Source of the DNA: an uncultured bacterium
GTDB taxonomy: Bacteria > Patescibacteriota > Minisyncoccia > Phycocordibacterales > UBA6065
Length of the DNA: 64,000 nucleotides
Reading direction: 5' to 3'
Assembly: GCA_966243015.1 (NCBI GenBank)
Contig: CBIMES010000001.1
Span: 298,076 to 362,075 of the forward strand
The notes beneath the pieces were generated by a model. That model searched no databases. It was not told where the DNA came from and saw nothing but the letters and a program-made list of their open reading frames with translations. Positions 1 to 64,000 of the stretch are shown piece by piece; the first letter of the stretch is position 1, and each line of letters opens with the position of its first letter. The translations under genes were made by a program, and so were the position numbers.

Positions 1-826
1 ACCCCTCCTCTCTCGCACCGCCATTCTTCAACCTGTTAAACCCAAGCAACCCGAAAGTCATAAGAAACACACCAAGGGTGAAGGCGAGATCCCCGTAGTC
101 GCCGTTGTAGGACGTTCCCGCGGTGGTCGTGTAGGAGAAGATCGAGTCCGCCACGAACATGACAGCGAGGCCCGCGAGGATGCTGAAGATATCCAGTCGG
201 TAGCCGCCGGAAAGGTATCGAAACGAGAGGCCCGACACGATGATCGAGACCGACAGCGCCACGAAGTCGCCGAGCGGGTACGCAAGGTCGAGGACGTTCT
301 TGAGCACTGTGTTGCCCTCGGGGAAGAACTGGCCGTCGCGGCCGATGACAATGAGGAAATAGTACGTCACGAGCAGCACGACGACCGGGGCAATGACCGC
401 CAGAAACTTGCCGAAGGCCTTCTTGAGGCCCATGTCAGCGCCCGTAGTCTTGGCGAGGTAGATGGCGCCCAGCGCATAGAAGAACACGCTCGGGGCAAAG
501 AACAGGTCTGCCACCGACGGGTATGGCGCCTCGACGCCGACGAAGAAGTTGTAGTAAGCCCAGACGCTCTCGCCGATGCCCCACGCCACGAGACCGATGC
601 CCATGAAAACCACGGCCTTGCCGATGGCGTTGCCCGTGCCGCCCCAGAGGGGCGCGCCCCTGACGAGCGAGAGGGTGCCGCCGACGAGAGGGATGAGACC
701 GTAGAGGAAGACAAAGAGATAGTTATAAAAGCCTTCCGTAGTGCCCGAGGCGAACAGAACTGCCCAGAACGCGATGAGGGCGAGAAAGAATGCAAAGCAT
801 ACTTTCTGGTGAACGTTGAAGGTCAT
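1..826 (-). CDS. Polytopic membrane protein, partial (3' end runs off window edge); not in ORF track because it lacks an in-window stop
   Basis: Manual translation of the minus strand from ATG at 826 gives MTFNVHQKVCFAFFLALIAFWAVLF...GVFLMTFGLLGFNRLKNGGAREEG with no stop to position 1. It has multiple hydrophobic helices and GC3-rich codons. Confidence 0.6.
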   Translation of the reverse strand, partial: MTFNVHQKVCFAFFLALIAFWAVLFASGTTEGFYNYLFVFLYGLIPLVGGTLSLVRGAPLWGGTGNAIGKAVVFMGIGLVAWGIGESVWAYYNFFVGVEAPYPSVADLFFAPSVFFYALGAIYLAKTTGADMGLKKAFGKFLAVIAPVVVLLVTYYFLIVIGRDGQFFPEGNTVLKNVLDLAYPLGDFVALSVSIIVSGLSFRYLSGGYRLDIFSILAGLAVMFVADSIFSYTTTAGTSYNGDYGDLAFTLGVFLMTFGLLGFNRLKNGGAREEG

Positions 827-884
827 GTGATTGTGTGTCTATGTAAAGCATTATACGGCCTGTGTCTTTGGGGTCACAAGGCGG

Positions 885-912
885 GTAGGTGGATAAAAGC
901 CCCGCCACCTTG
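885..912 (-). terminator. Hairpin followed by a T-run on the minus strand, downstream of the 935..1438 gene
   Basis: gccccgcc...ggcggggc stem; the minus-strand reading continues with ttttatcc. Confidence 0.3.
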
Positions 913-934
913 TCAGTGACGGGGCCGAGTAACC

Positions 935-1438
935 CTAGCGTTCGACGGGTGTTGCGATTACGCTCGCGTAAAGAGACGCAATCTCATCGGCAACGAGAGC
1001 CACGCTGTCCGCGGACAGCTTTGCCGCCACGGCGTGGACAAAGGCCTTGCCCGACAGGGCAGGCCTGCCAGAAAGCGGCGCGGACGGTCCGAGATCGGCT
1101 ACAAACAGGTCGTGGCCAAACTCAAGCTCGAGCGCCGGGGCGTGTTCGAGGGGCCAGTCCATGACCGGCCACCTGCCCTCGGAGACCAGTTGGCGGACAA
1201 GCGCCATAGACACGACCTGTCTCGACCCGTCGCAGCCTGTCGCCGCCACGAATCCGGGATTCGTGGCGAGGGACTCGGCCGCGCTCTTCGAGACCGATAT
1301 CTTCCCCCGCTCGCCCGGGGCAAGCGGCCGATTGACGTAGCTCGTGACGACGACGAAGTTACCCTTTGCCCTGCTGAGCTCTTGGGCAACCGCGTTCGCG
1401 AGGCCATCCCCGCCGACGATGATAAGAAGCTTCCCCAT
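935..1438 (-). CDS. Hypothetical Rossmann-like protein (MGKLLIIVGGDGLANAV... N-terminus)
   Basis: ORF 935..1636 trimmed to the internal ATG at 1438 (MGKLLIIVGGDG). Glycine-rich N-terminal beta-alpha motif. No family confidently recognised. Confidence 0.5.
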   Translation of the reverse strand: MGKLLIIVGGDGLANAVAQELSRAKGNFVVVTSYVNRPLAPGERGKISVSKSAAESLATNPGFVAATGCDGSRQVVSMALVRQLVSEGRWPVMDWPLEHAPALELEFGHDLFVADLGPSAPLSGRPALSGKAFVHAVAAKLSADSVALVADEIASLYASVIATPVER

Positions 1439-1570
1439 GGTACCCTTTCTGCCGCGCCGCACGAAGCGGCGCGGCCCGTGTGTTACTGTGCGTGGTTTAT
1501 GCGAAGAACAAGTTCCTCTATCCAAAAGCTTATAAAAAGAGAGTAAAGATAAAGTAAAGAAATAATAAAA

Positions 1571-1592
1571 AGGCACCTTCGAAAAGGTGCCT
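1571..1592 (-). terminator. Rho-independent terminator candidate (aggcaccttcgaaaaggtgcct) with an A-run upstream, giving a T-run on the minus strand
   Basis: Perfect 9-bp stem. Preceded by aataataaaa on plus, which reads as a U-tract after the hairpin on minus. Sits just downstream of minus gene 1612..1956. Confidence 0.4.
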
Positions 1593-1611
1593 GTGGTGCG
1601 ACGAACTTTTC

Positions 1612-1956
1612 TCAGGGAGAAAAGACCGTGGCGCACCAGACGATTCTGAGCGACGCGGTCGCCGATTCAAGCGGTATTCCCAGCTCTTCGGAGAAGATCT
1701 CGGCGTTTCCCTGTATGCAGGGTTCCGCGAGCTCTCGTTTCCTGAAGGAGCGGAGGATGCTTACCCTCGATGCAAGGCGCCGTGCGAACTCAAAGAGGTC
1801 GTTACGCAGGGCGAGAGCTTCGGAGGGCCCGAGATGGGCGTCGTCGACAATGGAATCGACCACGGCTTCACAGCTGAGGCGACCGGACATTGTCCGTCCG
1901 CCGACCGTGGCCGCGAGGCGCTGAAACGCCTCTGAGGAGACAGTGGCAAGGATCAT
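1612..1956 (-). CDS. Hypothetical protein
   Basis: 114-aa ORF with protein-like composition. The opposite-strand ORF is Arg/Ser-rich, as expected for antisense. Confidence 0.4.
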   Translation of the reverse strand: MILATVSSEAFQRLAATVGGRTMSGRLSCEAVVDSIVDDAHLGPSEALALRNDLFEFARRLASRVSILRSFRKRELAEPCIQGNAEIFSEELGIPLESATASLRIVWCATVFSP

Positions 1957-2010
1957 ATAATTTACCTTACTCTACCTACGATAGAGAATCGTGTCAATAA
2001 AGCATAAAAA

Positions 2011-2034
2011 AGGGGCGGCCTTGCGACCGCCCCT
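2011..2034 (-). terminator. Rho-independent terminator candidate (aggggcggccttgcgaccgcccct) preceded by aaaaa on plus
   Basis: GC stem with a T-run on the minus strand. Lies between minus genes 2050..2499 and 1612..1956. Confidence 0.45.
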
Positions 2035-2049
2035 TGACGCAGGGACCTC

Positions 2050-2499
2050 TCAGCTGGACTTGGTCCGTGGGTTTGGGAACATGACCTTCATGGCGGCCCA
2101 GTAAGCCTCAGTGAGAAGCTCTCTGATTTGCTCCATGTCAGCCTCTTCGCTCACCAGCCCGCTTATCGTGCCAGGATCGATTCTCATTCCCGATTCTCGG
2201 GCACTCATAGCAGCCCCGAAGAACATGCACCTGAGGATGAAGACTTCCCTTTCCACGTCCGTGGTCTGGGCGCCCTCAGGCTCCTTCAGGCACATTCGAC
2301 TGCATACCGCGTCAATCTCGGGGTCCGAGACGCCCGCGGCGTAGTCACGGAACCACCTTCGCACCTCGGCGTGACCCTCGACCGTGCTCGCCAAGCGGCT
2401 GTAGGCCTGCCTGAGAAGCGTGATCTCGAGCTCCGTGGAAAGGAGCTTCGTCACCCCTGCTGCGACTGCGAATCCTTGTTCTAACTCTCTGGTGTGCAT
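2050..2499 (-). CDS. Hypothetical protein
   Basis: ORF 2050..2538; start trimmed to the ATG at 2499 (MHTRELEQGF...). Confidence 0.45.
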   Translation of the reverse strand: MHTRELEQGFAVAAGVTKLLSTELEITLLRQAYSRLASTVEGHAEVRRWFRDYAAGVSDPEIDAVCSRMCLKEPEGAQTTDVEREVFILRCMFFGAAMSARESGMRIDPGTISGLVSEEADMEQIRELLTEAYWAAMKVMFPNPRTKSS

Positions 2500-2566
2500 T
2501 CGGTTCCGCCGGGGAAACTGGTCCGGCGGAAAGTGCATATTATCACGAAAATAGCAAAAGTCAATA

Positions 2567-3103
2567 TTAGACCCGCGGCCCGACGGGATCCTTTATTAGC
2601 TCCGTCTCAGTAAAGATTGCGCCGCTCTTCATGCGGAACCTCTCTTCGGTAAAGGTCTTCCCTGTCTCCCGAAAGCCCAGCTTCTTGTAAAAGGCAATCG
2701 CCCTGGCGTTATAGTTCACCACGTGGACAATCGTCGGCTTGAGTGGGTCAAGATTTTCCCTCGCCGCCTCCCAGAGCGCCTTGGCCACACCCCTCCCCTG
2801 AAATTCCGGCAAGACGTACATGGCCTGAAGCTGATTGTGCTCGGGCCGGACGAAGACCCGACACAGGCCGACAGCCCTTCCGTCGATCTCCGCGACGAAA
2901 TACCAGCCGCCCTTTGAGCGAGTGTCGGCAATGCTCTTCTGAGACCTCTCGATGCTCGCGGGAGACTTCCTCTCGCCGAAATGCGCCTCGATGTCCTCGA
3001 GGGTTATGCCGTGCTCGGCGTTCGGGTACGTGGCGACCCAGGTGATATAGAAGATGTCGCTGAGCTGGGATGCATCTTCGGGTCGCGCTTCTCGGATGTT
3101 CAT
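2567..3103 (-). CDS. GNAT family N-acetyltransferase
   Basis: 178-aa protein with a GNAT core pattern (..VAEIDGRAVGLCRV..; QGRGVAKAL acetyl-CoA binding motif). Confidence 0.8.
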   Translation of the reverse strand: MNIREARPEDASQLSDIFYITWVATYPNAEHGITLEDIEAHFGERKSPASIERSQKSIADTRSKGGWYFVAEIDGRAVGLCRVFVRPEHNQLQAMYVLPEFQGRGVAKALWEAARENLDPLKPTIVHVVNYNARAIAFYKKLGFRETGKTFTEERFRMKSGAIFTETELIKDPVGPRV

Positions 3104-3112
3104 AGTTTTGAA

Positions 3113-4918
3113 TTATTTATAGTCCTCGGCCTGAAGCGCGAAGAGTCGGGCGTAGGTTCCCTTTCGGGCAATGAGCTCATCGTGCGATCCCAACTCTTCG
3201 ACGGCGCCGTCTTTGAACACGCAGATTCTGTCCGCCTTACGCACGGTTGAGAACTTGTGCGAGATGAGCACGACGGTCTGGCCGCCCGTGAGGGATTCTA
3301 TCTTCTCGAAGATGCGCATCTCGGCCTCTGCGTCGATTGCGGCAGTTGGCTCATCGAGAATCATGAGGCCCGCCTTGCGGTGGAAGAGTCGCGCAATGGC
3401 AAGGCGCTGCTTTTGGCCTTTTGACGGGTCAATACCGCCGTCGAACTCGACGCCGAGCATCTGGTCGTACTTGTCCTTCCATTCCAATATAAAGCTCTCG
3501 GAGTCGCTCGACTGCGCGGCCTCGACGACGCGCTCGAGGCTCATCGGTTCGCCTGATCTCCCGAGGGAAATCGCCTCTTTTACCGGGAAATTGTACGAGG
3601 CGTATTCCTGGAAGAGGACGCCGAGGTTCCTGTACCACTCGTCGAGGTCGATCTCCCTCAGATCAACCCCGTCCACGAGAATGCGGCCCTCGGTCGGGTC
3701 ATAGACGCGACAGAGCAATTTCACGAACGTCGTCTTGCCCGCGCCGTTCTCACCCACCAGGGCGAACTTCTCGCCAGGATTGAGGGTCAGGGATATGTTC
3801 CTGAGAATCATCTTTCCAGAGCCGGGATACGCGAAAGAGACGTTCTCGAAGGTGATGGTCGGGGTCTTGTTCTTGTTGATCGCGACAGGGTGCGCCGAGC
3901 GATACAGAGTATTCTCCGTATCCAAAATCTGGAAGAGGTTGTCCGCGTAGGTGCTGCGGTCCTGCTGATGCGAGAGCTGGTTCAGGAAGCCTATGAGCGC
4001 AGACTGGAAGCGATCCATGGACGAGAGCAGGAAGAGCATGGTTCCGACCTCAATCAGGCCAATGGATACGCGATAGACGATGAAGATGACGGTTCCGCCG
4101 ACAATCGCGCCCAAGATGAGTGTCGAGCCCGCCTCGAAGGCGAGCTTTTTCTTCTCGACGACCTTCTGCCTGTCGCCGAAAGTTCCCAGTATACGTGAAA
4201 TATGAGCAAAGAAGTGCCCCACGTTCTGGAAGAGCTTGAGCTCCACGAGCCACGTTCGACTGTTGAAGTACGATCTGATATCCTCGTAGCGTCTGCGCAC
4301 GGCCGTATCCGCGTCCCAGATGCCCCAGGCCTCCTTGCCGTACTTTATTTGGGTGATGAATCGCGGAATCACGGCAAGGGCAACCAAGAGGCATACGACC
4401 CAGTTGAAGCTCGCGAGGATGACCATGGCCGTAACGACCTGGGTAAGATCCCTCAGGATGTTGAACTGGATCTCCGACATGTTCACGATCGGCCACACGT
4501 CCCGATCCTCGGCCTTGTTTATCAAGTCCTGGAAGGCTGGGTTCTCGAACTGTTGAATGTCCATCGACGCCTTCTTCTTGAGATAGAGGAGCTGGAACGC
4601 CTTACCCAGGTCGATGTAGTTTCGCTTCTCGAAGTACTCTCGCAGGCTCGACACGATGTCGGGCAGGAAGAGCGTCAGGGCAAATGCTCCGGCGAGCAGA
4701 AGAATCAGGCGCGGCGCATAGTCGCCCGCCACGAGCGAATTCACGAGCGCGGCAGAGATGCCCGACTGCGCAAAGGGGAAAAGCGCCAGGAGAATCGACG
4801 TTGTGACCATGCCGATGACGACAGGCTTGTCATGCTCCCAGGCGAACAGGGCGACCCTCCAGCTCGTCACGAGAACCTTCTTGAAGGAGGCGTATTTTGA
4901 GGTGGTTGTGGTGCTCAT
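3113..4918 (-). CDS. ABC transporter, fused permease/ATP-binding protein (type I exporter)
   Basis: 601 aa with an N-terminal 6-TM domain. Walker A GENGAGKTT, ABC signature LSKGQKQRLAIAR, Walker B LMILDEPTAAID. Confidence 0.85.
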   Translation of the reverse strand: MSTTTTSKYASFKKVLVTSWRVALFAWEHDKPVVIGMVTTSILLALFPFAQSGISAALVNSLVAGDYAPRLILLLAGAFALTLFLPDIVSSLREYFEKRNYIDLGKAFQLLYLKKKASMDIQQFENPAFQDLINKAEDRDVWPIVNMSEIQFNILRDLTQVVTAMVILASFNWVVCLLVALAVIPRFITQIKYGKEAWGIWDADTAVRRRYEDIRSYFNSRTWLVELKLFQNVGHFFAHISRILGTFGDRQKVVEKKKLAFEAGSTLILGAIVGGTVIFIVYRVSIGLIEVGTMLFLLSSMDRFQSALIGFLNQLSHQQDRSTYADNLFQILDTENTLYRSAHPVAINKNKTPTITFENVSFAYPGSGKMILRNISLTLNPGEKFALVGENGAGKTTFVKLLCRVYDPTEGRILVDGVDLREIDLDEWYRNLGVLFQEYASYNFPVKEAISLGRSGEPMSLERVVEAAQSSDSESFILEWKDKYDQMLGVEFDGGIDPSKGQKQRLAIARLFHRKAGLMILDEPTAAIDAEAEMRIFEKIESLTGGQTVVLISHKFSTVRKADRICVFKDGAVEELGSHDELIARKGTYARLFALQAEDYK

Positions 4919-5010
4919 AGAGGCAGTTTGTTTGGTGCCCTTAAGTATACGCTGGACTTTCCATTCTGGACAATTGATGTTTAAATTGCGGTCACGCCGA
5001 CCACACTCCC

Positions 5011-6015
5011 ATGAAAAAGAAGCGCCCCAATCCCCTCCTCCCGAAAATGCTCCGTAAAATCGCCCCGCGCATCGGTGCGAAGGTTACGATCGAGCCTGAA
5101 TGGGGCGTCGTGGGCCAGATAACCTTCAAGAGTGGGAAGAAAAGCTATTTCAGATACTCGACCCTCGACCTCAACCCCGTCGGCTCGTCAGATATCGCCA
5201 AGGACAAGGACTATGCCAACTTCTTCATGAAAAAGCTCGGGTACCCTACCGTTCCCGGCAAGGCGTTCTATTCGCCCGACTGGGCACGGGCAATCGGCTC
5301 ACACCAGTCCACGAAGCCCGCGGCGACATACGCACAGAAACTCGGCTTCCCCGTCATCATCAAACCGAACAGTGGCAGCCAGGGGTCAGGAGTGCGCCTG
5401 GTACACAACAAGAAGGAATTCTTCTCGGGACTCCGTGACATATTCAGGAAAGACCGCGTCGCCCTCGTGCAGACGCCCGTTCGAGGCAAGGACTATCGCA
5501 TCGTGGTACTCGATGACAAAGTGATATCAGCATACGAGCGCGTGCCGCTGAGCGTCATGGGCGACGACAGGACAACGATCCTCGGCCTCCTCAAGAGGAA
5601 ACAGGCATCGTTCGTCGCATCGAGCAGGGACACCGTACTTAACATACGCGACAGGCGCATCGCCGCGAAGCTCAAGCGGGCCGGACTAACCGTGAAATCA
5701 ATTCCGGCCAAGGGCGAGCAGATCTTCCTGCTCGACAACGCGAACCTCTCTACGGGTGGCGACTCAATCGACGTCACGAAAGTGATTCACCCCGAATTCA
5801 GGGACATCGCCGTGCGCCTGACCAGAGACATGGGCCTACGTATCTGCGGCGTCGATCTCATGGTATCGGGCGATATCTCGGAAAAGCCCGTCACGTACTG
5901 GGTGCTCGAAATAAACGCGGCACCAGGCCTCGACCATTACGCAAAATCAGGAAAGGCCCAAGAGAAGATCGTAGAGGAGTTGTACCTGGAGGTTTTGAGG
6001 AGTTTGAATAAATAA
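5011..6015 (+). CDS. Stand-alone ATP-grasp ligase related to the cyanophycin synthetase (CphA) ATP-grasp domain
   Basis: KDYRIVVLDDKVISAYERVP, DNANLSTGGDSIDVTKVIHPEF and LEINAAPG closely parallel the CphA ATP-grasp motifs KGNDYRVLVV, RATANLSTGGTAIDRTDDIHPEN and EVNAAPG. There is no Mur-ligase domain. Confidence 0.75.
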   Translation: MKKKRPNPLLPKMLRKIAPRIGAKVTIEPEWGVVGQITFKSGKKSYFRYSTLDLNPVGSSDIAKDKDYANFFMKKLGYPTVPGKAFYSPDWARAIGSHQSTKPAATYAQKLGFPVIIKPNSGSQGSGVRLVHNKKEFFSGLRDIFRKDRVALVQTPVRGKDYRIVVLDDKVISAYERVPLSVMGDDRTTILGLLKRKQASFVASSRDTVLNIRDRRIAAKLKRAGLTVKSIPAKGEQIFLLDNANLSTGGDSIDVTKVIHPEFRDIAVRLTRDMGLRICGVDLMVSGDISEKPVTYWVLEINAAPGLDHYAKSGKAQEKIVEELYLEVLRSLNK

Positions 6016-6146
6016 GAACACGACCTTGGAAGAGATGAGGACCTTGATTCGGCCCATAAAAGCTAGCGTGGAACCACCTTCGAGCGAAACACTTCCCCGG
6101 CTCTAAACGGTTATACTACGACGCACAGAAGTCCGAGCTGACAAAA

Positions 6147-6171
6147 AATCGGCCCAACTAGTGGGCCGATT
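6147..6171 (-). terminator. Terminator hairpin (aatcggcccaactagtgggccgatt) flanked by an A-run and TTT; bidirectional candidate
   Basis: 8-9 bp GC stem. The a6 run before it gives a U-tract on minus, immediately after the small minus ORF that ends at 6182. Confidence 0.4.
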
Positions 6172-6181
6172 TGAAACGAGC

Positions 6182-6385
6182 TTAAGAGCGAGCAATCAAG
6201 ACACAAGCCACAAAAACAAGAATCGCTAATGCATCAATCAGGACGAGGAAGCGAATAAGCCTCTTCCCCTCCGAAGATTGATAAAAGGCAATCTTGTCTT
6301 CCGCATATTTCTTGAATCCGCCCGGATAATTTTGAGCAACGACGAGCTCAAGCCGCATCGTTGCAAGAGCCATATTGGTTATCAT
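6182..6385 (-). CDS. Small tail-anchored membrane protein (67 aa), hypothetical
   Basis: ORF with a C-terminal TM helix (LIRFLVLIDALAILVFVACVLIA) and a terminator directly downstream. Lies in the transition zone to the low-GC island. Confidence 0.35.
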   Translation of the reverse strand: MITNMALATMRLELVVAQNYPGGFKKYAEDKIAFYQSSEGKRLIRFLVLIDALAILVFVACVLIARS

Positions 6386-6546
6386 GGTACAAAGAATTTA
6401 GCATCAAAATAACACTTAAAGTAAATAACGGCAACTCTTTGACATAATTATGAAAAATACGTAAGGTTATGCAGAATCAGTTCTTTCACATCGTAGGATA
6501 GGTATCCATACAATCAGGAAGAGCAACAAAACCCAATCCGTCCCCA

Positions 6547-7677
6547 GTGACGCCAATAACCATGAATCAGGAAATTATGTCATCGGAGCGGCTGAAAGCC
6601 TCTCTTGCTATTCCGGACCTAACGGATCCACGGAATGGAATTCACGCGATAAACATTATTATAGAAAAAATCGTGACTGCCATGAAAAAAGGCAATCCCG
6701 ATTCCTCTATTGAAGAAATCCGGGGGGATCCGAGAGTGTCGATCAAGGATAATTTCGACGACCTCTTGTTTCCAAAAGACAACGCGGGCCGATCCTCCCG
6801 ATACACTCGATACGTATCTGAAGACACTGTCCTCAGAACCCACATGTCATCCGCAGCGCCCTCATGGCTCAGAAAAAGATCAGCAGACCGAGCCCAAGAC
6901 ACAATCGCCATTTTTCCAGGGATGTGCTACCGCCGCGATGTTGTCGACAGGACGCATTGCGGAGAACCTCATCAAATGGATATATGGCGTATCAAAAGAG
7001 GAGGTCGGCGCTGTGACAGAAAGGCGTTGATAAAGACAATAGAAACAGTCCTTGGCGCCGTCGTTCCTCAGTTCCAATATCGAGCCAACGAAGTCAGACA
7101 CCCTTACACGATTAACGGCCTCGAGGTCGAGATTCTTGTAAATGATACGTGGCTTGAAATTCTAGAGTGCGGTGAAATACACCCAACCGTGCTCATGAAC
7201 GCAGGTCTTGATCCTGATGAATATTCAGGGCTCGCTCTGGGAATGGGTCTCGACAGACTGGTGATGGCCCTTAAGAGAATCGACGATATCAGAATCCTCA
7301 GGTCTCAAAACCCGAGAATTAAGAAACAGCTGATGAACCTTGAGCCATTTGTCGTCACGTCAAATCAACCAGCCGCAAAACGGGTTATCTCCTATTCAAC
7401 CTCTGTTAAAGAAACAGAGGAAGATACATGCGAGAAAATTCGAGACGGCCTTGGAAAAGATGCCGTCTTCCTGGAGCAGATAGAATACGCGGAAACCCCC
7501 TACGAGGAACTGCCGGAGAAAGCCCGCCTTAACCTCGGCATCAAGCCCGACCAAAAGAACGTGGTGGCCACGATCACGTTTCGATCAATAGACGGTTCCC
7601 TGGCCCGCCCCATGGTAAACAATTGGATAGAGACGCTCTACCCAAAACTCAACCAAGGCAGCAAAGGCTACATCTAA
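6547..7677 (+). CDS. Monomeric phenylalanyl-tRNA synthetase-like class II aaRS (PheS-type catalytic core plus C-terminal FDX-ACB-like domain, mitochondrial-type architecture)
   Basis: FDDLLFPKDN...VLRTHMSS...FPGMCYRRD...HQMD...WLEILECGEIHPTVLMNAGLDPDEYSGLALGMGLDRLVMAL matches the PheRS-alpha motif 2/3 region (RTHTS, PGRVYR.D, WLEVLGCGMVHPNVL..GIDPEVYSGFAFGMGMERL). The C-terminal ~100 aa (..NVVATITFRSIDGS..) resembles the ferredoxin-fold anticodon-binding domain. Low-GC gene. Confidence 0.7.
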   Translation: MTPITMNQEIMSSERLKASLAIPDLTDPRNGIHAINIIIEKIVTAMKKGNPDSSIEEIRGDPRVSIKDNFDDLLFPKDNAGRSSRYTRYVSEDTVLRTHMSSAAPSWLRKRSADRAQDTIAIFPGMCYRRDVVDRTHCGEPHQMDIWRIKRGGRRCDRKALIKTIETVLGAVVPQFQYRANEVRHPYTINGLEVEILVNDTWLEILECGEIHPTVLMNAGLDPDEYSGLALGMGLDRLVMALKRIDDIRILRSQNPRIKKQLMNLEPFVVTSNQPAAKRVISYSTSVKETEEDTCEKIRDGLGKDAVFLEQIEYAETPYEELPEKARLNLGIKPDQKNVVATITFRSIDGSLARPMVNNWIETLYPKLNQGSKGYI

Positions 7678-7691
7678 AACCCCTGGCAGCA

Positions 7692-7729
7692 AAGGGTCGC
7701 ACAGAATTATTCTGAGCGACCCTTTTTTA
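7692..7729 (+). terminator. Rho-independent terminator for the PheRS-like gene
   Basis: aagggtcgc...gcgaccctt stem followed by ttttttat. Confidence 0.55.
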
Positions 7730-7738
7730 TCATATGAA

Positions 7739-7761
7739 AGCCCCTCACTTTCATGAGGGGC
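7739..7761 (-). terminator. Terminator hairpin for the convergent minus-strand operon (after the LysRS-like gene)
   Basis: gcccctca cttt catgaggggc; the minus-strand reading continues with tttcatatgataaaaaa. Confidence 0.45.
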
Positions 7762-7780
7762 CGATTGATTTGCGAAAAAC

Positions 7781-9226
7781 TTAAAAAACAGGAAAAAGTT
7801 CCACGTCCCTAATATCTCTCGCATTGAGAAGAAGCATGAGAAGTCGCTCAATCCCCATGCCGATACCTCGGCACGGCGGCAGTCCAAATTCCATGGCACG
7901 AATTATGCTTTCGTTAACATGTCCTTGTTCTGCCTTTCCGTATTTAGCCTGTTCCTCCATGCTGCGACGGATAATAACAGGGTCACGCTCCGGATTCACG
8001 ATGTCAGCAACGAGCATGCCGTTGATGACAAGCAGAGTCTCGTCAACGGTTGAGCCGTCGCCGTTCCCCTTGAAAAGGGGCGACTGAGCCGCGGGCAGCC
8101 CCCTCAAGAACGTGGGGGTCGTGATGCCCGACACGATGTGAGCATACAAAGAAGTCGATACGGTATACCTGTTTACCTTAGCGGGACGAGGTATACCGAT
8201 TGCATCAAGCAAGACAGCCAGCTCTTCGACCGGACGAGATTCGTCATATCGAAAACCTGTCAACCTTTCAATCTCCTCAGCATAATCGCACACAGTCCAA
8301 CTACCAGAACAGTCAATCACCCCATCCGCCACAGGCAAACTTGCCGAACCATACAGCTCACGAAGGATTTCACACAGCAGATCCTTTATAAGCCCCTCCA
8401 TCTCTTCCCGGCTCGCATATGCGCGATACAGTTCAAGAATAGTGAAGTGCGGCAAGGTGCTCGATGTCGCCCCTTGGTTTCTAAACGATTTTCCAATTTC
8501 AAAGACCCTTGATAAACCACCCACCATGAGCTTGCGGAGAAGAATCTCAGACGTAAGCCTGAGATACATGTCCCCGGTTTGATCAACGGAACGAGTGACA
8601 AACGGATCCGCAAGACCTGCCTCAAAACTATTTTGAAGTAGGCCCATATTGAGCTCCTCGTAACCACGAGCGTAGAGAAACTGTCTAAGCACCCTAAATA
8701 TCGTGGAGCACCTGCGAAAGTGCAGAACCATTTTCGGGTCCCGAATAAGCTGAAGATATCTATATTCGCTTACATTTGATTTCTTTCGAAAATCAATGTT
8801 TGAATCGTAAACATCACCCGTCGCCTTTGAAAGCAGACTTATTCGGTTGGCGAAAAAGATCGAGGTTCCAAGATATTTTTTCTTAACCCCGCACAACGCA
8901 ACCACATCTCCGTAATGAATCAGCGAATTAACAACATCGATATTGTCTTGATTTCGCACAAGGAAAGCGGCAACCGAGCAGCCGTTCCCCTCAAGCCTCT
9001 CCAAAACGATAGCATCAACACCATCAACCGCCTCAAACACACCCAGTCGTGATTTTTTTGTAAGCGGGTCAGAAAGCATAATTCTCCCCACTATAGTTAT
9101 TTCGCTTTCAAAAGGCGCCCGCTCAAAGTCGGAGGCCTCGATACAACCCATTGGCGCATCTTTTTGATACACAAACGGGTCCTTTTCTAAGGCACGAAGC
9201 CTCTTTCCATTGCTATTTTTAGCCAC
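7781..9226 (-). CDS. Lysyl-tRNA synthetase-like class II aaRS (divergent; last gene of the island operon)
   Basis: YLRLTSEILLRKLMVGGLSRVFEIGKSFRNQG (LysRS motif 2, compare [34 protein letters not shown]) and C-terminal GIGMGIERLLMLLLNARDIRDVELFP (motif 3). AAGGAG SD 6 nt upstream and a TTGACA -35-like hexamer. Low GC. Confidence 0.85.
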   Translation of the reverse strand: MAKNSNGKRLRALEKDPFVYQKDAPMGCIEASDFERAPFESEITIVGRIMLSDPLTKKSRLGVFEAVDGVDAIVLERLEGNGCSVAAFLVRNQDNIDVVNSLIHYGDVVALCGVKKKYLGTSIFFANRISLLSKATGDVYDSNIDFRKKSNVSEYRYLQLIRDPKMVLHFRRCSTIFRVLRQFLYARGYEELNMGLLQNSFEAGLADPFVTRSVDQTGDMYLRLTSEILLRKLMVGGLSRVFEIGKSFRNQGATSSTLPHFTILELYRAYASREEMEGLIKDLLCEILRELYGSASLPVADGVIDCSGSWTVCDYAEEIERLTGFRYDESRPVEELAVLLDAIGIPRPAKVNRYTVSTSLYAHIVSGITTPTFLRGLPAAQSPLFKGNGDGSTVDETLLVINGMLVADIVNPERDPVIIRRSMEEQAKYGKAEQGHVNESIIRAMEFGLPPCRGIGMGIERLLMLLLNARDIRDVELFPVF

Positions 9227-9299
9227 AATGACTCCTTTTCTTGTTTTTTATGTTAATGAACTAAGGTTTCCGTAACATTGATACAAAACAATAAAAGTG

Positions 9300-9842
9300 T
9301 CAATTACCCTTCTTGAAGATATCGTACTTAAAATCCTTGTGTGTCATTGACGGCCGAGGACCAATGCTGTTCTGATACTTCCCCTTGTAGAGAGAGATCT
9401 CGCCAAAAGGAACCCAGAAGCTTACCTGCGCGATAGACATTCCTGGATAGATACGAACAGGAAGGGTTGCGTAGAGTTGAAAGGTCGTAACCCCATGAGA
9501 TCCTATATCAATCAAATCAGCGGTAACGTGAACAAAGAGACCCATCCTAGCCGTGCCGGACTTTCCGTGTATCAACGGAACATAAAAATCGCTACCGATA
9601 CGCTCCCTGGAGTGCCCCAGAACAAAGTCACCTGCCTTAAGAACCAACCCATCTTCAGGTATTCGTATCTCTTCGTAAACTGCCTCGTGCTTAGGATCAA
9701 TGACACCCGGTCCATATCGGATGACAGTGTCGCCAAGCGACAAATCATAAGAATTGGTCGTGACCGACTCTTCATTAAACGGAACTATCTCTATCTTGTC
9801 ACCCCGAACTTCCTCGAGGATTTTTTTACCCGTAAGTATCAT
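9300..9842 (-). CDS. dCTP deaminase/dUTPase-family protein, paralog 2 (Gln at the position aligning with the catalytic Glu)
   Basis: GKSGTARMGLFVHVTADLIDIG...PGMSIAQVSF aligns with Dcd GRSSLARLGLMVHVTA...PGMLIGALSF. It has ..TTFQLY.. where the upstream paralog has ..TLEIV... The start ATG overlaps the upstream stop (ATGA). Confidence 0.8.
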   Translation of the reverse strand: MILTGKKILEEVRGDKIEIVPFNEESVTTNSYDLSLGDTVIRYGPGVIDPKHEAVYEEIRIPEDGLVLKAGDFVLGHSRERIGSDFYVPLIHGKSGTARMGLFVHVTADLIDIGSHGVTTFQLYATLPVRIYPGMSIAQVSFWVPFGEISLYKGKYQNSIGPRPSMTHKDFKYDIFKKGN

Positions 9843-10357
9843 GGGGCTTTTTGTTTAGCGGTTGGTACATATGACTCCTGGGGATGATTCAGACGACCGT
9901 ACACTCCCACGTAAGAATCAATAGGCCCGAAGTTTTTCCAGAATGAAACTTGGCCAATCACCATTCCAGGATAGACCCTTATTGGCAAGGCGGCCACAAT
10001 CTCAAGGGTCCACCTATGCATTGAGGTGGTGTGGCCAAGATTTGCAGAGACCTGCAAAAACAAGCCGTATCTGCCCATCGAGCTTCTACCAATAAGAGAC
10101 ATGGCGTATTCCGAGCTCCCGATAATCTCTTGAGTGTTCGCGAGATACATCCGGCCCGGCTCTAGTACATACCCCTCTTGGGGAATGGACAACTCTTTAA
10201 AGACGGACTTGCCACCATCGAAGAAAACAAACTCTTTCAAAGTGGGACCCAGGCGGTAATTGTAGCTATTGGGATTAATTTGTTCAGGCAAAAACGGCTC
10301 AATGACTATCCTTTTGCCAGCAATCTCTTCTTTTATTTTTGCCCCAGTCAGAATCAT
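9839..10357 (-). CDS. dcd: dCTP deaminase-family protein, paralog 1
   Basis: MILTGAKIKEEI..., GRSSMGRYGLFLQVSA, WTLEIV (catalytic Glu context), PGMVIGQVSF. Confidence 0.8.
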   Translation of the reverse strand: MILTGAKIKEEIAGKRIVIEPFLPEQINPNSYNYRLGPTLKEFVFFDGGKSVFKELSIPQEGYVLEPGRMYLANTQEIIGSSEYAMSLIGRSSMGRYGLFLQVSANLGHTTSMHRWTLEIVAALPIRVYPGMVIGQVSFWKNFGPIDSYVGVYGRLNHPQESYVPTAKQKAP

Positions 10358-10360
10358 AAC

Positions 10361-11182
10361 TTAGAATAGTTCCACGAAACGATTCGGATAGATGTCTTTC
10401 CTATACCTTAAGACAAGCGTACTGTATCTCTGATAAGGCCTCAATTCATTGGACATCTTTTTGATATCGTAGAGCCGGTTATAAATCGCCTTACGGACCC
10501 CGGCATCATGGATGCCGAGCATAATGCAAGCTCTGTCCGTCGTGCACTTACAATAATAATCGAGCTCTTCCTTTGTTTCTGGAATAAGATCGTTTCGATC
10601 CTCGAATATGATCTCAAGCTTATTGTAGAGTTTCATAATTTCCTTGTAGGACACGGACGTCGGCGTAATCCCAAAAACCTTTCTAGCTTTTTTAATTAAG
10701 GTGGCCGGGATTGTCTTGGTTACGTAGAAAGGTGAGGCGAGTATATAACCACCGTCATCAAGCATACCAATACACTTTTCAAGCATCTTTGATGGATCAG
10801 GGAAAAAGCCGAGCGAGGCTCCCACGACGATATGACTGAAAGGCTCATTCGTCGAAAATTCATACCCATTCGCAACTCTGTATGAAAATTTTACACCAGG
10901 AGCGTATTGATCCTTATTGTAATTTGCCATTTTTACAGAATTTTCCGACAGATCGAAACCCTCCCCGCTGCAACCAGACATAATAGCAAGTTCCCGAGAG
11001 GAAAAACCCGTTGTACACGCAACCTCAAGAAGTCGTGAGGTTTTTTTCAACCCCGAAAACTGAGCCCACTTAGAAAGTGTGACGTATGATCCCGGCAAAA
11101 CATTCCACTGATTAATCAATCCGACAAAATCAGTGTAGGAGAGATTTTTTACATAGTCTGAGGTAATCGTGTTATTTTTCAT
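10361..11182 (-). CDS. Class I SAM-dependent methyltransferase
   Basis: Motif I LEVACTTGF and an acidic motif II. 273 aa. AGGAA upstream. Confidence 0.8.
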   Translation of the reverse strand: MKNNTITSDYVKNLSYTDFVGLINQWNVLPGSYVTLSKWAQFSGLKKTSRLLEVACTTGFSSRELAIMSGCSGEGFDLSENSVKMANYNKDQYAPGVKFSYRVANGYEFSTNEPFSHIVVGASLGFFPDPSKMLEKCIGMLDDGGYILASPFYVTKTIPATLIKKARKVFGITPTSVSYKEIMKLYNKLEIIFEDRNDLIPETKEELDYYCKCTTDRACIMLGIHDAGVRKAIYNRLYDIKKMSNELRPYQRYSTLVLRYRKDIYPNRFVELF

Positions 11183-11194
11183 GTTTCCTTTACC

Positions 11195-12400
11195 CTAAAA
11201 TTCGTATACAGGCGGTATTGAGCTTATAAAATTCTGCGCCAAAGAATAAGTTAAGGCACCTTGATTCGGCACCACAATAACATCCCCCTCCCTCAGTCGA
11301 TCAGCATAGCAGAGATAGCCCCAAATATCCCAAGTGGTACAAAGGTTGCCCCACACGCGACAGCTAATCTCACTTTTTGCCGGCATCGATATATTTACCA
11401 ACGGAAAATACTCGTGCTCGAAGCGCTGCCAACCAACCATGTTAACGCCTGCGTCCAGGATAATATTTGACTCATCCTTTTTATCAGCAACGCGAGCGAC
11501 TATAAGCATAGAGTTGTTGCATATAAAACGACCAGGTTCCGCACGATATTGGGCGTCGATTAAGGGCTCAAGATCCTTCTTTATTGCATCGCCTATCTTT
11601 TGAGCGTACTCAGCGATCTCCAGACTTTCCCTAACTCGATAAGAACCCTCAACGCCCTTTACATCGCCAGAAGAATAATAACCCTCCGATCGAGAAACCT
11701 CGAATCCGCCACCAAAATCAACGTACTTGATAGAACGAAGGTCCTCGACACTAAAATTCAGCTTAATAAAAAGCCCTATTTTTGAAATAGCGTCCTCATA
11801 AGAGGATGCATCCTTGTTTCTTGAGGTGTGAAAATGAATGCCTTCAAGCTCAATAAACGGATGTCGTTTTGCCGCATCCCAAAACTCGCCAAGCCTCTCA
11901 AGGGGGATGCCGTATTTTTTCCAATCGCCGAAAAGATCCACGTGAACCCTAACTCCCGCCTTTATCTTTAAACCCGAGGCCGACGTCAATGATCCAAGCG
12001 TCTCCAGTTCACTAAAACTATCCATGTTAACAGTCACCATATCAGAATACTTGAGTGCATGCGCAAGATCCGCTCTTGTCTTGCCTGGACTGAAATACAT
12101 AATATCCTTACAGCCCGCCGCAACAGCGAGGTCTATTTCTCGGACACTACCGACATCGAGACCCATACCCCGCTCAACAACACGAGCAATCACTTTGGGA
12201 TGATGATTGAGTTTAAGCGCATAATAAGCCCTAAAAGAGGCAACCTCCTTGTTGAAAGCATCTAAAAAAGAGCTTATGGAAGCATCGAGGGCCTTCATAT
12301 CAAGAGCATAGAAAGGCGTTCCGTGCTTCTCAACAAGCTCAAGCAACGAATCTCGCTTCTCGAGCACATCTTCTACGATATGATACAGTCCGGTACTCAT
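11195..12400 (-). CDS. Fold-III PLP-dependent decarboxylase (Orn/DAP/Arg decarboxylase family; LysA-like or MccE-N-like)
   Basis: YALKLN (PLP-lysine motif), DFGGGF, EPGR. The start overlaps the upstream stop by ATGA. Confidence 0.85.
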   Translation of the reverse strand: MSTGLYHIVEDVLEKRDSLLELVEKHGTPFYALDMKALDASISSFLDAFNKEVASFRAYYALKLNHHPKVIARVVERGMGLDVGSVREIDLAVAAGCKDIMYFSPGKTRADLAHALKYSDMVTVNMDSFSELETLGSLTSASGLKIKAGVRVHVDLFGDWKKYGIPLERLGEFWDAAKRHPFIELEGIHFHTSRNKDASSYEDAISKIGLFIKLNFSVEDLRSIKYVDFGGGFEVSRSEGYYSSGDVKGVEGSYRVRESLEIAEYAQKIGDAIKKDLEPLIDAQYRAEPGRFICNNSMLIVARVADKKDESNIILDAGVNMVGWQRFEHEYFPLVNISMPAKSEISCRVWGNLCTTWDIWGYLCYADRLREGDVIVVPNQGALTYSLAQNFISSIPPVYEF

Positions 12401-13416
12401 ATAACGGATTTCTCAAATACGATCGACGCCTCTTCGGTATCGATAGCGACCGTGCCGCCGTTCGGTATGGTAATAAGCGGATCCGAGTGTCCAAAATCAG
12501 CGTTGTACATAACAGGAAAAGTGGAAGAGCCGAGATTCTCCCCGAGAATCTCTTCGAACGAGTCGTCTCGAGAGAAGCCAGACTGTTCCGTAAACCTACC
12601 GAAGACAAGACCCGATATGGCCTCAAACCACCCCAGCTGCTTACACTGGCAAAGGAATCTATCGACGTGGGCAGGGGTGCTTGTCTCGTCCTCTTCCAGA
12701 AAAAGAATCTTACCTTTCAAATCGGGCATATATTCCGTCCCCTGAAGCAGAAGCAGGGTTTGAAGATTTCCAACGAGAACCTCTCCCGCTGCGCTTCCGG
12801 CCCTGAAGACCTTAACGCCCTCATTGGCCTTTTTAATCCTGTGGTCATTGTCTTCCCTGAGAAAGTATAAATCGTCAGCGTATTCCCCCGATGACTCAAT
12901 GGCAACCCTCTCTTTTGGAGAGACGCACATTTCTTCAAAGTACTTCCAGGTGTACCCAAAAGGCTCAGGCTTGGCGAAAGATATGACTCCGGGACCAGAG
13001 AAAGTAACGAGCCCGGTCTTGGTTGTGATAGCGGTAGTGAGGGCAGTTACATCAGAATAGCCGATAAATACCTTCGGATGCTTGCTAATTAGACCATAAT
13101 CAAGGCGATCGAGAATCTGATTGGTATTGAAACCTCCCCAGAAAGCCATAATGCATCCCACGTCTTCCCTTTCGAGGAACCTGTGTATGTCCTGAACCCG
13201 AAGATCAACAGACCCTGCAACATGCTTGTTGGTAAGGTTTTTAACAGACTCACCCTCAGCGATAACGAAACCTCTTTCTTCGAGATACTTGTAACCTCGC
13301 TGAATAGTCTCTTCTGGGCAGACGCCCGCAACCGGATCAGCAGGTGCAATAATTCCAATGGTCATGCCCTTTTTGAGCCTTGGCGGGAGTACTTTTCCTG
13401 ATTGATTTGACGACAT
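12397..13416 (-). CDS. S66 family LD-carboxypeptidase (LdcA/MccF-like serine peptidase)
   Basis: IGIIAPADPV N-terminus, nucleophile context FIGYSDVTAL, length 339 aa. First gene of the operon. Confidence 0.85.
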   Translation of the reverse strand: MSSNQSGKVLPPRLKKGMTIGIIAPADPVAGVCPEETIQRGYKYLEERGFVIAEGESVKNLTNKHVAGSVDLRVQDIHRFLEREDVGCIMAFWGGFNTNQILDRLDYGLISKHPKVFIGYSDVTALTTAITTKTGLVTFSGPGVISFAKPEPFGYTWKYFEEMCVSPKERVAIESSGEYADDLYFLREDNDHRIKKANEGVKVFRAGSAAGEVLVGNLQTLLLLQGTEYMPDLKGKILFLEEDETSTPAHVDRFLCQCKQLGWFEAISGLVFGRFTEQSGFSRDDSFEEILGENLGSSTFPVMYNADFGHSDPLITIPNGGTVAIDTEEASIVFEKSVI

Positions 13417-13794
13417 GAATTAAGGATAACCATAATTAACCAAAACCACAATAATAGCCGTCTCGAAACAAAAAAAACGGAACGATGTCCCGTCTCGCAA
13501 GCTCAATCTTGACCCATTTCCCCGTAGTCATGCCCGATCCCGTGCTAGAAAGAGCTCACGGTTCGATCATCATTGCCCAAACAGGTGTAGTCCACAGTCC
13601 CAGAAAGAGAATCAACTCCCCGCTTTTGATACCGCCCGCAGGCAATGATTACGAGAAGGAAGGCAATTTCAGCGGGTGCGATAATGCACAATAAATACAT
13701 TGTACTCATCGGTTGAAGGTGCGTTTTGTTTTCAAAAAGAATAACAAATAGACGTTCAAGAAGTTATAAAGATCTAATAAAAAAACTCTTGGCC

Positions 13795-15456
13795 CTATTT
13801 AACCTCCGGCACCTCCACAATGAAGGCGCTTCCCTTGCCCTCTCCCTCTGACTCGGCCCAGAGCCTGCCGCCGTGCGCGGTGACGACCTCCTTGGCGATG
13901 AAGAGACCGAGGCCGGTTCCGTGGATGTTGGCCTCGCTCGCGTTCTTGGCGCGCGAGAATTTGCGGAAGAGCTTTGGCATGACCTCAGGCGCGATACCCA
14001 CCCCGGTGTCCACGACCTTGAAGCGGATCATGTGACGAGCGGTGTCCTTCTCGAGAGAGATTGATATCGAGCCCTTGAGCGTGTACTTAACCGAATTGTC
14101 GACGACATTCATGAGAACCTGCTTGAACTTGTCGAGGTCGGCCTTGATTGGATACGGCTGCGCCTGATCGATCGAGACGTTGAACGCGAGGCCCTTCGCC
14201 TCAATGTTTGGCTTCTGCTCGGCGACGACCTCAGCAACGAGGCCCTTGAGATCTATCTCCTTGAGGTCGTACCGCATGGTTCCGAGCTCTATGCGGGTTA
14301 TGTTGAGATAATCCTCAACAACGCTTGAGAGCGTGTTGACCGACGTAAGTATGGTCTGCACAATCTTCCTCATGCCATCGGAGACGGGCCCCGCATCGCC
14401 TTCGAGAATAATTGAGGTGTATCCCCTTATAGACGTAAGAGGGCTCCTGATTTGATGCGTGGCAAAGGAAAGGAACTCTGTTTTCTGTGTATCGAGCTCC
14501 TTGAGGCGGGCGTTTGCCTTTTCAAGCTGATCTTTTTGCGCCTCAATAAGCTGCCTCGCCTCGACTTCTTTTTTCACGCTTCTAACAAGAATTGTTCCGA
14601 GAATCGCGGTAAGAATGAGCGTAAGTACCGTTACGATACGGATATTCTCTATCCTCCTTATGAAAAGAATTGCGAATATGAGGAACAGAAGGGTTCCCAC
14701 GAGTACCTGTGCACTGAACAGCCTGACATCAAAAGCTTTAAACCTAACAATCATGTACGAGAGGAAAGCGATAAAAAGCGCCATGCCGAGGGGCCCGACG
14801 AGATTGAACTCGTAGATGAGAGTCGCGTCGCCAACGACATTCGTAGTCACAAAGGTTCCCAGGAGAATGAGGGTCCCCAGTATAAGCGAGAGTACTTTTT
14901 TCTTCTCTGGTGATGATTCGGACTTTCTGCGCTTCGAAACGCAGAGGAGAATCGCAAAGAGGGCCAACACCACCTGCAGGATATACACATAGACCCAAAG
15001 AGGACCGTTGTAGCTCTGGCACTCCACCAGGTCAAAATAGGTCATGTTCAGAGTCGTTGGCAAAAGCACCAGGATCGGCAGGAGCGAGACGAAGCCGAGA
15101 AGCCTTAGGGAGAACGGAGGGATCCTGTCGTGAAGGAAGACGTAGACAAAGTGGACAACAGACAGGACGAGGCCAACCTGGAGCAGGGCGGAAACTTGCC
15201 AGCCAAAATGAACAAACCACGCGTCGACGGCAACCCACTGCAGAAGCTCGTTAATAATCCAAAGCGAGAACGAGGCAGCGATGGCGAGAAGTGACCTTGT
15301 CTGCAACGACCTGTTCTTAATAAAGAGGAATATGGAGAAGAAAAGAGAGAGAAATACTATCGGTATGTAGGAATAGTAGAGAAGCGTCGGGGCAATCGAT
15401 GTATCGATGATGCCGAAAAGGTTGGGGGCAGCGTCTAGACACAGAAACGGGTCCAT
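13795..15456 (-). CDS. Membrane sensor histidine kinase (multi-TM sensor + HisKA + HATPase_c), orphan
   Basis: About eight N-terminal TM helices. H-box FLSFATHQIRSPLTSI, N box, G boxes (VVDTGVGI, GTGLGLFIAKE). No response regulator adjacent. Confidence 0.85.
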   Translation of the reverse strand: MDPFLCLDAAPNLFGIIDTSIAPTLLYYSYIPIVFLSLFFSIFLFIKNRSLQTRSLLAIAASFSLWIINELLQWVAVDAWFVHFGWQVSALLQVGLVLSVVHFVYVFLHDRIPPFSLRLLGFVSLLPILVLLPTTLNMTYFDLVECQSYNGPLWVYVYILQVVLALFAILLCVSKRRKSESSPEKKKVLSLILGTLILLGTFVTTNVVGDATLIYEFNLVGPLGMALFIAFLSYMIVRFKAFDVRLFSAQVLVGTLLFLIFAILFIRRIENIRIVTVLTLILTAILGTILVRSVKKEVEARQLIEAQKDQLEKANARLKELDTQKTEFLSFATHQIRSPLTSIRGYTSIILEGDAGPVSDGMRKIVQTILTSVNTLSSVVEDYLNITRIELGTMRYDLKEIDLKGLVAEVVAEQKPNIEAKGLAFNVSIDQAQPYPIKADLDKFKQVLMNVVDNSVKYTLKGSISISLEKDTARHMIRFKVVDTGVGIAPEVMPKLFRKFSRAKNASEANIHGTGLGLFIAKEVVTAHGGRLWAESEGEGKGSAFIVEVPEVK

Positions 15457-15458
15457 GA

Positions 15459-15490
15459 GCTACAGTATATTAAGATACCCGACAAGGAGC
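15459..15490 (-). promoter_or_regulatory. Candidate sigma70-type promoter for the histidine kinase (TTGCTC-17-TATACT on the minus strand), leaderless or near-leaderless
   Basis: On the minus-strand reading: TTGCTCcttgtcgggtatcttaaTATACTgtagctcATG. Confidence 0.25.
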
Positions 15491-15508
15491 AAGGCATCTG
15501 AATAAAAA

Positions 15509-15536
15509 AGCCGCGTGCCCTAGGGGTACGCGGCTT
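15509..15536 (-). terminator. Terminator hairpin for the DMT transporter gene
   Basis: agccgcgt gcccctagggg t acgcggct, preceded by aataaaaa on plus (T-run on minus). Confidence 0.45.
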
Positions 15537-15543
15537 GAACTAA

Positions 15544-16455
15544 TTACGTGGTTATACTGAGAATCGAACCTCCGACGACCACAAGGACGATGCCCGCCAG
15601 CTTCTTCCAGAAGGCAGACCCCTGATCTTCCGAGATCAGATGGGGTAGGAACTTCGTGAGAAGCGCCGCACCCACAAGAACGAAGAGGGGCTGACTGCAG
15701 GCGAGGCCCTGGACTATCGCCACGGGAGCGAAGAGCTTTGCCCGGTCGAACAAGAAATCCGCGACGATCGCGAGGACTTCCGACAGCGACTGGAGGCCAA
15801 GCTTTGTCCGAAGGCCGATGACGAAACCCTGACGGGTCTTCGGTCCGGCGAGGAGGACGAGCCCCCAGAACGCCTTTCCGCCGACATCAAAGGCAATCGC
15901 CGGGACGGTGTCGAGCTCGCGACCAAACTTTGCGAACACGACGTCGTTGACGGCCAGGAGAAGCGAGGCAACGAGCATTAGGACGATCGCCTGACCCTTC
16001 GCCCTGCCGCTCGACTTGAGCACCCAGCCACCGACAGCCAGAACCACAATCGCCGCCACGTGATACCACTCCAGACTTTCGCCGATGAAGGCGAATGCCA
16101 GAATGATGCCAAATGCCGGTATGGTCTGAAACCAAGGATCGACTCGGGATGCCTCGTCGATGCTCAACGCCTTAAGGAACAGAATCATGGCGACGACATA
16201 CGTGACGCCGTTCGCCATGAGAGGGAGCGCGACTGACAGCTCCACTAACTGACCCTTGAAGAGCATAAGCGGACCGAGGATCACGATGCCGAAGACGAGG
16301 TTGAAGAATCCAGAGATCGCCATAAGCGCCGCCGGCTTCGAGTCCTCGCCATCGCCCTTAACCAGTATCTTGTCTGTGAGAATCGCCGCTGCCCAGAGCA
16401 TCGGCGGGATGAGATTCAGGAAGAATTCCACATGGACCTTTCTGTTTCTTCGCAT
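15544..16455 (-). CDS. DMT superfamily (EamA-like) transporter
   Basis: 303 aa, about 10 TM segments, two-repeat EamA-like topology. Confidence 0.7.
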   Translation of the reverse strand: MRRNRKVHVEFFLNLIPPMLWAAAILTDKILVKGDGEDSKPAALMAISGFFNLVFGIVILGPLMLFKGQLVELSVALPLMANGVTYVVAMILFLKALSIDEASRVDPWFQTIPAFGIILAFAFIGESLEWYHVAAIVVLAVGGWVLKSSGRAKGQAIVLMLVASLLLAVNDVVFAKFGRELDTVPAIAFDVGGKAFWGLVLLAGPKTRQGFVIGLRTKLGLQSLSEVLAIVADFLFDRAKLFAPVAIVQGLACSQPLFVLVGAALLTKFLPHLISEDQGSAFWKKLAGIVLVVVGGSILSITT

Positions 16456-16508
16456 CTCGCCCCGGTGTTACCCGAGTACGAACGAGATGCACGTCGATGC
16501 TTTTGGAT

Positions 16509-16562
16509 GTTGCGACGTTTTAGAGACGCTCGCGCGGGCAAATGCCTCTAAAACGTCGCAAC
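16509..16562. promoter_or_regulatory. Perfect 17-bp inverted repeat (gttgcgacgttttagag N20 ctctaaaacgtcgcaac) upstream of the transporter gene
   Basis: Seen directly in the sequence. No flanking U-tract, so it is not a canonical terminator. Candidate operator or structured element. Confidence 0.3.
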
Positions 16563-16629
16563 GGGTATAACCACTTTCAATGAACCTTTACTTCTATATT
16601 ATAGCACGATATTTATACAAAAGTCAAGT

Positions 16630-17016
16630 CTATGCAAGGTTGAGGCCGTCTGAGGCCTTGGAATACGCGTCCCAGTCGACGCCCAGCTCCCGAGCGAGCT
16701 CCCTTTCGATAAATGAGGCAAATGCGTGTTCCTTGTGATACGGCGCGTCTTCCCTGTCCCCCGGCTCGCTCGCGTCGCCCTCCGCCCTGCCCTTGTTGAA
16801 CTTAATGTCATAGGCATCTATGACGTCGTCACCTATGCCTCGATGCCTGCAAAGCGACAACTCCACGAGCTCGTGAATCGCGGTAAGCATCTCATACCTC
16901 CAATCGCCCATGTCAGACACAGACACTACCTCCCTGTCCCTTTCAACGTGATAGTCGGCGACAGTGTTGTATCGCTGAGCCGAGTCCGGGATGGTGCGTA
17001 TCTCTATGTTGAGCAC
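16630..17016 (-). CDS. Hypothetical acidic protein
   Basis: ORF 16630..17064 trimmed to the GTG at 17016 so that it does not overlap the upstream small gene. Confidence 0.4.
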   Translation of the reverse strand: MLNIEIRTIPDSAQRYNTVADYHVERDREVVSVSDMGDWRYEMLTAIHELVELSLCRHRGIGDDVIDAYDIKFNKGRAEGDASEPGDREDAPYHKEHAFASFIERELARELGVDWDAYSKASDGLNLA

Positions 17017-17020
17017 AGGT

Positions 17021-17194
17021 TTATTCTTCGATGATCTCTCCGAGTGATTCCTCCCCAGCCTCATCTGCAGCCTGGACCTCCTCGCCCGTCATGACGAAGT
17101 CCTTGGCAATAATAGTCCTATAGTAGGTAATGCTGATCGACGCGATGACGGCGATGGCTATTACCCAGGAAAGGACCTTTGATTTTCTATCCAT
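17021..17194 (-). CDS. Small membrane protein (57 aa) with an acidic C-terminus
   Basis: MDRKSKVLSWVIAIAVIASISITYYRTIIAKDFVMTGEEVQAADEAGEESLGEIIEE, found by manual translation. Below the ORF-track length cutoff. Confidence 0.35.
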   Translation of the reverse strand: MDRKSKVLSWVIAIAVIASISITYYRTIIAKDFVMTGEEVQAADEAGEESLGEIIEE

Positions 17195-17246
17195 AAATGA
17201 TTAGAATGGCACTGTTTACCCGACCGATCAAAACCTCACACTGCCC

Positions 17247-18611
17247 GTGAATATACTATTTATATCAAAGGATCTCATAGCGGGCAACGTTGCCCGGCTG
17301 CTCGTGCAGGAAGGCCACTCGGTCAAACTCTACATAGAGAACAGAAAGAGCCGACACAACTTCGACAACATGGTACCAAGGGTGACCAACTGGAAGGCGG
17401 AGCTATCCTGGGTTGGGAAGGACGGCCTCATCGTCTTTGACGATGTCGGGTACGGAGCCACCCAGGACAAACTCAGGAAACAGGGCTACACGGTATTCGG
17501 CGGCTCGGAAAAGGGAGAGAGAATAGAGACCGACAGGGAGTACGGCCAAGAGATATTTAGGATGTGCGGGATGAAGACCGTCGAGCTCAAGGACTTCGAG
17601 AATCTCGATGACGCCACCATGTTCGTCAAGGAAAACCCCGGCGAGTGGGTCATAAAAACCGACAATAGCAACGGCAAGTTCTACAGTTACGTGGGAGAGA
17701 TGCCGAATGGAGAGGACGTATTGTCCCTTCTCAGGAACTATCTGCTCCACAGCCCGATGAACAGGGAGCCTGTCACCCTCCACAAGAGAGTTCGCGGCGT
17801 CGAGATCGGCGTGGGCAGGTATTTTAACGGAACGGATTGGGTCGGACCCATCGAGTTTAATGTTGAGCATGTCCGGTTCCTCCCCGGGGATATAGGCCCC
17901 ACCACGAGCGAGATGGGAACGCTCGCATGGTATGACACCGACGAGACCAACAGGCTCTACACGGAGACGCTGGCACGAATAAAGCCCTTCCTCATCGAAT
18001 CAGGGTTCCGCGGGGACTTTGAGATAAACAGCATCGTGAACGAGACGGGAGCCTACCCGCTCGAGGCAACGGCCCGATTCGGCTCACCCATCGTGCACCT
18101 TCACTCAGAACTTCACGAGTCGCCCTGGGGCGAGCTTCTCTACGCGGTCGCGTCGGGAAGGCAGTACGACCTTAAATGGAAAAAAGGGTACGGCCTCGTC
18201 GCGCTTCTCGCCGTACCCCCATTCCCTTTCGCCAAGACCTCAAAGGAACACGACAACTACGGGATCAGGATTCACTTCAACGGCATGACGGATAAGGAGT
18301 TCAAGCATATCCATTTCGAGGAGGCATCGCTCTCGTCATTCGAGAAAGACCAGTACTACATCGCGGACAGGCAGGGGTACGTTCTTTATGTCACCTCATC
18401 CGCCCCATCAGTTAAGGAAGCCCAAGAAAAACTATACTCTCTGGCGAAGAAGGTAATTATTCCGAAGGTAATGTACCGAAACGATATTGGAACCAGGTTC
18501 GTAAATGAGAGCCAGGCTAAACTCAAATCCTGGGGTTATCTCGCCAATGAAGAAACCACAATTGACGTACTACCAGTAAAGGAGAGAGTTAACACGACCT
18601 TCGAAAGATAG
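17247..18611 (+). CDS. ATP-grasp protein related to phosphoribosylamine-glycine ligase (PurD-like)
   Basis: GPTTSEMGTLAW and ARFGSP resemble PurD GPNTGGMGAYS and CRFGDPE. GTG start. Confidence 0.6.
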   Translation: MNILFISKDLIAGNVARLLVQEGHSVKLYIENRKSRHNFDNMVPRVTNWKAELSWVGKDGLIVFDDVGYGATQDKLRKQGYTVFGGSEKGERIETDREYGQEIFRMCGMKTVELKDFENLDDATMFVKENPGEWVIKTDNSNGKFYSYVGEMPNGEDVLSLLRNYLLHSPMNREPVTLHKRVRGVEIGVGRYFNGTDWVGPIEFNVEHVRFLPGDIGPTTSEMGTLAWYDTDETNRLYTETLARIKPFLIESGFRGDFEINSIVNETGAYPLEATARFGSPIVHLHSELHESPWGELLYAVASGRQYDLKWKKGYGLVALLAVPPFPFAKTSKEHDNYGIRIHFNGMTDKEFKHIHFEEASLSSFEKDQYYIADRQGYVLYVTSSAPSVKEAQEKLYSLAKKVIIPKVMYRNDIGTRFVNESQAKLKSWGYLANEETTIDVLPVKERVNTTFER

Positions 18612-18642
18612 GCCCTTTTCTGCCCGGCTACCCGATCGACTC

Positions 18643-19110
18643 TCAGACATGCCTCCTCTCCGCCATCTTTATAAATAGCTCTTGCACTCCTTCAGGAAAC
18701 CCGTTTTTATAATCACCCAGGAACAGATCTCTAACCTCAAGCTGATAGAGCTTGAGTCCCGAGAGCTTATCGACACCGATCCACATCGGCTCATAGATCT
18801 GATTTCCCTCCTTGGCCTTCTCGAATTCCTCAGAACCCTCGCGAAGGGTCGGCTCGCCCGACACGTAGTCGCAGAGGTAGAAAAAATTCTCCTCGCCCGT
18901 ATCCCAGGTAATGTGATACACGAGCCTCCCCGCCTTGACCGCAACCGTTGTCTCCTCGTCAATCTCGCGTACGGCAGTCTGGTCCGGAGTCTCACCTTCC
19001 TCCTGCCCGCCTCCGGGAAACACCCAATACTCGTCGCCATTGTTAACACGGCGCATTACGAGAACCTTACCGTCCCTTATGACTATGCCTGCGGATCGAT
19101 TTCTTTTCAT
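18643..19110 (-). CDS. NUDIX hydrolase
   Basis: Nudix box GGGQEEGETPDQTAVREIDEETTV. Confidence 0.75.
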   Translation of the reverse strand: MKRNRSAGIVIRDGKVLVMRRVNNGDEYWVFPGGGQEEGETPDQTAVREIDEETTVAVKAGRLVYHITWDTGEENFFYLCDYVSGEPTLREGSEEFEKAKEGNQIYEPMWIGVDKLSGLKLYQLEVRDLFLGDYKNGFPEGVQELFIKMAERRHV

Positions 19111-19146
19111 GGTTTTGATATGGCAAAACATTTCTTCAGTCACGCA

Positions 19147-19494
19147 TTATAAACCCCTCACCCTCCTCAGCTCCCCAACCACCCTCTCCCACTCCCTCTT
19201 CTTGAGCTTCGCGGCGACGTCCTCCTGCCACTCTCCTATCGGCTGCCTGTACGAGACCTCCCGGGGAATCTGCGCGTCGGCGACGGCGTCCGAAAGCGCC
19301 TCAAACTCGCGGCCACCCGAGACACCCTCCCTCATGAGAAGGTCGGCGATGGCATAGGAGGCCTGCTCCTCGGTCATGGTTCCGAGGTCGACGGCCGAGA
19401 CCCACGCCTCGCAGCGAGAGATGATGTCGCTTTTGGTCATGGAGACATCATACCCTAGAGCGTCCTGATTTTCCCCTTCGATTACCTGGACCAT
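19147..19494 (-). CDS. Hypothetical protein
   Basis: 115-aa ORF with coding-like composition. Confidence 0.4.
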   Translation of the reverse strand: MVQVIEGENQDALGYDVSMTKSDIISRCEAWVSAVDLGTMTEEQASYAIADLLMREGVSGGREFEALSDAVADAQIPREVSYRQPIGEWQEDVAAKLKKREWERVVGELRRVRGL

Positions 19495-19538
19495 ATTTTT
19501 ATAAAGATTTTATCCCCTCTTTGCTATACTGGTGCCAC

Positions 19539-20765
19539 ATGATACATCACGGCCAGTGCCCAAACGGTCTTAAAGTTACCATCGTCCCCATGGAAGCGCG
19601 CAGCGTAGGGGTGTGCCTTATCGGAAACGCGGGAGGACTTCAAGCGTCGCCCGGCCTGGCGCACTTTCTTGAGCACACCGTCCTCTGCGCGACGATAAAG
19701 TACCCGGACTTCGTCTCCCTGGCAAATACCGTAGACACTACGGGTGCCTGGCGCAATGCCATGACGAGCCAGGAGGACATGCGCTTTGTCTTCAAATGCC
19801 TACCCGAACACCTCCCCCGAGCTCTCGACTTCCTCGCCGAGGTTGTCGTGAATCCCCTCCTCCTCGAATCTGACGTATCAAAACAGAAGGATATCATCAC
19901 CCAAGAGATCAACGGGGACCGCAATGACCTCATGTCGAGCGCGTTCAAAGCGGCGCTGAATGGCCTCTATGACGGAAAGGGGCCAGGCGTGCCCGTGCTC
20001 GGCACGGAATCTGACGTCAGAGCGCTCTCGAGGGACGATCTCGTCGCCTTTCACCGAAATGCATTCGTGGCGGGCAATTTCCGTCTCGTAATCTGCGGCA
20101 AGGTACGTCCCGAGGACGCCATGCCTGTCATCGAATCAACCCTGGGCCGCATGCCCCAGGGAGAATCATTGGCCCTTTCGCCTTCCGAGGCGTGGATGAG
20201 CGACCTTGGAGTTGCCCGAAGCGTCGAAAGGCGCGAAAGCGCCCGTCAGGCTGTCGTGGCAGTCGCGTGGAAGGCGCCGAACGCAAACGGCAGGCTCGCT
20301 CGGGCAACCTATCTCCTCAAAATTTTGATAGCTGATGGCAGGCTTTCGCGCCTCTGGCAGTCTCTGCGCCAGGAGAATCCGCTGACCTACTCGACGCGCT
20401 GCATGTACAATCGATACCGCAGCTTCGGCTATTTCATCGTCGGAGCGGGCCTCGCTGAAGGCAATATAGACCGAGCGCTAGAAGAGGTTCGTGGAATAAT
20501 GAAAGACCTTTCGGAACGGCTCGTGAGCGACGATGACCTCGAGCGGGCCAAAAACCTTGCGAGAGCATACCTCCTGTTCGAGTCCGATTCACCCTTCGAA
20601 ATGGCGACATACTACGCGTCGAAACTCCTCTACGAAGACTCGTTCGTTAGCCTCGAGGACGAGCTCGAACAGTATCGCCTCGTCACCAAGGAGGACGTTC
20701 GGGAGGCGGCGGCGTACATTATGAGCCAGAACGAGTCCGTCGCCGTCATCACACCGACGAAATAA
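19539..20765 (+). CDS. M16 family zinc peptidase (pitrilysin/insulinase-like)
   Basis: Inverted zinc motif HFLEHTV (HxxEH) and an N-terminal PNGLKV. Start placed at the ATG at 19539. Confidence 0.8.
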   Translation: MIHHGQCPNGLKVTIVPMEARSVGVCLIGNAGGLQASPGLAHFLEHTVLCATIKYPDFVSLANTVDTTGAWRNAMTSQEDMRFVFKCLPEHLPRALDFLAEVVVNPLLLESDVSKQKDIITQEINGDRNDLMSSAFKAALNGLYDGKGPGVPVLGTESDVRALSRDDLVAFHRNAFVAGNFRLVICGKVRPEDAMPVIESTLGRMPQGESLALSPSEAWMSDLGVARSVERRESARQAVVAVAWKAPNANGRLARATYLLKILIADGRLSRLWQSLRQENPLTYSTRCMYNRYRSFGYFIVGAGLAEGNIDRALEEVRGIMKDLSERLVSDDDLERAKNLARAYLLFESDSPFEMATYYASKLLYEDSFVSLEDELEQYRLVTKEDVREAAAYIMSQNESVAVITPTK

Positions 20766-20788
20766 CAGACTGTTTTACCGCCAAAGAA

Positions 20789-20818
20789 AAGGCGTGTAAT
20801 CGAGAGATTACACGCCTG
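20789..20818. terminator. Hairpin (ggcgtgtaatc gagag gattacacgcc) between convergent genes
   Basis: 11-bp perfect stem. On minus it is followed by tttctttggcgg. Sits downstream of the M16 peptidase on plus and of the small ORFs on minus. Confidence 0.4.
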
Positions 20819-20849
20819 AATGCGATTGAAGGAAAAGCCGACCCGAAGG

Positions 20850-21011
20850 TCACTTATCGCTTCCACCGCCGCAGTCTCCGTCGCAGGGAGCGCCGCCGGA
20901 ACCGCAGTTCCCGTCGCACTCCTCGTTCTGGAGGGGCTGAATAGTAGACAAGGGATTCATGAAGAAGTCCTCGATCAAGGGTTGTGGTCTTACGATGCTG
21001 TGTCCGCTCAT
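20850..21011 (-). CDS. Small Cys/Gly/Asp-rich protein (53 aa), hypothetical
   Basis: MSGHSIVRPQPLIEDFFMNPLSTIQPLQNEECDGNCGSGGAPCDGDCGGGSDK by manual translation. Same frame as the upstream acidic ORF, separated from it by one TGA and 9 codons. Confidence 0.25.
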   Translation of the reverse strand: MSGHSIVRPQPLIEDFFMNPLSTIQPLQNEECDGNCGSGGAPCDGDCGGGSDK

Positions 21012-21038
21012 CGGGTCGAGCGGAAGACGCCAAAGGAA

Positions 21039-21269
21039 TCAGAGGGGTTCGTCGCGCCAGTCGATGTCCAGGCGATGCGATGTCTCGAAGTTCCAGTCGT
21101 CGCGTGCGGTTACGGGCGCTTCCGCGCCGTTACCGCCCTCAAGGTCTGGCTCCGGCCCCTCTTCCTCGTCCTCTAGGGCGCGCCTCGGATAGACCGGGCG
21201 TCCCGTATGTGATGTCTTTCTCATAAGGTGCTCCTCAAAAGTGATACTAGGAGCAACGGGCGAAAACAC
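21039..21269 (-). CDS. Small acidic protein, hypothetical
   Basis: 76-aa ORF with GC3-rich codons. AT-rich putative promoter region upstream and a terminator context downstream. Confidence 0.3.
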   Translation of the reverse strand: MFSPVAPSITFEEHLMRKTSHTGRPVYPRRALEDEEEGPEPDLEGGNGAEAPVTARDDWNFETSHRLDIDWRDEPL

Positions 21270-21322
21270 CTATAAATTAAAAATAAAAACACCTTAAAAC
21301 TTTGCATAAGAAAATATAAAAA

Positions 21323-21359
21323 CTTTCCGCGGCGAGTCATTGCGATTCGCCGCGGAAAG
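21323..21359. terminator. Strong bidirectional rho-independent terminator (ctttccgcggcga...tcgccgcggaaag + TTTTT)
   Basis: 13-bp stem. T-run after it on plus and an A-run before it. Confidence 0.5.
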
Positions 21360-21455
21360 TTTTTGAATAAAGAACGACACCGCCCCTGGGCGGCTCTGTA
21401 TCAAGTTTAAAAGGGATTGAATTAAGATTTGATAAAGAATAAATAAAGAAACGAT

Positions 21456-21481
21456 AAAGCCCCACCACGGGATGGGGCTTT
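21456..21481 (-). terminator. Terminator for the secreted-protein gene 21525..22082
   Basis: aaagcccca ccacgggat ggggcttt; on minus it is followed by a long T-rich tract. Confidence 0.45.
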
Positions 21482-21524
21482 ACGAACCCGGTGGGAGGTG
21501 TCCACAGACACCCTTCCACCGAGT

Positions 21525-22082
21525 CTACCTGTCGAGCGTATTGATGCCCTCGAGATTATCCTTCATCACGAGCCTGAGTGCGGAGATGATTCGGGCCTTG
21601 ACCTCGGCCGACGCCGCGGACTCAAACTTCGCGATCCTGCCGGCAAAGACCCTCGCGTTGCTTTCAAGCGCCGCGTGGTCCTTCGAGGCGAGGAAGCCGT
21701 ACCACGGATACGCAAGCGTAGTGGAGCCCGTTGAAGACACCGTCACCGTCGTGCCGATCGTTCCGGGAATAAACCACAGGTACTTTGCCGGCTCGCGGTA
21801 GGTAAGAGAGACGCTGTCGTCCGTGCCAAGGAAGATGCGCGAGGCGTTCTCGTCCTGTTCGATGATCGAGGCAACATACGCATCGAGATCGGGTGCCGTC
21901 TTAACCCCTCCAAATGCCAAGGTCAGCTCGTCGAGCGGGGCCAACTCAACCGTCTCGGCGGACACCGTAGTGCTTGCTGCGACCGCGGCGGTCGCAGGAA
22001 GGGCCTCTGCCACCTGGGCAGACGCAGGTGCCGCGGACACGAGGAAGGTCATAATAGTGAGAACCGTAAGAGTGTATTTCAT
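21525..22082 (-). CDS. Secreted hypothetical protein (signal peptide)
   Basis: N-terminal MKYTLTVLTIMTFLVSAAPASA signal; Ala/Thr-rich mature part. Confidence 0.6.
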   Translation of the reverse strand: MKYTLTVLTIMTFLVSAAPASAQVAEALPATAAVAASTTVSAETVELAPLDELTLAFGGVKTAPDLDAYVASIIEQDENASRIFLGTDDSVSLTYREPAKYLWFIPGTIGTTVTVSSTGSTTLAYPWYGFLASKDHAALESNARVFAGRIAKFESAASAEVKARIISALRLVMKDNLEGINTLDR

Positions 22083-22105
22083 GATGTGTGATTGATAAGC
22101 CTCAA

Positions 22106-24325
22106 TTATTCCTCGTTATAAACAGGCGTGACACCCCTCTGGTTTACGCGCAGCACGAGTATGTCTGCCGGGAGAACGCCGCTTGGGTCAGTTCCTCTCA
22201 GGGTAATGTAATAATTCTGGCACGAACCCATTCCACAAGCACCCCGAATCTGCTCTGAAATGCTGAAGGCGAACGAGACCGATGAGCCCGTCACCGGGAC
22301 CGAAGGAGCCGCGGAGAACGATCCGCCGCCCAGGGAGAATGTCATGACCGTGCTCGTAGGAAGCGCCGGCGCGATTGATTGGACGCTGATGTTAACAGGG
22401 CCGGTGAATGAGCCCGTTCTGTTAATGGGTATATTGATCTGCTCGGACACGGCAGATCCCCGAGAGAAAGCCGTGACGCTCACATCTCGATCCGCGCCGA
22501 GAGTGAATCCGTCAGGATTAGGGCACGACGGAGGGCAGCCTGCCTCTGGCGGGGCGACAGCGTCGGTTACCGTTACAAAGGCCTGGGCCGACGAAAAGCC
22601 GACACCGTTAGAGCAGCTCACGGAATAATACTTGGTACCCGTGGTCGTCGGCGTCACGGAACGCGATCCAGAGCCCGTGCTCGAACCACTCCAGCTACCC
22701 GCGCCCGCAGATGCCGTTGACGCAGAGCAGACGGCATTCAAATCGTTGGTTGTCCACGTAAGGGTCGATGAATTGCCCAGGGTTACGCTTGTAGGCGATG
22801 CGGACAGCGAAACCGTCGGAACAGGCGAACACGTAGGGAAATCCACGGCACCATTTCCACACTGGTTAACCCCCACGACGGCGCTCGCCCTCACCCAGTC
22901 TACTGAATTCCAGCACTCCATCTCGTAAGTCTTGATGCCCGATGTCGTCGGAGTCACGCTCTGGCTTCCGTTGACGATTTTATTTCCGTTCCAAGATCCA
23001 GATCCTGATGAGATAGGAGGGAGCGCCATGCAGCTTACGCCCGATCCCGTAGTCGTCCACGTGAGAGTTGTGGGCGAACCGAGATAGATGTTCTGCGGAG
23101 AAGCCGTAATGGTAAGCGTAGGGCCCTCGGTAGGCAGATCCTCGGTACACGTTGGGTAGTCTGACGCGCCATTGGCACAGGTTTCGGGACCCCAGAACTG
23201 TATGAGAACAGCACCGGGACCCCCGATGCTCGTAGGAGACTGGAAAGGCTTCGCTACGCCCTCTGCCTGGAAGGAAGTCCAGGCGCCATTAATATTGAGC
23301 TGCGCGGAGTAATCAGAATCACCGTTTCGGGAAAGGTACTCATAGTCAGCGTTCAGGAAAGGAACCTCGACAAACGAGCTTCCTCCTCCGCCACCGTTGC
23401 CCATGGTATCGCCGGTCACGACCGATCCGCCCGAACCGCCCTTGTGACCACCGCCACCACCGCCGCCGCCTCCCTTTCGCCCAGAAGTCGGGGTGCTTCC
23501 ACCTCCGCCGCCTCCGCCGTTAAAACCTCCGGAACCGCTTGAGTACGTAGGCGTGAGAGAGCCGTTGGTGTTTCCGGTTCCATAACCACCCTGCTCGTAG
23601 ACGCCGGTCTGCGTTGCCGTACAAGAAGAGCCTATCGGACCGAACGAGTTAATGCAGCCTGAGAACGCGAAAGTGTCGACGCCCCCGGCGCCGCCGCCGC
23701 TTCCGCCACCGTTGCCACCATTTGGAGTTCCTCCGGCGCCGCCGCCGTTACCGCCATAAGGACTGTCTTCCTGTGCGTCGACACCCTCACCACCCCCTCC
23801 ACCCGCCCAGACAGCGCCGCCGCTCGAGAGAGTGACCTTGCTAAATCCGCCTCCTCCGGCCGCAGGGTCAGAGAATCGAGTCTGTCCGCCCCCATAACCT
23901 CCCCCACCCACGACAGCGGAAACACCAACCCCTGGTGATACAGGAAAAGTCGCCCTGACGAGGGCGCCTGAACCTCCTGAGTTTGAGTTTCCCACGGAGC
24001 CTCCGGCTGCGCCCCAAGCCTTTATAGTGACAGAGTTCGCGCCCTGTGGAGTGGCCGTATACCCCGTGGCCGCCGTAAGGCCATACACGAGCGCAAACTC
24101 TTGGATAAGACATACGGGGCCGAAAAGAAGGCCGCCGTCCTTACACATGCCAGACCTCCCCGTATCCACCATGCCAGTGCCAAATGGGCCACTCGGAATA
24201 AGAGGGCCCGAGAACCCTCCCGGACTGCTCGGAACGACAAACTGCGCGCTCGTCGACAGCGGATAAAGATATGGACTCACCACGAACGCAAGGACGAGCG
24301 CAATCGATGTCAATTTTTTAGTCAT
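22106..24325 (-). CDS. Large secreted glycine-rich protein with two tandem ~100-aa Ig-like repeats
   Basis: Start set at MTKKLTSIALVLAFVV (signal peptide). Long Gly runs (GGGGGGGGGHKGGSGG). Repeats ..TLTWTT..SVTPTT.G.K.Y...C.N.. occur twice. Perfect TATAAT 7 nt upstream of the ATG. Confidence 0.7.
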   Translation of the reverse strand: MTKKLTSIALVLAFVVSPYLYPLSTSAQFVVPSSPGGFSGPLIPSGPFGTGMVDTGRSGMCKDGGLLFGPVCLIQEFALVYGLTAATGYTATPQGANSVTIKAWGAAGGSVGNSNSGGSGALVRATFPVSPGVGVSAVVGGGGYGGGQTRFSDPAAGGGGFSKVTLSSGGAVWAGGGGGEGVDAQEDSPYGGNGGGAGGTPNGGNGGGSGGGAGGVDTFAFSGCINSFGPIGSSCTATQTGVYEQGGYGTGNTNGSLTPTYSSGSGGFNGGGGGGGSTPTSGRKGGGGGGGGGHKGGSGGSVVTGDTMGNGGGGGSSFVEVPFLNADYEYLSRNGDSDYSAQLNINGAWTSFQAEGVAKPFQSPTSIGGPGAVLIQFWGPETCANGASDYPTCTEDLPTEGPTLTITASPQNIYLGSPTTLTWTTTGSGVSCMALPPISSGSGSWNGNKIVNGSQSVTPTTSGIKTYEMECWNSVDWVRASAVVGVNQCGNGAVDFPTCSPVPTVSLSASPTSVTLGNSSTLTWTTNDLNAVCSASTASAGAGSWSGSSTGSGSRSVTPTTTGTKYYSVSCSNGVGFSSAQAFVTVTDAVAPPEAGCPPSCPNPDGFTLGADRDVSVTAFSRGSAVSEQINIPINRTGSFTGPVNISVQSIAPALPTSTVMTFSLGGGSFSAAPSVPVTGSSVSFAFSISEQIRGACGMGSCQNYYITLRGTDPSGVLPADILVLRVNQRGVTPVYNEE

Positions 24326-24418
24326 GGGAATATTATAGCAAGGCACGAGAAGATGCGAAGGGCCCAATGCACAAGAAAAAGGAGCCTCGTCAGGGCCCCT
24401 TGAAATATTTAACGACGT

Positions 24419-26218
24419 CTAGCACGCAGCAATCTCGTGCTCCACGAGACCACGATACACCTCACAACGTCCAAGAAGCTCGTCATGAGTTCCCGTATCG
24501 ACAATCCTGCCCTTGTCGAACACGGCTATCTTGTCGGCGTTGCGAATGGTCGAGAGTCGGTGGGCAATGATGATGCCCGTCCTCCCCTCGAGTGCCTTCC
24601 GAATCGCCGCATGCACATGTTTTTCGTTTGCAGGATCAAGGGCGTTGGTTGCCTCGTCGAGAATGAGCAGGCTCGGGTTCTTGATAATCGCGCGGGCAAT
24701 TGCCACCCGTTGCCTCTGGCCTCCCGATAACTTGATCCCCGCCTCGCCTATAAGGGTGTCAAACCCGTCAGGCTCAAGGCGTGGACGAAACTCGTCTATG
24801 CGGGCGATTTTCGCCACACGCTCGAGCTCCTCGTCACTCACCACGACATCGGGATTTAACCCGTAGGTGATGTTGTAGCGAAGCGTCCCATCCCAGAGCT
24901 GGGGTTCCTGGTGAACGATGCCTATCTTGCCCCTCCAATGGTCGGGATCGAGTTCGGTCAACCGATGACCACCGACGACTATCTCCCCTGAATCAGGGTC
25001 ATAGGCACGTTGGAGAAGGTTGACAAGTGTCGATTTTCCAGACCCAGATGCCCCCACAAGAGCGACCACCGAACCTTTGGGGACGGTGAGACTCACATTG
25101 TGAAGCGCCGCAGGCTTTTCAACCCGCTCCTTGGCAGAAACATCGTCAGACCTGACACTTTCGCCCAGATCGGGATAGACGAAGGAAACCCCTCGAATCT
25201 CTATACCAGACCCAAGCGATTCAATGCGAATCGGATTAGAGGGGCTGACGATGGCCGGAGGTATGTCCAAAAGGTCGAAATATCGACCTACTAGATTGAA
25301 GTTCCGTATCAGCCTCCTCTGAATCGAGCCAATGTAGTTGAGTGCTCCGAAGGCGATTCCGCACCAGCCGATGACAATCACCAACGTTCCGAGAGGCATT
25401 TTTTCGTGCATAACAAGCCATGCGGCCGTGCCGTATGCGCCAATCTGCCCCACGAAAGCGAACTGCTCCCGGAAGCAAATCGATCTGAACACGTAGCCCG
25501 TCCATATCGCCTTTCCTTCCAGTCCGTATTCGGCATATTTGCCATCGAACTCGGTCTGGGCTCTTCGTTGCTGCCCGCTTGATATAACGAGCCTGAGGTT
25601 TTTGATGACCTCCCAGTAGGCAGTGCTGATCTTTGCCTCCTTCTTGCGATTTTCCTTGACCGACGGCATGAGCCTGTTTGTCATGAGTATGCTCACGAAT
25701 ACGAAGGACGAGATGCACGCCAGGACAATGAGACCGACCTGCCAACTCACGAAGAAAAGCGCCCCAACGGTCGTAACCATGCGAACGAGCGACGGGACCA
25801 GTTCCATAAACACCGTCTGCATGAGTTCGGATATCGCGGCCTCTCCCTTTTTGAGCGTCTCCTGCTTGAAGCCGGAGTTCTCGTTCGTGACCTGGCCCAG
25901 GGAGAACCTTGTTATCCTGTCGAGGGTCACGGTCGACATGTGGCCGTCAAGATCGAATATAATCTCGTTTATGTGAAGCCTCGCCATAAGCCACTGAAGC
26001 AACTGCCCGATGAACACGAACAGCCCGACGTAGCAGAGGTTATGCCACACCGACGAAGCGTCTTTCACGGACACGCTCTCGACGAACTTACCCGTCCAGA
26101 ATGTAGCGCCGAGAAGCGTTACCTGAACGCAGATGACGAGGAACGAAAGGAATGCGAAGGGCCTGATGAAAGGCCCACACATCTTTCGGAGCTGACTGAG
26201 TCTGTTTCTTAATTTCAC
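24419..26218 (-). CDS. ABC transporter, fused permease/ATPase (exporter)
   Basis: Walker A GASGSGKST, signature LSGGQRQRVAIAR, Walker B LLILDEATNALD. GTG start with an AGGAG SD. Confidence 0.85.
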   Translation of the reverse strand: MKLRNRLSQLRKMCGPFIRPFAFLSFLVICVQVTLLGATFWTGKFVESVSVKDASSVWHNLCYVGLFVFIGQLLQWLMARLHINEIIFDLDGHMSTVTLDRITRFSLGQVTNENSGFKQETLKKGEAAISELMQTVFMELVPSLVRMVTTVGALFFVSWQVGLIVLACISSFVFVSILMTNRLMPSVKENRKKEAKISTAYWEVIKNLRLVISSGQQRRAQTEFDGKYAEYGLEGKAIWTGYVFRSICFREQFAFVGQIGAYGTAAWLVMHEKMPLGTLVIVIGWCGIAFGALNYIGSIQRRLIRNFNLVGRYFDLLDIPPAIVSPSNPIRIESLGSGIEIRGVSFVYPDLGESVRSDDVSAKERVEKPAALHNVSLTVPKGSVVALVGASGSGKSTLVNLLQRAYDPDSGEIVVGGHRLTELDPDHWRGKIGIVHQEPQLWDGTLRYNITYGLNPDVVVSDEELERVAKIARIDEFRPRLEPDGFDTLIGEAGIKLSGGQRQRVAIARAIIKNPSLLILDEATNALDPANEKHVHAAIRKALEGRTGIIIAHRLSTIRNADKIAVFDKGRIVDTGTHDELLGRCEVYRGLVEHEIAAC

Positions 26219-26276
26219 CTTGTTACTCCTTGTGTGTTGTTTGATTTGTGTATGTGGTTGTGTGAAAGATCAAAAA

Positions 26277-26300
26277 AATCTGGCGTGTGTTTGCCAGATT
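26277..26300 (-). terminator. Terminator after dnaJ (aatctggc gtgtgttt gccagatt), flanked by A-run and T-run
   Basis: 8-bp stem. a7 run before and ctttt after, so it could act in both directions. Confidence 0.45.
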
Positions 26301-26342
26301 CTTTTGTTATTATAACACAAATAATCAATGTGTCTACTGTGC

Positions 26343-27236
26343 CTAGGCGCCCTGCTCCTTGAGCGCTTCGACCGCCTTTTTCATATCCTTCGAAAGCCTC
26401 TTCGGCATAACGATGTTCACGACGACGAGAATGTCGCCGCGATGCCCGTCCCTTCCGCGCGAGGTCGTCGGCACTCCCTTGCCCTTCACACGCAGAACCT
26501 CGCCAAAGGCGATGCCCTCGGGAATCTTTATCTCGATCTCACCGTCGAGCGTCTTGAGCGCGTATTTGGCGCCCAAGAGAGCGTCAGAAAGCTTCACGTC
26601 GAGGCGAGCCACGAGATTGTGGCCCTCCTTGCGAAGAACGGGATGAGGCTTCACATGGACGCGGATATACAAATCGCCCGGCACGCCACCCTCGATTGGC
26701 TCGCCCGCCCCCGCAAGCTTCACCATCTCGCCGTTCTCGAGGCCACCCGGAATCTTGACCTTGAGGCCTTTGCGGACGCTCACCTCGCGCTCAACGCCGA
26801 AAATCGCCTCCTCGAACGCGAGCTCAACATCCACCTGGATGTTCCTGCCGCGCTTCTGGCGAGGTCGGCCGCCGCCGAAGATGCCGCCGAACAAATCATT
26901 GAGATCGAACTCGATATTGCCGTTCTGTCCAAAGCCGCCGAAGCCGCCCTGCTGGAAGCCCGAGAAGTCGAACCCGAAGTCGTTCGGGTTGAAGCCTTGC
27001 CCTCCGAAGCCCGACCCGCCCATATTCGCGCCCGCGTGGCCGAATTGGTCGTACTGGGCGCGCTTCTTGTCGTCAGAAAGCACGGAGTACGCCTCGTTCG
27101 CCTCTTTGAACTTGTCCGCGTTGCCGCCCTGCTTGTCGGGATGATGCGCGTGAGCCATCTTTCGGAACGCCTTCTTTATCTCGTCCTGCGACGCGTCCTT
27201 CTTTACACCGAGTATTTCGTAATAGTCTTTTTTCAT
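26343..27236 (-). CDS. dnaJ: DnaJ-family co-chaperone lacking the Cys-rich zinc-finger domain (type II, CbpA-like)
   Basis: J-domain with HPD (AHAHHPDK), a G/F region and C-terminal substrate-binding domains. No CxxCxGxG repeats. Confidence 0.85.
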   Translation of the reverse strand: MKKDYYEILGVKKDASQDEIKKAFRKMAHAHHPDKQGGNADKFKEANEAYSVLSDDKKRAQYDQFGHAGANMGGSGFGGQGFNPNDFGFDFSGFQQGGFGGFGQNGNIEFDLNDLFGGIFGGGRPRQKRGRNIQVDVELAFEEAIFGVEREVSVRKGLKVKIPGGLENGEMVKLAGAGEPIEGGVPGDLYIRVHVKPHPVLRKEGHNLVARLDVKLSDALLGAKYALKTLDGEIEIKIPEGIAFGEVLRVKGKGVPTTSRGRDGHRGDILVVVNIVMPKRLSKDMKKAVEALKEQGA

Positions 27237-27484
27237 ATATAGTTACCAACGGAACAGAAACCTCAACCCACCACTCGCCATGAGCGAAATTTGACCATGG
27301 ACGGCTACTAGCAATGGACCAATAGAACTGGCACGTTAAATCCAGCGATCACCCACAAGCAGTCACTATGTCCCCCACGACCCAACGGTCATGAGGGATA
27401 AGTGCCTGCTTTTTTCTTACCTTTCAGAGATCTTTCCCGCAACCAGCGCGCCCTGGTGCGCGCAACCGTGAGGCCGTGACGGTA

Positions 27485-29389
<1,905 letters not shown>

Positions 29390-29438
29390 AGTTGTGAGTG
29401 TTAGCTAAACGAATAGTGCGCGCGAAAGGCGCGTTCGG

Positions 29439-29741
29439 TTAGCAAACACTCGGGGCCCGGGCAAGCTGATTGGCGAAGAGGTCGAGAGAGAAATACGGAG
29501 AGAAGACCGAGCGGGCGCCGATAGTGGCAGGAACCTCGGCGCAGAGTTCGCAGGCAGGAGACGAGAGGAGAACAACGGCCTCTGAAGCGGCCTGGGTTGC
29601 CTCAAGAGGCTTGGTGCCGAGGAATCGCACCTCTACCCTACCCTCGATGTTCATGACGGCAAAAAAGGCGCGTACAACCTCGCCTGTCGCCAGGGTTACG
29701 TCCTTCGAAACTATGCGGATTTCAGGGCGTTTTATAAGCAT
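29439..29741 (-). CDS. Hypothetical protein between the coiled-coil gene and dnaK
   Basis: ORF 29439..29873 trimmed to the ATG at 29741 (MLIKRPEIRIV...). Confidence 0.4.
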   Translation of the reverse strand: MLIKRPEIRIVSKDVTLATGEVVRAFFAVMNIEGRVEVRFLGTKPLEATQAASEAVVLLSSPACELCAEVPATIGARSVFSPYFSLDLFANQLARAPSVC

Positions 29742-29778
29742 ATCGTTCGGTTGAGCCTTACCGTCTTGTATTTCTATT

Positions 29779-30051
29779 TTACGACGTTTGTGGGGAGGTT
29801 TCAAGTGCCTCGACTCGACCATCCAACTTGTCGAATTCGACGCGGGAAACCTTGCGAGTTTCCTGATCATCAAGACGAGCGATAACTATATCGAATCGAT
29901 TATTCATCTTTCGCTCAAGATTATCGATCTTTGCATCGAGCCTCTTTTCAATTCCCTCTATTTTTACATTCAGATGCGCAAAGCCATTCATCGTCATCCC
30001 AGCGAGTCTCTCCAGGGTCATACCCTCAAAATTTCCAGTCTCATGTGTCAT
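29779..30051 (-). CDS. Small coiled-coil protein, paralog A of a four-member family; lies inside the grpE-dnaK operon
   Basis: N-terminal MTHETGNFEGMTLERL and heptad region GFAHLNVKIEGIEKRLDAKIDNLERK shared with paralogs B, C and D. Confidence 0.5.
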   Translation of the reverse strand: MTHETGNFEGMTLERLAGMTMNGFAHLNVKIEGIEKRLDAKIDNLERKMNNRFDIVIARLDDQETRKVSRVEFDKLDGRVEALETSPQTS

Positions 30052-30189
30052 GGTTTTTCGGTGTTATGTGATTCTGATAACGCTAATGTAGATTAAGCAT
30101 ATCAGCGACCAACACCACGAGGAACAATCACCCTGTCCCCATTTTGAGAGTCTCTTTATTCGTCTCGAAACCGACCAGCAGCGTGGCGC

Positions 30190-30735
30190 TTACGCAGCCT
30201 TTGCCTCACCCACCCTTACCTTCGGCGCGCGAATAGTCTTGCCATTGAGGCCATACCCCTTGGAGATGACGGATATGACTTTGTTGGCCTGAGAAGCATC
30301 GTCGACAGGCACAAACTCAATTGCCTCGTCCCGATTCGGGTCAAAGGCCTGGCCCAGAGGATTCACCTCGGTGAGGCCGTTCTGCTCGAGAACAGACCTG
30401 AGCTGGGTGTGAATGTGCTCCACGCCGGCTCGCCAGTTCTTGTCCGCCTTCTCCCAGGCCTCCTTGTTGGCAAAGGCCATCTCGAAGCTCTGGAGGACAG
30501 GAATGAGCTCCTCGACAAGCCCTTCGGTGGCGAGCTTGCGGTACTCAATCAGACTCTCATCCATGCGCTTCTTGGCGTTGGCAAAGTCGGCCTTGGCGCG
30601 CTGCCAACCCGCGAGATACTCGTCTCGCTCGGCCCTTACCTTATCAAGCTCGAAAACAGGCGCGGCCGCTTCCGCTGCGACAGGAGCCGCGGCGTCAGCC
30701 TGAGTGTCGGGATTCTTGTTCTCGTTTTCGTTCAT
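30190..30735 (-). CDS. grpE: Nucleotide exchange factor GrpE
   Basis: Typical GrpE coiled-coil plus C-terminal beta domain (FDPNRDEAIEFVP...). Confidence 0.9.
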   Translation of the reverse strand: MNENENKNPDTQADAAAPVAAEAAAPVFELDKVRAERDEYLAGWQRAKADFANAKKRMDESLIEYRKLATEGLVEELIPVLQSFEMAFANKEAWEKADKNWRAGVEHIHTQLRSVLEQNGLTEVNPLGQAFDPNRDEAIEFVPVDDASQANKVISVISKGYGLNGKTIRAPKVRVGEAKAA

Positions 30736-30812
30736 GGCTTTCGTGGTGGTTACTGCCTTCTAATGTGCAGACATCATAAATAAAAAATCGTTCATAATCA
30801 ACAAGCGAGAGA

Positions 30813-30898
30813 CCCTCTCTGGAAAAGCCTATTGAAGCGCGACGGCGCGTAAATGAGAAAATCCCCACCAGGGGATTTTCGTGCTTTTCCAGAGAGGG
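30813..30898. promoter_or_regulatory. Nested inverted repeats upstream of grpE and downstream of rpsI: an outer 16-bp perfect IR enclosing a terminator-like hairpin
   Basis: ccctctctggaaaagc ... gcttttccagagaggg, with an inner gaaaatcccc acca ggggattttc. Confidence 0.3.
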
Positions 30899-30909
30899 CC
30901 TCGAGCGTC

Positions 30910-31320
30910 TTATCGCTTCGACCACTGTGGGCTCTTTCGCGCCTTGACCTTTCCGAACTTCTTTCGCTCCTTCGCGCGAGGGTCTCGCTTGAGGAAGGTG
31001 AGCTTCTTGAGCTTCTTTCGGAGCTCAGCGTCGTAGTCGAGGAGGGCTCGAGAGATAGCGTGTCGGAGAGACTCAGCCTGAGAGTGGATGCCGCCGCCCG
31101 AGAGGACTGCGGTGACCTTGAACTTCTGGGCGATCTTCGACTTAGTGAAGGCGTCAGTCGCGATGCCGCGGAGCTCCTCGGTAGCGAAGTAGCCCTCGAG
31201 GGTCTTGCCGTTGAGCTCGAACGACTCTTTGGTCGCAGGGGTGATGCGGGCTCGTGCTCGAGCGGTCTTTCGTCGGCCGATGGCCTCGAAGTATTTGGTC
31301 TTGGTCTCTGCGGTAGTCAT
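30910..31320 (-). CDS. rpsI: 30S ribosomal protein S9
   Basis: C-terminal ...RDPRAKERKKFGKVKARKSPQWSKR and overall S9 similarity. Confidence 0.9.
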   Translation of the reverse strand: MTTAETKTKYFEAIGRRKTARARARITPATKESFELNGKTLEGYFATEELRGIATDAFTKSKIAQKFKVTAVLSGGGIHSQAESLRHAISRALLDYDAELRKKLKKLTFLKRDPRAKERKKFGKVKARKSPQWSKR

Positions 31321-31342
31321 AGTAAAAAGTTTCTTTTAAATA

Positions 31343-31693
31343 TTATTCGGTAACGATGAGATTCTTCATCATGCGGTCCTGAAGCTTGTTCTTCGGGAGC
31401 ATTCCTCGGACGGCGATGCGGAAGGCCTCTGACATGCCCTTCTTGGCGACGAGCGCCTTCATCGTCCTCTGGATGAGGCCGCCTGGGTAACCAGAGTAGG
31501 TCGAGTAGACCTTCTCGTCGAGCTTCTTGCTCGAGACGTCCGCCTTTGCGGCGTTGACGATGCGAACCTCAACGTCTGCCACGACGTTTGACTGGTAGTC
31601 AGCCGAGGTCTTGCCCATGAGGATCTTGGCGGCCTCCGAAGAGATGCGGCCGAGCTTCTTTCCCTGTGCGTCTATGGTGTGAGTAGTTCTCAT
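31343..31693 (-). CDS. rplM: 50S ribosomal protein L13
   Basis: L13 family pattern; lies directly upstream of rpsI. Confidence 0.9.
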   Translation of the reverse strand: MRTTHTIDAQGKKLGRISSEAAKILMGKTSADYQSNVVADVEVRIVNAAKADVSSKKLDEKVYSTYSGYPGGLIQRTMKALVAKKGMSEAFRIAVRGMLPKNKLQDRMMKNLIVTE

Positions 31694-31698
31694 GGTAA

Positions 31699-32052
31699 TT
31701 ATTTAACAAACTGGATATGAGCCATCTTCGCTCCGTCAGACTTTCGGAGAGGAAGCTTGACGACGCGGGTATATCCGCCCTTTCGAGCAGCATGCGCGGG
31801 AGCGATGACCTCGATGAGCTTCTTTGCAGCTCGGTAGTCGCCCACCTTGGTGGTGATGAGTCGTCGGGTGGCGAGAGTGTCGGTCTTCGCCTTGGTGACG
31901 AGCTTCTCGACAGACGATCGGATCTCCTTGGCCTTAGCCTCGGTAGTAGTGATGCCCTCGTGGATGACGAGAGATCGCAGGAGAGAGCGAATCAGCGCGC
32001 CTCGCTGATTCTTCTCTCGTCCGAATTTTCGTGTTGAATCGTGATGTCTCAT
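31699..32052 (-). CDS. rplQ: 50S ribosomal protein L17
   Basis: MRHHDSTRKFGREKNQRGALIRSL.. matches the L17 N-terminus. Confidence 0.9.
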   Translation of the reverse strand: MRHHDSTRKFGREKNQRGALIRSLLRSLVIHEGITTTEAKAKEIRSSVEKLVTKAKTDTLATRRLITTKVGDYRAAKKLIEVIAPAHAARKGGYTRVVKLPLRKSDGAKMAHIQFVK

Positions 32053-32110
32053 GTTCTTGGGTGAGCTCCTAGATTAGCTGTTTTTGCTTTATTTGTCCAG
32101 TTAAACGGTA

Positions 32111-33070
32111 TTACTTGAGGACGATGCCGTACTCAGAGAGTGCCTTTCGGATCTCCTGGAGGCCCTTTGGCCCGAGACCCTCGATGTTCTCGACGTCAAC
32201 CTCCTTCTTTCGCACGAGACCTCCGACGGTGCGGATGTTCGCGCCGGTGAGGGCGTTCGTGGTTCGCTGAGAGAGGTTGAGGCTCTCGATGCGGGTCTTG
32301 AGGAACTCGGTGTCGAGCTCTTTCTTGGGCGCAGGCGCCTCTACCTTCTCGACAGGGGCTGGAGCGATAATCTCCTCCTCCTTGAAGCCGACGATGGCTT
32401 TGAGCTGGTTGATCATGATGGCGATCGATCGCTCGAGGGCCTCGTGAGGGGTGATGGTGCCGTCGGTCTCGACGGTGATCTTGAGTCGGTTGAAGTCAGT
32501 TCGGTCGCCCACTCGCATGTTCTCCACCTCGTAGTTCACGCGGCGGATTGGGGTGAACGTGGCGTCGAGAGCAATGGTGCCAATGTCGACGCGCTCCTTC
32601 TGGAGGACGTCCTTTGAAACGTAGCCGAGACCCTGGGCAACGGTGATGTCGATGGCGAGCTCGGTAGTCTTGTCGGTGACGGACGCGATGTGAAGCTCTG
32701 GGTTGAGGATCTCAACCTGGCCAGGGACGGTGATGTCCGCGCCGGTAACGTCCTTAACGCCCTTTACCTTGATGGAAAGGGTCTGAGGCTCCGAAGTGAG
32801 CATCTTGATGCGGAGTCGCTTGAGGTTGAGGATAAGGGTAATGACGTCCTCCTTCACGCCCTGGATGGTCGAGAACTCGTGCGAAACACCGTCGATCTTG
32901 ATGTGGGTAATGGCAGCTCCCGGAAGAGACGAGAGGATGATGCGTCGGAGGCTGTTTCCGAGGGTGTGGCCGTATCCAGGGTAGAGACCGTCGATCTCGT
33001 ACACGCCGAGGAAGTCCTTCTCGAGGACAATCTTTGGCTTTGATGGAAGCACTACGTTGGTTTCGGTCAT
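32111..33070 (-). CDS. rpoA: DNA-directed RNA polymerase subunit alpha
   Basis: N-terminal dimerisation domain and C-terminal domain (..LNLSQRTTNALTGANIRTVGGL..). Confidence 0.9.
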   Translation of the reverse strand: MTETNVVLPSKPKIVLEKDFLGVYEIDGLYPGYGHTLGNSLRRIILSSLPGAAITHIKIDGVSHEFSTIQGVKEDVITLILNLKRLRIKMLTSEPQTLSIKVKGVKDVTGADITVPGQVEILNPELHIASVTDKTTELAIDITVAQGLGYVSKDVLQKERVDIGTIALDATFTPIRRVNYEVENMRVGDRTDFNRLKITVETDGTITPHEALERSIAIMINQLKAIVGFKEEEIIAPAPVEKVEAPAPKKELDTEFLKTRIESLNLSQRTTNALTGANIRTVGGLVRKKEVDVENIEGLGPKGLQEIRKALSEYGIVLK

Positions 33071-33110
33071 AGTTTTTATGTTAAAAACGCTCCTAATTCC
33101 CTTCTAATTA

Positions 33111-33713
33111 CTATCGGCTGTAGAACTCGATAACCTGGCCAAGGTTGAAAAGGTGCTCGGTCGGAACGTACTTCGGTGCGGCCTCAACGGTAGCGATCCT
33201 CTTGTCGGCGTCGTACGAGAGCCATGAAGGAATCTTCACGGTCTTCATCTTGTCGTCGAGGCTGACGAAGAGGGCCTTGTTCTGGCTGCCGGCTCGGACG
33301 GAGATCTTCTCGCCGACGACGGTCGAGTACGAAGGGATGGTTACCTTCTTGCCGTCAACGGTGATGTGTCCGTGAGAGACCATCTGTCGTGCCGCGAGGC
33401 GGGTCGCAGCGAAGCCGAGTCGGTAGACGACGTTGTCGAGTCGAGACTCGAGGCGGAGGAAGAGAGCCTGGGTGGTGTTACCCTTCTTGGCGGCAGACTC
33501 CTTGACGTACTTCTTGAACTGTCGCTCCGCGACGCCGTACGAGAGGCGCGCCTTCTGCTTCTCGAGCATCTGGGTGGCGAACTGACCCTTAGGTCGCTGA
33601 GGTCCCTTGCCTGCCTTTCGCTCCTGCCTCAGGGCGAACTTGGCGCTCTGGGTCTTCTCGAAGATGTTTGCTCCGAGTCGGCGGGCGATCTTGTATTTTG
33701 GTCCGATGATCAT
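33111..33713 (-). CDS. rpsD: 30S ribosomal protein S4
   Basis: MIIGPKYKIARRLG.. N-terminus and S4 domain. Confidence 0.9.
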   Translation of the reverse strand: MIIGPKYKIARRLGANIFEKTQSAKFALRQERKAGKGPQRPKGQFATQMLEKQKARLSYGVAERQFKKYVKESAAKKGNTTQALFLRLESRLDNVVYRLGFAATRLAARQMVSHGHITVDGKKVTIPSYSTVVGEKISVRAGSQNKALFVSLDDKMKTVKIPSWLSYDADKRIATVEAAPKYVPTEHLFNLGQVIEFYSR

Positions 33714-33737
33714 AGTGCTGCTGTTATATTAAAAGGC

Positions 33738-34163
33738 TTATACGCGTCGAGCTCGAGGCGGTCGAGGGCCGTTGTGAGGGACAGGGGTAACGTCCTTCAC
33801 CGAAGAGATGTTGATTCCCTTGGTGATAAAGCTTCGGACGGCTGACTCTCGGCCAGATCCGGTACCCTTGATAACTACCGCAACCTCCTTGAGGCCCATG
33901 GCCTGAACCTTGGTCGCGAGAACCTCACCCACCTTCGCAGCCGCGAACGGGGTTCCCTTCTTCGCACCCTTGAATCCGAGGGCGCCGGCAGACGATGACG
34001 CTACGGCGTTACCCGATGCGTCGGTGACGAGGCACATCGTGTTGTTGTAGGTCGACTGGACATAGAGGATGCCCGACTCAACCTTCTTCTTCGAAGACGA
34101 GGTCTTTGCGGGAGCTGCCGCTACCTTTACCTCTCCTTCTGCTGCTTTCGTGGTCTTAGCCAT
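33738..34163 (-). CDS. rpsK: 30S ribosomal protein S11
   Basis: ..GILYVQSTYNNTMCLVTDASGNAV.. S11 signature. Confidence 0.9.
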   Translation of the reverse strand: MAKTTKAAEGEVKVAAAPAKTSSSKKKVESGILYVQSTYNNTMCLVTDASGNAVASSSAGALGFKGAKKGTPFAAAKVGEVLATKVQAMGLKEVAVVIKGTGSGRESAVRSFITKGINISSVKDVTPVPHNGPRPPRARRV

Positions 34164-34190
34164 AATTAGGGAAATTCTTGGGATTAATTA

Positions 34191-34571
34191 TTACTTCTTA
34201 GCCTCTACCTTTCGTCCGGTACCCATGGTCTTTCGGGTGTTTCCGCGTCGGGTTCGAGAGTTGGTCTTGGTCCTCTGGCCGTTTACCGGGAGGCTTCGAG
34301 CGTGCCTTACGCCTCGGTATGCCTTGATGTCCTTGAGTCGCTTGATGTTAGCGGAAACCTCTCGCTTGAGGTCACCCTCGATCTTGAAGGTCTCGATGAT
34401 CTTTCGGATCGCGTTCTCCTCGTCGGCAGTCACCTCCTTCGCCTTCTTGTCGAAAGCAACCTTCGCCTCGGCGAGGATTTTCTGGGCGCGCGAGCGACCG
34501 ATACCGTAGAGAGTCGTGAGAGCGATCTCTATCTTCTTTTCGTCTGGGAGGGTGATACCGAGGATACGCAT
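34191..34571 (-). CDS. rpsM: 30S ribosomal protein S13
   Basis: MRILGITLPDEKKIEIALTTLYGIGRSRAQ.. S13 signature. Confidence 0.9.
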   Translation of the reverse strand: MRILGITLPDEKKIEIALTTLYGIGRSRAQKILAEAKVAFDKKAKEVTADEENAIRKIIETFKIEGDLKREVSANIKRLKDIKAYRGVRHARSLPVNGQRTKTNSRTRRGNTRKTMGTGRKVEAKK

Positions 34572-34660
34572 GTCGTTGGCTTTTTTATATAAGAATTAAG
34601 AGTTTTCCATACTAGCACAGAATAAAGTTACTGTAAACTCCTGAGAGTTTACAGCATCCT

Positions 34661-34777
34661 TTAGCCCTGTCGCTGCTTGTGGCGGGGGTTCGATTTGCAG
34701 ATGACGTACACGTAGCCCTTTCGTCGGACGACCTTGCACGTTGCGCACTTCTTCTTTACTGATGATTTTACTCTCAT
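34661..34777 (-). CDS. rpmJ: 50S ribosomal protein L36
   Basis: Manual translation gives [38 protein letters not shown] (38 aa). Below the ORF-track cutoff. Confidence 0.8.
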
Positions 34778-34804
34778 GGTATTGCTGTTACGAAAACCTG
34801 ATGA

Positions 34805-35017
34805 TTACAAACGCTGAATAATTCGTCCCTTCCCGCCGTACGGCTCAAGCTCGAGCTTCACTTTGTCACCCACGAGCACCCTGATGCGGTTCATCCTCAT
34901 CTTGCCCGCGAGGTAGGTGAGCAATTCCGTGTCATCCTCGAGCCTCACTCGAAAGAAGGTGTTGGGAAGTGCCTCCGTAACGACGCCGATAACGCTTGTC
35001 TTGTTTGTATCAGTCAT
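34805..35017 (-). CDS. infA: Translation initiation factor IF-1
   Basis: S1-like 70-aa protein, ...[39 protein letters not shown].. Confidence 0.9.
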
Positions 35018-35082
35018 GTATTAGAACGTCTGGATAGATTAAACCAAAGCGCGACGGTTGTCAAACGTCGCGCCCCACCCTG

Positions 35083-36438
35083 CTAGATGGCTTTCTTGAC
35101 GGTTATGTCCGAGACGTCCGTCGGGAAGGTCTTTCGCCAGAACGGTCGGATAGAGACCTCGACTTTCTCGATCATCGGGAAGCCCTGGGTAATGGTTGGG
35201 ACCTCGGCGGACTTTGCCCCGGCGAGCTTCTGCTTGAAGGTCGCCTCGTCATAGAGCCACTCGAACTGGGCGTCACCTTGGAGGGTGAATGCGACGCCCT
35301 CTGCCGCAGGGTCAAAGCCGTCGCGAGGGGTAAAGGTGAGGCTGCGGATGTCCTTGATGGTGATCGGCTCGTTCTGGTAGCCGTTTACCTTGATGGCCGC
35401 GAGCTTCTCGCTGAGCTTCTGGATGTCGAAGAAGGCCGCCGAGAGGGTGCACTCCATCTTGATAAGCACCTCGGTCGACGAGACGTTCTCCTGAGGGAGG
35501 GTCGCGCAGCCGATGGTGTGGGCGCCCGAGAAGAAGACCGAACCCTCGGGAACCTGGGCCTCCGCCTGCTTGAGAAGCTCGACGGTCGCCTTGGTCTTGA
35601 TGTCTGCCTGGGCCTTGGTCATGTCAGCATCAGAAACGACCCTGACGGTACCCGCAAAGCCGCCCGCGAGCGGGCTCGACGGCTTTGACTTTGCATAGAA
35701 CGCGTTGTAGCGAGGATCGCCCTTGAAGCCAGGGATAGTGAAGTCCTTGAGGCCAACGTTGTATTTGTCCCCCGCCTCGTCCGCGTAGACGACGGCTTCG
35801 ACTGATCCCGGGGTCGACCCGTTCTTTCCCGGAACGGTCACCGAGTCCGCGATGCGGAAGATGAGGCCCTCGGGGGTCTCGAATCGGGTGTTCTTCACAA
35901 GCCGCTGGGCGGTCGCGTTGTAGTTGTTGTAGATGATGATGGTTCCCGAGGCCTGCGTGGTCACCTGCTTTTCGCCGGTGGCCTTGAGCTGAACGGAGCC
36001 GGTCTGCTTGATAACCTTGGGCTGGAACGAGAGGCCTGCCGCGGCGCTCGATTTTGTCGCCGTAACCGCATCGTTGAGAGTGGCAGCCTGGATTCGAGGG
36101 GTGACCGTCACGGTTGCACCGTGGAATACGGTCGAAACGACGAAGACGAGGGCAAGGGCCGCCAGAACGACGCCTGCAAAAACCCATTTTTTCTTGCCGC
36201 CCTCGCTTACGGACTCCTCCTCGCTGTAGTCGAACTCCTCGTGCACGTCGTGCGCGTGGACACGCGACTCGTGTCGCGTCTCCTGGCGAGACTCATAGCG
36301 AATCTCCTGCTCGGTCTCAGGCTCCTCGACGACGGTCTCCTTGACTCGGACCTCGGTTCGGGTGCGATGAGACGGGAGGGGCACGTTTCTGATCGATCGG
36401 CCCTTCGGCACGATGTCTTGGATTGGATTTCGTGGCAT
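35083..36438 (-). CDS. Membrane-anchored hypothetical protein (single N-terminal TM, large extracytoplasmic domain)
   Basis: Start at MPRNPIQ (36438). Basic/acidic N-terminal region, a TM segment WVFAGVVLAALALVFVV, then a long soluble domain. Confidence 0.55.
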   Translation of the reverse strand: MPRNPIQDIVPKGRSIRNVPLPSHRTRTEVRVKETVVEEPETEQEIRYESRQETRHESRVHAHDVHEEFDYSEEESVSEGGKKKWVFAGVVLAALALVFVVSTVFHGATVTVTPRIQAATLNDAVTATKSSAAAGLSFQPKVIKQTGSVQLKATGEKQVTTQASGTIIIYNNYNATAQRLVKNTRFETPEGLIFRIADSVTVPGKNGSTPGSVEAVVYADEAGDKYNVGLKDFTIPGFKGDPRYNAFYAKSKPSSPLAGGFAGTVRVVSDADMTKAQADIKTKATVELLKQAEAQVPEGSVFFSGAHTIGCATLPQENVSSTEVLIKMECTLSAAFFDIQKLSEKLAAIKVNGYQNEPITIKDIRSLTFTPRDGFDPAAEGVAFTLQGDAQFEWLYDEATFKQKLAGAKSAEVPTITQGFPMIEKVEVSIRPFWRKTFPTDVSDITVKKAI

Positions 36439-36499
36439 ATGTGGTGAAATTATACTATATGAACCCAAAGACCGTCAGCTGTTAATAACTGGAAATGAG

Positions 36500-37708
36500 C
36501 TAGTTCGAGCCGTTTCTGCCGACAAAGGCCGCCGCGAGTGCGAGCGAAACGTCCTTGCGCGCGTGCGGCGCGAAGGAGACAGCGCCCTTCAGACTGTCAG
36601 GGGTAAGAAGGTTGACGCAGAACGGGCCGCCGTCATCGCCGAAGTGGTCGGCCTTCTGCTCCTTGATGCTTGATATGAAGAAATGAACGAGGTCACTGTC
36701 GGCGCTGACGAAGAGCTCGCGCGGAAGAGAGGATTTATGGGCAAGTCGGGAAAGAGCCATTTGAAGAGCCACCGCCCACTCGTCAGACGCCGCTTTCAGT
36801 GCCTCAGCGAGCCTGCCCTTCACGGCTGAACCCGCATGGCCATCGGAGTGAATCCTCAGAAGGGACTCAGCCTCGCCGTACGTGGTCTGAAGCGTCCAGG
36901 CGACCGTCCTCACGAGCGACCTGAAGCCCGCCGGGAAGCTCACCGTCTCCAGAATAAGGCCGCCTTTTACGACCGATACCTCGGAAATCTCGCCGCCAAG
37001 GTCGAGGAAGGTGAAGTCGTCGATGTCGTGGAACGAGTCACGGACCATCGAGAACGCCACGAGCGGAGACGAGAACATCTTGGTGTCCTTCGGGTGGAAG
37101 GTCGTAAGGGAGACCTCAGAGATGCGGTCAATCACCGGCTTCGGCGCAAGGCTCATAAAGAGCGAGATCTCCGCCTGCTTCGCCTTCTTGTCATAAGGCT
37201 GGGCGACGTGATAGCCGTCGAGGGAAACGTGCACCACGCGCTTTTCGAGGACCGCGAGCCTGTCAGCGAGGTCAGACGAGCGAGCGTGTATCGTCGCGAG
37301 GCCAAAGCGCTTCTCGTGCTCTGAAACAATACGGGCAACAAAGCTCTTGGTAAAGGAGAATGACTTCTTTCGGTCGATGCCGATGATCTTGGTCTGGGTC
37401 ACGCACCACGGAGACGAGAAAACGTAGGCGACGTGCCTGATGCGATGCGAGCTGCGCTTTCTCGGGAGGTGAATGTGCCGAAAGCCGTCTTTAAGCACCG
37501 CGGCGTTGACCCGAGCGAGAGCCGCGAGCATGTCGCGGAAAAATCGCTCCGGCTCAGGCGTCTCGGCGAATGAGATTGTCTCGCGGACGGTATAGAAGAC
37601 GCGGGTCGGGACACCCTTCTCGAGGAGAGCGAGCGCCGCGCCGACGGACGACGATCCGATGTCGAATATGAGAGCAAGGTCCGTTTTAGGTCTGCCAAAA
37701 GAGAACAT
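36500..37708 (-). CDS. Actin-like ATPase (ASKHA) superfamily protein (FtsA/PilM/Ppx-like fold), hypothetical
   Basis: LALIFDIGSSSVGAAL (phosphate-1-like) and FLDLGGEISEVSV (phosphate-2-like). Start trimmed to the ATG at 37708. Confidence 0.5.
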   Translation of the reverse strand: MFSFGRPKTDLALIFDIGSSSVGAALALLEKGVPTRVFYTVRETISFAETPEPERFFRDMLAALARVNAAVLKDGFRHIHLPRKRSSHRIRHVAYVFSSPWCVTQTKIIGIDRKKSFSFTKSFVARIVSEHEKRFGLATIHARSSDLADRLAVLEKRVVHVSLDGYHVAQPYDKKAKQAEISLFMSLAPKPVIDRISEVSLTTFHPKDTKMFSSPLVAFSMVRDSFHDIDDFTFLDLGGEISEVSVVKGGLILETVSFPAGFRSLVRTVAWTLQTTYGEAESLLRIHSDGHAGSAVKGRLAEALKAASDEWAVALQMALSRLAHKSSLPRELFVSADSDLVHFFISSIKEQKADHFGDDGGPFCVNLLTPDSLKGAVSFAPHARKDVSLALAAAFVGRNGSN

Positions 37709-37845
37709 GTGAATAGTATACACCGTCCCTCTCGGACTGGCACGCATATCCGCCTGCTGGCGGATTGCTCCGCTCGCGCCGTCGCGCTGCGCGAGGCCAG
37801 CCGAGAGGGACGTGTAAATACTTTTGAAGATTCCAAACGCATATA

Positions 37846-37869
37846 AACGGCTCAATGCCGTGAGCCGTT
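37846..37869 (-). terminator. Terminator hairpin after gene 37878..38618
   Basis: aacggctca atgccg tgagccgtt. Confidence 0.35.
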
Positions 37870-37877
37870 TAATACGG

Positions 37878-38618
37878 CTAGAGATAGCGTTCGATTACGG
37901 CAAGTTCTTCGGGTGAGTTTGCGCCCATACCCTCGACGGTCGGGAATATGACAGGCACGACCGTCTCTCCCCTGTCCCGCGCAATCTTCACGAGGTCAGT
38001 CAGATAGTACTCACCCGACGCATTGGCGTTGCGGATTTCAGAGAGATTGCGCCAAAGCCATGCCGGATCAAAGCAATATGCGCTGATATTCACTTCCTTG
38101 AGGGCCCGAATGTCATCAGAGGCGTCCTTGTACTCGACGATCGCGTCGACAGAGCCATCCGCACCGCGCACGATGCGGCCATTGCGCTCGAAGACCTTGA
38201 AATCGCCTTCGTGATGCTCGGGCGAGACGGTCGCCATCGAGAACGCGGCGCCGTCGACACGTGCCTCGACGAGCTTTTTGAGGGAATCAGGGCTGATAAG
38301 GGGTTGGTCAGCGAAGAGAACGACAACATGCTTTGAATTTGACGCGGAAAGAGCATCACGGGCAACCATGACGGCGTGACCGGTACCCTTCTGCTCGTTC
38401 TGCCAGACGGGACGAGCCTTGTCGCCAAAAAACGCGATGACCTCCTCGCCTCGATGCCCCACAACCACGTGTGGCAGAGCCGTGGCGACACCCGAACGCT
38501 CAAGGACAGAGAGGACATAGCCAAGCATGGGCGTGCCCTTCGCCTCGACGAGGGCCTTGGGCCTCTCAGTTTTCATGCGGGTCCCCTTTCCTGCGGCCAG
38601 AATAATTATGTCTGTCAT
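37878..38618 (-). CDS. Sugar-phosphate nucleotidyltransferase (GlmU N-terminal-domain-like; no LbH acetyltransferase domain)
   Basis: IILAAGKGTRMK nucleotide-binding motif. 246 aa. Confidence 0.75.
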   Translation of the reverse strand: MTDIIILAAGKGTRMKTERPKALVEAKGTPMLGYVLSVLERSGVATALPHVVVGHRGEEVIAFFGDKARPVWQNEQKGTGHAVMVARDALSASNSKHVVVLFADQPLISPDSLKKLVEARVDGAAFSMATVSPEHHEGDFKVFERNGRIVRGADGSVDAIVEYKDASDDIRALKEVNISAYCFDPAWLWRNLSEIRNANASGEYYLTDLVKIARDRGETVVPVIFPTVEGMGANSPEELAVIERYL

Positions 38619-38777
38619 GGAAAAGAATTATACCGCATCGAACCCATAAGCCCACGCTTTTTGACCATTTGACCACACTCATGACCGACTCTGTTTATTT
38701 ATATTTAGTTGAACCTTCCAAACGAACAGCTGTGCGAAAATAGGGGAACAAACATTATAAAACCACCAACACATACC

Positions 38778-39044
38778 ATGAACTACCCACCAGATCAGAT
38801 TGTAACCGTCAGCATACTCACAAGGGTTCTCGACGATAGATTTGGGGCCTTCGAATCAAAGATGATGGAGGGATTCGAGGCGCTCGAAAGGAAAATCGAT
38901 ATCGTTGACACCTCATCAATGGAAAGGCACGAAGCCCTCCTCAAGAAAATCGAAGCGGTCGGCAAAGAATCAGAACAACGAGACAAGTTGCTCAGCGCCC
39001 AGATAATGCACCTAACCATCACGAAAATGGACAAGGAGGATTAA
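38778..39044 (+). CDS. Small coiled-coil protein, paralog B
   Basis: RFGAFESKMMEGFEALERKIDIVD and C-terminal LSAQIMHLTITKMD. The ORF track gives 38709 as start; the internal ATG at 38778 is more likely. Confidence 0.5.
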   Translation: MNYPPDQIVTVSILTRVLDDRFGAFESKMMEGFEALERKIDIVDTSSMERHEALLKKIEAVGKESEQRDKLLSAQIMHLTITKMDKED

Positions 39045-39322
39045 TCCTCCCACGCATCCTCGAGGCGCGTTGTGGCGCCTGTCGCATCCTTGGTGTAAAT
39101 AAAGAAATCCTGCTGCGCAGTCCTTCCCCGCACAACACATTTGATCCCCGCCTGAATGGGCAGGATTTTAAGACGCGGGTTCCCCGTCTTTACGGGCACG
39201 ATGACTGACAGGACGATCTTGGTGACGGAATCGAGGTCTTTGGCGACCTTAAGCACGCCTTCGGCCTCGGGTATGTAGGTCTGATGAGAGTCGCTGAACT
39301 TGTTGCCGCGCAGGAGGCTCAC
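39041..39322 (-). CDS. Hypothetical protein (93 aa); its stop overlaps the paralog-B stop within the palindrome ggaggattaatcctcc
   Basis: GC3-rich coding pattern. Convergent 4-nt overlap with the coiled-coil paralog B gene. Confidence 0.5.
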   Translation of the reverse strand: MSLLRGNKFSDSHQTYIPEAEGVLKVAKDLDSVTKIVLSVIVPVKTGNPRLKILPIQAGIKCVVRGRTAQQDFFIYTKDATGATTRLEDAWED

Positions 39323-39346
39323 GATGGCCGTTAAATTATGATGCGA

Positions 39347-41161
39347 TTACGAGAGCGTCGCCTTGATGCGTCGCACGCCAGCTGACACGGCCTCCTCCTT
39401 CTGGATCTTGAAGGTTCCGAGGGTTCCCGTGTTCTCGACATGAGGACCGCCGCAGAACTCTTTCGAAACAGCTGAACCCAGGTCATTGCCGATGTAATAG
39501 ACAGAGACGATGTCGCCGTACTTGTCGCCGAAGAAGTGAAGGGCGCCCGTCTGCTCGGCCTCTGCCTTTGGCATCTCGACGCGATGCACCGGAAGCTTCG
39601 CCTGAATGTTTGCGTTCACGATGTCCTCAACCCTCTTCTTCTCCTCGTCGGTCATTTTGGCGCCATGAGTGAAGTCAAAGCGAAGTCGCTCGGGAGTAAT
39701 GTTCGAACCCTTCTGCGATACGTGGGTACCAAGCACCTGGCGAAGGGCCTGATGGAGGAGATGCGTTGCAGTGTGGTACCTGAGAGACATCTCGGAGGTG
39801 TCACCAAGGCCGCCCTTGAACTTCTGCTCCGCGCCCGCGCGAGAGAGGTCCTGGTGCTTCTTAAACTCGGCGTCGAACGACTCACGATCAACGGCAAGGC
39901 CCCTCGCCTTGGCGAGCTCGATGGTCATGTCGATAGGAAATCCGTAGCTCGAGAACAGGGTGAATGCGTCTACACCTGAGACAGAGCCCGATACCTTTGA
40001 CACTATCTTGTCGAACTCCTTAACGCCCTGTTCGAGAGTCCTGCCAAACTTTTCAGACTCCTTGGCAATCTCATCGACGATAAAGGCTCGCTGCGCGTCC
40101 ACGTTCGGATATGCCTCCTTGAAGGTCTCGGCGAGATGGCTCACGAGCCTCTCGATCGACGATCGCTCGAACTTCTTCGCGTCGGTATTGAACACCATGC
40201 GCCTGATAATGCGGCGCAGGACGTATCCCTGGTCGGTGTTCGCCGGCACGACGCCGTCCGCAATCATGAAGGTCGCGGTGCGGATATGGTCGGAGATGAT
40301 GCGCTGTCGGCGGAGGTCGGACGCGAGGGTCGCGGCAATGGCCATAATCGGCGCGAAGATATCGGTATCAAAAACATTCGTCTTGCCCTGAAGGACTGTG
40401 CAGATACGCTCGTATCCCGAGCCGGTGTCGACGTTCTTGGTGGCGAGCTTGCCGATGATTTTGCCGTCGCGCTTCTCGAACTCCATGAACACGTCGTTCC
40501 ACACCTCCACGACCTTCTGAGCGTCGTCGGCAGCCTTGTACTCGGCCAGCGTCATGCCCTCGGTGAGAGTACCAGTGAGATCATAGAACATCTCCGAGCA
40601 CGGGCCCGTAGGTCCGGTCCAGGTGTCCTTGCCCTTCACTGCCGGCCACCAGTTCGAGTCGGCGCCGAGATAGTAGATGCGCTCGCCCGCCACGCCGTCC
40701 TTGGCGAAGAGATCCGCCCACACTTTCGCGGCCTCATCGTCGCGAGGGACGCCGTTTGCCTCGTCGCCGGCGAAGACCGTGACGTAAAGACGTCGTGGGT
40801 CAAGACCAAAGCCCTCGGTCTTTGAGGTGAGGAGCTCGTAGCTCCAGGTGATCGCCTCTTTCTTGAAGTATGATCCAAGCGACCAATTGCCCATCATCTC
40901 GAAAAAGGTCAGATGCGTGTTGTCGCCGATATCGTCGATGTCGCCGGTGCGAACGCACTTCTGGAAGTCGGCGAGCTTGTCGCCCTGGGGATGCGGTCGA
41001 CCCATGAGGTACGGCACAAGCGGCTGCATGCCGGCCGTGTTGAAGAGCACGGTCGGGTCGTTCTCGGGCACGAGAGGGGCCGATGGCAGGATGGCGTGGC
41101 CGCGCGCCGCGAAGAAGGCCAGGAATCGCTTGCGTACTTCTGCTGATGTCATAGTGAGCAC
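39347..41161 (-). CDS. alaS: Alanyl-tRNA synthetase, short form (catalytic + tRNA-recognition + editing domains; no C-Ala domain)
   Basis: N-terminal FNTAGMQPLVPY.., editing motifs HTATHLLH and FCGGPHV. 604 aa against about 870 aa for the full-length bacterial enzyme. Confidence 0.9.
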   Translation of the reverse strand: MLTMTSAEVRKRFLAFFAARGHAILPSAPLVPENDPTVLFNTAGMQPLVPYLMGRPHPQGDKLADFQKCVRTGDIDDIGDNTHLTFFEMMGNWSLGSYFKKEAITWSYELLTSKTEGFGLDPRRLYVTVFAGDEANGVPRDDEAAKVWADLFAKDGVAGERIYYLGADSNWWPAVKGKDTWTGPTGPCSEMFYDLTGTLTEGMTLAEYKAADDAQKVVEVWNDVFMEFEKRDGKIIGKLATKNVDTGSGYERICTVLQGKTNVFDTDIFAPIMAIAATLASDLRRQRIISDHIRTATFMIADGVVPANTDQGYVLRRIIRRMVFNTDAKKFERSSIERLVSHLAETFKEAYPNVDAQRAFIVDEIAKESEKFGRTLEQGVKEFDKIVSKVSGSVSGVDAFTLFSSYGFPIDMTIELAKARGLAVDRESFDAEFKKHQDLSRAGAEQKFKGGLGDTSEMSLRYHTATHLLHQALRQVLGTHVSQKGSNITPERLRFDFTHGAKMTDEEKKRVEDIVNANIQAKLPVHRVEMPKAEAEQTGALHFFGDKYGDIVSVYYIGNDLGSAVSKEFCGGPHVENTGTLGTFKIQKEEAVSAGVRRIKATLS

Positions 41162-41204
41162 ATACTATCGCAAAACGGTTTTTTTTCAAAAAGCCCCAAA
41201 GAAA

Positions 41205-41226
41205 AGCCCCGTCGCTGGACGGGGCT
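41205..41226 (-). terminator. Terminator for gene 41239..41787
   Basis: gccccgtc gctg gacggggc; on minus it is followed by ttttctttggggctttttgaaaaaaaa. Confidence 0.45.
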
Positions 41227-41238
41227 CGAGACAATCAG

Positions 41239-41787
41239 TCACATGAAGAAGATGAACCGGGACCTCGGCCAAGGCGCCCGAAACACCTTCCTGTACATGG
41301 ACCTGACAACGCATTCCTGCCGGGGCGACGGGACGCACGATTTGAGATACACGCAGCAGAGCATGCCGAAGGCAAACACAGACGTGATGACAGGGACAAT
41401 GCTGAGGGTAAGTATCCCAGGCACCATAAGGAGAAGGTAGGTCATGAGCCACATGAGCCTTTTCTGGAAGGCCCGCGCCTCGCTGTCCATCCGTTCCCGG
41501 TGAGTCTGCTTTTCCTGCGGCTTGTGCCGCATCGCCATCGAATCCCTAATCTCGCCGAGGATCGCCGCGCTGAAGATCATGGTCCCACACATAAACAGCG
41601 GAAACGTGACCCGGACCATTCCCGTCCTTGCCGCTGCCATAAGAAGGCCGTAATAGGTCAGAAAACCGACACATGCGCAGAGGGACGAGAGCGTGACGCA
41701 GTTAATGCCCGTGAACCGATAGACCTGATTCGAAAAACACTGTGCGCAGTGTCGCAGATAGTCGTCAACGTAGTCGATGATGTTCAA
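41239..41787 (-). CDS. Hypothetical membrane protein
   Basis: 182 aa with several hydrophobic helices. Confidence 0.45.
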   Translation of the reverse strand: MNIIDYVDDYLRHCAQCFSNQVYRFTGINCVTLSSLCACVGFLTYYGLLMAAARTGMVRVTFPLFMCGTMIFSAAILGEIRDSMAMRHKPQEKQTHRERMDSEARAFQKRLMWLMTYLLLMVPGILTLSIVPVITSVFAFGMLCCVYLKSCVPSPRQECVVRSMYRKVFRAPWPRSRFIFFM

Positions 41788-41875
41788 GGAACACCTCCTT
41801 TCTTAAGTTATATGGGTTGTGGTTGAGAGGTTTGATACCAAAGTACACCCGACTTCCCTTCCCGTCAAAGCCCGC

Positions 41876-43648
41876 CTACGGCCTCTTGGCGGCAAGCCTC
41901 TCCAGCCGCTCAATGTCGGCCTCTATCGAGGCAATTCCCGCCTTCCAGAACTCTGGCTTGGTGACGTCGATGCCGACCGACTTGAAGATAGCCTCGGGCG
42001 AGGCCGAGCTTCCCGCGGACATGAACGCGTTGATCTTGGCGAGATATGATGGGTCTTTCTTATAGTTGGCGTAGAGGGCCTTGGATACGAGCTGGCCAAA
42101 GGCGTACGAGTACACGTAGAAGAAGCGGCGAATGTGACTCCAGTACGTAAAGAAGTCTCCGTCCTCAGGCCTGAGGTCGAAAATTGGCCCCAGATACGCG
42201 CCCAGGTGGAGATTCATGGCATCGCGGAGCTCTTCGCGGGTCATAGCCCCCTTCTCGCGAATAGTCTTGTGCATTTCCACCTCAAAGTTGAAGCACGCAA
42301 TCTGCCTGAAGATGGTCATCACATCGTCATTGATCTTGTTGTGGAGGGCCGCAGCCTTCTCCTTGTCCGACATTTTCTCGAAAAGGGCGTCGAAGACAAA
42401 GGCCTCGAAGAGGGTGCTCGCGACTTCCGCGGTTGAGGTGGAGTAACCCTGATACAAGGCGCCCTGCGATTTCGAGAGCTCCGTGTGAATGGCGTGACCC
42501 ATCTCGTGCGCGAAGGTCGAGACCTGGTCCATGGTGTCAGTATAGTTCAAGAGAACGTAGGTCGGGGTGTTGAGATTGCCCGAGCAATAGGCGCCGCCGG
42601 TCTTTCCCTTCCTGGGAAGAACGTCTATCTGGCCGTTCTCGAGATATGAGTCGAGGATGTCGAGGTACCTCTTGTCGACGCAGCCGAACACCTCGCGGAG
42701 TATCTTGACCGCCTCGTCGAACGAAACCTTCTTAACGTTCGACTCGATGCCCGCGTTTCGGTCTGGATAGCGGAGGACTTTAAGGCCGAGCAGTTTTGCC
42801 TTCACCTTATGGAAACGATGGGCGACGGGAAACGCCTTGGTCACGGCGTCGACGAGGGCCAGGACGCTCTTGCGATCGTTCTGATAGCTCAGGATAGTGG
42901 CATCGTAGACCTCCTTGTAGCCGCGAAGCTCGTCATTGATCTTCTTGTCAGTCACCACGGCATTGAGCTCGTTCGTGGCGATTTCGGCAAACGAGCCGAG
43001 CGTCTTCATGAGCGACTCGTGTAGCTGATGCCTCTCTGGAATCGGAAGGTCCCCGATGAGATTCATCGCCCGCGAGACGGGAATGCCCTCCCCCTTCCAC
43101 TCGACCGACGCCTTGCTTATGAGCCTGTCAGTGCCGCTCACCCACTGCTCGTACGACGGTATGCCCTTGAGCTTCAGGATTGACTCCTCGGCCTCGGACA
43201 GATTGTGTCGGGCGCGGTCAAAGACGGTCTTAAGGAAATACCTGAAAGAACCAAGCCTCTTCGAGGCAAGAAACCTCCTCTGGGTCTCCACGGGAATCTT
43301 GGCGAGGGCGAGCTCGAAGAAGATGATGTGCCTGTCGTTCTTCGCGTAACGCTCGGAGAGCTGGGTTGAGCGCGCCTGGGCGACAGAGTCATCGCTGTTG
43401 AGGTCCTTGGCGTAATAGAAGTACATGATGGGACGGGCGATGCGCGTCTCGGCGAACAGCGCCTCATAGTCAGAAAGCGCCGCGAGAAGCTTCCCCTCGC
43501 TCTTGAGCCAGTCAGTCTTGCCCCGGTACTTCTTCTCGAACGCGGCAAAGGCTCGCTCGCCGGCGCGAACGTCCTTCTCTATCTGCGGGTCGTCGTATCC
43601 TTTGTACAGCAGGCCGAGGTTCCAGGTCGTTTTCATATACGTATGCAA
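41876..43648 (-). CDS. pepF: Oligoendopeptidase F (M3B family)
   Basis: HEMGHAIH zinc motif. 590 aa. Confidence 0.85.
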   Translation of the reverse strand: MHTYMKTTWNLGLLYKGYDDPQIEKDVRAGERAFAAFEKKYRGKTDWLKSEGKLLAALSDYEALFAETRIARPIMYFYYAKDLNSDDSVAQARSTQLSERYAKNDRHIIFFELALAKIPVETQRRFLASKRLGSFRYFLKTVFDRARHNLSEAEESILKLKGIPSYEQWVSGTDRLISKASVEWKGEGIPVSRAMNLIGDLPIPERHQLHESLMKTLGSFAEIATNELNAVVTDKKINDELRGYKEVYDATILSYQNDRKSVLALVDAVTKAFPVAHRFHKVKAKLLGLKVLRYPDRNAGIESNVKKVSFDEAVKILREVFGCVDKRYLDILDSYLENGQIDVLPRKGKTGGAYCSGNLNTPTYVLLNYTDTMDQVSTFAHEMGHAIHTELSKSQGALYQGYSTSTAEVASTLFEAFVFDALFEKMSDKEKAAALHNKINDDVMTIFRQIACFNFEVEMHKTIREKGAMTREELRDAMNLHLGAYLGPIFDLRPEDGDFFTYWSHIRRFFYVYSYAFGQLVSKALYANYKKDPSYLAKINAFMSAGSSASPEAIFKSVGIDVTKPEFWKAGIASIEADIERLERLAAKRP

Positions 43649-43666
43649 TGCGGTTAATCTGGCGAT

Positions 43667-44269
43667 TTACTTGTAAGGGATCAGGGCCTTGAAGTCCTCG
43701 ATCAGCGCAGGCTTCATGGAACCATTGTAGAGCGCGACGGCGGGATGGTACAAGGCGACGACCGTCACGGGACCGTAGGACGCCTGGCCCTGGAACGTCT
43801 TGCCGTGGATCTTCGAGACGGGCTGAAGCACGGCCGAAAGACCATACTTCTCGAAGATGAATTTCATCGAATGCCTGCCGAGCGTGGCAATGACCCGAGG
43901 CTTGATGATGTCTATCTGACGCTCGAGAAAGGGCGCGTAGAGGGCGATTTCAGACGGCTCTGGGTCACGATTGCCCGGTGGCCTGTCTTTGACCAGATTG
44001 GTGATATAGACGGACGGTCGGTCCATGCCAATCGAGACAAGCAGCTCGTCGAGCAGCTTTCCCGAGCGCCCGCAGAACGGCCGCGCTGTTTTCGCCTCAG
44101 TCTCGCCCGGGGCCTCGCCGACGAACATGATATGGGCGGAGTGACTCCCCTCGCCTATGACGGGAAAGTACTTGTTCTCGGTGCGGTAGCCGTAGAGTGG
44201 CGAGTCTGCGAGGGCGAGAAGCTCGTCTCTGATTGCCTTGAGCCGTTCCGTGTTCTCGGATGTGTCCAT
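43667..44269 (-). CDS. Uracil-DNA glycosylase, family 4
   Basis: GEAPGETEAKTARPFCGRSGKLL motif. Start trimmed to the ATG at 44269. Confidence 0.8.
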   Translation of the reverse strand: MDTSENTERLKAIRDELLALADSPLYGYRTENKYFPVIGEGSHSAHIMFVGEAPGETEAKTARPFCGRSGKLLDELLVSIGMDRPSVYITNLVKDRPPGNRDPEPSEIALYAPFLERQIDIIKPRVIATLGRHSMKFIFEKYGLSAVLQPVSKIHGKTFQGQASYGPVTVVALYHPAVALYNGSMKPALIEDFKALIPYK

Positions 44270-44285
44270 CGCCTTAGGAAAAAGG

Positions 44286-45119
44286 TTACGAGCAGACCGA
44301 CTCAATCTCCTCCATGACGGCGGGGATCTTCTTGGCATCGATGCCAAGAGTGGTCAGGACGTCGGCGCGGGCCTTCACGTCCTTGCAGAGGATGAGGCCC
44401 GCGCCGAGAAGGGCGTGCTTCTCTACCTGCGAGAGCGTCGTGAGAGCGGTCAAAGGGTGAAGGTTTGCGTCGGCGATGAGCTCTTCGAGATTTCCCTTCT
44501 CAGGATAGTTCCAGCCAACAAGGCCGAGACCCTGGCACTTGGCGTAGCGAATGGCGTGATCCGTGAACTTGGTGTTAGTGAAGAGGTGCCACGAGGTGAG
44601 TTTCCTCTTCTTGCCGCCGAACTCGAAGGTCTCCGTCTTTAGGTCATCGAAGCGGGCCTTCACATAGAGGGCAACCTTGAGGTCCGACTTGAGACCGGGC
44701 TCGTTGTGGAACTTCGCCTCGACCATGACGAGCTCGTCGCCCTTCCAGGCGACCACGTCCATCTCGTGCTCGACGCACTTGCCGTACACGACCTGACCGG
44801 TCAGGGCCTCGTAGCCCTGAGCCTTGAAGATCTCGGCGACGAACTTCTCGAAGGGAAAGCCGTTGGGACCAAGATCTGAGACCGCGCGCTTCATCGAGTA
44901 CCTGACGGCCATCGGCTTCGACGAGGTGCGGAGGAGGTCAAAGGCGTGTCGGTAGATGTCGTTGGTCGTGATGCCGTCGACGAGCTCGGCCTCGATATGG
45001 TTGGTGATGTGGCTCGCCTGCTCGGTGGTCGCACCGGCGCCGCGAAGCGAGCTGACGAGCTTGGATGGGTCAAACGGCTCTCGCTGGCCGTTGAGCTTGG
45101 TTACCAGTATCTGTGACAT
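44286..45119 (-). CDS. ATP-cone domain protein fused to a PD-(D/E)xK (Mrr-like) nuclease domain
   Basis: N-terminal ATP-cone (MSQILVTKLNGQREPFDPSKL..). Central ..EMDVVAWKGDELVMVEAKFH.. (D...E.K). Confidence 0.55.
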   Translation of the reverse strand: MSQILVTKLNGQREPFDPSKLVSSLRGAGATTEQASHITNHIEAELVDGITTNDIYRHAFDLLRTSSKPMAVRYSMKRAVSDLGPNGFPFEKFVAEIFKAQGYEALTGQVVYGKCVEHEMDVVAWKGDELVMVEAKFHNEPGLKSDLKVALYVKARFDDLKTETFEFGGKKRKLTSWHLFTNTKFTDHAIRYAKCQGLGLVGWNYPEKGNLEELIADANLHPLTALTTLSQVEKHALLGAGLILCKDVKARADVLTTLGIDAKKIPAVMEEIESVCS

Positions 45120-45190
45120 GGGGCTAGTATATCAAATGTGGGAAAAGAAAAAGGCCGCACCTTACGGTGCGGCCTGAACCGAGAGAAGAC

Positions 45191-45886
45191 CTATCCAGCC
45201 TCCGAAACGCTGGGAGACGCCAATACCATGAGCATCTCCTCGTCCTCTGTTACGAGGCCAAACGATCCGAGAAGACGGAGGTCACCCCTGAACTCCCGCA
45301 GGGCCTCCGTGTGCGCGGCCTTGATACCAGAGAGCTGGGTCTCAATCCCAAAGAGCTCATGCCCCTGAGCGCCGCCCGCGCGACGCTCGTCATACTGAGC
45401 CTGAAGCCTGTCGACCCCGTCTTTGAGCACGACGATCTTGCCTGCCGCGGCCAGCATCCTGTCGCGACAGTCCTCCTTCAGGTAATGGAGGCTCGTCTTC
45501 GCAGGGATCAGGTAACCAGACTCCCTAAGGGCGTCGAGGCGCTCGAGCTCGTCCTCCGTCCTCTCGTCGAGGAACACGAACGGCTTGAAGAACGCCGTCC
45601 TGAGATACACCGCGATTCCCAGGGTCAGGCACGAGAACATGGCAACAAGTATCAGAACAATATCGAGCCATCGTATGTCGACGACTTTCGCCCACAGGAA
45701 CACCGAGCCCGACGCGAGGGCGCCGAGGGCCAGCGCCACGAGGAGATATCTGCGACGCTCCTCAATAGTCTCGTGGGCCTCCTTGACGAAGGCCCTGAGC
45801 TGATCGCTGAAAAGATAGTCCGGAAAGAGGACTACCAGAGAGACGAATTCGCTAACGTGCATTCTTCCTTGGCTTGCATCCTTCAT
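45191..45886 (-). CDS. Hypothetical membrane protein
   Basis: Two clear TM helices. The overlapping plus-strand ORF 45167..45994 looks like an antisense artefact (Arg/Glu-rich). Confidence 0.4.
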   Translation of the reverse strand: MKDASQGRMHVSEFVSLVVLFPDYLFSDQLRAFVKEAHETIEERRRYLLVALALGALASGSVFLWAKVVDIRWLDIVLILVAMFSCLTLGIAVYLRTAFFKPFVFLDERTEDELERLDALRESGYLIPAKTSLHYLKEDCRDRMLAAAGKIVVLKDGVDRLQAQYDERRAGGAQGHELFGIETQLSGIKAAHTEALREFRGDLRLLGSFGLVTEDEEMLMVLASPSVSEAG

Positions 45887-46025
45887 GTGTGTGAACCTTC
45901 TCCGGCAACGCCGGATTCTGCCTTCCTCGGACGATCTGGACGAATCGCCTCAAAGAAAACAGCGCCGTACTTGGGATGTTCGGGCGCAGAATGACTATTC
46001 TTACTATATTATATCACAAATTACC

Positions 46026-47126
46026 TTAGTTTACAATACCTCCGCCCACACAGACCTCGCCGTCGTAGACCACGACGGACTGACCCGCCTGGGCGACGAC
46101 GGGGGCATCGAAGGAGAGCTCGGCGCCGTGAATCGACACGGAGGCGAATGAGCACGGGAGCAGGTCCCCGAGATGCCTGACTCTCGCCGCATACTTCTTC
46201 CCCACATGAGGAACCTCCCCCATCCAGTTTGCCGCCACGAGCGAGACGGTGAATCTCTCGGCGGACAGGGTTCCGTCTGGCGCCCTGTGCGACACCGTGA
46301 CGGTATTCGCGCCGATGTCCCGATCGACGACATAGTACGGCGTATCCCCAGGCGACTTCTCGGTCACGGTGAAGCCTCGCCTCTCGCCCATCGTCAGGAA
46401 CACGGCACCGTCATGATGGCCGATGACCTTACCAGCCTCGTCGAGCACGTCACCGCGCCGAGACTCGATATAGTGACCGAGGAACTCCTTCATGTCCACC
46501 TTGCCGACGAAGCACAGTCCCTGGCTGTCACGCTTTTCGGCAACGGGCAGCCTGAACTTCCGCGCCAGCCTGCGGGTCTCGCCCTTATCCATGTCACCCA
46601 CGGGAAACATGACCTTCGCAAACCTCTCGGCAGAGAGCTGCCAAAGGAAATACGACTGATCTTTGCCCTGATCGCGACCGACAAGCAGCCTGGCGCCAGA
46701 AACGCCATGAGGTTCGGTCTCAACGCGCGCGTAATGACCCGTCGCGACAAAGTCAGCGCCCTGTGCCATGGCCCAGTCATAGAAGCCGCCGAACTTCACG
46801 TGACGATTACACATCACGTCGGGGTTCGGAGTCCTTCCCGCCCTGTACTCGGCGATCATGTAGTCAACAACCTCCCTCTTGTACTCAGCCTCAAGGTCGA
46901 TAGTCACGAAGGGAATGTCCAGGACGGCGGCGACCCGCATGGCGTCGAGCCTATCCTCGCGCCAAGTGCATTCCATCCAGTCCGGCTGCCAGACCTTGAT
47001 GAACACCCCCGTCACGTCAAAGCCTCGCTCCTTGAGGAGAGCCGCGGAAACCGATGAGTCAACCCCGCCGGACATGCCGACGAAGACTTTTTTTCGCGAT
47101 GGCTTCATGGCCTCTGTATACACCAA
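46026..47126 (-). CDS. mnmA: tRNA-specific 2-thiouridylase MnmA
   Basis: PP-loop VFVGMSGGVDSSVSA and the MnmA C-terminal domains. Confidence 0.9.
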   Translation of the reverse strand: MVYTEAMKPSRKKVFVGMSGGVDSSVSAALLKERGFDVTGVFIKVWQPDWMECTWREDRLDAMRVAAVLDIPFVTIDLEAEYKREVVDYMIAEYRAGRTPNPDVMCNRHVKFGGFYDWAMAQGADFVATGHYARVETEPHGVSGARLLVGRDQGKDQSYFLWQLSAERFAKVMFPVGDMDKGETRRLARKFRLPVAEKRDSQGLCFVGKVDMKEFLGHYIESRRGDVLDEAGKVIGHHDGAVFLTMGERRGFTVTEKSPGDTPYYVVDRDIGANTVTVSHRAPDGTLSAERFTVSLVAANWMGEVPHVGKKYAARVRHLGDLLPCSFASVSIHGAELSFDAPVVAQAGQSVVVYDGEVCVGGGIVN

Positions 47127-47134
47127 AAGAACCC

Positions 47135-48232
47135 CTATCTCAAATACCTTTCCTTGTTCGCCACGTGCCCGTCATGGGTCGCGGCATAGCGCATGACGCC
47201 GTCATTATCCGTCAGATAGTAGAAATACTGCGAGGCAACAGGCGTAACGGTTGCCCTAATCGAATCAAGCCCGGGATTCGAGATCGGCCCCGGCGGAAGC
47301 CCCCTGTTCACGTACGTGTTGTACGGGTTCTCAATCTTGAGATCGTCGAGGGTGAGGTCAGAGCTCGCCGACTTTCCATTCACCTTGGCAAAGGCAGCGT
47401 CCACCTGCAGAGGCATGTCGATCGAGAGACGCTTCCAGAGTATGCCCGCGATCATGCGGCGCGACTCCTCGGTGCGAGCCTCGTCCTCGATGATCGACGC
47501 CATGGTAATGACATCCTTGATGGGCTTGCCGAAAGCCTTGATCTCAGACTCGAGGGCGACGATACGACGCTGGTAGTTGTCAGTCATGGCCTTGAGCACC
47601 TGCTCGGGCGCGACGTTCGGCAGGAAGAGATACGTGTCGGGGAAAAGGTAACCCTCGTACGGCGAGGCAATCCTCAGGAACTCGTCTGCGTCAAAGGTGT
47701 TAAACGTCTCGCCGAGGCGCACGGCGATCTCCTCCACGTTCAGACCCTCGGGAATGGTCACGCGCACGTTCTCGAGTCCATATTGGCCGCGAGAGAGCCT
47801 CCAGGCGATGCCGATGACGCCCTGCTTCTCGGGAAGATAATAGTCTCCGGCGGCAAGACCCTTGCTGCCGGCAAAGAAGGTCAGGAATGCCTTGAAGAGG
47901 AACGGGGACCTGATGATCTCCTGGGCGTCGAGTCCTCGGGCCGCCCCCGAGAGCGTCTCCCCCTTCTCCACGACAAACACCTCTCCGACGGGAAAACCTC
48001 CCGGCGCAGAAGCCGCGAAGCCGAAAGACGCGAGGGCAAGAGCAAAAAGGGCGAGACCCGCGACGATAACACGTCGCGGAGACAGGGACGAAGGCAGTCG
48101 ATGCCACCACTTCGGCGCGGGAAGCTCGAGGTGTCGCTCCGCCTCGGCGGGCATCGCGGGAGCGACCGAGTCCGAGACGCGAGGAGGAATCGGATCTGGG
48201 CTCTCCGGTATGTAGTTCAGAGGTTCGTCCAT
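47135..48232 (-). CDS. mltG: Endolytic murein transglycosylase MltG (YceG-like)
   Basis: N-terminal TM, then YceG domain (..IIEDEARTEESRRMIAGILWKRL..). Confidence 0.85.
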   Translation of the reverse strand: MDEPLNYIPESPDPIPPRVSDSVAPAMPAEAERHLELPAPKWWHRLPSSLSPRRVIVAGLALFALALASFGFAASAPGGFPVGEVFVVEKGETLSGAARGLDAQEIIRSPFLFKAFLTFFAGSKGLAAGDYYLPEKQGVIGIAWRLSRGQYGLENVRVTIPEGLNVEEIAVRLGETFNTFDADEFLRIASPYEGYLFPDTYLFLPNVAPEQVLKAMTDNYQRRIVALESEIKAFGKPIKDVITMASIIEDEARTEESRRMIAGILWKRLSIDMPLQVDAAFAKVNGKSASSDLTLDDLKIENPYNTYVNRGLPPGPISNPGLDSIRATVTPVASQYFYYLTDNDGVMRYAATHDGHVANKERYLR

Positions 48233-48237
48233 GGTGG

Positions 48238-49512
48238 TTATACGGGAAGGTTCGAAGGCGCGTCCGCTCGCTTCGATGGGATGCGCTTGAGGCTTGGGGT
48301 CCTGACGGCGCTGCCTGGGAAGTGGAAGAGGGTCGCGAGCTCCTCGGTGTTGAGAACGGTCACCTCGGCCTCGTCGTCGTGCGGATAGTGGAAGAAGCCG
48401 CGCGCGCAGTACGCCGCGAAGTGCTCCATCTTACGCTTGAGGAGTTTCTTGCCGGTCCAGTCCTGCCACTTGTAGTCAAAGGCCATGGGCTTGTGCGGCT
48501 TGAAGCCGTTGAGGTGCGGCGCGTTGAACTGCTTGAAGGATCCGGTGAGGCCTCCGCCGTTGCCCTTGTCAAAGATGTCCTTCGGGGCGATGTAGATGAT
48601 GCGGATGCCCGCGTCGAAGGCGTACTTCGACACGCTGCGCTCGATTGCCTCGATGCGCTCTTTCTGAGCGGTGGTGAGCTTCACCGAGTTCGGGATCTTG
48701 TTTCCGTCGGCGTCCTCAACGGCAGCCTCCTCGATGACCTTCTTGATGAGCTCCTTCGCCTCGTCCTTCCACTCGTCGGGATACTTTCCGCCCGCGATTT
48801 CGATCGGCGCTCCGCCCGTCGGATTCTTCTCGGCGGTGTGGGCGCGAATGACGAACTGCACCCATGCCTGATGACCCTTCTTGAGGGTTCCCATGAACTC
48901 GATGAGCGGCGCGAGAGGGTCAACCTTGAACTCCTCGTCGGGATCCTTGTCGAGGCCGTAGTCGACATACGTCTTGATCGGCAGAGGGTCTGGGCCCGTC
49001 GGCGCGAACTGACAGCCGGCAAGGTCGTACTTGGCAGGGTCAAAGAACACCTTCTCGGTATAGTCGTCGACCTGATGGATCTCGACGTCGGGATACTGGG
49101 CGTAGATGTTCGCCTCGACGACCGAGCGCTGGCTCTTGAAGGTCCAGATATAGAAATGAATCTCGCCGTCGATTGACGCTATCTCGAGCGAGAACCAGAC
49201 GCGGGACTTTCCGTCCCAGTATCGGTCGATAGGAGTGCCCTCGCCTCCGGTCTGGTAGAGGCTGAGAAGCACCAGCTCCATGGCCTTCGGCGACTTGGTC
49301 GTCTCCGCGGGCAGCTTGATTTCAAGAAGAACCTTCTCCTGCTTCATGTCCCAGGCGTAGCGGACGTACCTGACCCACATGTGCCAAGCGTACTGGAAGA
49401 TGATGAGGGGAATCCATATCGCGGCAAAGAGAAACAGCCAGCGCGAGACCTCAGGTATGGCGACGTTCGCCAAAAATTCGACAAAGGCCTGAATGTAGAT
49501 TGAGTCCATCAC
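48238..49512 (-). CDS. Hypothetical membrane-anchored protein
   Basis: 424 aa with an N-terminal TM pair. No recognised domain. Confidence 0.5.
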   Translation of the reverse strand: MMDSIYIQAFVEFLANVAIPEVSRWLFLFAAIWIPLIIFQYAWHMWVRYVRYAWDMKQEKVLLEIKLPAETTKSPKAMELVLLSLYQTGGEGTPIDRYWDGKSRVWFSLEIASIDGEIHFYIWTFKSQRSVVEANIYAQYPDVEIHQVDDYTEKVFFDPAKYDLAGCQFAPTGPDPLPIKTYVDYGLDKDPDEEFKVDPLAPLIEFMGTLKKGHQAWVQFVIRAHTAEKNPTGGAPIEIAGGKYPDEWKDEAKELIKKVIEEAAVEDADGNKIPNSVKLTTAQKERIEAIERSVSKYAFDAGIRIIYIAPKDIFDKGNGGGLTGSFKQFNAPHLNGFKPHKPMAFDYKWQDWTGKKLLKRKMEHFAAYCARGFFHYPHDDEAEVTVLNTEELATLFHFPGSAVRTPSLKRIPSKRADAPSNLPV

Positions 49513-49569
49513 GACGTAAAGTATACCACAATGAAAAAACCGCCGAGATTTCTCTCGGCGGTTTTTTGT

Positions 49570-50598
49570 TTAGGCGATCGAGTACTTCCCCTCCTTGTCC
49601 TTCTTGAAATACTTCGGGTTCTGGAGATTGACGAGGATGGTGTTCTCCTTGACGTATCGCTCCTTGAGCACCTTCTCGATAACCTCCTTCTTGGTGAGGG
49701 GGCCGTTCTTCTCGATGACGTTCCTGATGACGTCCTTCACCACTCCCGACATGTAACCCCACTCGGAGAGGGCGTAGAGGCCGCGGCCGACGAGCACGAA
49801 GCGAGGATCCTTGATGAGCTCATTGTGAGTCGTCGCGACGTGGGCCGTCTTGCCGAACATCTTCTGGATCTGCTTCGCGACCTCGCGGAAGTGAATCGGC
49901 GATCCGTGCTTGCGGATGACGAGGAAGGCATAGTCTCGCATGCCCTTGGCCTTGATATTCGATGAGTGTGACACTCCCCACTCGCCCAAAGGATTCTTAC
50001 CGACCTTCTTCGAGACCGAGAGCCATCGCTTGAGGATCTCCTCGTTCCTGAACTGGTCATTCATGTCCTCGATGTGGTTGAGGAAGGTGTCGATCATCTC
50101 AGACTCAGGGATGATGTCGTCGTCCTTGAGGTTCTTGTAGAGCTTTCGGAGGGCCTCCTCGATCTTCTTCGAGTGATTGTCGTCGATGTGCCACCTGTGC
50201 TTGAAATGCTCGTCCTCCTTCTGCCACTTGAACGCCCGTCCGAGGACCAGGAGGAAGTAAACGTGGTTCTGGGTGCTCTTGTCCTTTGAGACTACGTCGA
50301 GAAGATCCTCCTCGGCGATGAGACCGCCCATAGAGTGGACCATGGTCTCGAGCTCCTTAAAGGCGGGGGCCTGAGCCTCGTACTCCTTCGACTTCTGAAT
50401 GTTCGAGATAGCGTAGTTCTCGATCTGGCGAACGCGCTCTCGCGTGATGCCGTACGACTTTCCAATAGCTTCGAGCGTCATCTTCTCGGTGTCCTTGCCG
50501 AGGCCGTAGCGTCGGGTGATTACTTCCTGCGCTCGGTCAGGGAGGCTCTTGAGAAGTGCTTTGACGATCTGCTTTGGTTTAATCGTGAGAGAATTCAT
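49570..50598 (-). CDS. Sigma-70 region-4-like HTH domain protein
   Basis: N-terminal TLEAIGKSYGITRERVRQIENYAI resembles sigma70 region 4. Confidence 0.55.
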   Translation of the reverse strand: MNSLTIKPKQIVKALLKSLPDRAQEVITRRYGLGKDTEKMTLEAIGKSYGITRERVRQIENYAISNIQKSKEYEAQAPAFKELETMVHSMGGLIAEEDLLDVVSKDKSTQNHVYFLLVLGRAFKWQKEDEHFKHRWHIDDNHSKKIEEALRKLYKNLKDDDIIPESEMIDTFLNHIEDMNDQFRNEEILKRWLSVSKKVGKNPLGEWGVSHSSNIKAKGMRDYAFLVIRKHGSPIHFREVAKQIQKMFGKTAHVATTHNELIKDPRFVLVGRGLYALSEWGYMSGVVKDVIRNVIEKNGPLTKKEVIEKVLKERYVKENTILVNLQNPKYFKKDKEGKYSIA

Positions 50599-50669
50599 AC
50601 TTATTCTTTTATCATTGGTTCCATGTTACGTCAAGGACACACCCGTGTCAAGGGTCGTGTCAATGTTCT

Positions 50670-53549
<2,880 letters not shown>

Positions 53550-53558
53550 GGACGGAAA

Positions 53559-54533
53559 TTAGCGGACGGGCGACACGGGAACAGCGACGCCCTTCTCGCG
53601 GAGGACTGGGTAAATCTGAGGGTCGATAGTTCGCTCGAAGCAGTGCTCCCCTGCTGGGTGTCGCCAGTTAGACTCGCCCGAGATTCCGTACTCGCGGTAC
53701 GAGACCATGCTTTCGACGGCCCGCGCCTCATCATCGGTCGTGTCACGGGCAAACGTCGCGCAGAGTTTGAAAGACTGGGGACCCTGCTTCTGGTAGATAT
53801 ACGCCGCGCCAGTCTCTGGATCCGCCGGAAGCTCGAAGTACGAAATCGTGTCATTGAGCTCAGAGAGCTGAGTCGGGAGCAGACCCTTCTGCTGCCACAC
53901 ATTCACGAGCTGCCACTGAATGTTCTGGAGATCATTCACGCGAGTCTGGTCGAAGCGAATATTGCGAGCGGTCGCCGGAGAGCCCATGACGGCAAAGCCC
54001 CAGACGAGCGAGCCCAGTACGAGGGCAATCGCCGCCGAGATAATGGACCAGGAAACCTTCTTGTTGTCCTCCGTCGGCCTCCTGATGTCATAGATATAGT
54101 AGCCAAAGACCGCGCCTGACACGACGAGAGTCGCGATGACCTTGGCGATAAAGCGGGCGGTAAGCTCGCCCCCGAGGAATACGTTAAGGACCGCGATGAG
54201 GTCGCCTACGACGACGATACCAGCCGCAAAGAGCGTGAGGTATACAAGCCACTTGCGAACCGCCACGTCTTTCTTGGCGGGATTCCTGGCGATATCAACG
54301 CGAATATAGCGCGAGAGAGCAACGTAGATCGGGAAGACGATGATGAGGGACGCAATGGCAAACCTCATGCCACCCGTGTAGCCGTAGGAGTAAACAAGGT
54401 TCACCGCGTCGGGAAAGGTTGCGTTGATAATGGCAAAGAGAAGCGCGAGAAGGCTGCCGGCGCTGACATAAAGGGCAATCATTGCCCCTACCGATACGAA
54501 GAAATCCTTTGGCGTGGTATGTGGTTTGTCCAT
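53559..54533 (-). CDS. Hypothetical polytopic membrane protein
   Basis: About six TM helices plus a C-terminal soluble region. Lies directly downstream of leuS. Confidence 0.5.
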   Translation of the reverse strand: MDKPHTTPKDFFVSVGAMIALYVSAGSLLALLFAIINATFPDAVNLVYSYGYTGGMRFAIASLIIVFPIYVALSRYIRVDIARNPAKKDVAVRKWLVYLTLFAAGIVVVGDLIAVLNVFLGGELTARFIAKVIATLVVSGAVFGYYIYDIRRPTEDNKKVSWSIISAAIALVLGSLVWGFAVMGSPATARNIRFDQTRVNDLQNIQWQLVNVWQQKGLLPTQLSELNDTISYFELPADPETGAAYIYQKQGPQSFKLCATFARDTTDDEARAVESMVSYREYGISGESNWRHPAGEHCFERTIDPQIYPVLREKGVAVPVSPVR

Positions 54534-54685
54534 AGTACGTTTGTATTATGTGATTTGACCATCATACGCCCAAAATGAGAATGGCTCAACCTTTAGCTTT
54601 CTTTTATCAAATTGCAAGCCGTCACATGCTACGATTTTCTCACAGACAGAGAACGCATCATTTATCAGACTAACGAAACAAAAGC

Positions 54686-55003
54686 ATGGATGAATCATCG
54701 CAGACGCTGACGGTAGGGGTATTCAAGGAGATTCTCGCGACGGAACTCAAGGCCGGGCTCGACGCGCTCGAAGCGAGGACTGATAGGAAATTCGAGAGAC
54801 TGGAGTCAAAGATGATGGAGGGATTCGATGCTCTCGATAAGAAAATTGACTTCGTTGACGCGAACCTGAGCGGCAGAATAGACAAGGTTGAGATAGAGCT
54901 CAAGTCCGTGAAGACAGGCGCCGACCGCCAGTATCGCGCTCTCACGTCACAAATCCAGCACCTGGCCCTGACCAAAGCCGACTGGCCTCACGAATCTGCA
55001 TAG
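54686..55003 (+). CDS. Small coiled-coil protein, paralog C
   Basis: KFERLESKMMEGFDALDKKIDFVD and C-terminal LTSQIQHLALTKADW. Confidence 0.55.
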   Translation: MDESSQTLTVGVFKEILATELKAGLDALEARTDRKFERLESKMMEGFDALDKKIDFVDANLSGRIDKVEIELKSVKTGADRQYRALTSQIQHLALTKADWPHESA

Positions 55004-55038
55004 AACGCAAAAGGCCCCTTTCGGGGCCTTTTCTACTT

Positions 55039-55287
55039 TTAGGCGATCGGAGCGGCGTCCGAAGAGCCAGACTCGCACTCCTTGCAGTGCTTTCGGTGGG
55101 TGACGACGAGGTACACCGCCGACACTCCCACGAGAACGTATACAGCGAGCTCGACGATTGGCCACCTATAGAGAATGAGGTCGACCACGTTCCAGTTCTT
55201 TGCGAAGAAGCCGCTGAGTCCGACGAGACCCCAGTTGAGGGCACCAATCCAGACGAGAATCGAGGCAATCTTGTGAAGGATTTTCAT
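55039..55287 (-). CDS. DUF378-like small membrane protein
   Basis: IGALNWGLVGLSGFF motif typical of the DUF378 family. Confidence 0.55.
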   Translation of the reverse strand: MKILHKIASILVWIGALNWGLVGLSGFFAKNWNVVDLILYRWPIVELAVYVLVGVSAVYLVVTHRKHCKECESGSSDAAPIA

Positions 55288-55411
55288 AAAAGTATGGTTA
55301 CGATGATTAAAATATAACTACTTCGGTTACCCATTAAGTATATCAACTTGGCAAGAGTCAACGAGCAAGTTATCCACCATGCAAAAGCCGCCCCTCGGCG
55401 GCCTTTTGGTA

Positions 55412-56506
55412 TTAGATTTTGAATTCGATTACTTCCCCATCCTTCACGACGTACTCCTTGCCCTCGGTCCTGATGAGGCCCTTTTCGCGGGCGGCGCCGT
55501 GGGAGCCGGCGGCAATAAGCTTGTCCCACTCTATGACCTCGGCGCGGACGAACTTGTCCTTGAAATCACCGTGGATGGCGGTTCCCGCCATCGGCGCGGT
55601 CCAGCCCCTCTGGATGGTCCAGCCGCGGGTCTCCTGCTCGCCGGTGGTGAAATAGGTAATGAGACCCAGCATCTCGTAGCTCTTCCTGATGAGGTTGTCG
55701 ATGCCGTTGTCGATGCCGCCGAGGTCTCGCATCTCCTTCTTCTCGTCCTCGGTCATGTCGCGCACGTCGTTCTCGATACCTGCGTCGACGATAACGTAGC
55801 TCGAGCCGCTTGAGGCGAGGAAATCCATGAGCTTCTGGAAGCGCTCATCCTTGGTCTCGTCGAGGTTCACGCCGCCCGACTTCTTGTTGAGCACGTAAAG
55901 GATCTTCTTGGAGGTGAGAAGGTGGAGCGACCTGAGGAACGGCACCTCGACCTCCTCGACAGACACCGACGTTGCCAACTGACCGGCCTCGAGGGCCTTC
56001 TGGAGCCTCTCGAGCAACCCCGCCTCGATGATTGCTTCTTTCTTGCCCGCCTTGATCTCCTTACCAAGGTTTGCGTGTCGCTTGGTGACGGTCTGAAGGT
56101 CCGCCATGATGAGCTCGAGATTGATGACCTCGATGTCCTTCATTGGGTCAATCTTGCCGTCGACGTGAATGATGTCGGTGTCCTCAAAGATGCGGACCAC
56201 CTCGGCTATGGCGTCTGTCTCTCGAATGTTTGAGAGAAATTTGTTTCCGAGGCCCTCTCCGTCGGAGGCGCCCTTCACGAGACCCGCGATGTCCACGAAC
56301 TCGACGGCCGCGGGGACGATCTTCTTGGTCTTGGAGAACTCAGCGAGCTTGTACAGGCGTTCGTCAGGCACGGCAACCACGCCCACCGACGGGTCGATGG
56401 TGGCGAACGGGTAGTTCGCGATGAGCACACCCTTCTTTGTCAGGGCGTTGAACAGGGTTGATTTGCCGACGTTAGGGAGACCGACGATGCCAATTGATAG
56501 TGCCAT
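55412..56506 (-). CDS. ychF: Ribosome-binding ATPase YchF
   Basis: [19 protein letters not shown]-loop and a TGS-like C-terminus. Confidence 0.9.
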
Positions 56507-56551
56507 AGGTTTCCTACGATAGCATTTTGCGACTGGATTTCAAAGGAAAGC

Positions 56552-57136
56552 CTACTTTCCCCTCCTTCCCAGCTTCCCCACCTTCTCCAGAAGCTTGAGT
56601 CGCTGACCGTCCGTCATTTTCTTCATGCCCGAGAACCAAGTCTTGCGTAGTGGCGCGAATCCCGAGAAGCGAAGCACGCCGCGGACATAACTGTTGATGT
56701 TACCGCCGAAGAGGGTCCACAAGAGAAACGGATGGGTGTCTGACGTGACAATGACGCGGGCTGACCTGCCCTTGAGCCGTCGGTACCAGCCCGGGATGAG
56801 GCCCTTCCTGAAGTTGAAGGCGAAACCCGGCATCCACGCACGGTCGATAAGGCCCTTCAAGATGGCTGGCACGTCAGACCACCAAATCGGGAACACCGTG
56901 ACAAAGTGATTCGACCACTTCACGTCCTCCTGAAATTTCACGAGGTCAGGCTCGTATGCCTGGATGACTTTGTAGCCCTTGTGAAGGATCGGATCGAACT
57001 TCATATCAGCGATCTTGGTGAGGCGCACCTCGTGGCCTGCGGCGCGAGCGCCGTCAGCGTACGACTGGGCGAGCGCCGCCGTGAACGAGTCGTTATCCGG
57101 GTTCGCCATGAGGATGAAGATGTTTTTCTTTTTCAT
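56552..57136 (-). CDS. Flavodoxin-like fold NAD(P)H-dependent oxidoreductase
   Basis: MKKKNIFILMANPDNDSF.. N-terminus and overall NAD(P)H dehydrogenase (quinone)-like pattern. Confidence 0.7.
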   Translation of the reverse strand: MKKKNIFILMANPDNDSFTAALAQSYADGARAAGHEVRLTKIADMKFDPILHKGYKVIQAYEPDLVKFQEDVKWSNHFVTVFPIWWSDVPAILKGLIDRAWMPGFAFNFRKGLIPGWYRRLKGRSARVIVTSDTHPFLLWTLFGGNINSYVRGVLRFSGFAPLRKTWFSGMKKMTDGQRLKLLEKVGKLGRRGK

Positions 57137-57215
57137 TGGGTGTGCGCGTGACGAATATTAAGAGAGGGATAAACGCAGAGCGCGCCCTCGGGCGCGCGTC
57201 GTGCGGATGCGAGGG

Positions 57216-57446
57216 CTACTTGCCGCCCATGAGCCTCGAGAGCTCGTCCTTGTGCTTTGCCATGATCTCCATGGCGACCGTCTGCTGGTCCCTGCCAGAC
57301 TTGAGGCCCTCCTGAAGCTCCTTGGCGAGATTCTCGAAGAACTCCGGGTTTCGCTCGACGAGGTCGAGGATCTTCTCCTGCTCAGCCTGAGGGACGTTCT
57401 TGAGCTGAGACTTCATTGCCTGCTTCATGAGAAATCGTTTGAACAT
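57216..57446 (-). CDS. Small hypothetical protein (76 aa)
   Basis: Helical composition. Lies between zwf and the oxidoreductase gene. Confidence 0.4.
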   Translation of the reverse strand: MFKRFLMKQAMKSQLKNVPQAEQEKILDLVERNPEFFENLAKELQEGLKSGRDQQTVAMEIMAKHKDELSRLMGGK

Positions 57447-57497
57447 GGGTGTTTGTGTGGTTATTACGGGTACGGCCAGGGCGCCGGTTTCGTCCTG

Positions 57498-58763
57498 CTA
57501 CTCTACCAAAAACGGCCTCTCGTCGCCATAGGTCTCGAGCGGCACCACGTCAAAGCAGTCCACGACGTGGTCAGCGTAGCGCCAGAGATGCTGAATCTCC
57601 TCGGATCCGACGAAGTCGCGCATCCTGCCGGCAAAGGCGTCAGAGAGAATGTTCGCGTAGGCGTCGCGGGTCCTCGGTATCTCGTTGACCTCGACACTTC
57701 CGTCACGCTCGGTCGTTACGATCTCCTGTCGCGGCTGGACGCTGACGCGAATGCTCTTGGGCACATCCGGCCTGTCCTTAAACACAACCTCCATGAACAC
57801 GTCAGGGCGAGGCATCCTCTTTCCGCCTTGAAGGGTCACGGGCACGCCCGCGAGCCTGCCGGACGCAAACGAGGTGATGACCTCGAAAGCAGTCTCGGTC
57901 TGAGAGCCCTCCCGCACGCCGGCCTCAGAGAGGTATCCCTCGTACTGGCCGCGACGCATGAGGTCGCACGTGTCCCGGGGGGCCGACAGCTTCGCAAGGG
58001 CGCTCGCCCGGGCGACCTGCCACATGTGACCTCTCGACTCAAGGGCCGTCGCCTCGGGTATGTCCGCGACGAGCACGGCGAGCATCTCGAGGACATGGTT
58101 CTGGCCCGTATCACGGAACGCGCCAACCTGCTCGTACGAGGCGCCCCGACCAAAGATACCGATACTCTCGAACATGGCGACGCGAATCGAGGCGACGTTC
58201 TCGGCCGTAAGGAGCTCGTCAAAGCCGGGAGTCCGCTCGTGAATGTCCATGAGGGCACGGAGCGCATCCTTGCCGAGGTAGTGGTCGATGCGGTACACCT
58301 GCTCCTCGTTGAGAAAATCGAAAAGGAGGTCATTGAGGGCGGCCGCGGACCCCTCGTCAGTGCCGAATGGCTTCTCAATAAGCAGTTTACCCTTGCCCTG
58401 CGAGATGACGAACTCCTCCTGAAGGTTCTCGATGACGGCCTTGTGCAACTGAGGCGCGAGCGAGAGATACACGATGGCCTCGCCCTCGACGCGCTCGGCA
58501 AGGTCGCCGTAGCCGCTGTGATCAGCGATATCCACCTGCGCGTACTCGACGCGGGAAAGGAAACCGGGATCATACGGCCTGAAACCCTGGATGAACGCGG
58601 CGAAATCGCCGTCACTCCAGTCTCGCCGGGAGACGGCGATGATCTTGGTCGGCATATGCGAGTCGCCCGAAAGGAAAAGGTCCTCGAGCGCGGGAAATAT
58701 CTTCTTTACGGCAAGGTCGCCGGTCGCGCCGAAGAGTATGAAAGTTGATGGATTCGAGTCCAT
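57498..58763 (-). CDS. zwf: Glucose-6-phosphate 1-dehydrogenase
   Basis: ILFGATGDLA, EKPFG and RIDHYLGK motifs. Confidence 0.9.
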   Translation of the reverse strand: MDSNPSTFILFGATGDLAVKKIFPALEDLFLSGDSHMPTKIIAVSRRDWSDGDFAAFIQGFRPYDPGFLSRVEYAQVDIADHSGYGDLAERVEGEAIVYLSLAPQLHKAVIENLQEEFVISQGKGKLLIEKPFGTDEGSAAALNDLLFDFLNEEQVYRIDHYLGKDALRALMDIHERTPGFDELLTAENVASIRVAMFESIGIFGRGASYEQVGAFRDTGQNHVLEMLAVLVADIPEATALESRGHMWQVARASALAKLSAPRDTCDLMRRGQYEGYLSEAGVREGSQTETAFEVITSFASGRLAGVPVTLQGGKRMPRPDVFMEVVFKDRPDVPKSIRVSVQPRQEIVTTERDGSVEVNEIPRTRDAYANILSDAFAGRMRDFVGSEEIQHLWRYADHVVDCFDVVPLETYGDERPFLVE

Positions 58764-58767
58764 GGAT

Positions 58768-59514
58768 TTAAAAAGAGTCGATATCGGTGAAGACGGCGGC
58801 CTTCTTCATCTCGTGCATGACGCGGGCGGGAGTCTCGTACACAGAACCGTCTGTGGCGAGAGCTCTCTTGAGCGCCGACTCCTTCGCCTTGCCCGAGGCA
58901 AAGAAGACGGCGACGTCGACACAGTCACGCATGAACGAGAGAGTCGTGGTGACGCGGGACGGGAACGTTCCCCTGTCGAGGGCCTCAAGCTCCTCGGCCC
59001 AACGCGCCCCCTGATAGCGCCCGTCGAACTCCTTGTCGGAATAGACGCCGGGGATGATTCCCGCAGTGTGCCCATCCTCGCCGATTCCATAGAGGCCGAT
59101 GACGATACCCTTGGGGAAGTCCTCGCGCCACTTCTTGAGCGCGGCGTCGTAGGAATCGCGAAGCTCGGCCGAGGTGCGACCAAGAAGCTCCGTCGGGATC
59201 GAGAAGGCGTCGTGCCTCACGAGCTTGTTCCAGAACGGGGTCGCCTGAAGCTGTGCGTAGTTGTTGATGTCGAGCTCGTCAGACACCCGCTCGTCAGTCA
59301 CGACCACGGTCATCTCCGAACTCAGGTTCTCCTCAGAGACGTGGTCGAGCACGCCGAGAGACGAACCGCCCGCCACGACAAAGAGCATCTCGGTTCCCGC
59401 GTACCTTTCGAAAAGGTCCGAGATCGCCTTACCGGCAGCCTCGCGCGGATTGTCGGAGACAATGACCTCGACGGCTCCGCGCGACCCGCCCTTGTGGTTC
59501 TGAGAGTCTTTCAT
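58768..59514 (-). CDS. pgl: 6-phosphogluconolactonase (NagB/Pgl family)
   Basis: Start trimmed to the ATG at 59514 so that it does not overlap the tRNA. Lies directly upstream of zwf. Confidence 0.75.
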   Translation of the reverse strand: MKDSQNHKGGSRGAVEVIVSDNPREAAGKAISDLFERYAGTEMLFVVAGGSSLGVLDHVSEENLSSEMTVVVTDERVSDELDINNYAQLQATPFWNKLVRHDAFSIPTELLGRTSAELRDSYDAALKKWREDFPKGIVIGLYGIGEDGHTAGIIPGVYSDKEFDGRYQGARWAEELEALDRGTFPSRVTTTLSFMRDCVDVAVFFASGKAKESALKRALATDGSVYETPARVMHEMKKAAVFTDIDSF

Positions 59515-59517
59515 GTG

Positions 59518-59590
59518 TGGACCATACCGGAATCGAACCGGTCGCCTCATCCATGCCATGGATGCGCTCTACCAAATGAGCTAATGGCCC
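59518..59590 (-). tRNA. tRNA-Ala (anticodon GGC)
   Basis: Manual fold gives a 7-bp acceptor stem with G3:U70, anticodon loop auGGCau and T-loop ttcgatt. CCA is not encoded. Confidence 0.8.
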
Positions 59591-59648
59591 GTGTTCCCAA
59601 GATCGGGATGCACATTAATGTAGCACAGCATCGGGGAAAAATACAAAA

Positions 59649-59674
59649 GGCCCGTTCGCGCAAGCGAACGGGCC
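59649..59674 (-). terminator. Hairpin (ggcccgttcgc gcaa gcgaacgggcc) with a T-run on the minus strand
   Basis: 11-bp perfect stem. Located between the D-paralog promoter region and tRNA-Ala(GGC). Confidence 0.35.
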
Positions 59675-59851
59675 GTATCAACCAACCAAAACAACTGACC
59701 AGGGTCCGAAACGGTAACCAGCCGTTAACCCTCTAGATAAATATTATACACCTAAATCGATAAAAAATCAATGACGCTTTTTATGAGAGCTTTATCACTG
59801 AAATGATACGTTTATGCCGCACGAAATTACAAACGATAGCAGAGAAAATAT

Positions 59852-60259
59852 ATGGCCCACGATACAGGACACACAATCACTATCGACACACTCAAGGAAA
59901 CCGTCGACGAAGCTTTCTCCAAGCTCTCGAGTGAAATATCATTCCAGGCTGAAGAGTCGAGACGGAGAGACGAGGAGCTGACCCGGTCGATTTCGAACCT
60001 TTCTAAAGAAATGAAAACTGGGTTTAATAAATTGGAAGAAAAGGACGAAAAACTCGCTGAAGCGATCTCGACTCTCTCCAAAGAGACGGCGGAAGGATTT
60101 GAAAAATCCAGACAAAAGGACGAGGAACTCGCACAGGCAATTCTCAACCTATCCAAGGAGATATCAGCCAGCTCCGAAAGATCGGAGCGAAGGGACCGGT
60201 CGCTTTCCGCGCAGATCCAGCACCTCGCGCTGACAAAGGCGGACGCGCAGCATGAGTAA
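59852..60259 (+). CDS. Small coiled-coil protein, paralog D (contains 3 x 25-aa repeats)
   Basis: C-terminal LSAQIQHLALTKADAQHE. Internal repeats DEELTRSISNLSKEMKTGFNKLEEK, DEKLAEAISTLSKETAEGFEKSRQK and DEELAQAILNLSKEISASSERSERR. Confidence 0.6.
   Translation: MAHDTGHTITIDTLKETVDEAFSKLSSEISFQAEESRRRDEELTRSISNLSKEMKTGFNKLEEKDEKLAEAISTLSKETAEGFEKSRQKDEELAQAILNLSKEISASSERSERRDRSLSAQIQHLALTKADAQHE
59969..60193 (+). repeat. Three imperfect 75-bp tandem repeats inside the paralog-D coding sequence
   Basis: gacgaggagctgacc... / gacgaaaaactcgct... / gacgaggaactcgca..., each 75 nt. Confidence 0.6.
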
Positions 60260-60260
60260 A

Positions 60261-60294
60261 AACAGAAAGAGAGGCTTTGGCCTCTCTTTCTGTT
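60261..60294. terminator. Bidirectional terminator between paralog D and tRNA-Ala(UGC)
   Basis: aacagaaagagaggc tttg gcctctctttctgtt; 14-15 bp stem. Confidence 0.5.
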
Positions 60295-60302
60295 ATCTTG
60301 GG

Positions 60303-60375
60303 TGGACCTGACAGGATTTGAACCTGCGACCTTCGCTTTGCAAAAGCGCTGCTCTACCAACTGAGCTACAGGCCC
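60303..60375 (-). tRNA. tRNA-Ala (anticodon UGC)
   Basis: gggcctgtagctcagttggtagagc... with anticodon loop ttTGCaa, G3:U70 and T-loop ttcaaat. Confidence 0.8.
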
Positions 60376-60461
60376 GTATACCGTTCTACGGGTCAGCACA
60401 TAATAAACCAAAAGGGCAAAAGTATCAACCCCTGCCCCGCCAAGACCTTTTTCTGGACAAT

Positions 60462-61451
60462 CTAGGCGTCCCGCCGGCCCAGAGAGTCCTTAATCACGTG
60501 ATCAAGGAACTCGGGCAGAGAGGAGCCGACGGCCGCGACAGACTTTGGGAACAGGGACTCCGAAGTGAGACCCGGCAGGGTGTTCACCTCGAGGAAGTAA
60601 ACCCCTCGCTTTGGGTGGACGATGAAGTCGGAGCGAGAGTAGTGCCTGAGACCCAGCTCCTCGTGAACGGCCAGAGTCGCCTCCTGTATGGCCCGCTTGG
60701 TCGCCTCATCGAAGTTGCCCGGGCAGATCTCGCGGGACTTGCCCGAATACTTTGCCTCGTAGTCAAAGAAAGGTGCCTCGTCGTGAGGGATAATCTCCAC
60801 CGGCAAAAGGGCGTAGCGGTCCTGGCCACGGAAGCCGTCTATGACGCCGCAGGTCGCCTCCCTTCCGTCGATGAACTCCTCTATCATCACCTCGTCGCCA
60901 TGCTCGAGGGCTTTCTCGAGGGCTTTCTCGAGGTCAAGAAACGAGTTCACCACGGTGATGCCGACCGACGAGCCTGTCGACAAAGGCTTCACGACTGACG
61001 GGTGGAATATCTCGCGGAAGATCGCGTGCGGCCCCTTCTCCTTTATTTCCTCGCGAGTAAAGATCCTGTGCGCAGCCATTTTTACCTTGTCCTTGATCTT
61101 GGCGAGCGCGCCCTTGGTCGCGTGCTTGTTCATGGACACGGCAGAGGCGAGGGCTCCCGAGCCAACGAACGGTACGCCGAGGCTCTCGAGCACCCTCTGT
61201 ACCTTACCATCCTCCCCGTACGGGCCGTGCAGGGCGATGAAGGCGACGTCAACGTTGCGAAGCGCCTCCTCGGGAGTCTTCTGAAGGCCAGCGACGTGCC
61301 ATGTCCCGTCCTGACCAACGAGAACGTCAATGCCCTCGTACATCGAAGGAAGCGCCTTCAATACCTCGCCTCCCGTTTTGAGTGAGACGTCGTACTCGCT
61401 TGATGGGCCGCCGCGGAGGACGGCTACGCGTGTCTTGTGCGCGAATGACAT
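60462..61451 (-). CDS. ddl: D-alanine--D-alanine ligase
   Basis: ATP-grasp Ddl pattern (..VAVLRGGPSSEYDVSLKTG.., ..EVNTLPGLT..). Confidence 0.9.
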   Translation of the reverse strand: MSFAHKTRVAVLRGGPSSEYDVSLKTGGEVLKALPSMYEGIDVLVGQDGTWHVAGLQKTPEEALRNVDVAFIALHGPYGEDGKVQRVLESLGVPFVGSGALASAVSMNKHATKGALAKIKDKVKMAAHRIFTREEIKEKGPHAIFREIFHPSVVKPLSTGSSVGITVVNSFLDLEKALEKALEHGDEVMIEEFIDGREATCGVIDGFRGQDRYALLPVEIIPHDEAPFFDYEAKYSGKSREICPGNFDEATKRAIQEATLAVHEELGLRHYSRSDFIVHPKRGVYFLEVNTLPGLTSESLFPKSVAAVGSSLPEFLDHVIKDSLGRRDA

Positions 61452-61493
61452 GCCGAAATTATACTACGAAAAGCCGCCCCGTGGCGGCCTTGG

Positions 61494-62762
61494 CTAGAGT
61501 TTCCCCCTGAGCGTGTTCTTGATGCGACGAAGCTTGCGATGATACGCGATCGCGAAACGGTGAGCCTCGACGTTGGCGAGGAGAACGGCCTTGCCGTGTT
61601 GCGCGACAAGCGCCGCGTCACCAAGGATTTCGCGCGCCTTGTGCCGGTCGTCCTTCACGATTGACACGACAGGCACATTGATACCCCTCTCGGCAAGCAG
61701 CGCCTCGGCGGCGTTCTTCTGGCCAACGCCTCCGTCGACGGCGATGAGGTCAGGCATGCGCCACTCGGGGTGCCTCAGGCGACGCTCGAGGATTTCGCGC
61801 AGGCTCGCCACGTCGTTGTTGCCAATGTCGGCAGAGAGCTTGAACTTGCGATACTCCGCCTTCGCCGCCTCGCCGTCGTGCACGACCGTCATGACGCCCA
61901 CGCTCTCCTTTCCGGACATATGGGCGACGTCATAGGCCTCGATGCGGAACTCAGCCGCGAGCGCGCCCAGAGACTGGCCGTCCGAAAGCGCCTCGGCGAA
62001 CGACTTCACGTCCTCCTTGATGAGGGCGATGTCCTGGATATGGTCGAGGGCGAACAGCTTTCGCTTCACGAGATCAGCCTTCTCAAACTCCCGGGCCTTG
62101 GCGTAGGCGCCCATCTCCCTCTCGAGCTCTCGCACGAGCTCCTTTTTCTTTCCCTCGAAAAACAAGGTGATGTGACGAACCGTGTTTGCGTAGTCGTGGC
62201 GGGCCTCGGCTGATGACACATCAGGGGTAAGACCAAGCTGCCGGTAGAACTGGTACTTGTCCTTGCCGAGCGAGCCCTTGTCGACGTACGGGAACATCTT
62301 GCGGATGATCTTGAGCGCCTCGCGCAACGCGGAGCCGTTCGGGAACGGGCCGAAGGTTTTCTTTACCTTGAGCTCTTTCTTGGCAAGCTCCACGTCGAGC
62401 GTCCTGCCACGGATAGTCATGATGCGCGGAAACTCCTCGTCGGTGATGACGACGTAGTTGAAGCTCTTGTCGTCCTTCTCCTGCACGTTGTAGTGCGGCC
62501 AGTGCTTCTTGATGAGGTTTGCCTCGGCAATCATGGCCTCGAGCACGGAGTCAGTCTCGGTCCACTCGAGTGAGTCCGCTTTGAACACCATGTCGACGAT
62601 GCGCGCGCCGCGCGTGGCGATAAGGTCAGACGCGAAATAGCTCCTCACCCGGTCGCGGAGCGAGGTTGCCTTGCCTATATACAGAATATCCTTCCCCTGC
62701 TTGAAGAAGTAGACGCCCGGATTCTCGGGAAGCTGGTATTTTGAGAGGTCGTCGACGGTCAT
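61494..62762 (-). CDS. uvrC: Excinuclease ABC subunit C, short form (GIY-YIG + UvrBC + RNase-H-like endonuclease domain; no C-terminal (HhH)2)
   Basis: GIY-YIG (PGVYFFKQGKDILYIGKA), C-terminal ..EAHRFAIAYHRKLR. 422 aa. Confidence 0.8.
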   Translation of the reverse strand: MTVDDLSKYQLPENPGVYFFKQGKDILYIGKATSLRDRVRSYFASDLIATRGARIVDMVFKADSLEWTETDSVLEAMIAEANLIKKHWPHYNVQEKDDKSFNYVVITDEEFPRIMTIRGRTLDVELAKKELKVKKTFGPFPNGSALREALKIIRKMFPYVDKGSLGKDKYQFYRQLGLTPDVSSAEARHDYANTVRHITLFFEGKKKELVRELEREMGAYAKAREFEKADLVKRKLFALDHIQDIALIKEDVKSFAEALSDGQSLGALAAEFRIEAYDVAHMSGKESVGVMTVVHDGEAAKAEYRKFKLSADIGNNDVASLREILERRLRHPEWRMPDLIAVDGGVGQKNAAEALLAERGINVPVVSIVKDDRHKAREILGDAALVAQHGKAVLLANVEAHRFAIAYHRKLRRIKNTLRGKL

Positions 62763-62861
62763 GCGTTTAATATTGAGTCTTCGGGTGACATAAGTAAAGC
62801 GAGGCGATTTGATTCGGGGAAAACAAAAGCCGTCGAAAAAATCGACGGCCCAACGAGACGC

Positions 62862-63233
62862 TCAGCGCGCGGGCATCTCGGAATGCATAAGCTCGGCCTC
62901 CTCGTAGAACGTTCCCTTGCGCAGGAAACGATGCTGGCCAAAGAGACTCAGTCCCTTGATGACTACCCCGTGATCCTTTTCGAATCGCTTGGCAGCGTCA
63001 AAGAAATAGTCACTCGGCTTGACCCCTCGGATCTTTGTCCCTGGTATGTTCTCGCACACCAGGCGACTCAGATAAGGGTTCACATACTTCGGAAGAAGCG
63101 CAAGTTTCTCGCAGGCCTCAAGGAAGTTTCGGCTCACCGTAAAACTTTCAAGGATTGACCGAAGGTAGAAAGCGATGAGAACGAGCGGAACGAGCGAGAG
63201 GAAGCTCGGTAGATTCGACACGAAGTAATTCAT
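62862..63233 (-). CDS. Hypothetical protein
   Basis: 123-aa ORF with a hydrophobic N-terminal segment. Confidence 0.4.
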   Translation of the reverse strand: MNYFVSNLPSFLSLVPLVLIAFYLRSILESFTVSRNFLEACEKLALLPKYVNPYLSRLVCENIPGTKIRGVKPSDYFFDAAKRFEKDHGVVIKGLSLFGQHRFLRKGTFYEEAELMHSEMPAR

Positions 63234-63391
63234 ATAAGGAACAAACAGGGTTGGAGTGGTTCATTTGCACTCTAGGACAAAAATATAGATTTGTAAAGAT
63301 AATAGGAGGTATTTGACATACAGAATTAAACAATGTACTCTTATGGACGGGAATTCCTCCCGATCCTCCAAAACCAAAATACCTGTTCGCT

Positions 63392-63709
63392 ATGATTCAG
63401 ACTCAGAATGGTCAGCGTGCACACAAGCGGACTCCCCTTCAAACGGGCGTCATCGTGTTCAACGGTAAGCGTGGTCAGGAAACGTTCAAGGCATCGAGCG
63501 AGCGCACCGCGCCGCTCGAGGTCCAGAAAAAACTCAGAATCGGCGGTTTTACGGATAGCCTCCTCAAAAAAGCGGGCGTCCTGTCCGTCAGCCTGGGAAC
63601 CAAGGTCCTCTACGACGCCGGAAAGCGCGGACACTCCAACAAACCCTTCGCCAGCGACAAGGTCCTCAAGCGTCACCGCCCGCAGCGTCCCGCCACGGCG
63701 AGCCGCTAA
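63392..63709 (+). CDS. Small basic hypothetical protein (105 aa), possibly RNA- or ribosome-associated
   Basis: C-ending codon bias that matches the backbone. A strong terminator lies immediately downstream. The opposite-strand ORF has weaker codon bias. Confidence 0.45.
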   Translation: MIQTQNGQRAHKRTPLQTGVIVFNGKRGQETFKASSERTAPLEVQKKLRIGGFTDSLLKKAGVLSVSLGTKVLYDAGKRGHSNKPFASDKVLKRHRPQRPATASR

Positions 63710-63735
63710 GGCCCGACAGCGTGTTTTAAAGCACA

Positions 63736-63761
63736 GGCCCCGACTCTATAGAGTCGGGGCC
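63736..63761 (+). terminator. Rho-independent terminator (ggccccgactc tata gagtcggggcc + TTTTC)
   Basis: 11-bp stem plus a T-run. Lies between the small plus gene and the convergent uvrA. Confidence 0.5.
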
Positions 63762-63769
63762 TTTTCATA

Positions 63770-64000
63770 TTATCTCCTTCCGAGCAGCTTCTTCAGATAC
63801 TTGCCCGTATGTGACTTGGCGTTCATGGCAACGTCCTCTGGGGTTCCCTTCGCCACGACATGTCCCCCGCCCTCGCCGCCCTCGGGACCCATGTCGATGA
63901 TGTAATCAGAGCACTTGATGAGGTCGAGGTTGTGCTCGATGACGATGACCGTGTTGCCGTGATCGACGAGCTTCTGGAGAATCTCGACGAGCTTGCGCAC
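63770..64000 (-). CDS. uvrA: Excinuclease ABC subunit A, C-terminal fragment (gene continues beyond the window end)
   Basis: ..[40 protein letters not shown].. is the canonical UvrA C-terminus. Confidence 0.85.

Follow-up and report, generated by a model that had tools for sequence, protein, structure and literature searches.

A rare, lineage-specific family of small coiled-coil proteins in Paceibacteria and its possible assembly into trimeric rods

Four genes in the window (the whole 64-kb stretch of DNA that was analyzed) are, as judged from their sequences, real and constrained protein-coding paralogs. The family to which they belong is rare, unnamed and restricted to one clade of Paceibacteria (CPR, ultra-small bacteria). 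The reading that we favor, at about even chances, is that these constrained paralogs of a single clade encode acidic cytoplasmic rods, probably parallel trimers, that would act as adaptors or scaffolds.

Four paralogs in the window

The four ORFs, designated A to D, are real, and the translations, coordinates and strands that an earlier note had quoted for them match ours exactly. The gene contexts it had given are also right: grpE/dnaK for A, near alaS for B, near leuS for C, and a pair of tRNA-Ala genes for D.

29779..30051, minus strand: paralog A, 90 aa (translation), within the gene string grpE-A-100aa-dnaK
38778..39044, plus strand: paralog B, 88 aa, in the ispD-like/alaS slot, between the IspD-like gene and a 93-aa gene adjoining alaS
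54555..54582, plus strand: sigma-70-like TTGACC-16-GAGAAT upstream of C (consensus match only), which includes TTTGACCAT
54686..55003, plus strand: paralog C, 105 aa, flanked by a DUF5671 gene and a DUF378 gene, two genes from leuS
55009..55032, plus strand: terminator-like hairpin after C (found by scan; -17.3 kcal/mol, z -4.1), followed by CUACUUUU
59852..60259, plus strand: paralog D, 135 aa, in the pgl/ddl slot, between tRNA-Ala(GGC) and tRNA-Ala(UGC)
60261..60294, plus strand: hairpin with a 15-bp stem immediately after the stop codon of D (-26.1 kcal/mol, z -8.3), followed by UUAUCUU

An N-terminal x-[LIVM]-T-[VIL] segment was confirmed in the window copies, the core is present as ESKMMEGFEALERKIDIVD / ESKMMEGFDALDKKIDFVD / NGFAHLNVKIEGIEKRLDAKID, and the C-terminal motif as LSAQIMHLTITKMD / LTSQIQHLALTKADW / LSAQIQHLALTKAD. 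The homology of B, C and D is clear from sequence, with BLASTP E-values of 2e-15 for B-C, 1e-12 for C-D and 2e-9 for B-D. The pairwise matches of A are weak (8e-6 with C, 0.006 with D and 0.13 with B). When 3481 six-frame ORFs were searched with a family HMM, A was recovered at 4e-6, no unrelated ORF had an E-value under 1, and no fifth copy appeared within the 64-kb window. A also matches the family member P0133 with E = 1e-9. We count A as a family member, albeit a divergent one, because its syntenic ortholog (L013:1026-1340) carries the core MMMEGF and the L-A-E-T-K element, the latter as LAETKVS. The claim that the four small coiled-coil proteins are true paralogs of one family is thus borne out by BLASTP for B, C and D and by the HMM and the ortholog for A. 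The paralogs are mutually only 30-40% identical.

C and D are stand-alone genes that lie antisense to their neighbors, each with its own terminator-like hairpin. B is antisense to both of its neighbors, its stop codon is part of a 4-nt overlap with the convergent 93-aa gene, and no hairpin was found after it. The C-terminus of A reads ...T-R-K-V-S-R-V-E-F-D-K-L-D-G-R-V-E-A-L-E, in which an extra heptad segment comes after the K-[AV]-[DS] motif. TTTGACCAT does occur upstream of both B and C, as had been noticed, but its standing as a shared promoter motif is not supported, since it is barely above chance and was not found upstream of the B ortholog. TTTGACCA occurs 5 times in the window vs 1.4 expected, a count that 2 of 100 shuffles reach.

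Taxonomic range and conserved chromosomal slots

About 20 full-length members were recovered among the 1.84 billion representative proteins scanned, and GTDB held a single locus among 185,579 species genomes, in a Candidatus Paceibacterota MAG. IMG/VR yielded no family members, none being on viral contigs, and the family matched no model in Pfam, NCBIfam, PHROGs or PADLOC. These counts uphold the earlier view that the family is lineage-specific. All members whose surroundings can be read sit among Paceibacteria-type core genes, and there are 4-5 paralogs per genome.

The slots are fixed: grpE-dnaK, ispD/alaS, pgl/ddl and proS/dnaE are kept in related genomes, the housekeeping proteins of which are 70-99% identical between genomes sharing slots. 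Positional orthologs of B are P0006 (121 aa) in L013 and a family member at 2581-3045 in L018, and that of D is P0005, which in L014 is flanked by the same two tRNA genes. Values of dN/dS among the proS/dnaE-slot orthologs are 0.10-0.21, which as a sequence measure indicates that they are under purifying selection. The copies are better described as old paralogs in conserved chromosomal slots than as recent dispersed duplicates of an "expanding" family, the description that had been proposed.

Predicted rods and a putative C-terminal β-layer

The products are 85-135 aa long and acidic (pI ~5), and have no signal peptide or membrane segment. AlphaFold models, which are of monomers, consist of a single helix in C (residues 3-98, ~95 residues, pLDDT 88) and in D (residues 11-134, ~124 residues, pLDDT 93), and the C-terminal motif appears as helix in them. 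Hydrophobic periodicity peaks at ~3.6, with core-type residues making up ~32%. Three elements recur: an N-terminal cap, x-[LV]-T-[VL]-G-x-F-[KR]-E-[LI], whose Thr is the sole invariant residue in an alignment of 29 sequences; a central segment, L-E-S-K-M-M-E-G-F-x-A-L-D-x-K-I-D-x-V; and a C-terminal element, R-D-R-x-L-S-A-Q-I-Q-H-L-A-x-[TS]-K-A-D. Internal repeats are 11, 18 and 25 residues long (lag 25 with z = 9 in D, lag 11 in C and P0014). The distance from the GF of the core to the K of TKAD is 26, 33, 40, 51, 55, 58 or 87, in every case 33 plus or minus sums of 7 and 11. As the repeat lengths are likewise all sums of 7 and 11, the helical register would be maintained. Each product is predicted to be approximately one long α-helix, and since a lone helix of such length cannot be stable, it would assemble into a coiled-coil rod of ~12-18 nm, a length obtained from the model helices at a rise of 0.15 nm per residue.

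A β-layer is a 6-residue break in the heptad register that has a small hydrophobic center and leads into e-f-g-a; hexad or nonad insertions disrupt the register by 6 or 2 residues. Its motif is [aliphatic]-A-T-K-[polar]-[DE] or I-x-N-K-A-D, with A or V preferred as the central residue (PMC4786415). The C-terminal L-A-x-[TS]-K-[AV]-[DS]-x-x-[DE]-hydrophobic of the family is compatible with this rule. In P0018, P0066, P0133 and the A ortholog regular a/d heptads follow the motif, and the distance from the last upstream core Leu to the first downstream core residue is 10 (4 + 6); the register test covers such relatives with a downstream coil, as B, C and D end 3-6 residues past the motif. The A of the window has 3 extra residues, and there a nonad register fits, but Glu falls at position a. 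In the consensus L-A-[LF]-[TS]-K-A-D(-W) the K-A-D register has A or V as its central residue, in keeping with the known preference, and this placement fits better than one at A-[LF]-[TS], which would put a large L or F in the center and be atypical.

HMMER aligned the K-[AV]-[DS] of the family onto the KAD β-layer of the crystallized GCN4-IENKADKAD-GCN4 construct 5APT, with the downstream a/d positions in register. In PDB the best matches are weak, and every one of them is a trimeric coiled coil (SadA fusion, HSBP1, HA2 and 5APT). No match to PF12644 (DUF3782) or PF07798 (DUF1640, CCDC90-like) was found at E ≤ 1 to 5 with 19 + 6 members. To our knowledge β-layers occur solely in threefold structures, namely homotrimers and one pseudo-threefold monomer. 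If the motif obeys the β-layer rule, the proteins would probably be parallel trimers capped at one end by the C-terminal β-layer. We infer that such rods may bind partners through their conserved center and ends, as oligomeric adaptors or scaffolds, and B and C, which have a nearly identical center, may co-assemble.

The family resembles the β-layer coiled coils of the DUF3782/DUF1640 kind in being stand-alone coiled coils that mix heptads and hendecads and lack an enzymatic domain, and in having [aliphatic]-A-x-[TS]-K-[AV]-[DS/E], a Thr/Ser-Lys pair and a 6-residue break into e-f-g-a. It differs from them in having one motif at the extreme C-terminus and a possible N-terminal x-L-T cap in place of tandem nonads, in lacking a nuclease or membrane domain, in being confined to a CPR clade, and in having 4-5 paralogs in each genome. 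Similarity to the KID repeat (PF02524) was seen in 3 of 19 members (best E 2.8e-4), in the rod repeats only and not in the family-specific ends. The family shares with KID-repeat and hendecad coiled coils (matches P0026-P0041) an 11-residue x-L-D-x-K-I-D-x-x-F-x repeat, and more than 1000 library proteins match this repeat region only. These KID-repeat and hendecad coiled coils belong to large bacterial proteins, many of them anchored in the membrane or exposed at the surface, in which the N-terminal LTVG cap, SKMMEGF core and SAQIQHLAxTKAD end are all missing. The central helix of influenza HA2, a trimeric coiled coil, gives a local match of ~45 residues (profile E ~5e-4), with L-E-R-R-I-E-N-L-N-K-K-M-E-D-G-F-L-D in HA2 and L-E-K-R-L-D-D-R-I-S-A-L-E-S-K-M-M-E-G-F-E-A-L-D in the family. 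The two have nothing else in common, and on sequence the likeness is almost certainly convergent.

Alternative explanations

It is unlikely, in our estimate, that the proteins are dimeric or tetrameric scaffolds of the ZapB, DivIVA or crescentin type in which TKAD is a helix C-cap or a partner-binding motif and not a β-layer. Hendecad-rich coiled coils are also found as dimers and tetramers, the single-helix models and the periodicity of 3.6 would suit these equally well, the AlphaFold monomer keeps the TKAD motif helical, and no profile links the family to DUF3782 or DUF1640. However, the β-layer register rule is exact in every member with a downstream coil and is joined by the 5APT alignment, the closest PDB likenesses are trimers, and the ZapB, DivIVA and crescentin models show no similarity. 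A role as amphipathic helices covering lipid, membrane or storage granules by means of 11-residue repeats (phasin, apolipoprotein, LEA or PspA-like) seems improbable. The 11-residue periodicity, the helical character and weak matches below threshold to the Apolipoprotein, Phasin and ApoLp-III models and to ApoA-I in PDB (24 bits) speak for it, yet the scores fall far under the curated cut-offs: PF01442, which 4 of 19 members match (best E 1.7e-4), gives 19.5 bits in one member and Apolipoprotein scores are at most ~24 vs 90 bits, PF05597 gives 13.3-21.1 bits vs 28.8, and TIGR01837 gives 14-15 bits vs 94.7. Moreover, core-type hydrophobic residues at ~32%, or about one per helical turn, form a narrow seam and not a broad apolar face, the proteins are highly charged and acidic, and such strongly conserved end motifs are unexpected for surface-coating helices. 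The annotated window genes include none for PHA synthesis. The phasin function that had been suggested is accordingly disfavored, its best score being 21.1 bits vs 28.8 and the seam being more like that of a coiled coil than like a face that binds lipid.

A recently expanding, mobile or phage-derived family spreading into intergenic gaps has very little probability left and is largely refuted. Four copies in 64 kb, the antisense placement of B, C and D in short gaps, the separate terminators of C and D, and the position of D between two tRNA genes might be read in this way, and the "unrelated contexts" of the copies might be taken as a sign of mobility. But the slots, including the tRNA-Ala pair, are conserved in related genomes, identity among the paralogs is only 30-40%, IMG/VR gave zero matches and PHROGs no significant one, no viral or mobile matches were obtained, no flanking repeats were seen by reading the upstream and downstream sequences, and the GC content of the copies is that of the genome. 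The notion that low-complexity coiled-coil composition produces the similarity by chance, or that the ORFs are not genes, can be regarded as refuted. Coiled-coil composition does inflate scores, many library matches cover the repeat region only, and A alone is weak; even so, composition-adjusted pairwise E-values go down to 2e-15, the N-terminal, core and C-terminal motifs are collinear in ~30 sequences, syntenic orthologs exist, dN/dS is 0.1-0.2 among the proS/dnaE-slot orthologs, and C and D differ synonymously in their shared SAQIQHLALTKAD codons. Chance similarity of the shared motifs had been named as what would overturn the family; by BLASTP and the family HMM the similarity is significant.

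A possible link of paralog A to stress

The order grpE-A-100aa-dnaK is kept in two genomes, which are closely related (GrpE 90% identical). The A-like P0133 lies between rpe and tkt and not in grpE-dnaK, and no CIRCE element was found in the window. By its position A would share the direction of transcription of grpE and dnaK. This, together with a faint resemblance to HSBP1 (heat shock factor binding protein 1), a trimeric regulator in the chaperone pathway, suggests that at least one member may work in proteostasis or stress; a stress link of A is, from sequence, possible. Like HSBP1 (PF06825; PDB 3CI9), the proteins are ~76-100 aa, acidic and all-helical with a coiled-coil core, and there is a local likeness in M-x-[DE]-[KG]-F...[LM]-S-S-R-I-D-D-L. 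An hhalign comparison of HSBP1 with an A-type profile gave a probability of 68%, and the resemblance is lost with the whole-family profile. The best member against PF06825, P0133, scores 18.7 bits vs a threshold of 28.6, the human HSBP1 control giving 104 bits. HSBP1, unlike the bacterial family of A, is eukaryotic and binds HSF, and we know of no HSF in bacteria. The resemblance may be one of convergent coiled-coil sequence.

The most far-reaching version of the trimer reading is that A, B, C, D and the proS/dnaE-slot copy are subunits of CPR-specific homo- and heterotrimeric rods capped by β-layers, with A as an HSBP1-like chaperone regulator or thermosensor co-expressed with GrpE and DnaK. 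As a sequence-derived proposal it is decidedly improbable. If it were true, A would be a bacterial equivalent of what has until now been known as a eukaryotic regulator.

Four related small coiled-coil proteins

The four open reading frames (ORFs) from which the earlier note drew its dispersed protein family are present in the window, and their translations agree exactly.

29779-30051, minus strand: paralogue A, 90 aa
38778-39044, plus strand: paralogue B, 88 aa
54686-55003, plus strand: paralogue C, 105 aa
59852-60259, plus strand: paralogue D, 135 aa

In composition-adjusted BLASTP comparisons B, C and D are significantly alike (B-C, 2e-15; C-D, 1e-12; B-D, 2e-9). A matches C weakly (8e-6), is not significantly similar to B or D, and does not have the SAQIQHL..TKAD end. 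When all six-frame ORFs of the window were searched with the family HMM, A was recovered at 4e-6, and no unrelated ORF scored at E<1; phmmer and the family HMM found no fifth copy among the same ORFs. A also matches the family member P0133 at 1e-9. In the related genome L013, the gene at the corresponding position, flanked by grpE and by a 100-aa gene that precedes dnaK, has the product MKGEFVTKEYLREALDSQTDKITDMMMEGFSHFNIKFE...LSSRIDDLAETKVSRPEFATLKGRVRTLE, which bears the family core MMEGF and an L-A-x-T-K motif. A is a divergent member of the family. Together with its orthologue and the relatives P0018, P0066 and P0133, it forms a subgroup in which another heptad segment, ..L..RV..LE, comes after T-K-[AV]-[DS].

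Genomic positions

Between approximately 27 and 62 kb almost all genes are on the minus strand. A is collinear with its neighbors in the string grpE-A-100-aa gene-dnaK, and B, C and D occupy short gaps on the plus strand, each antisense to both neighbors; B overlaps its convergent gene by 4 nt. Strong hairpins follow two of the genes.

55009-55032: hairpin after C, -17.3 kcal/mol, z -4.1
60261-60294: hairpin after D, -26.1 kcal/mol, z -8.3

Family members recur at fixed chromosomal positions (slots) in related genomes.

ispD-like/alaS: B, P0006 (L013) and a member in L018
pgl/ddl, between tRNA-Ala(GGC) and tRNA-Ala(UGC): D, P0005 (L014/L015) and a member in L016
proS/dnaE, outside the window: P0002, P0011, P0012, P0013, P0015, P0018 and a member in L020
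proS/dnaE, short contig of the ENA study that includes the window organism: P0004

The proS/dnaE relatives are also antisense to both flanking genes, and P0004 is a likely fifth copy that may belong to the window organism's genome. The family had been thought to be expanding. Its slots are conserved in related genomes, and the paralogues are therefore an old set that did not arise by recent expansion. A mobile or viral origin was also considered and rejected: IMG/VR contains no family relatives, and no shared repeats turned up in the flanking sequences read.

Range of the family

Eighteen relatives were found in an indexed search of 5.8 billion proteins, and when 1.84 billion cluster representatives were scanned exhaustively with HMMER, about 20 small members of full length came up. 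That scan gave over 1000 other matches, which are confined to the repeat region of large coiled-coil proteins; KID/hendecad-type rod repeats like those of the family are common in large bacterial coiled-coil proteins. A metagenome collection added only five members, and the 185,579 GTDB species genomes contain a single family locus, in a Candidatus Paceibacterota MAG. The four proteins and 25 relatives matched no model at threshold in Pfam, NCBIfam, PHROGs or PADLOC, giving only sub-threshold coiled-coil noise. The family is new and unnamed, of a known kind of protein, and not a mechanistic surprise. The gene content of the window (DUF5671, DUF378 and compact housekeeping operons) fits a CPR genome, as do type-IV pilin genes present at related loci.

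Two B-like relatives, P0008 and P0028, have in common an extra C-terminal tail, ...K(T/A)(S/T)(G/T)SGSLV, beyond the TKAD motif. Judged from its sequence, this tail might be a short linear motif, such as a degradation or docking tag.

Predicted structure

AlphaFold models built with the family alignment predict one helix in C (residues 3-98, pLDDT 88) and one in D (residues 11-134, pLDDT 93). The Thr of the N-terminal cap is the sole invariant residue of the 29-sequence alignment, and the helix of the D model begins directly after it. Foldseek comparison of the single-helix model with the PDB gave no matches, as one would expect of an isolated helix. The hydrophobic period has its peak at 3.6 residues, about 32% of residues are of the core type, and the composition is 20% D+E and 15% K+R with a pI near 5. 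These features indicate a narrow seam of the sort usual in coiled coils that mix heptads and hendecads. A lipid-binding face and a charged single alpha-helix were each considered, and neither is matched by so narrow a hydrophobic seam.

The terminal motifs may correspond to beta-layers, which follow the rule d-e-f-g/c-[b1-b2-b3]-e-f-g-a with a small and hydrophobic central b2 and have the consensus [aliphatic]-A-T-K-[polar]-[DE] or I-E-N-K-A-D; the published gallery consists of homotrimers and one pseudo-threefold monomer (PMC4786415). Every family member with a downstream coil has L(d)-A-x-[TS]-[K-(A/V)-(D/S)]-x-x-[DE]-hydrophobic(a)-x-x-hydrophobic(d), and in these members the motif is a 6-residue insertion. 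The chains of B, C and D stop 3-6 residues beyond it. The A-type subgroup profile aligns in register on the crystallized GCN4-IENKADKAD-GCN4 construct (5APT) at E 0.045, a value that serves as a check of register and not as evidence of homology. The other best PDB resemblances are to trimeric coiled coils, namely a SadA fusion (2YO3), HSBP1 (3CI9) and HA2. From the beta-layer register and these trimeric resemblances we infer that the rods would be parallel trimers. As read from its sequence, the N-terminal x-L-T-V-G-x-F would also fit the beta-layer rule, with x-L-T as b1-b2-b3 and F at a. The family would work like the stand-alone beta-layer coiled coils of Hartmann et al. (PMC4786415), but it fails membership of the DUF3782 and DUF1640 profiles.

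The family profile also matches the central helix of influenza HA2 (…LERRIENLNKKMEDGFLD…) at E ~5e-4. This match is due to a common K-M-x-x-G-F-x-D core, and the resemblance is probably convergent.

Divergence and length variation

Flanking housekeeping proteins of L013 are 86-99% identical to those of the window; its A-slot and B-slot proteins are 47% (90 vs 104 aa) and 59% (88 vs 121 aa) identical to A and B. In L014 the corresponding values are 70-90% for the flanking proteins and 38% for the D-slot protein. Despite this divergence, dN/dS is 0.10-0.21 among the proS/dnaE-slot orthologues, indicating real genes under purifying selection whose rod tolerates change. Length change is quantized. 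The core G-F and the K of T-K-A-D are 26, 33, 40, 51, 55, 58 or 87 residues apart, and each spacing can be written as 33 with sums of 7 and 11 added or subtracted. Internal repeats recur at a lag of 11 in C and P0014, 18 in P0005 and 25 in D; z reaches 9.

Regulation and the chaperone link

A motif, TTTGACCAT, had been reported as common to the upstream regions of B and C; its occurrence there is near chance, and it is absent upstream of the B orthologue. TTTGACCA occurs five times in the window, always on the plus strand (27290, 38660, 38668, 43988 and 54554), against 1.4 expected, a count reached by 2 of 100 shuffles. In the alignment of the B upstream region with that of its orthologue, TTTGACCA falls in a gap; the D upstream region cannot be aligned with its orthologue's beyond the tRNA. 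On the shuffle counts and the lack of conservation at the B orthologue, TTTGACCA was rejected as evidence of co-regulation. Its copy at 27290 occupies the gap that immediately follows dnaK. No CIRCE operator was found in the window with up to 3 mismatches allowed.

Two related genomes have A within the grpE-dnaK string. HSBP1 is similar to the family in size and local sequence, and hhalign gives a probability of 68% between HSBP1 and the A-type subgroup. The HSBP1 Pfam score is 18.7 bits against a cut-off of 28.6 (human HSBP1, as control, scores 104 bits), and homology was not accepted at this sub-threshold score. Our functional proposal is made with low confidence. The proteins would form an oligomeric, probably trimeric, cytoplasmic rod that serves as an adaptor or scaffold, its conserved center and ends may be binding sites for partners or for sister paralogues, and one member at least, A, may be tied to proteostasis.

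The 100-aa protein encoded between A and dnaK (29439-29741, minus strand) has no Pfam match, and L013 has a near-identical counterpart of equal length at the same position. This gene is a conserved uncharacterized member of the grpE-dnaK string.

Other genes in the window and related loci

Several other regions were noted.

6000-14000: island of distinct composition (GC 0.44-0.48 vs ~0.57 elsewhere) that may be horizontally acquired
6547-7677, plus strand: PheS-core-like class II aaRS paralogue, in the island
7781-9226, minus strand: D/K/N-type class II aaRS, in the island
35083-36468 and 36500-37855, both minus strand: adjacent genes called as two 451-aa products, no Pfam match on record
50670-53549, minus strand: leucyl-tRNA synthetase, 959 aa
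63392-63709, plus strand: basic, low-complexity 105-aa ORF between uvrC-side genes and uvrA

The island also contains two tandem dCTP-deaminase-like genes, a methyltransferase, an Orn/DAP/Arg decarboxylase and an LD-carboxypeptidase. A precomputed Pfam NUDIX match is listed between the synthetase domains of the leucyl-tRNA synthetase and, if real, would be an unusual insertion. The adjacent pair sits between infA and the ispD-like gene, and its products in L013 are 451 and 400 aa. The family HMM finds no relationship between the 105-aa ORF and the family; L014 has a called plus-strand gene of 113 aa in the corresponding slot. Two further small L014 genes (4450-4869 and 10109-10585, both plus strand) lie among minus-strand housekeeping genes, have no Pfam match and are not family members by the same HMM.

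Significance

The genomes of CPR bacteria, Paceibacteria included, are tiny, and a high proportion of their genes lacks an assigned function. The retention of four or five constrained paralogues at fixed positions indicates that the family does something the lineage needs. Its description is of use to CPR annotation and to the structural biology of coiled coils. The family itself is a small natural system in which to test beta-layer capping and register-preserving variation in coiled-coil length. Should the member linked to grpE-dnaK act on chaperones, bacterial heat-shock control would gain a further component.
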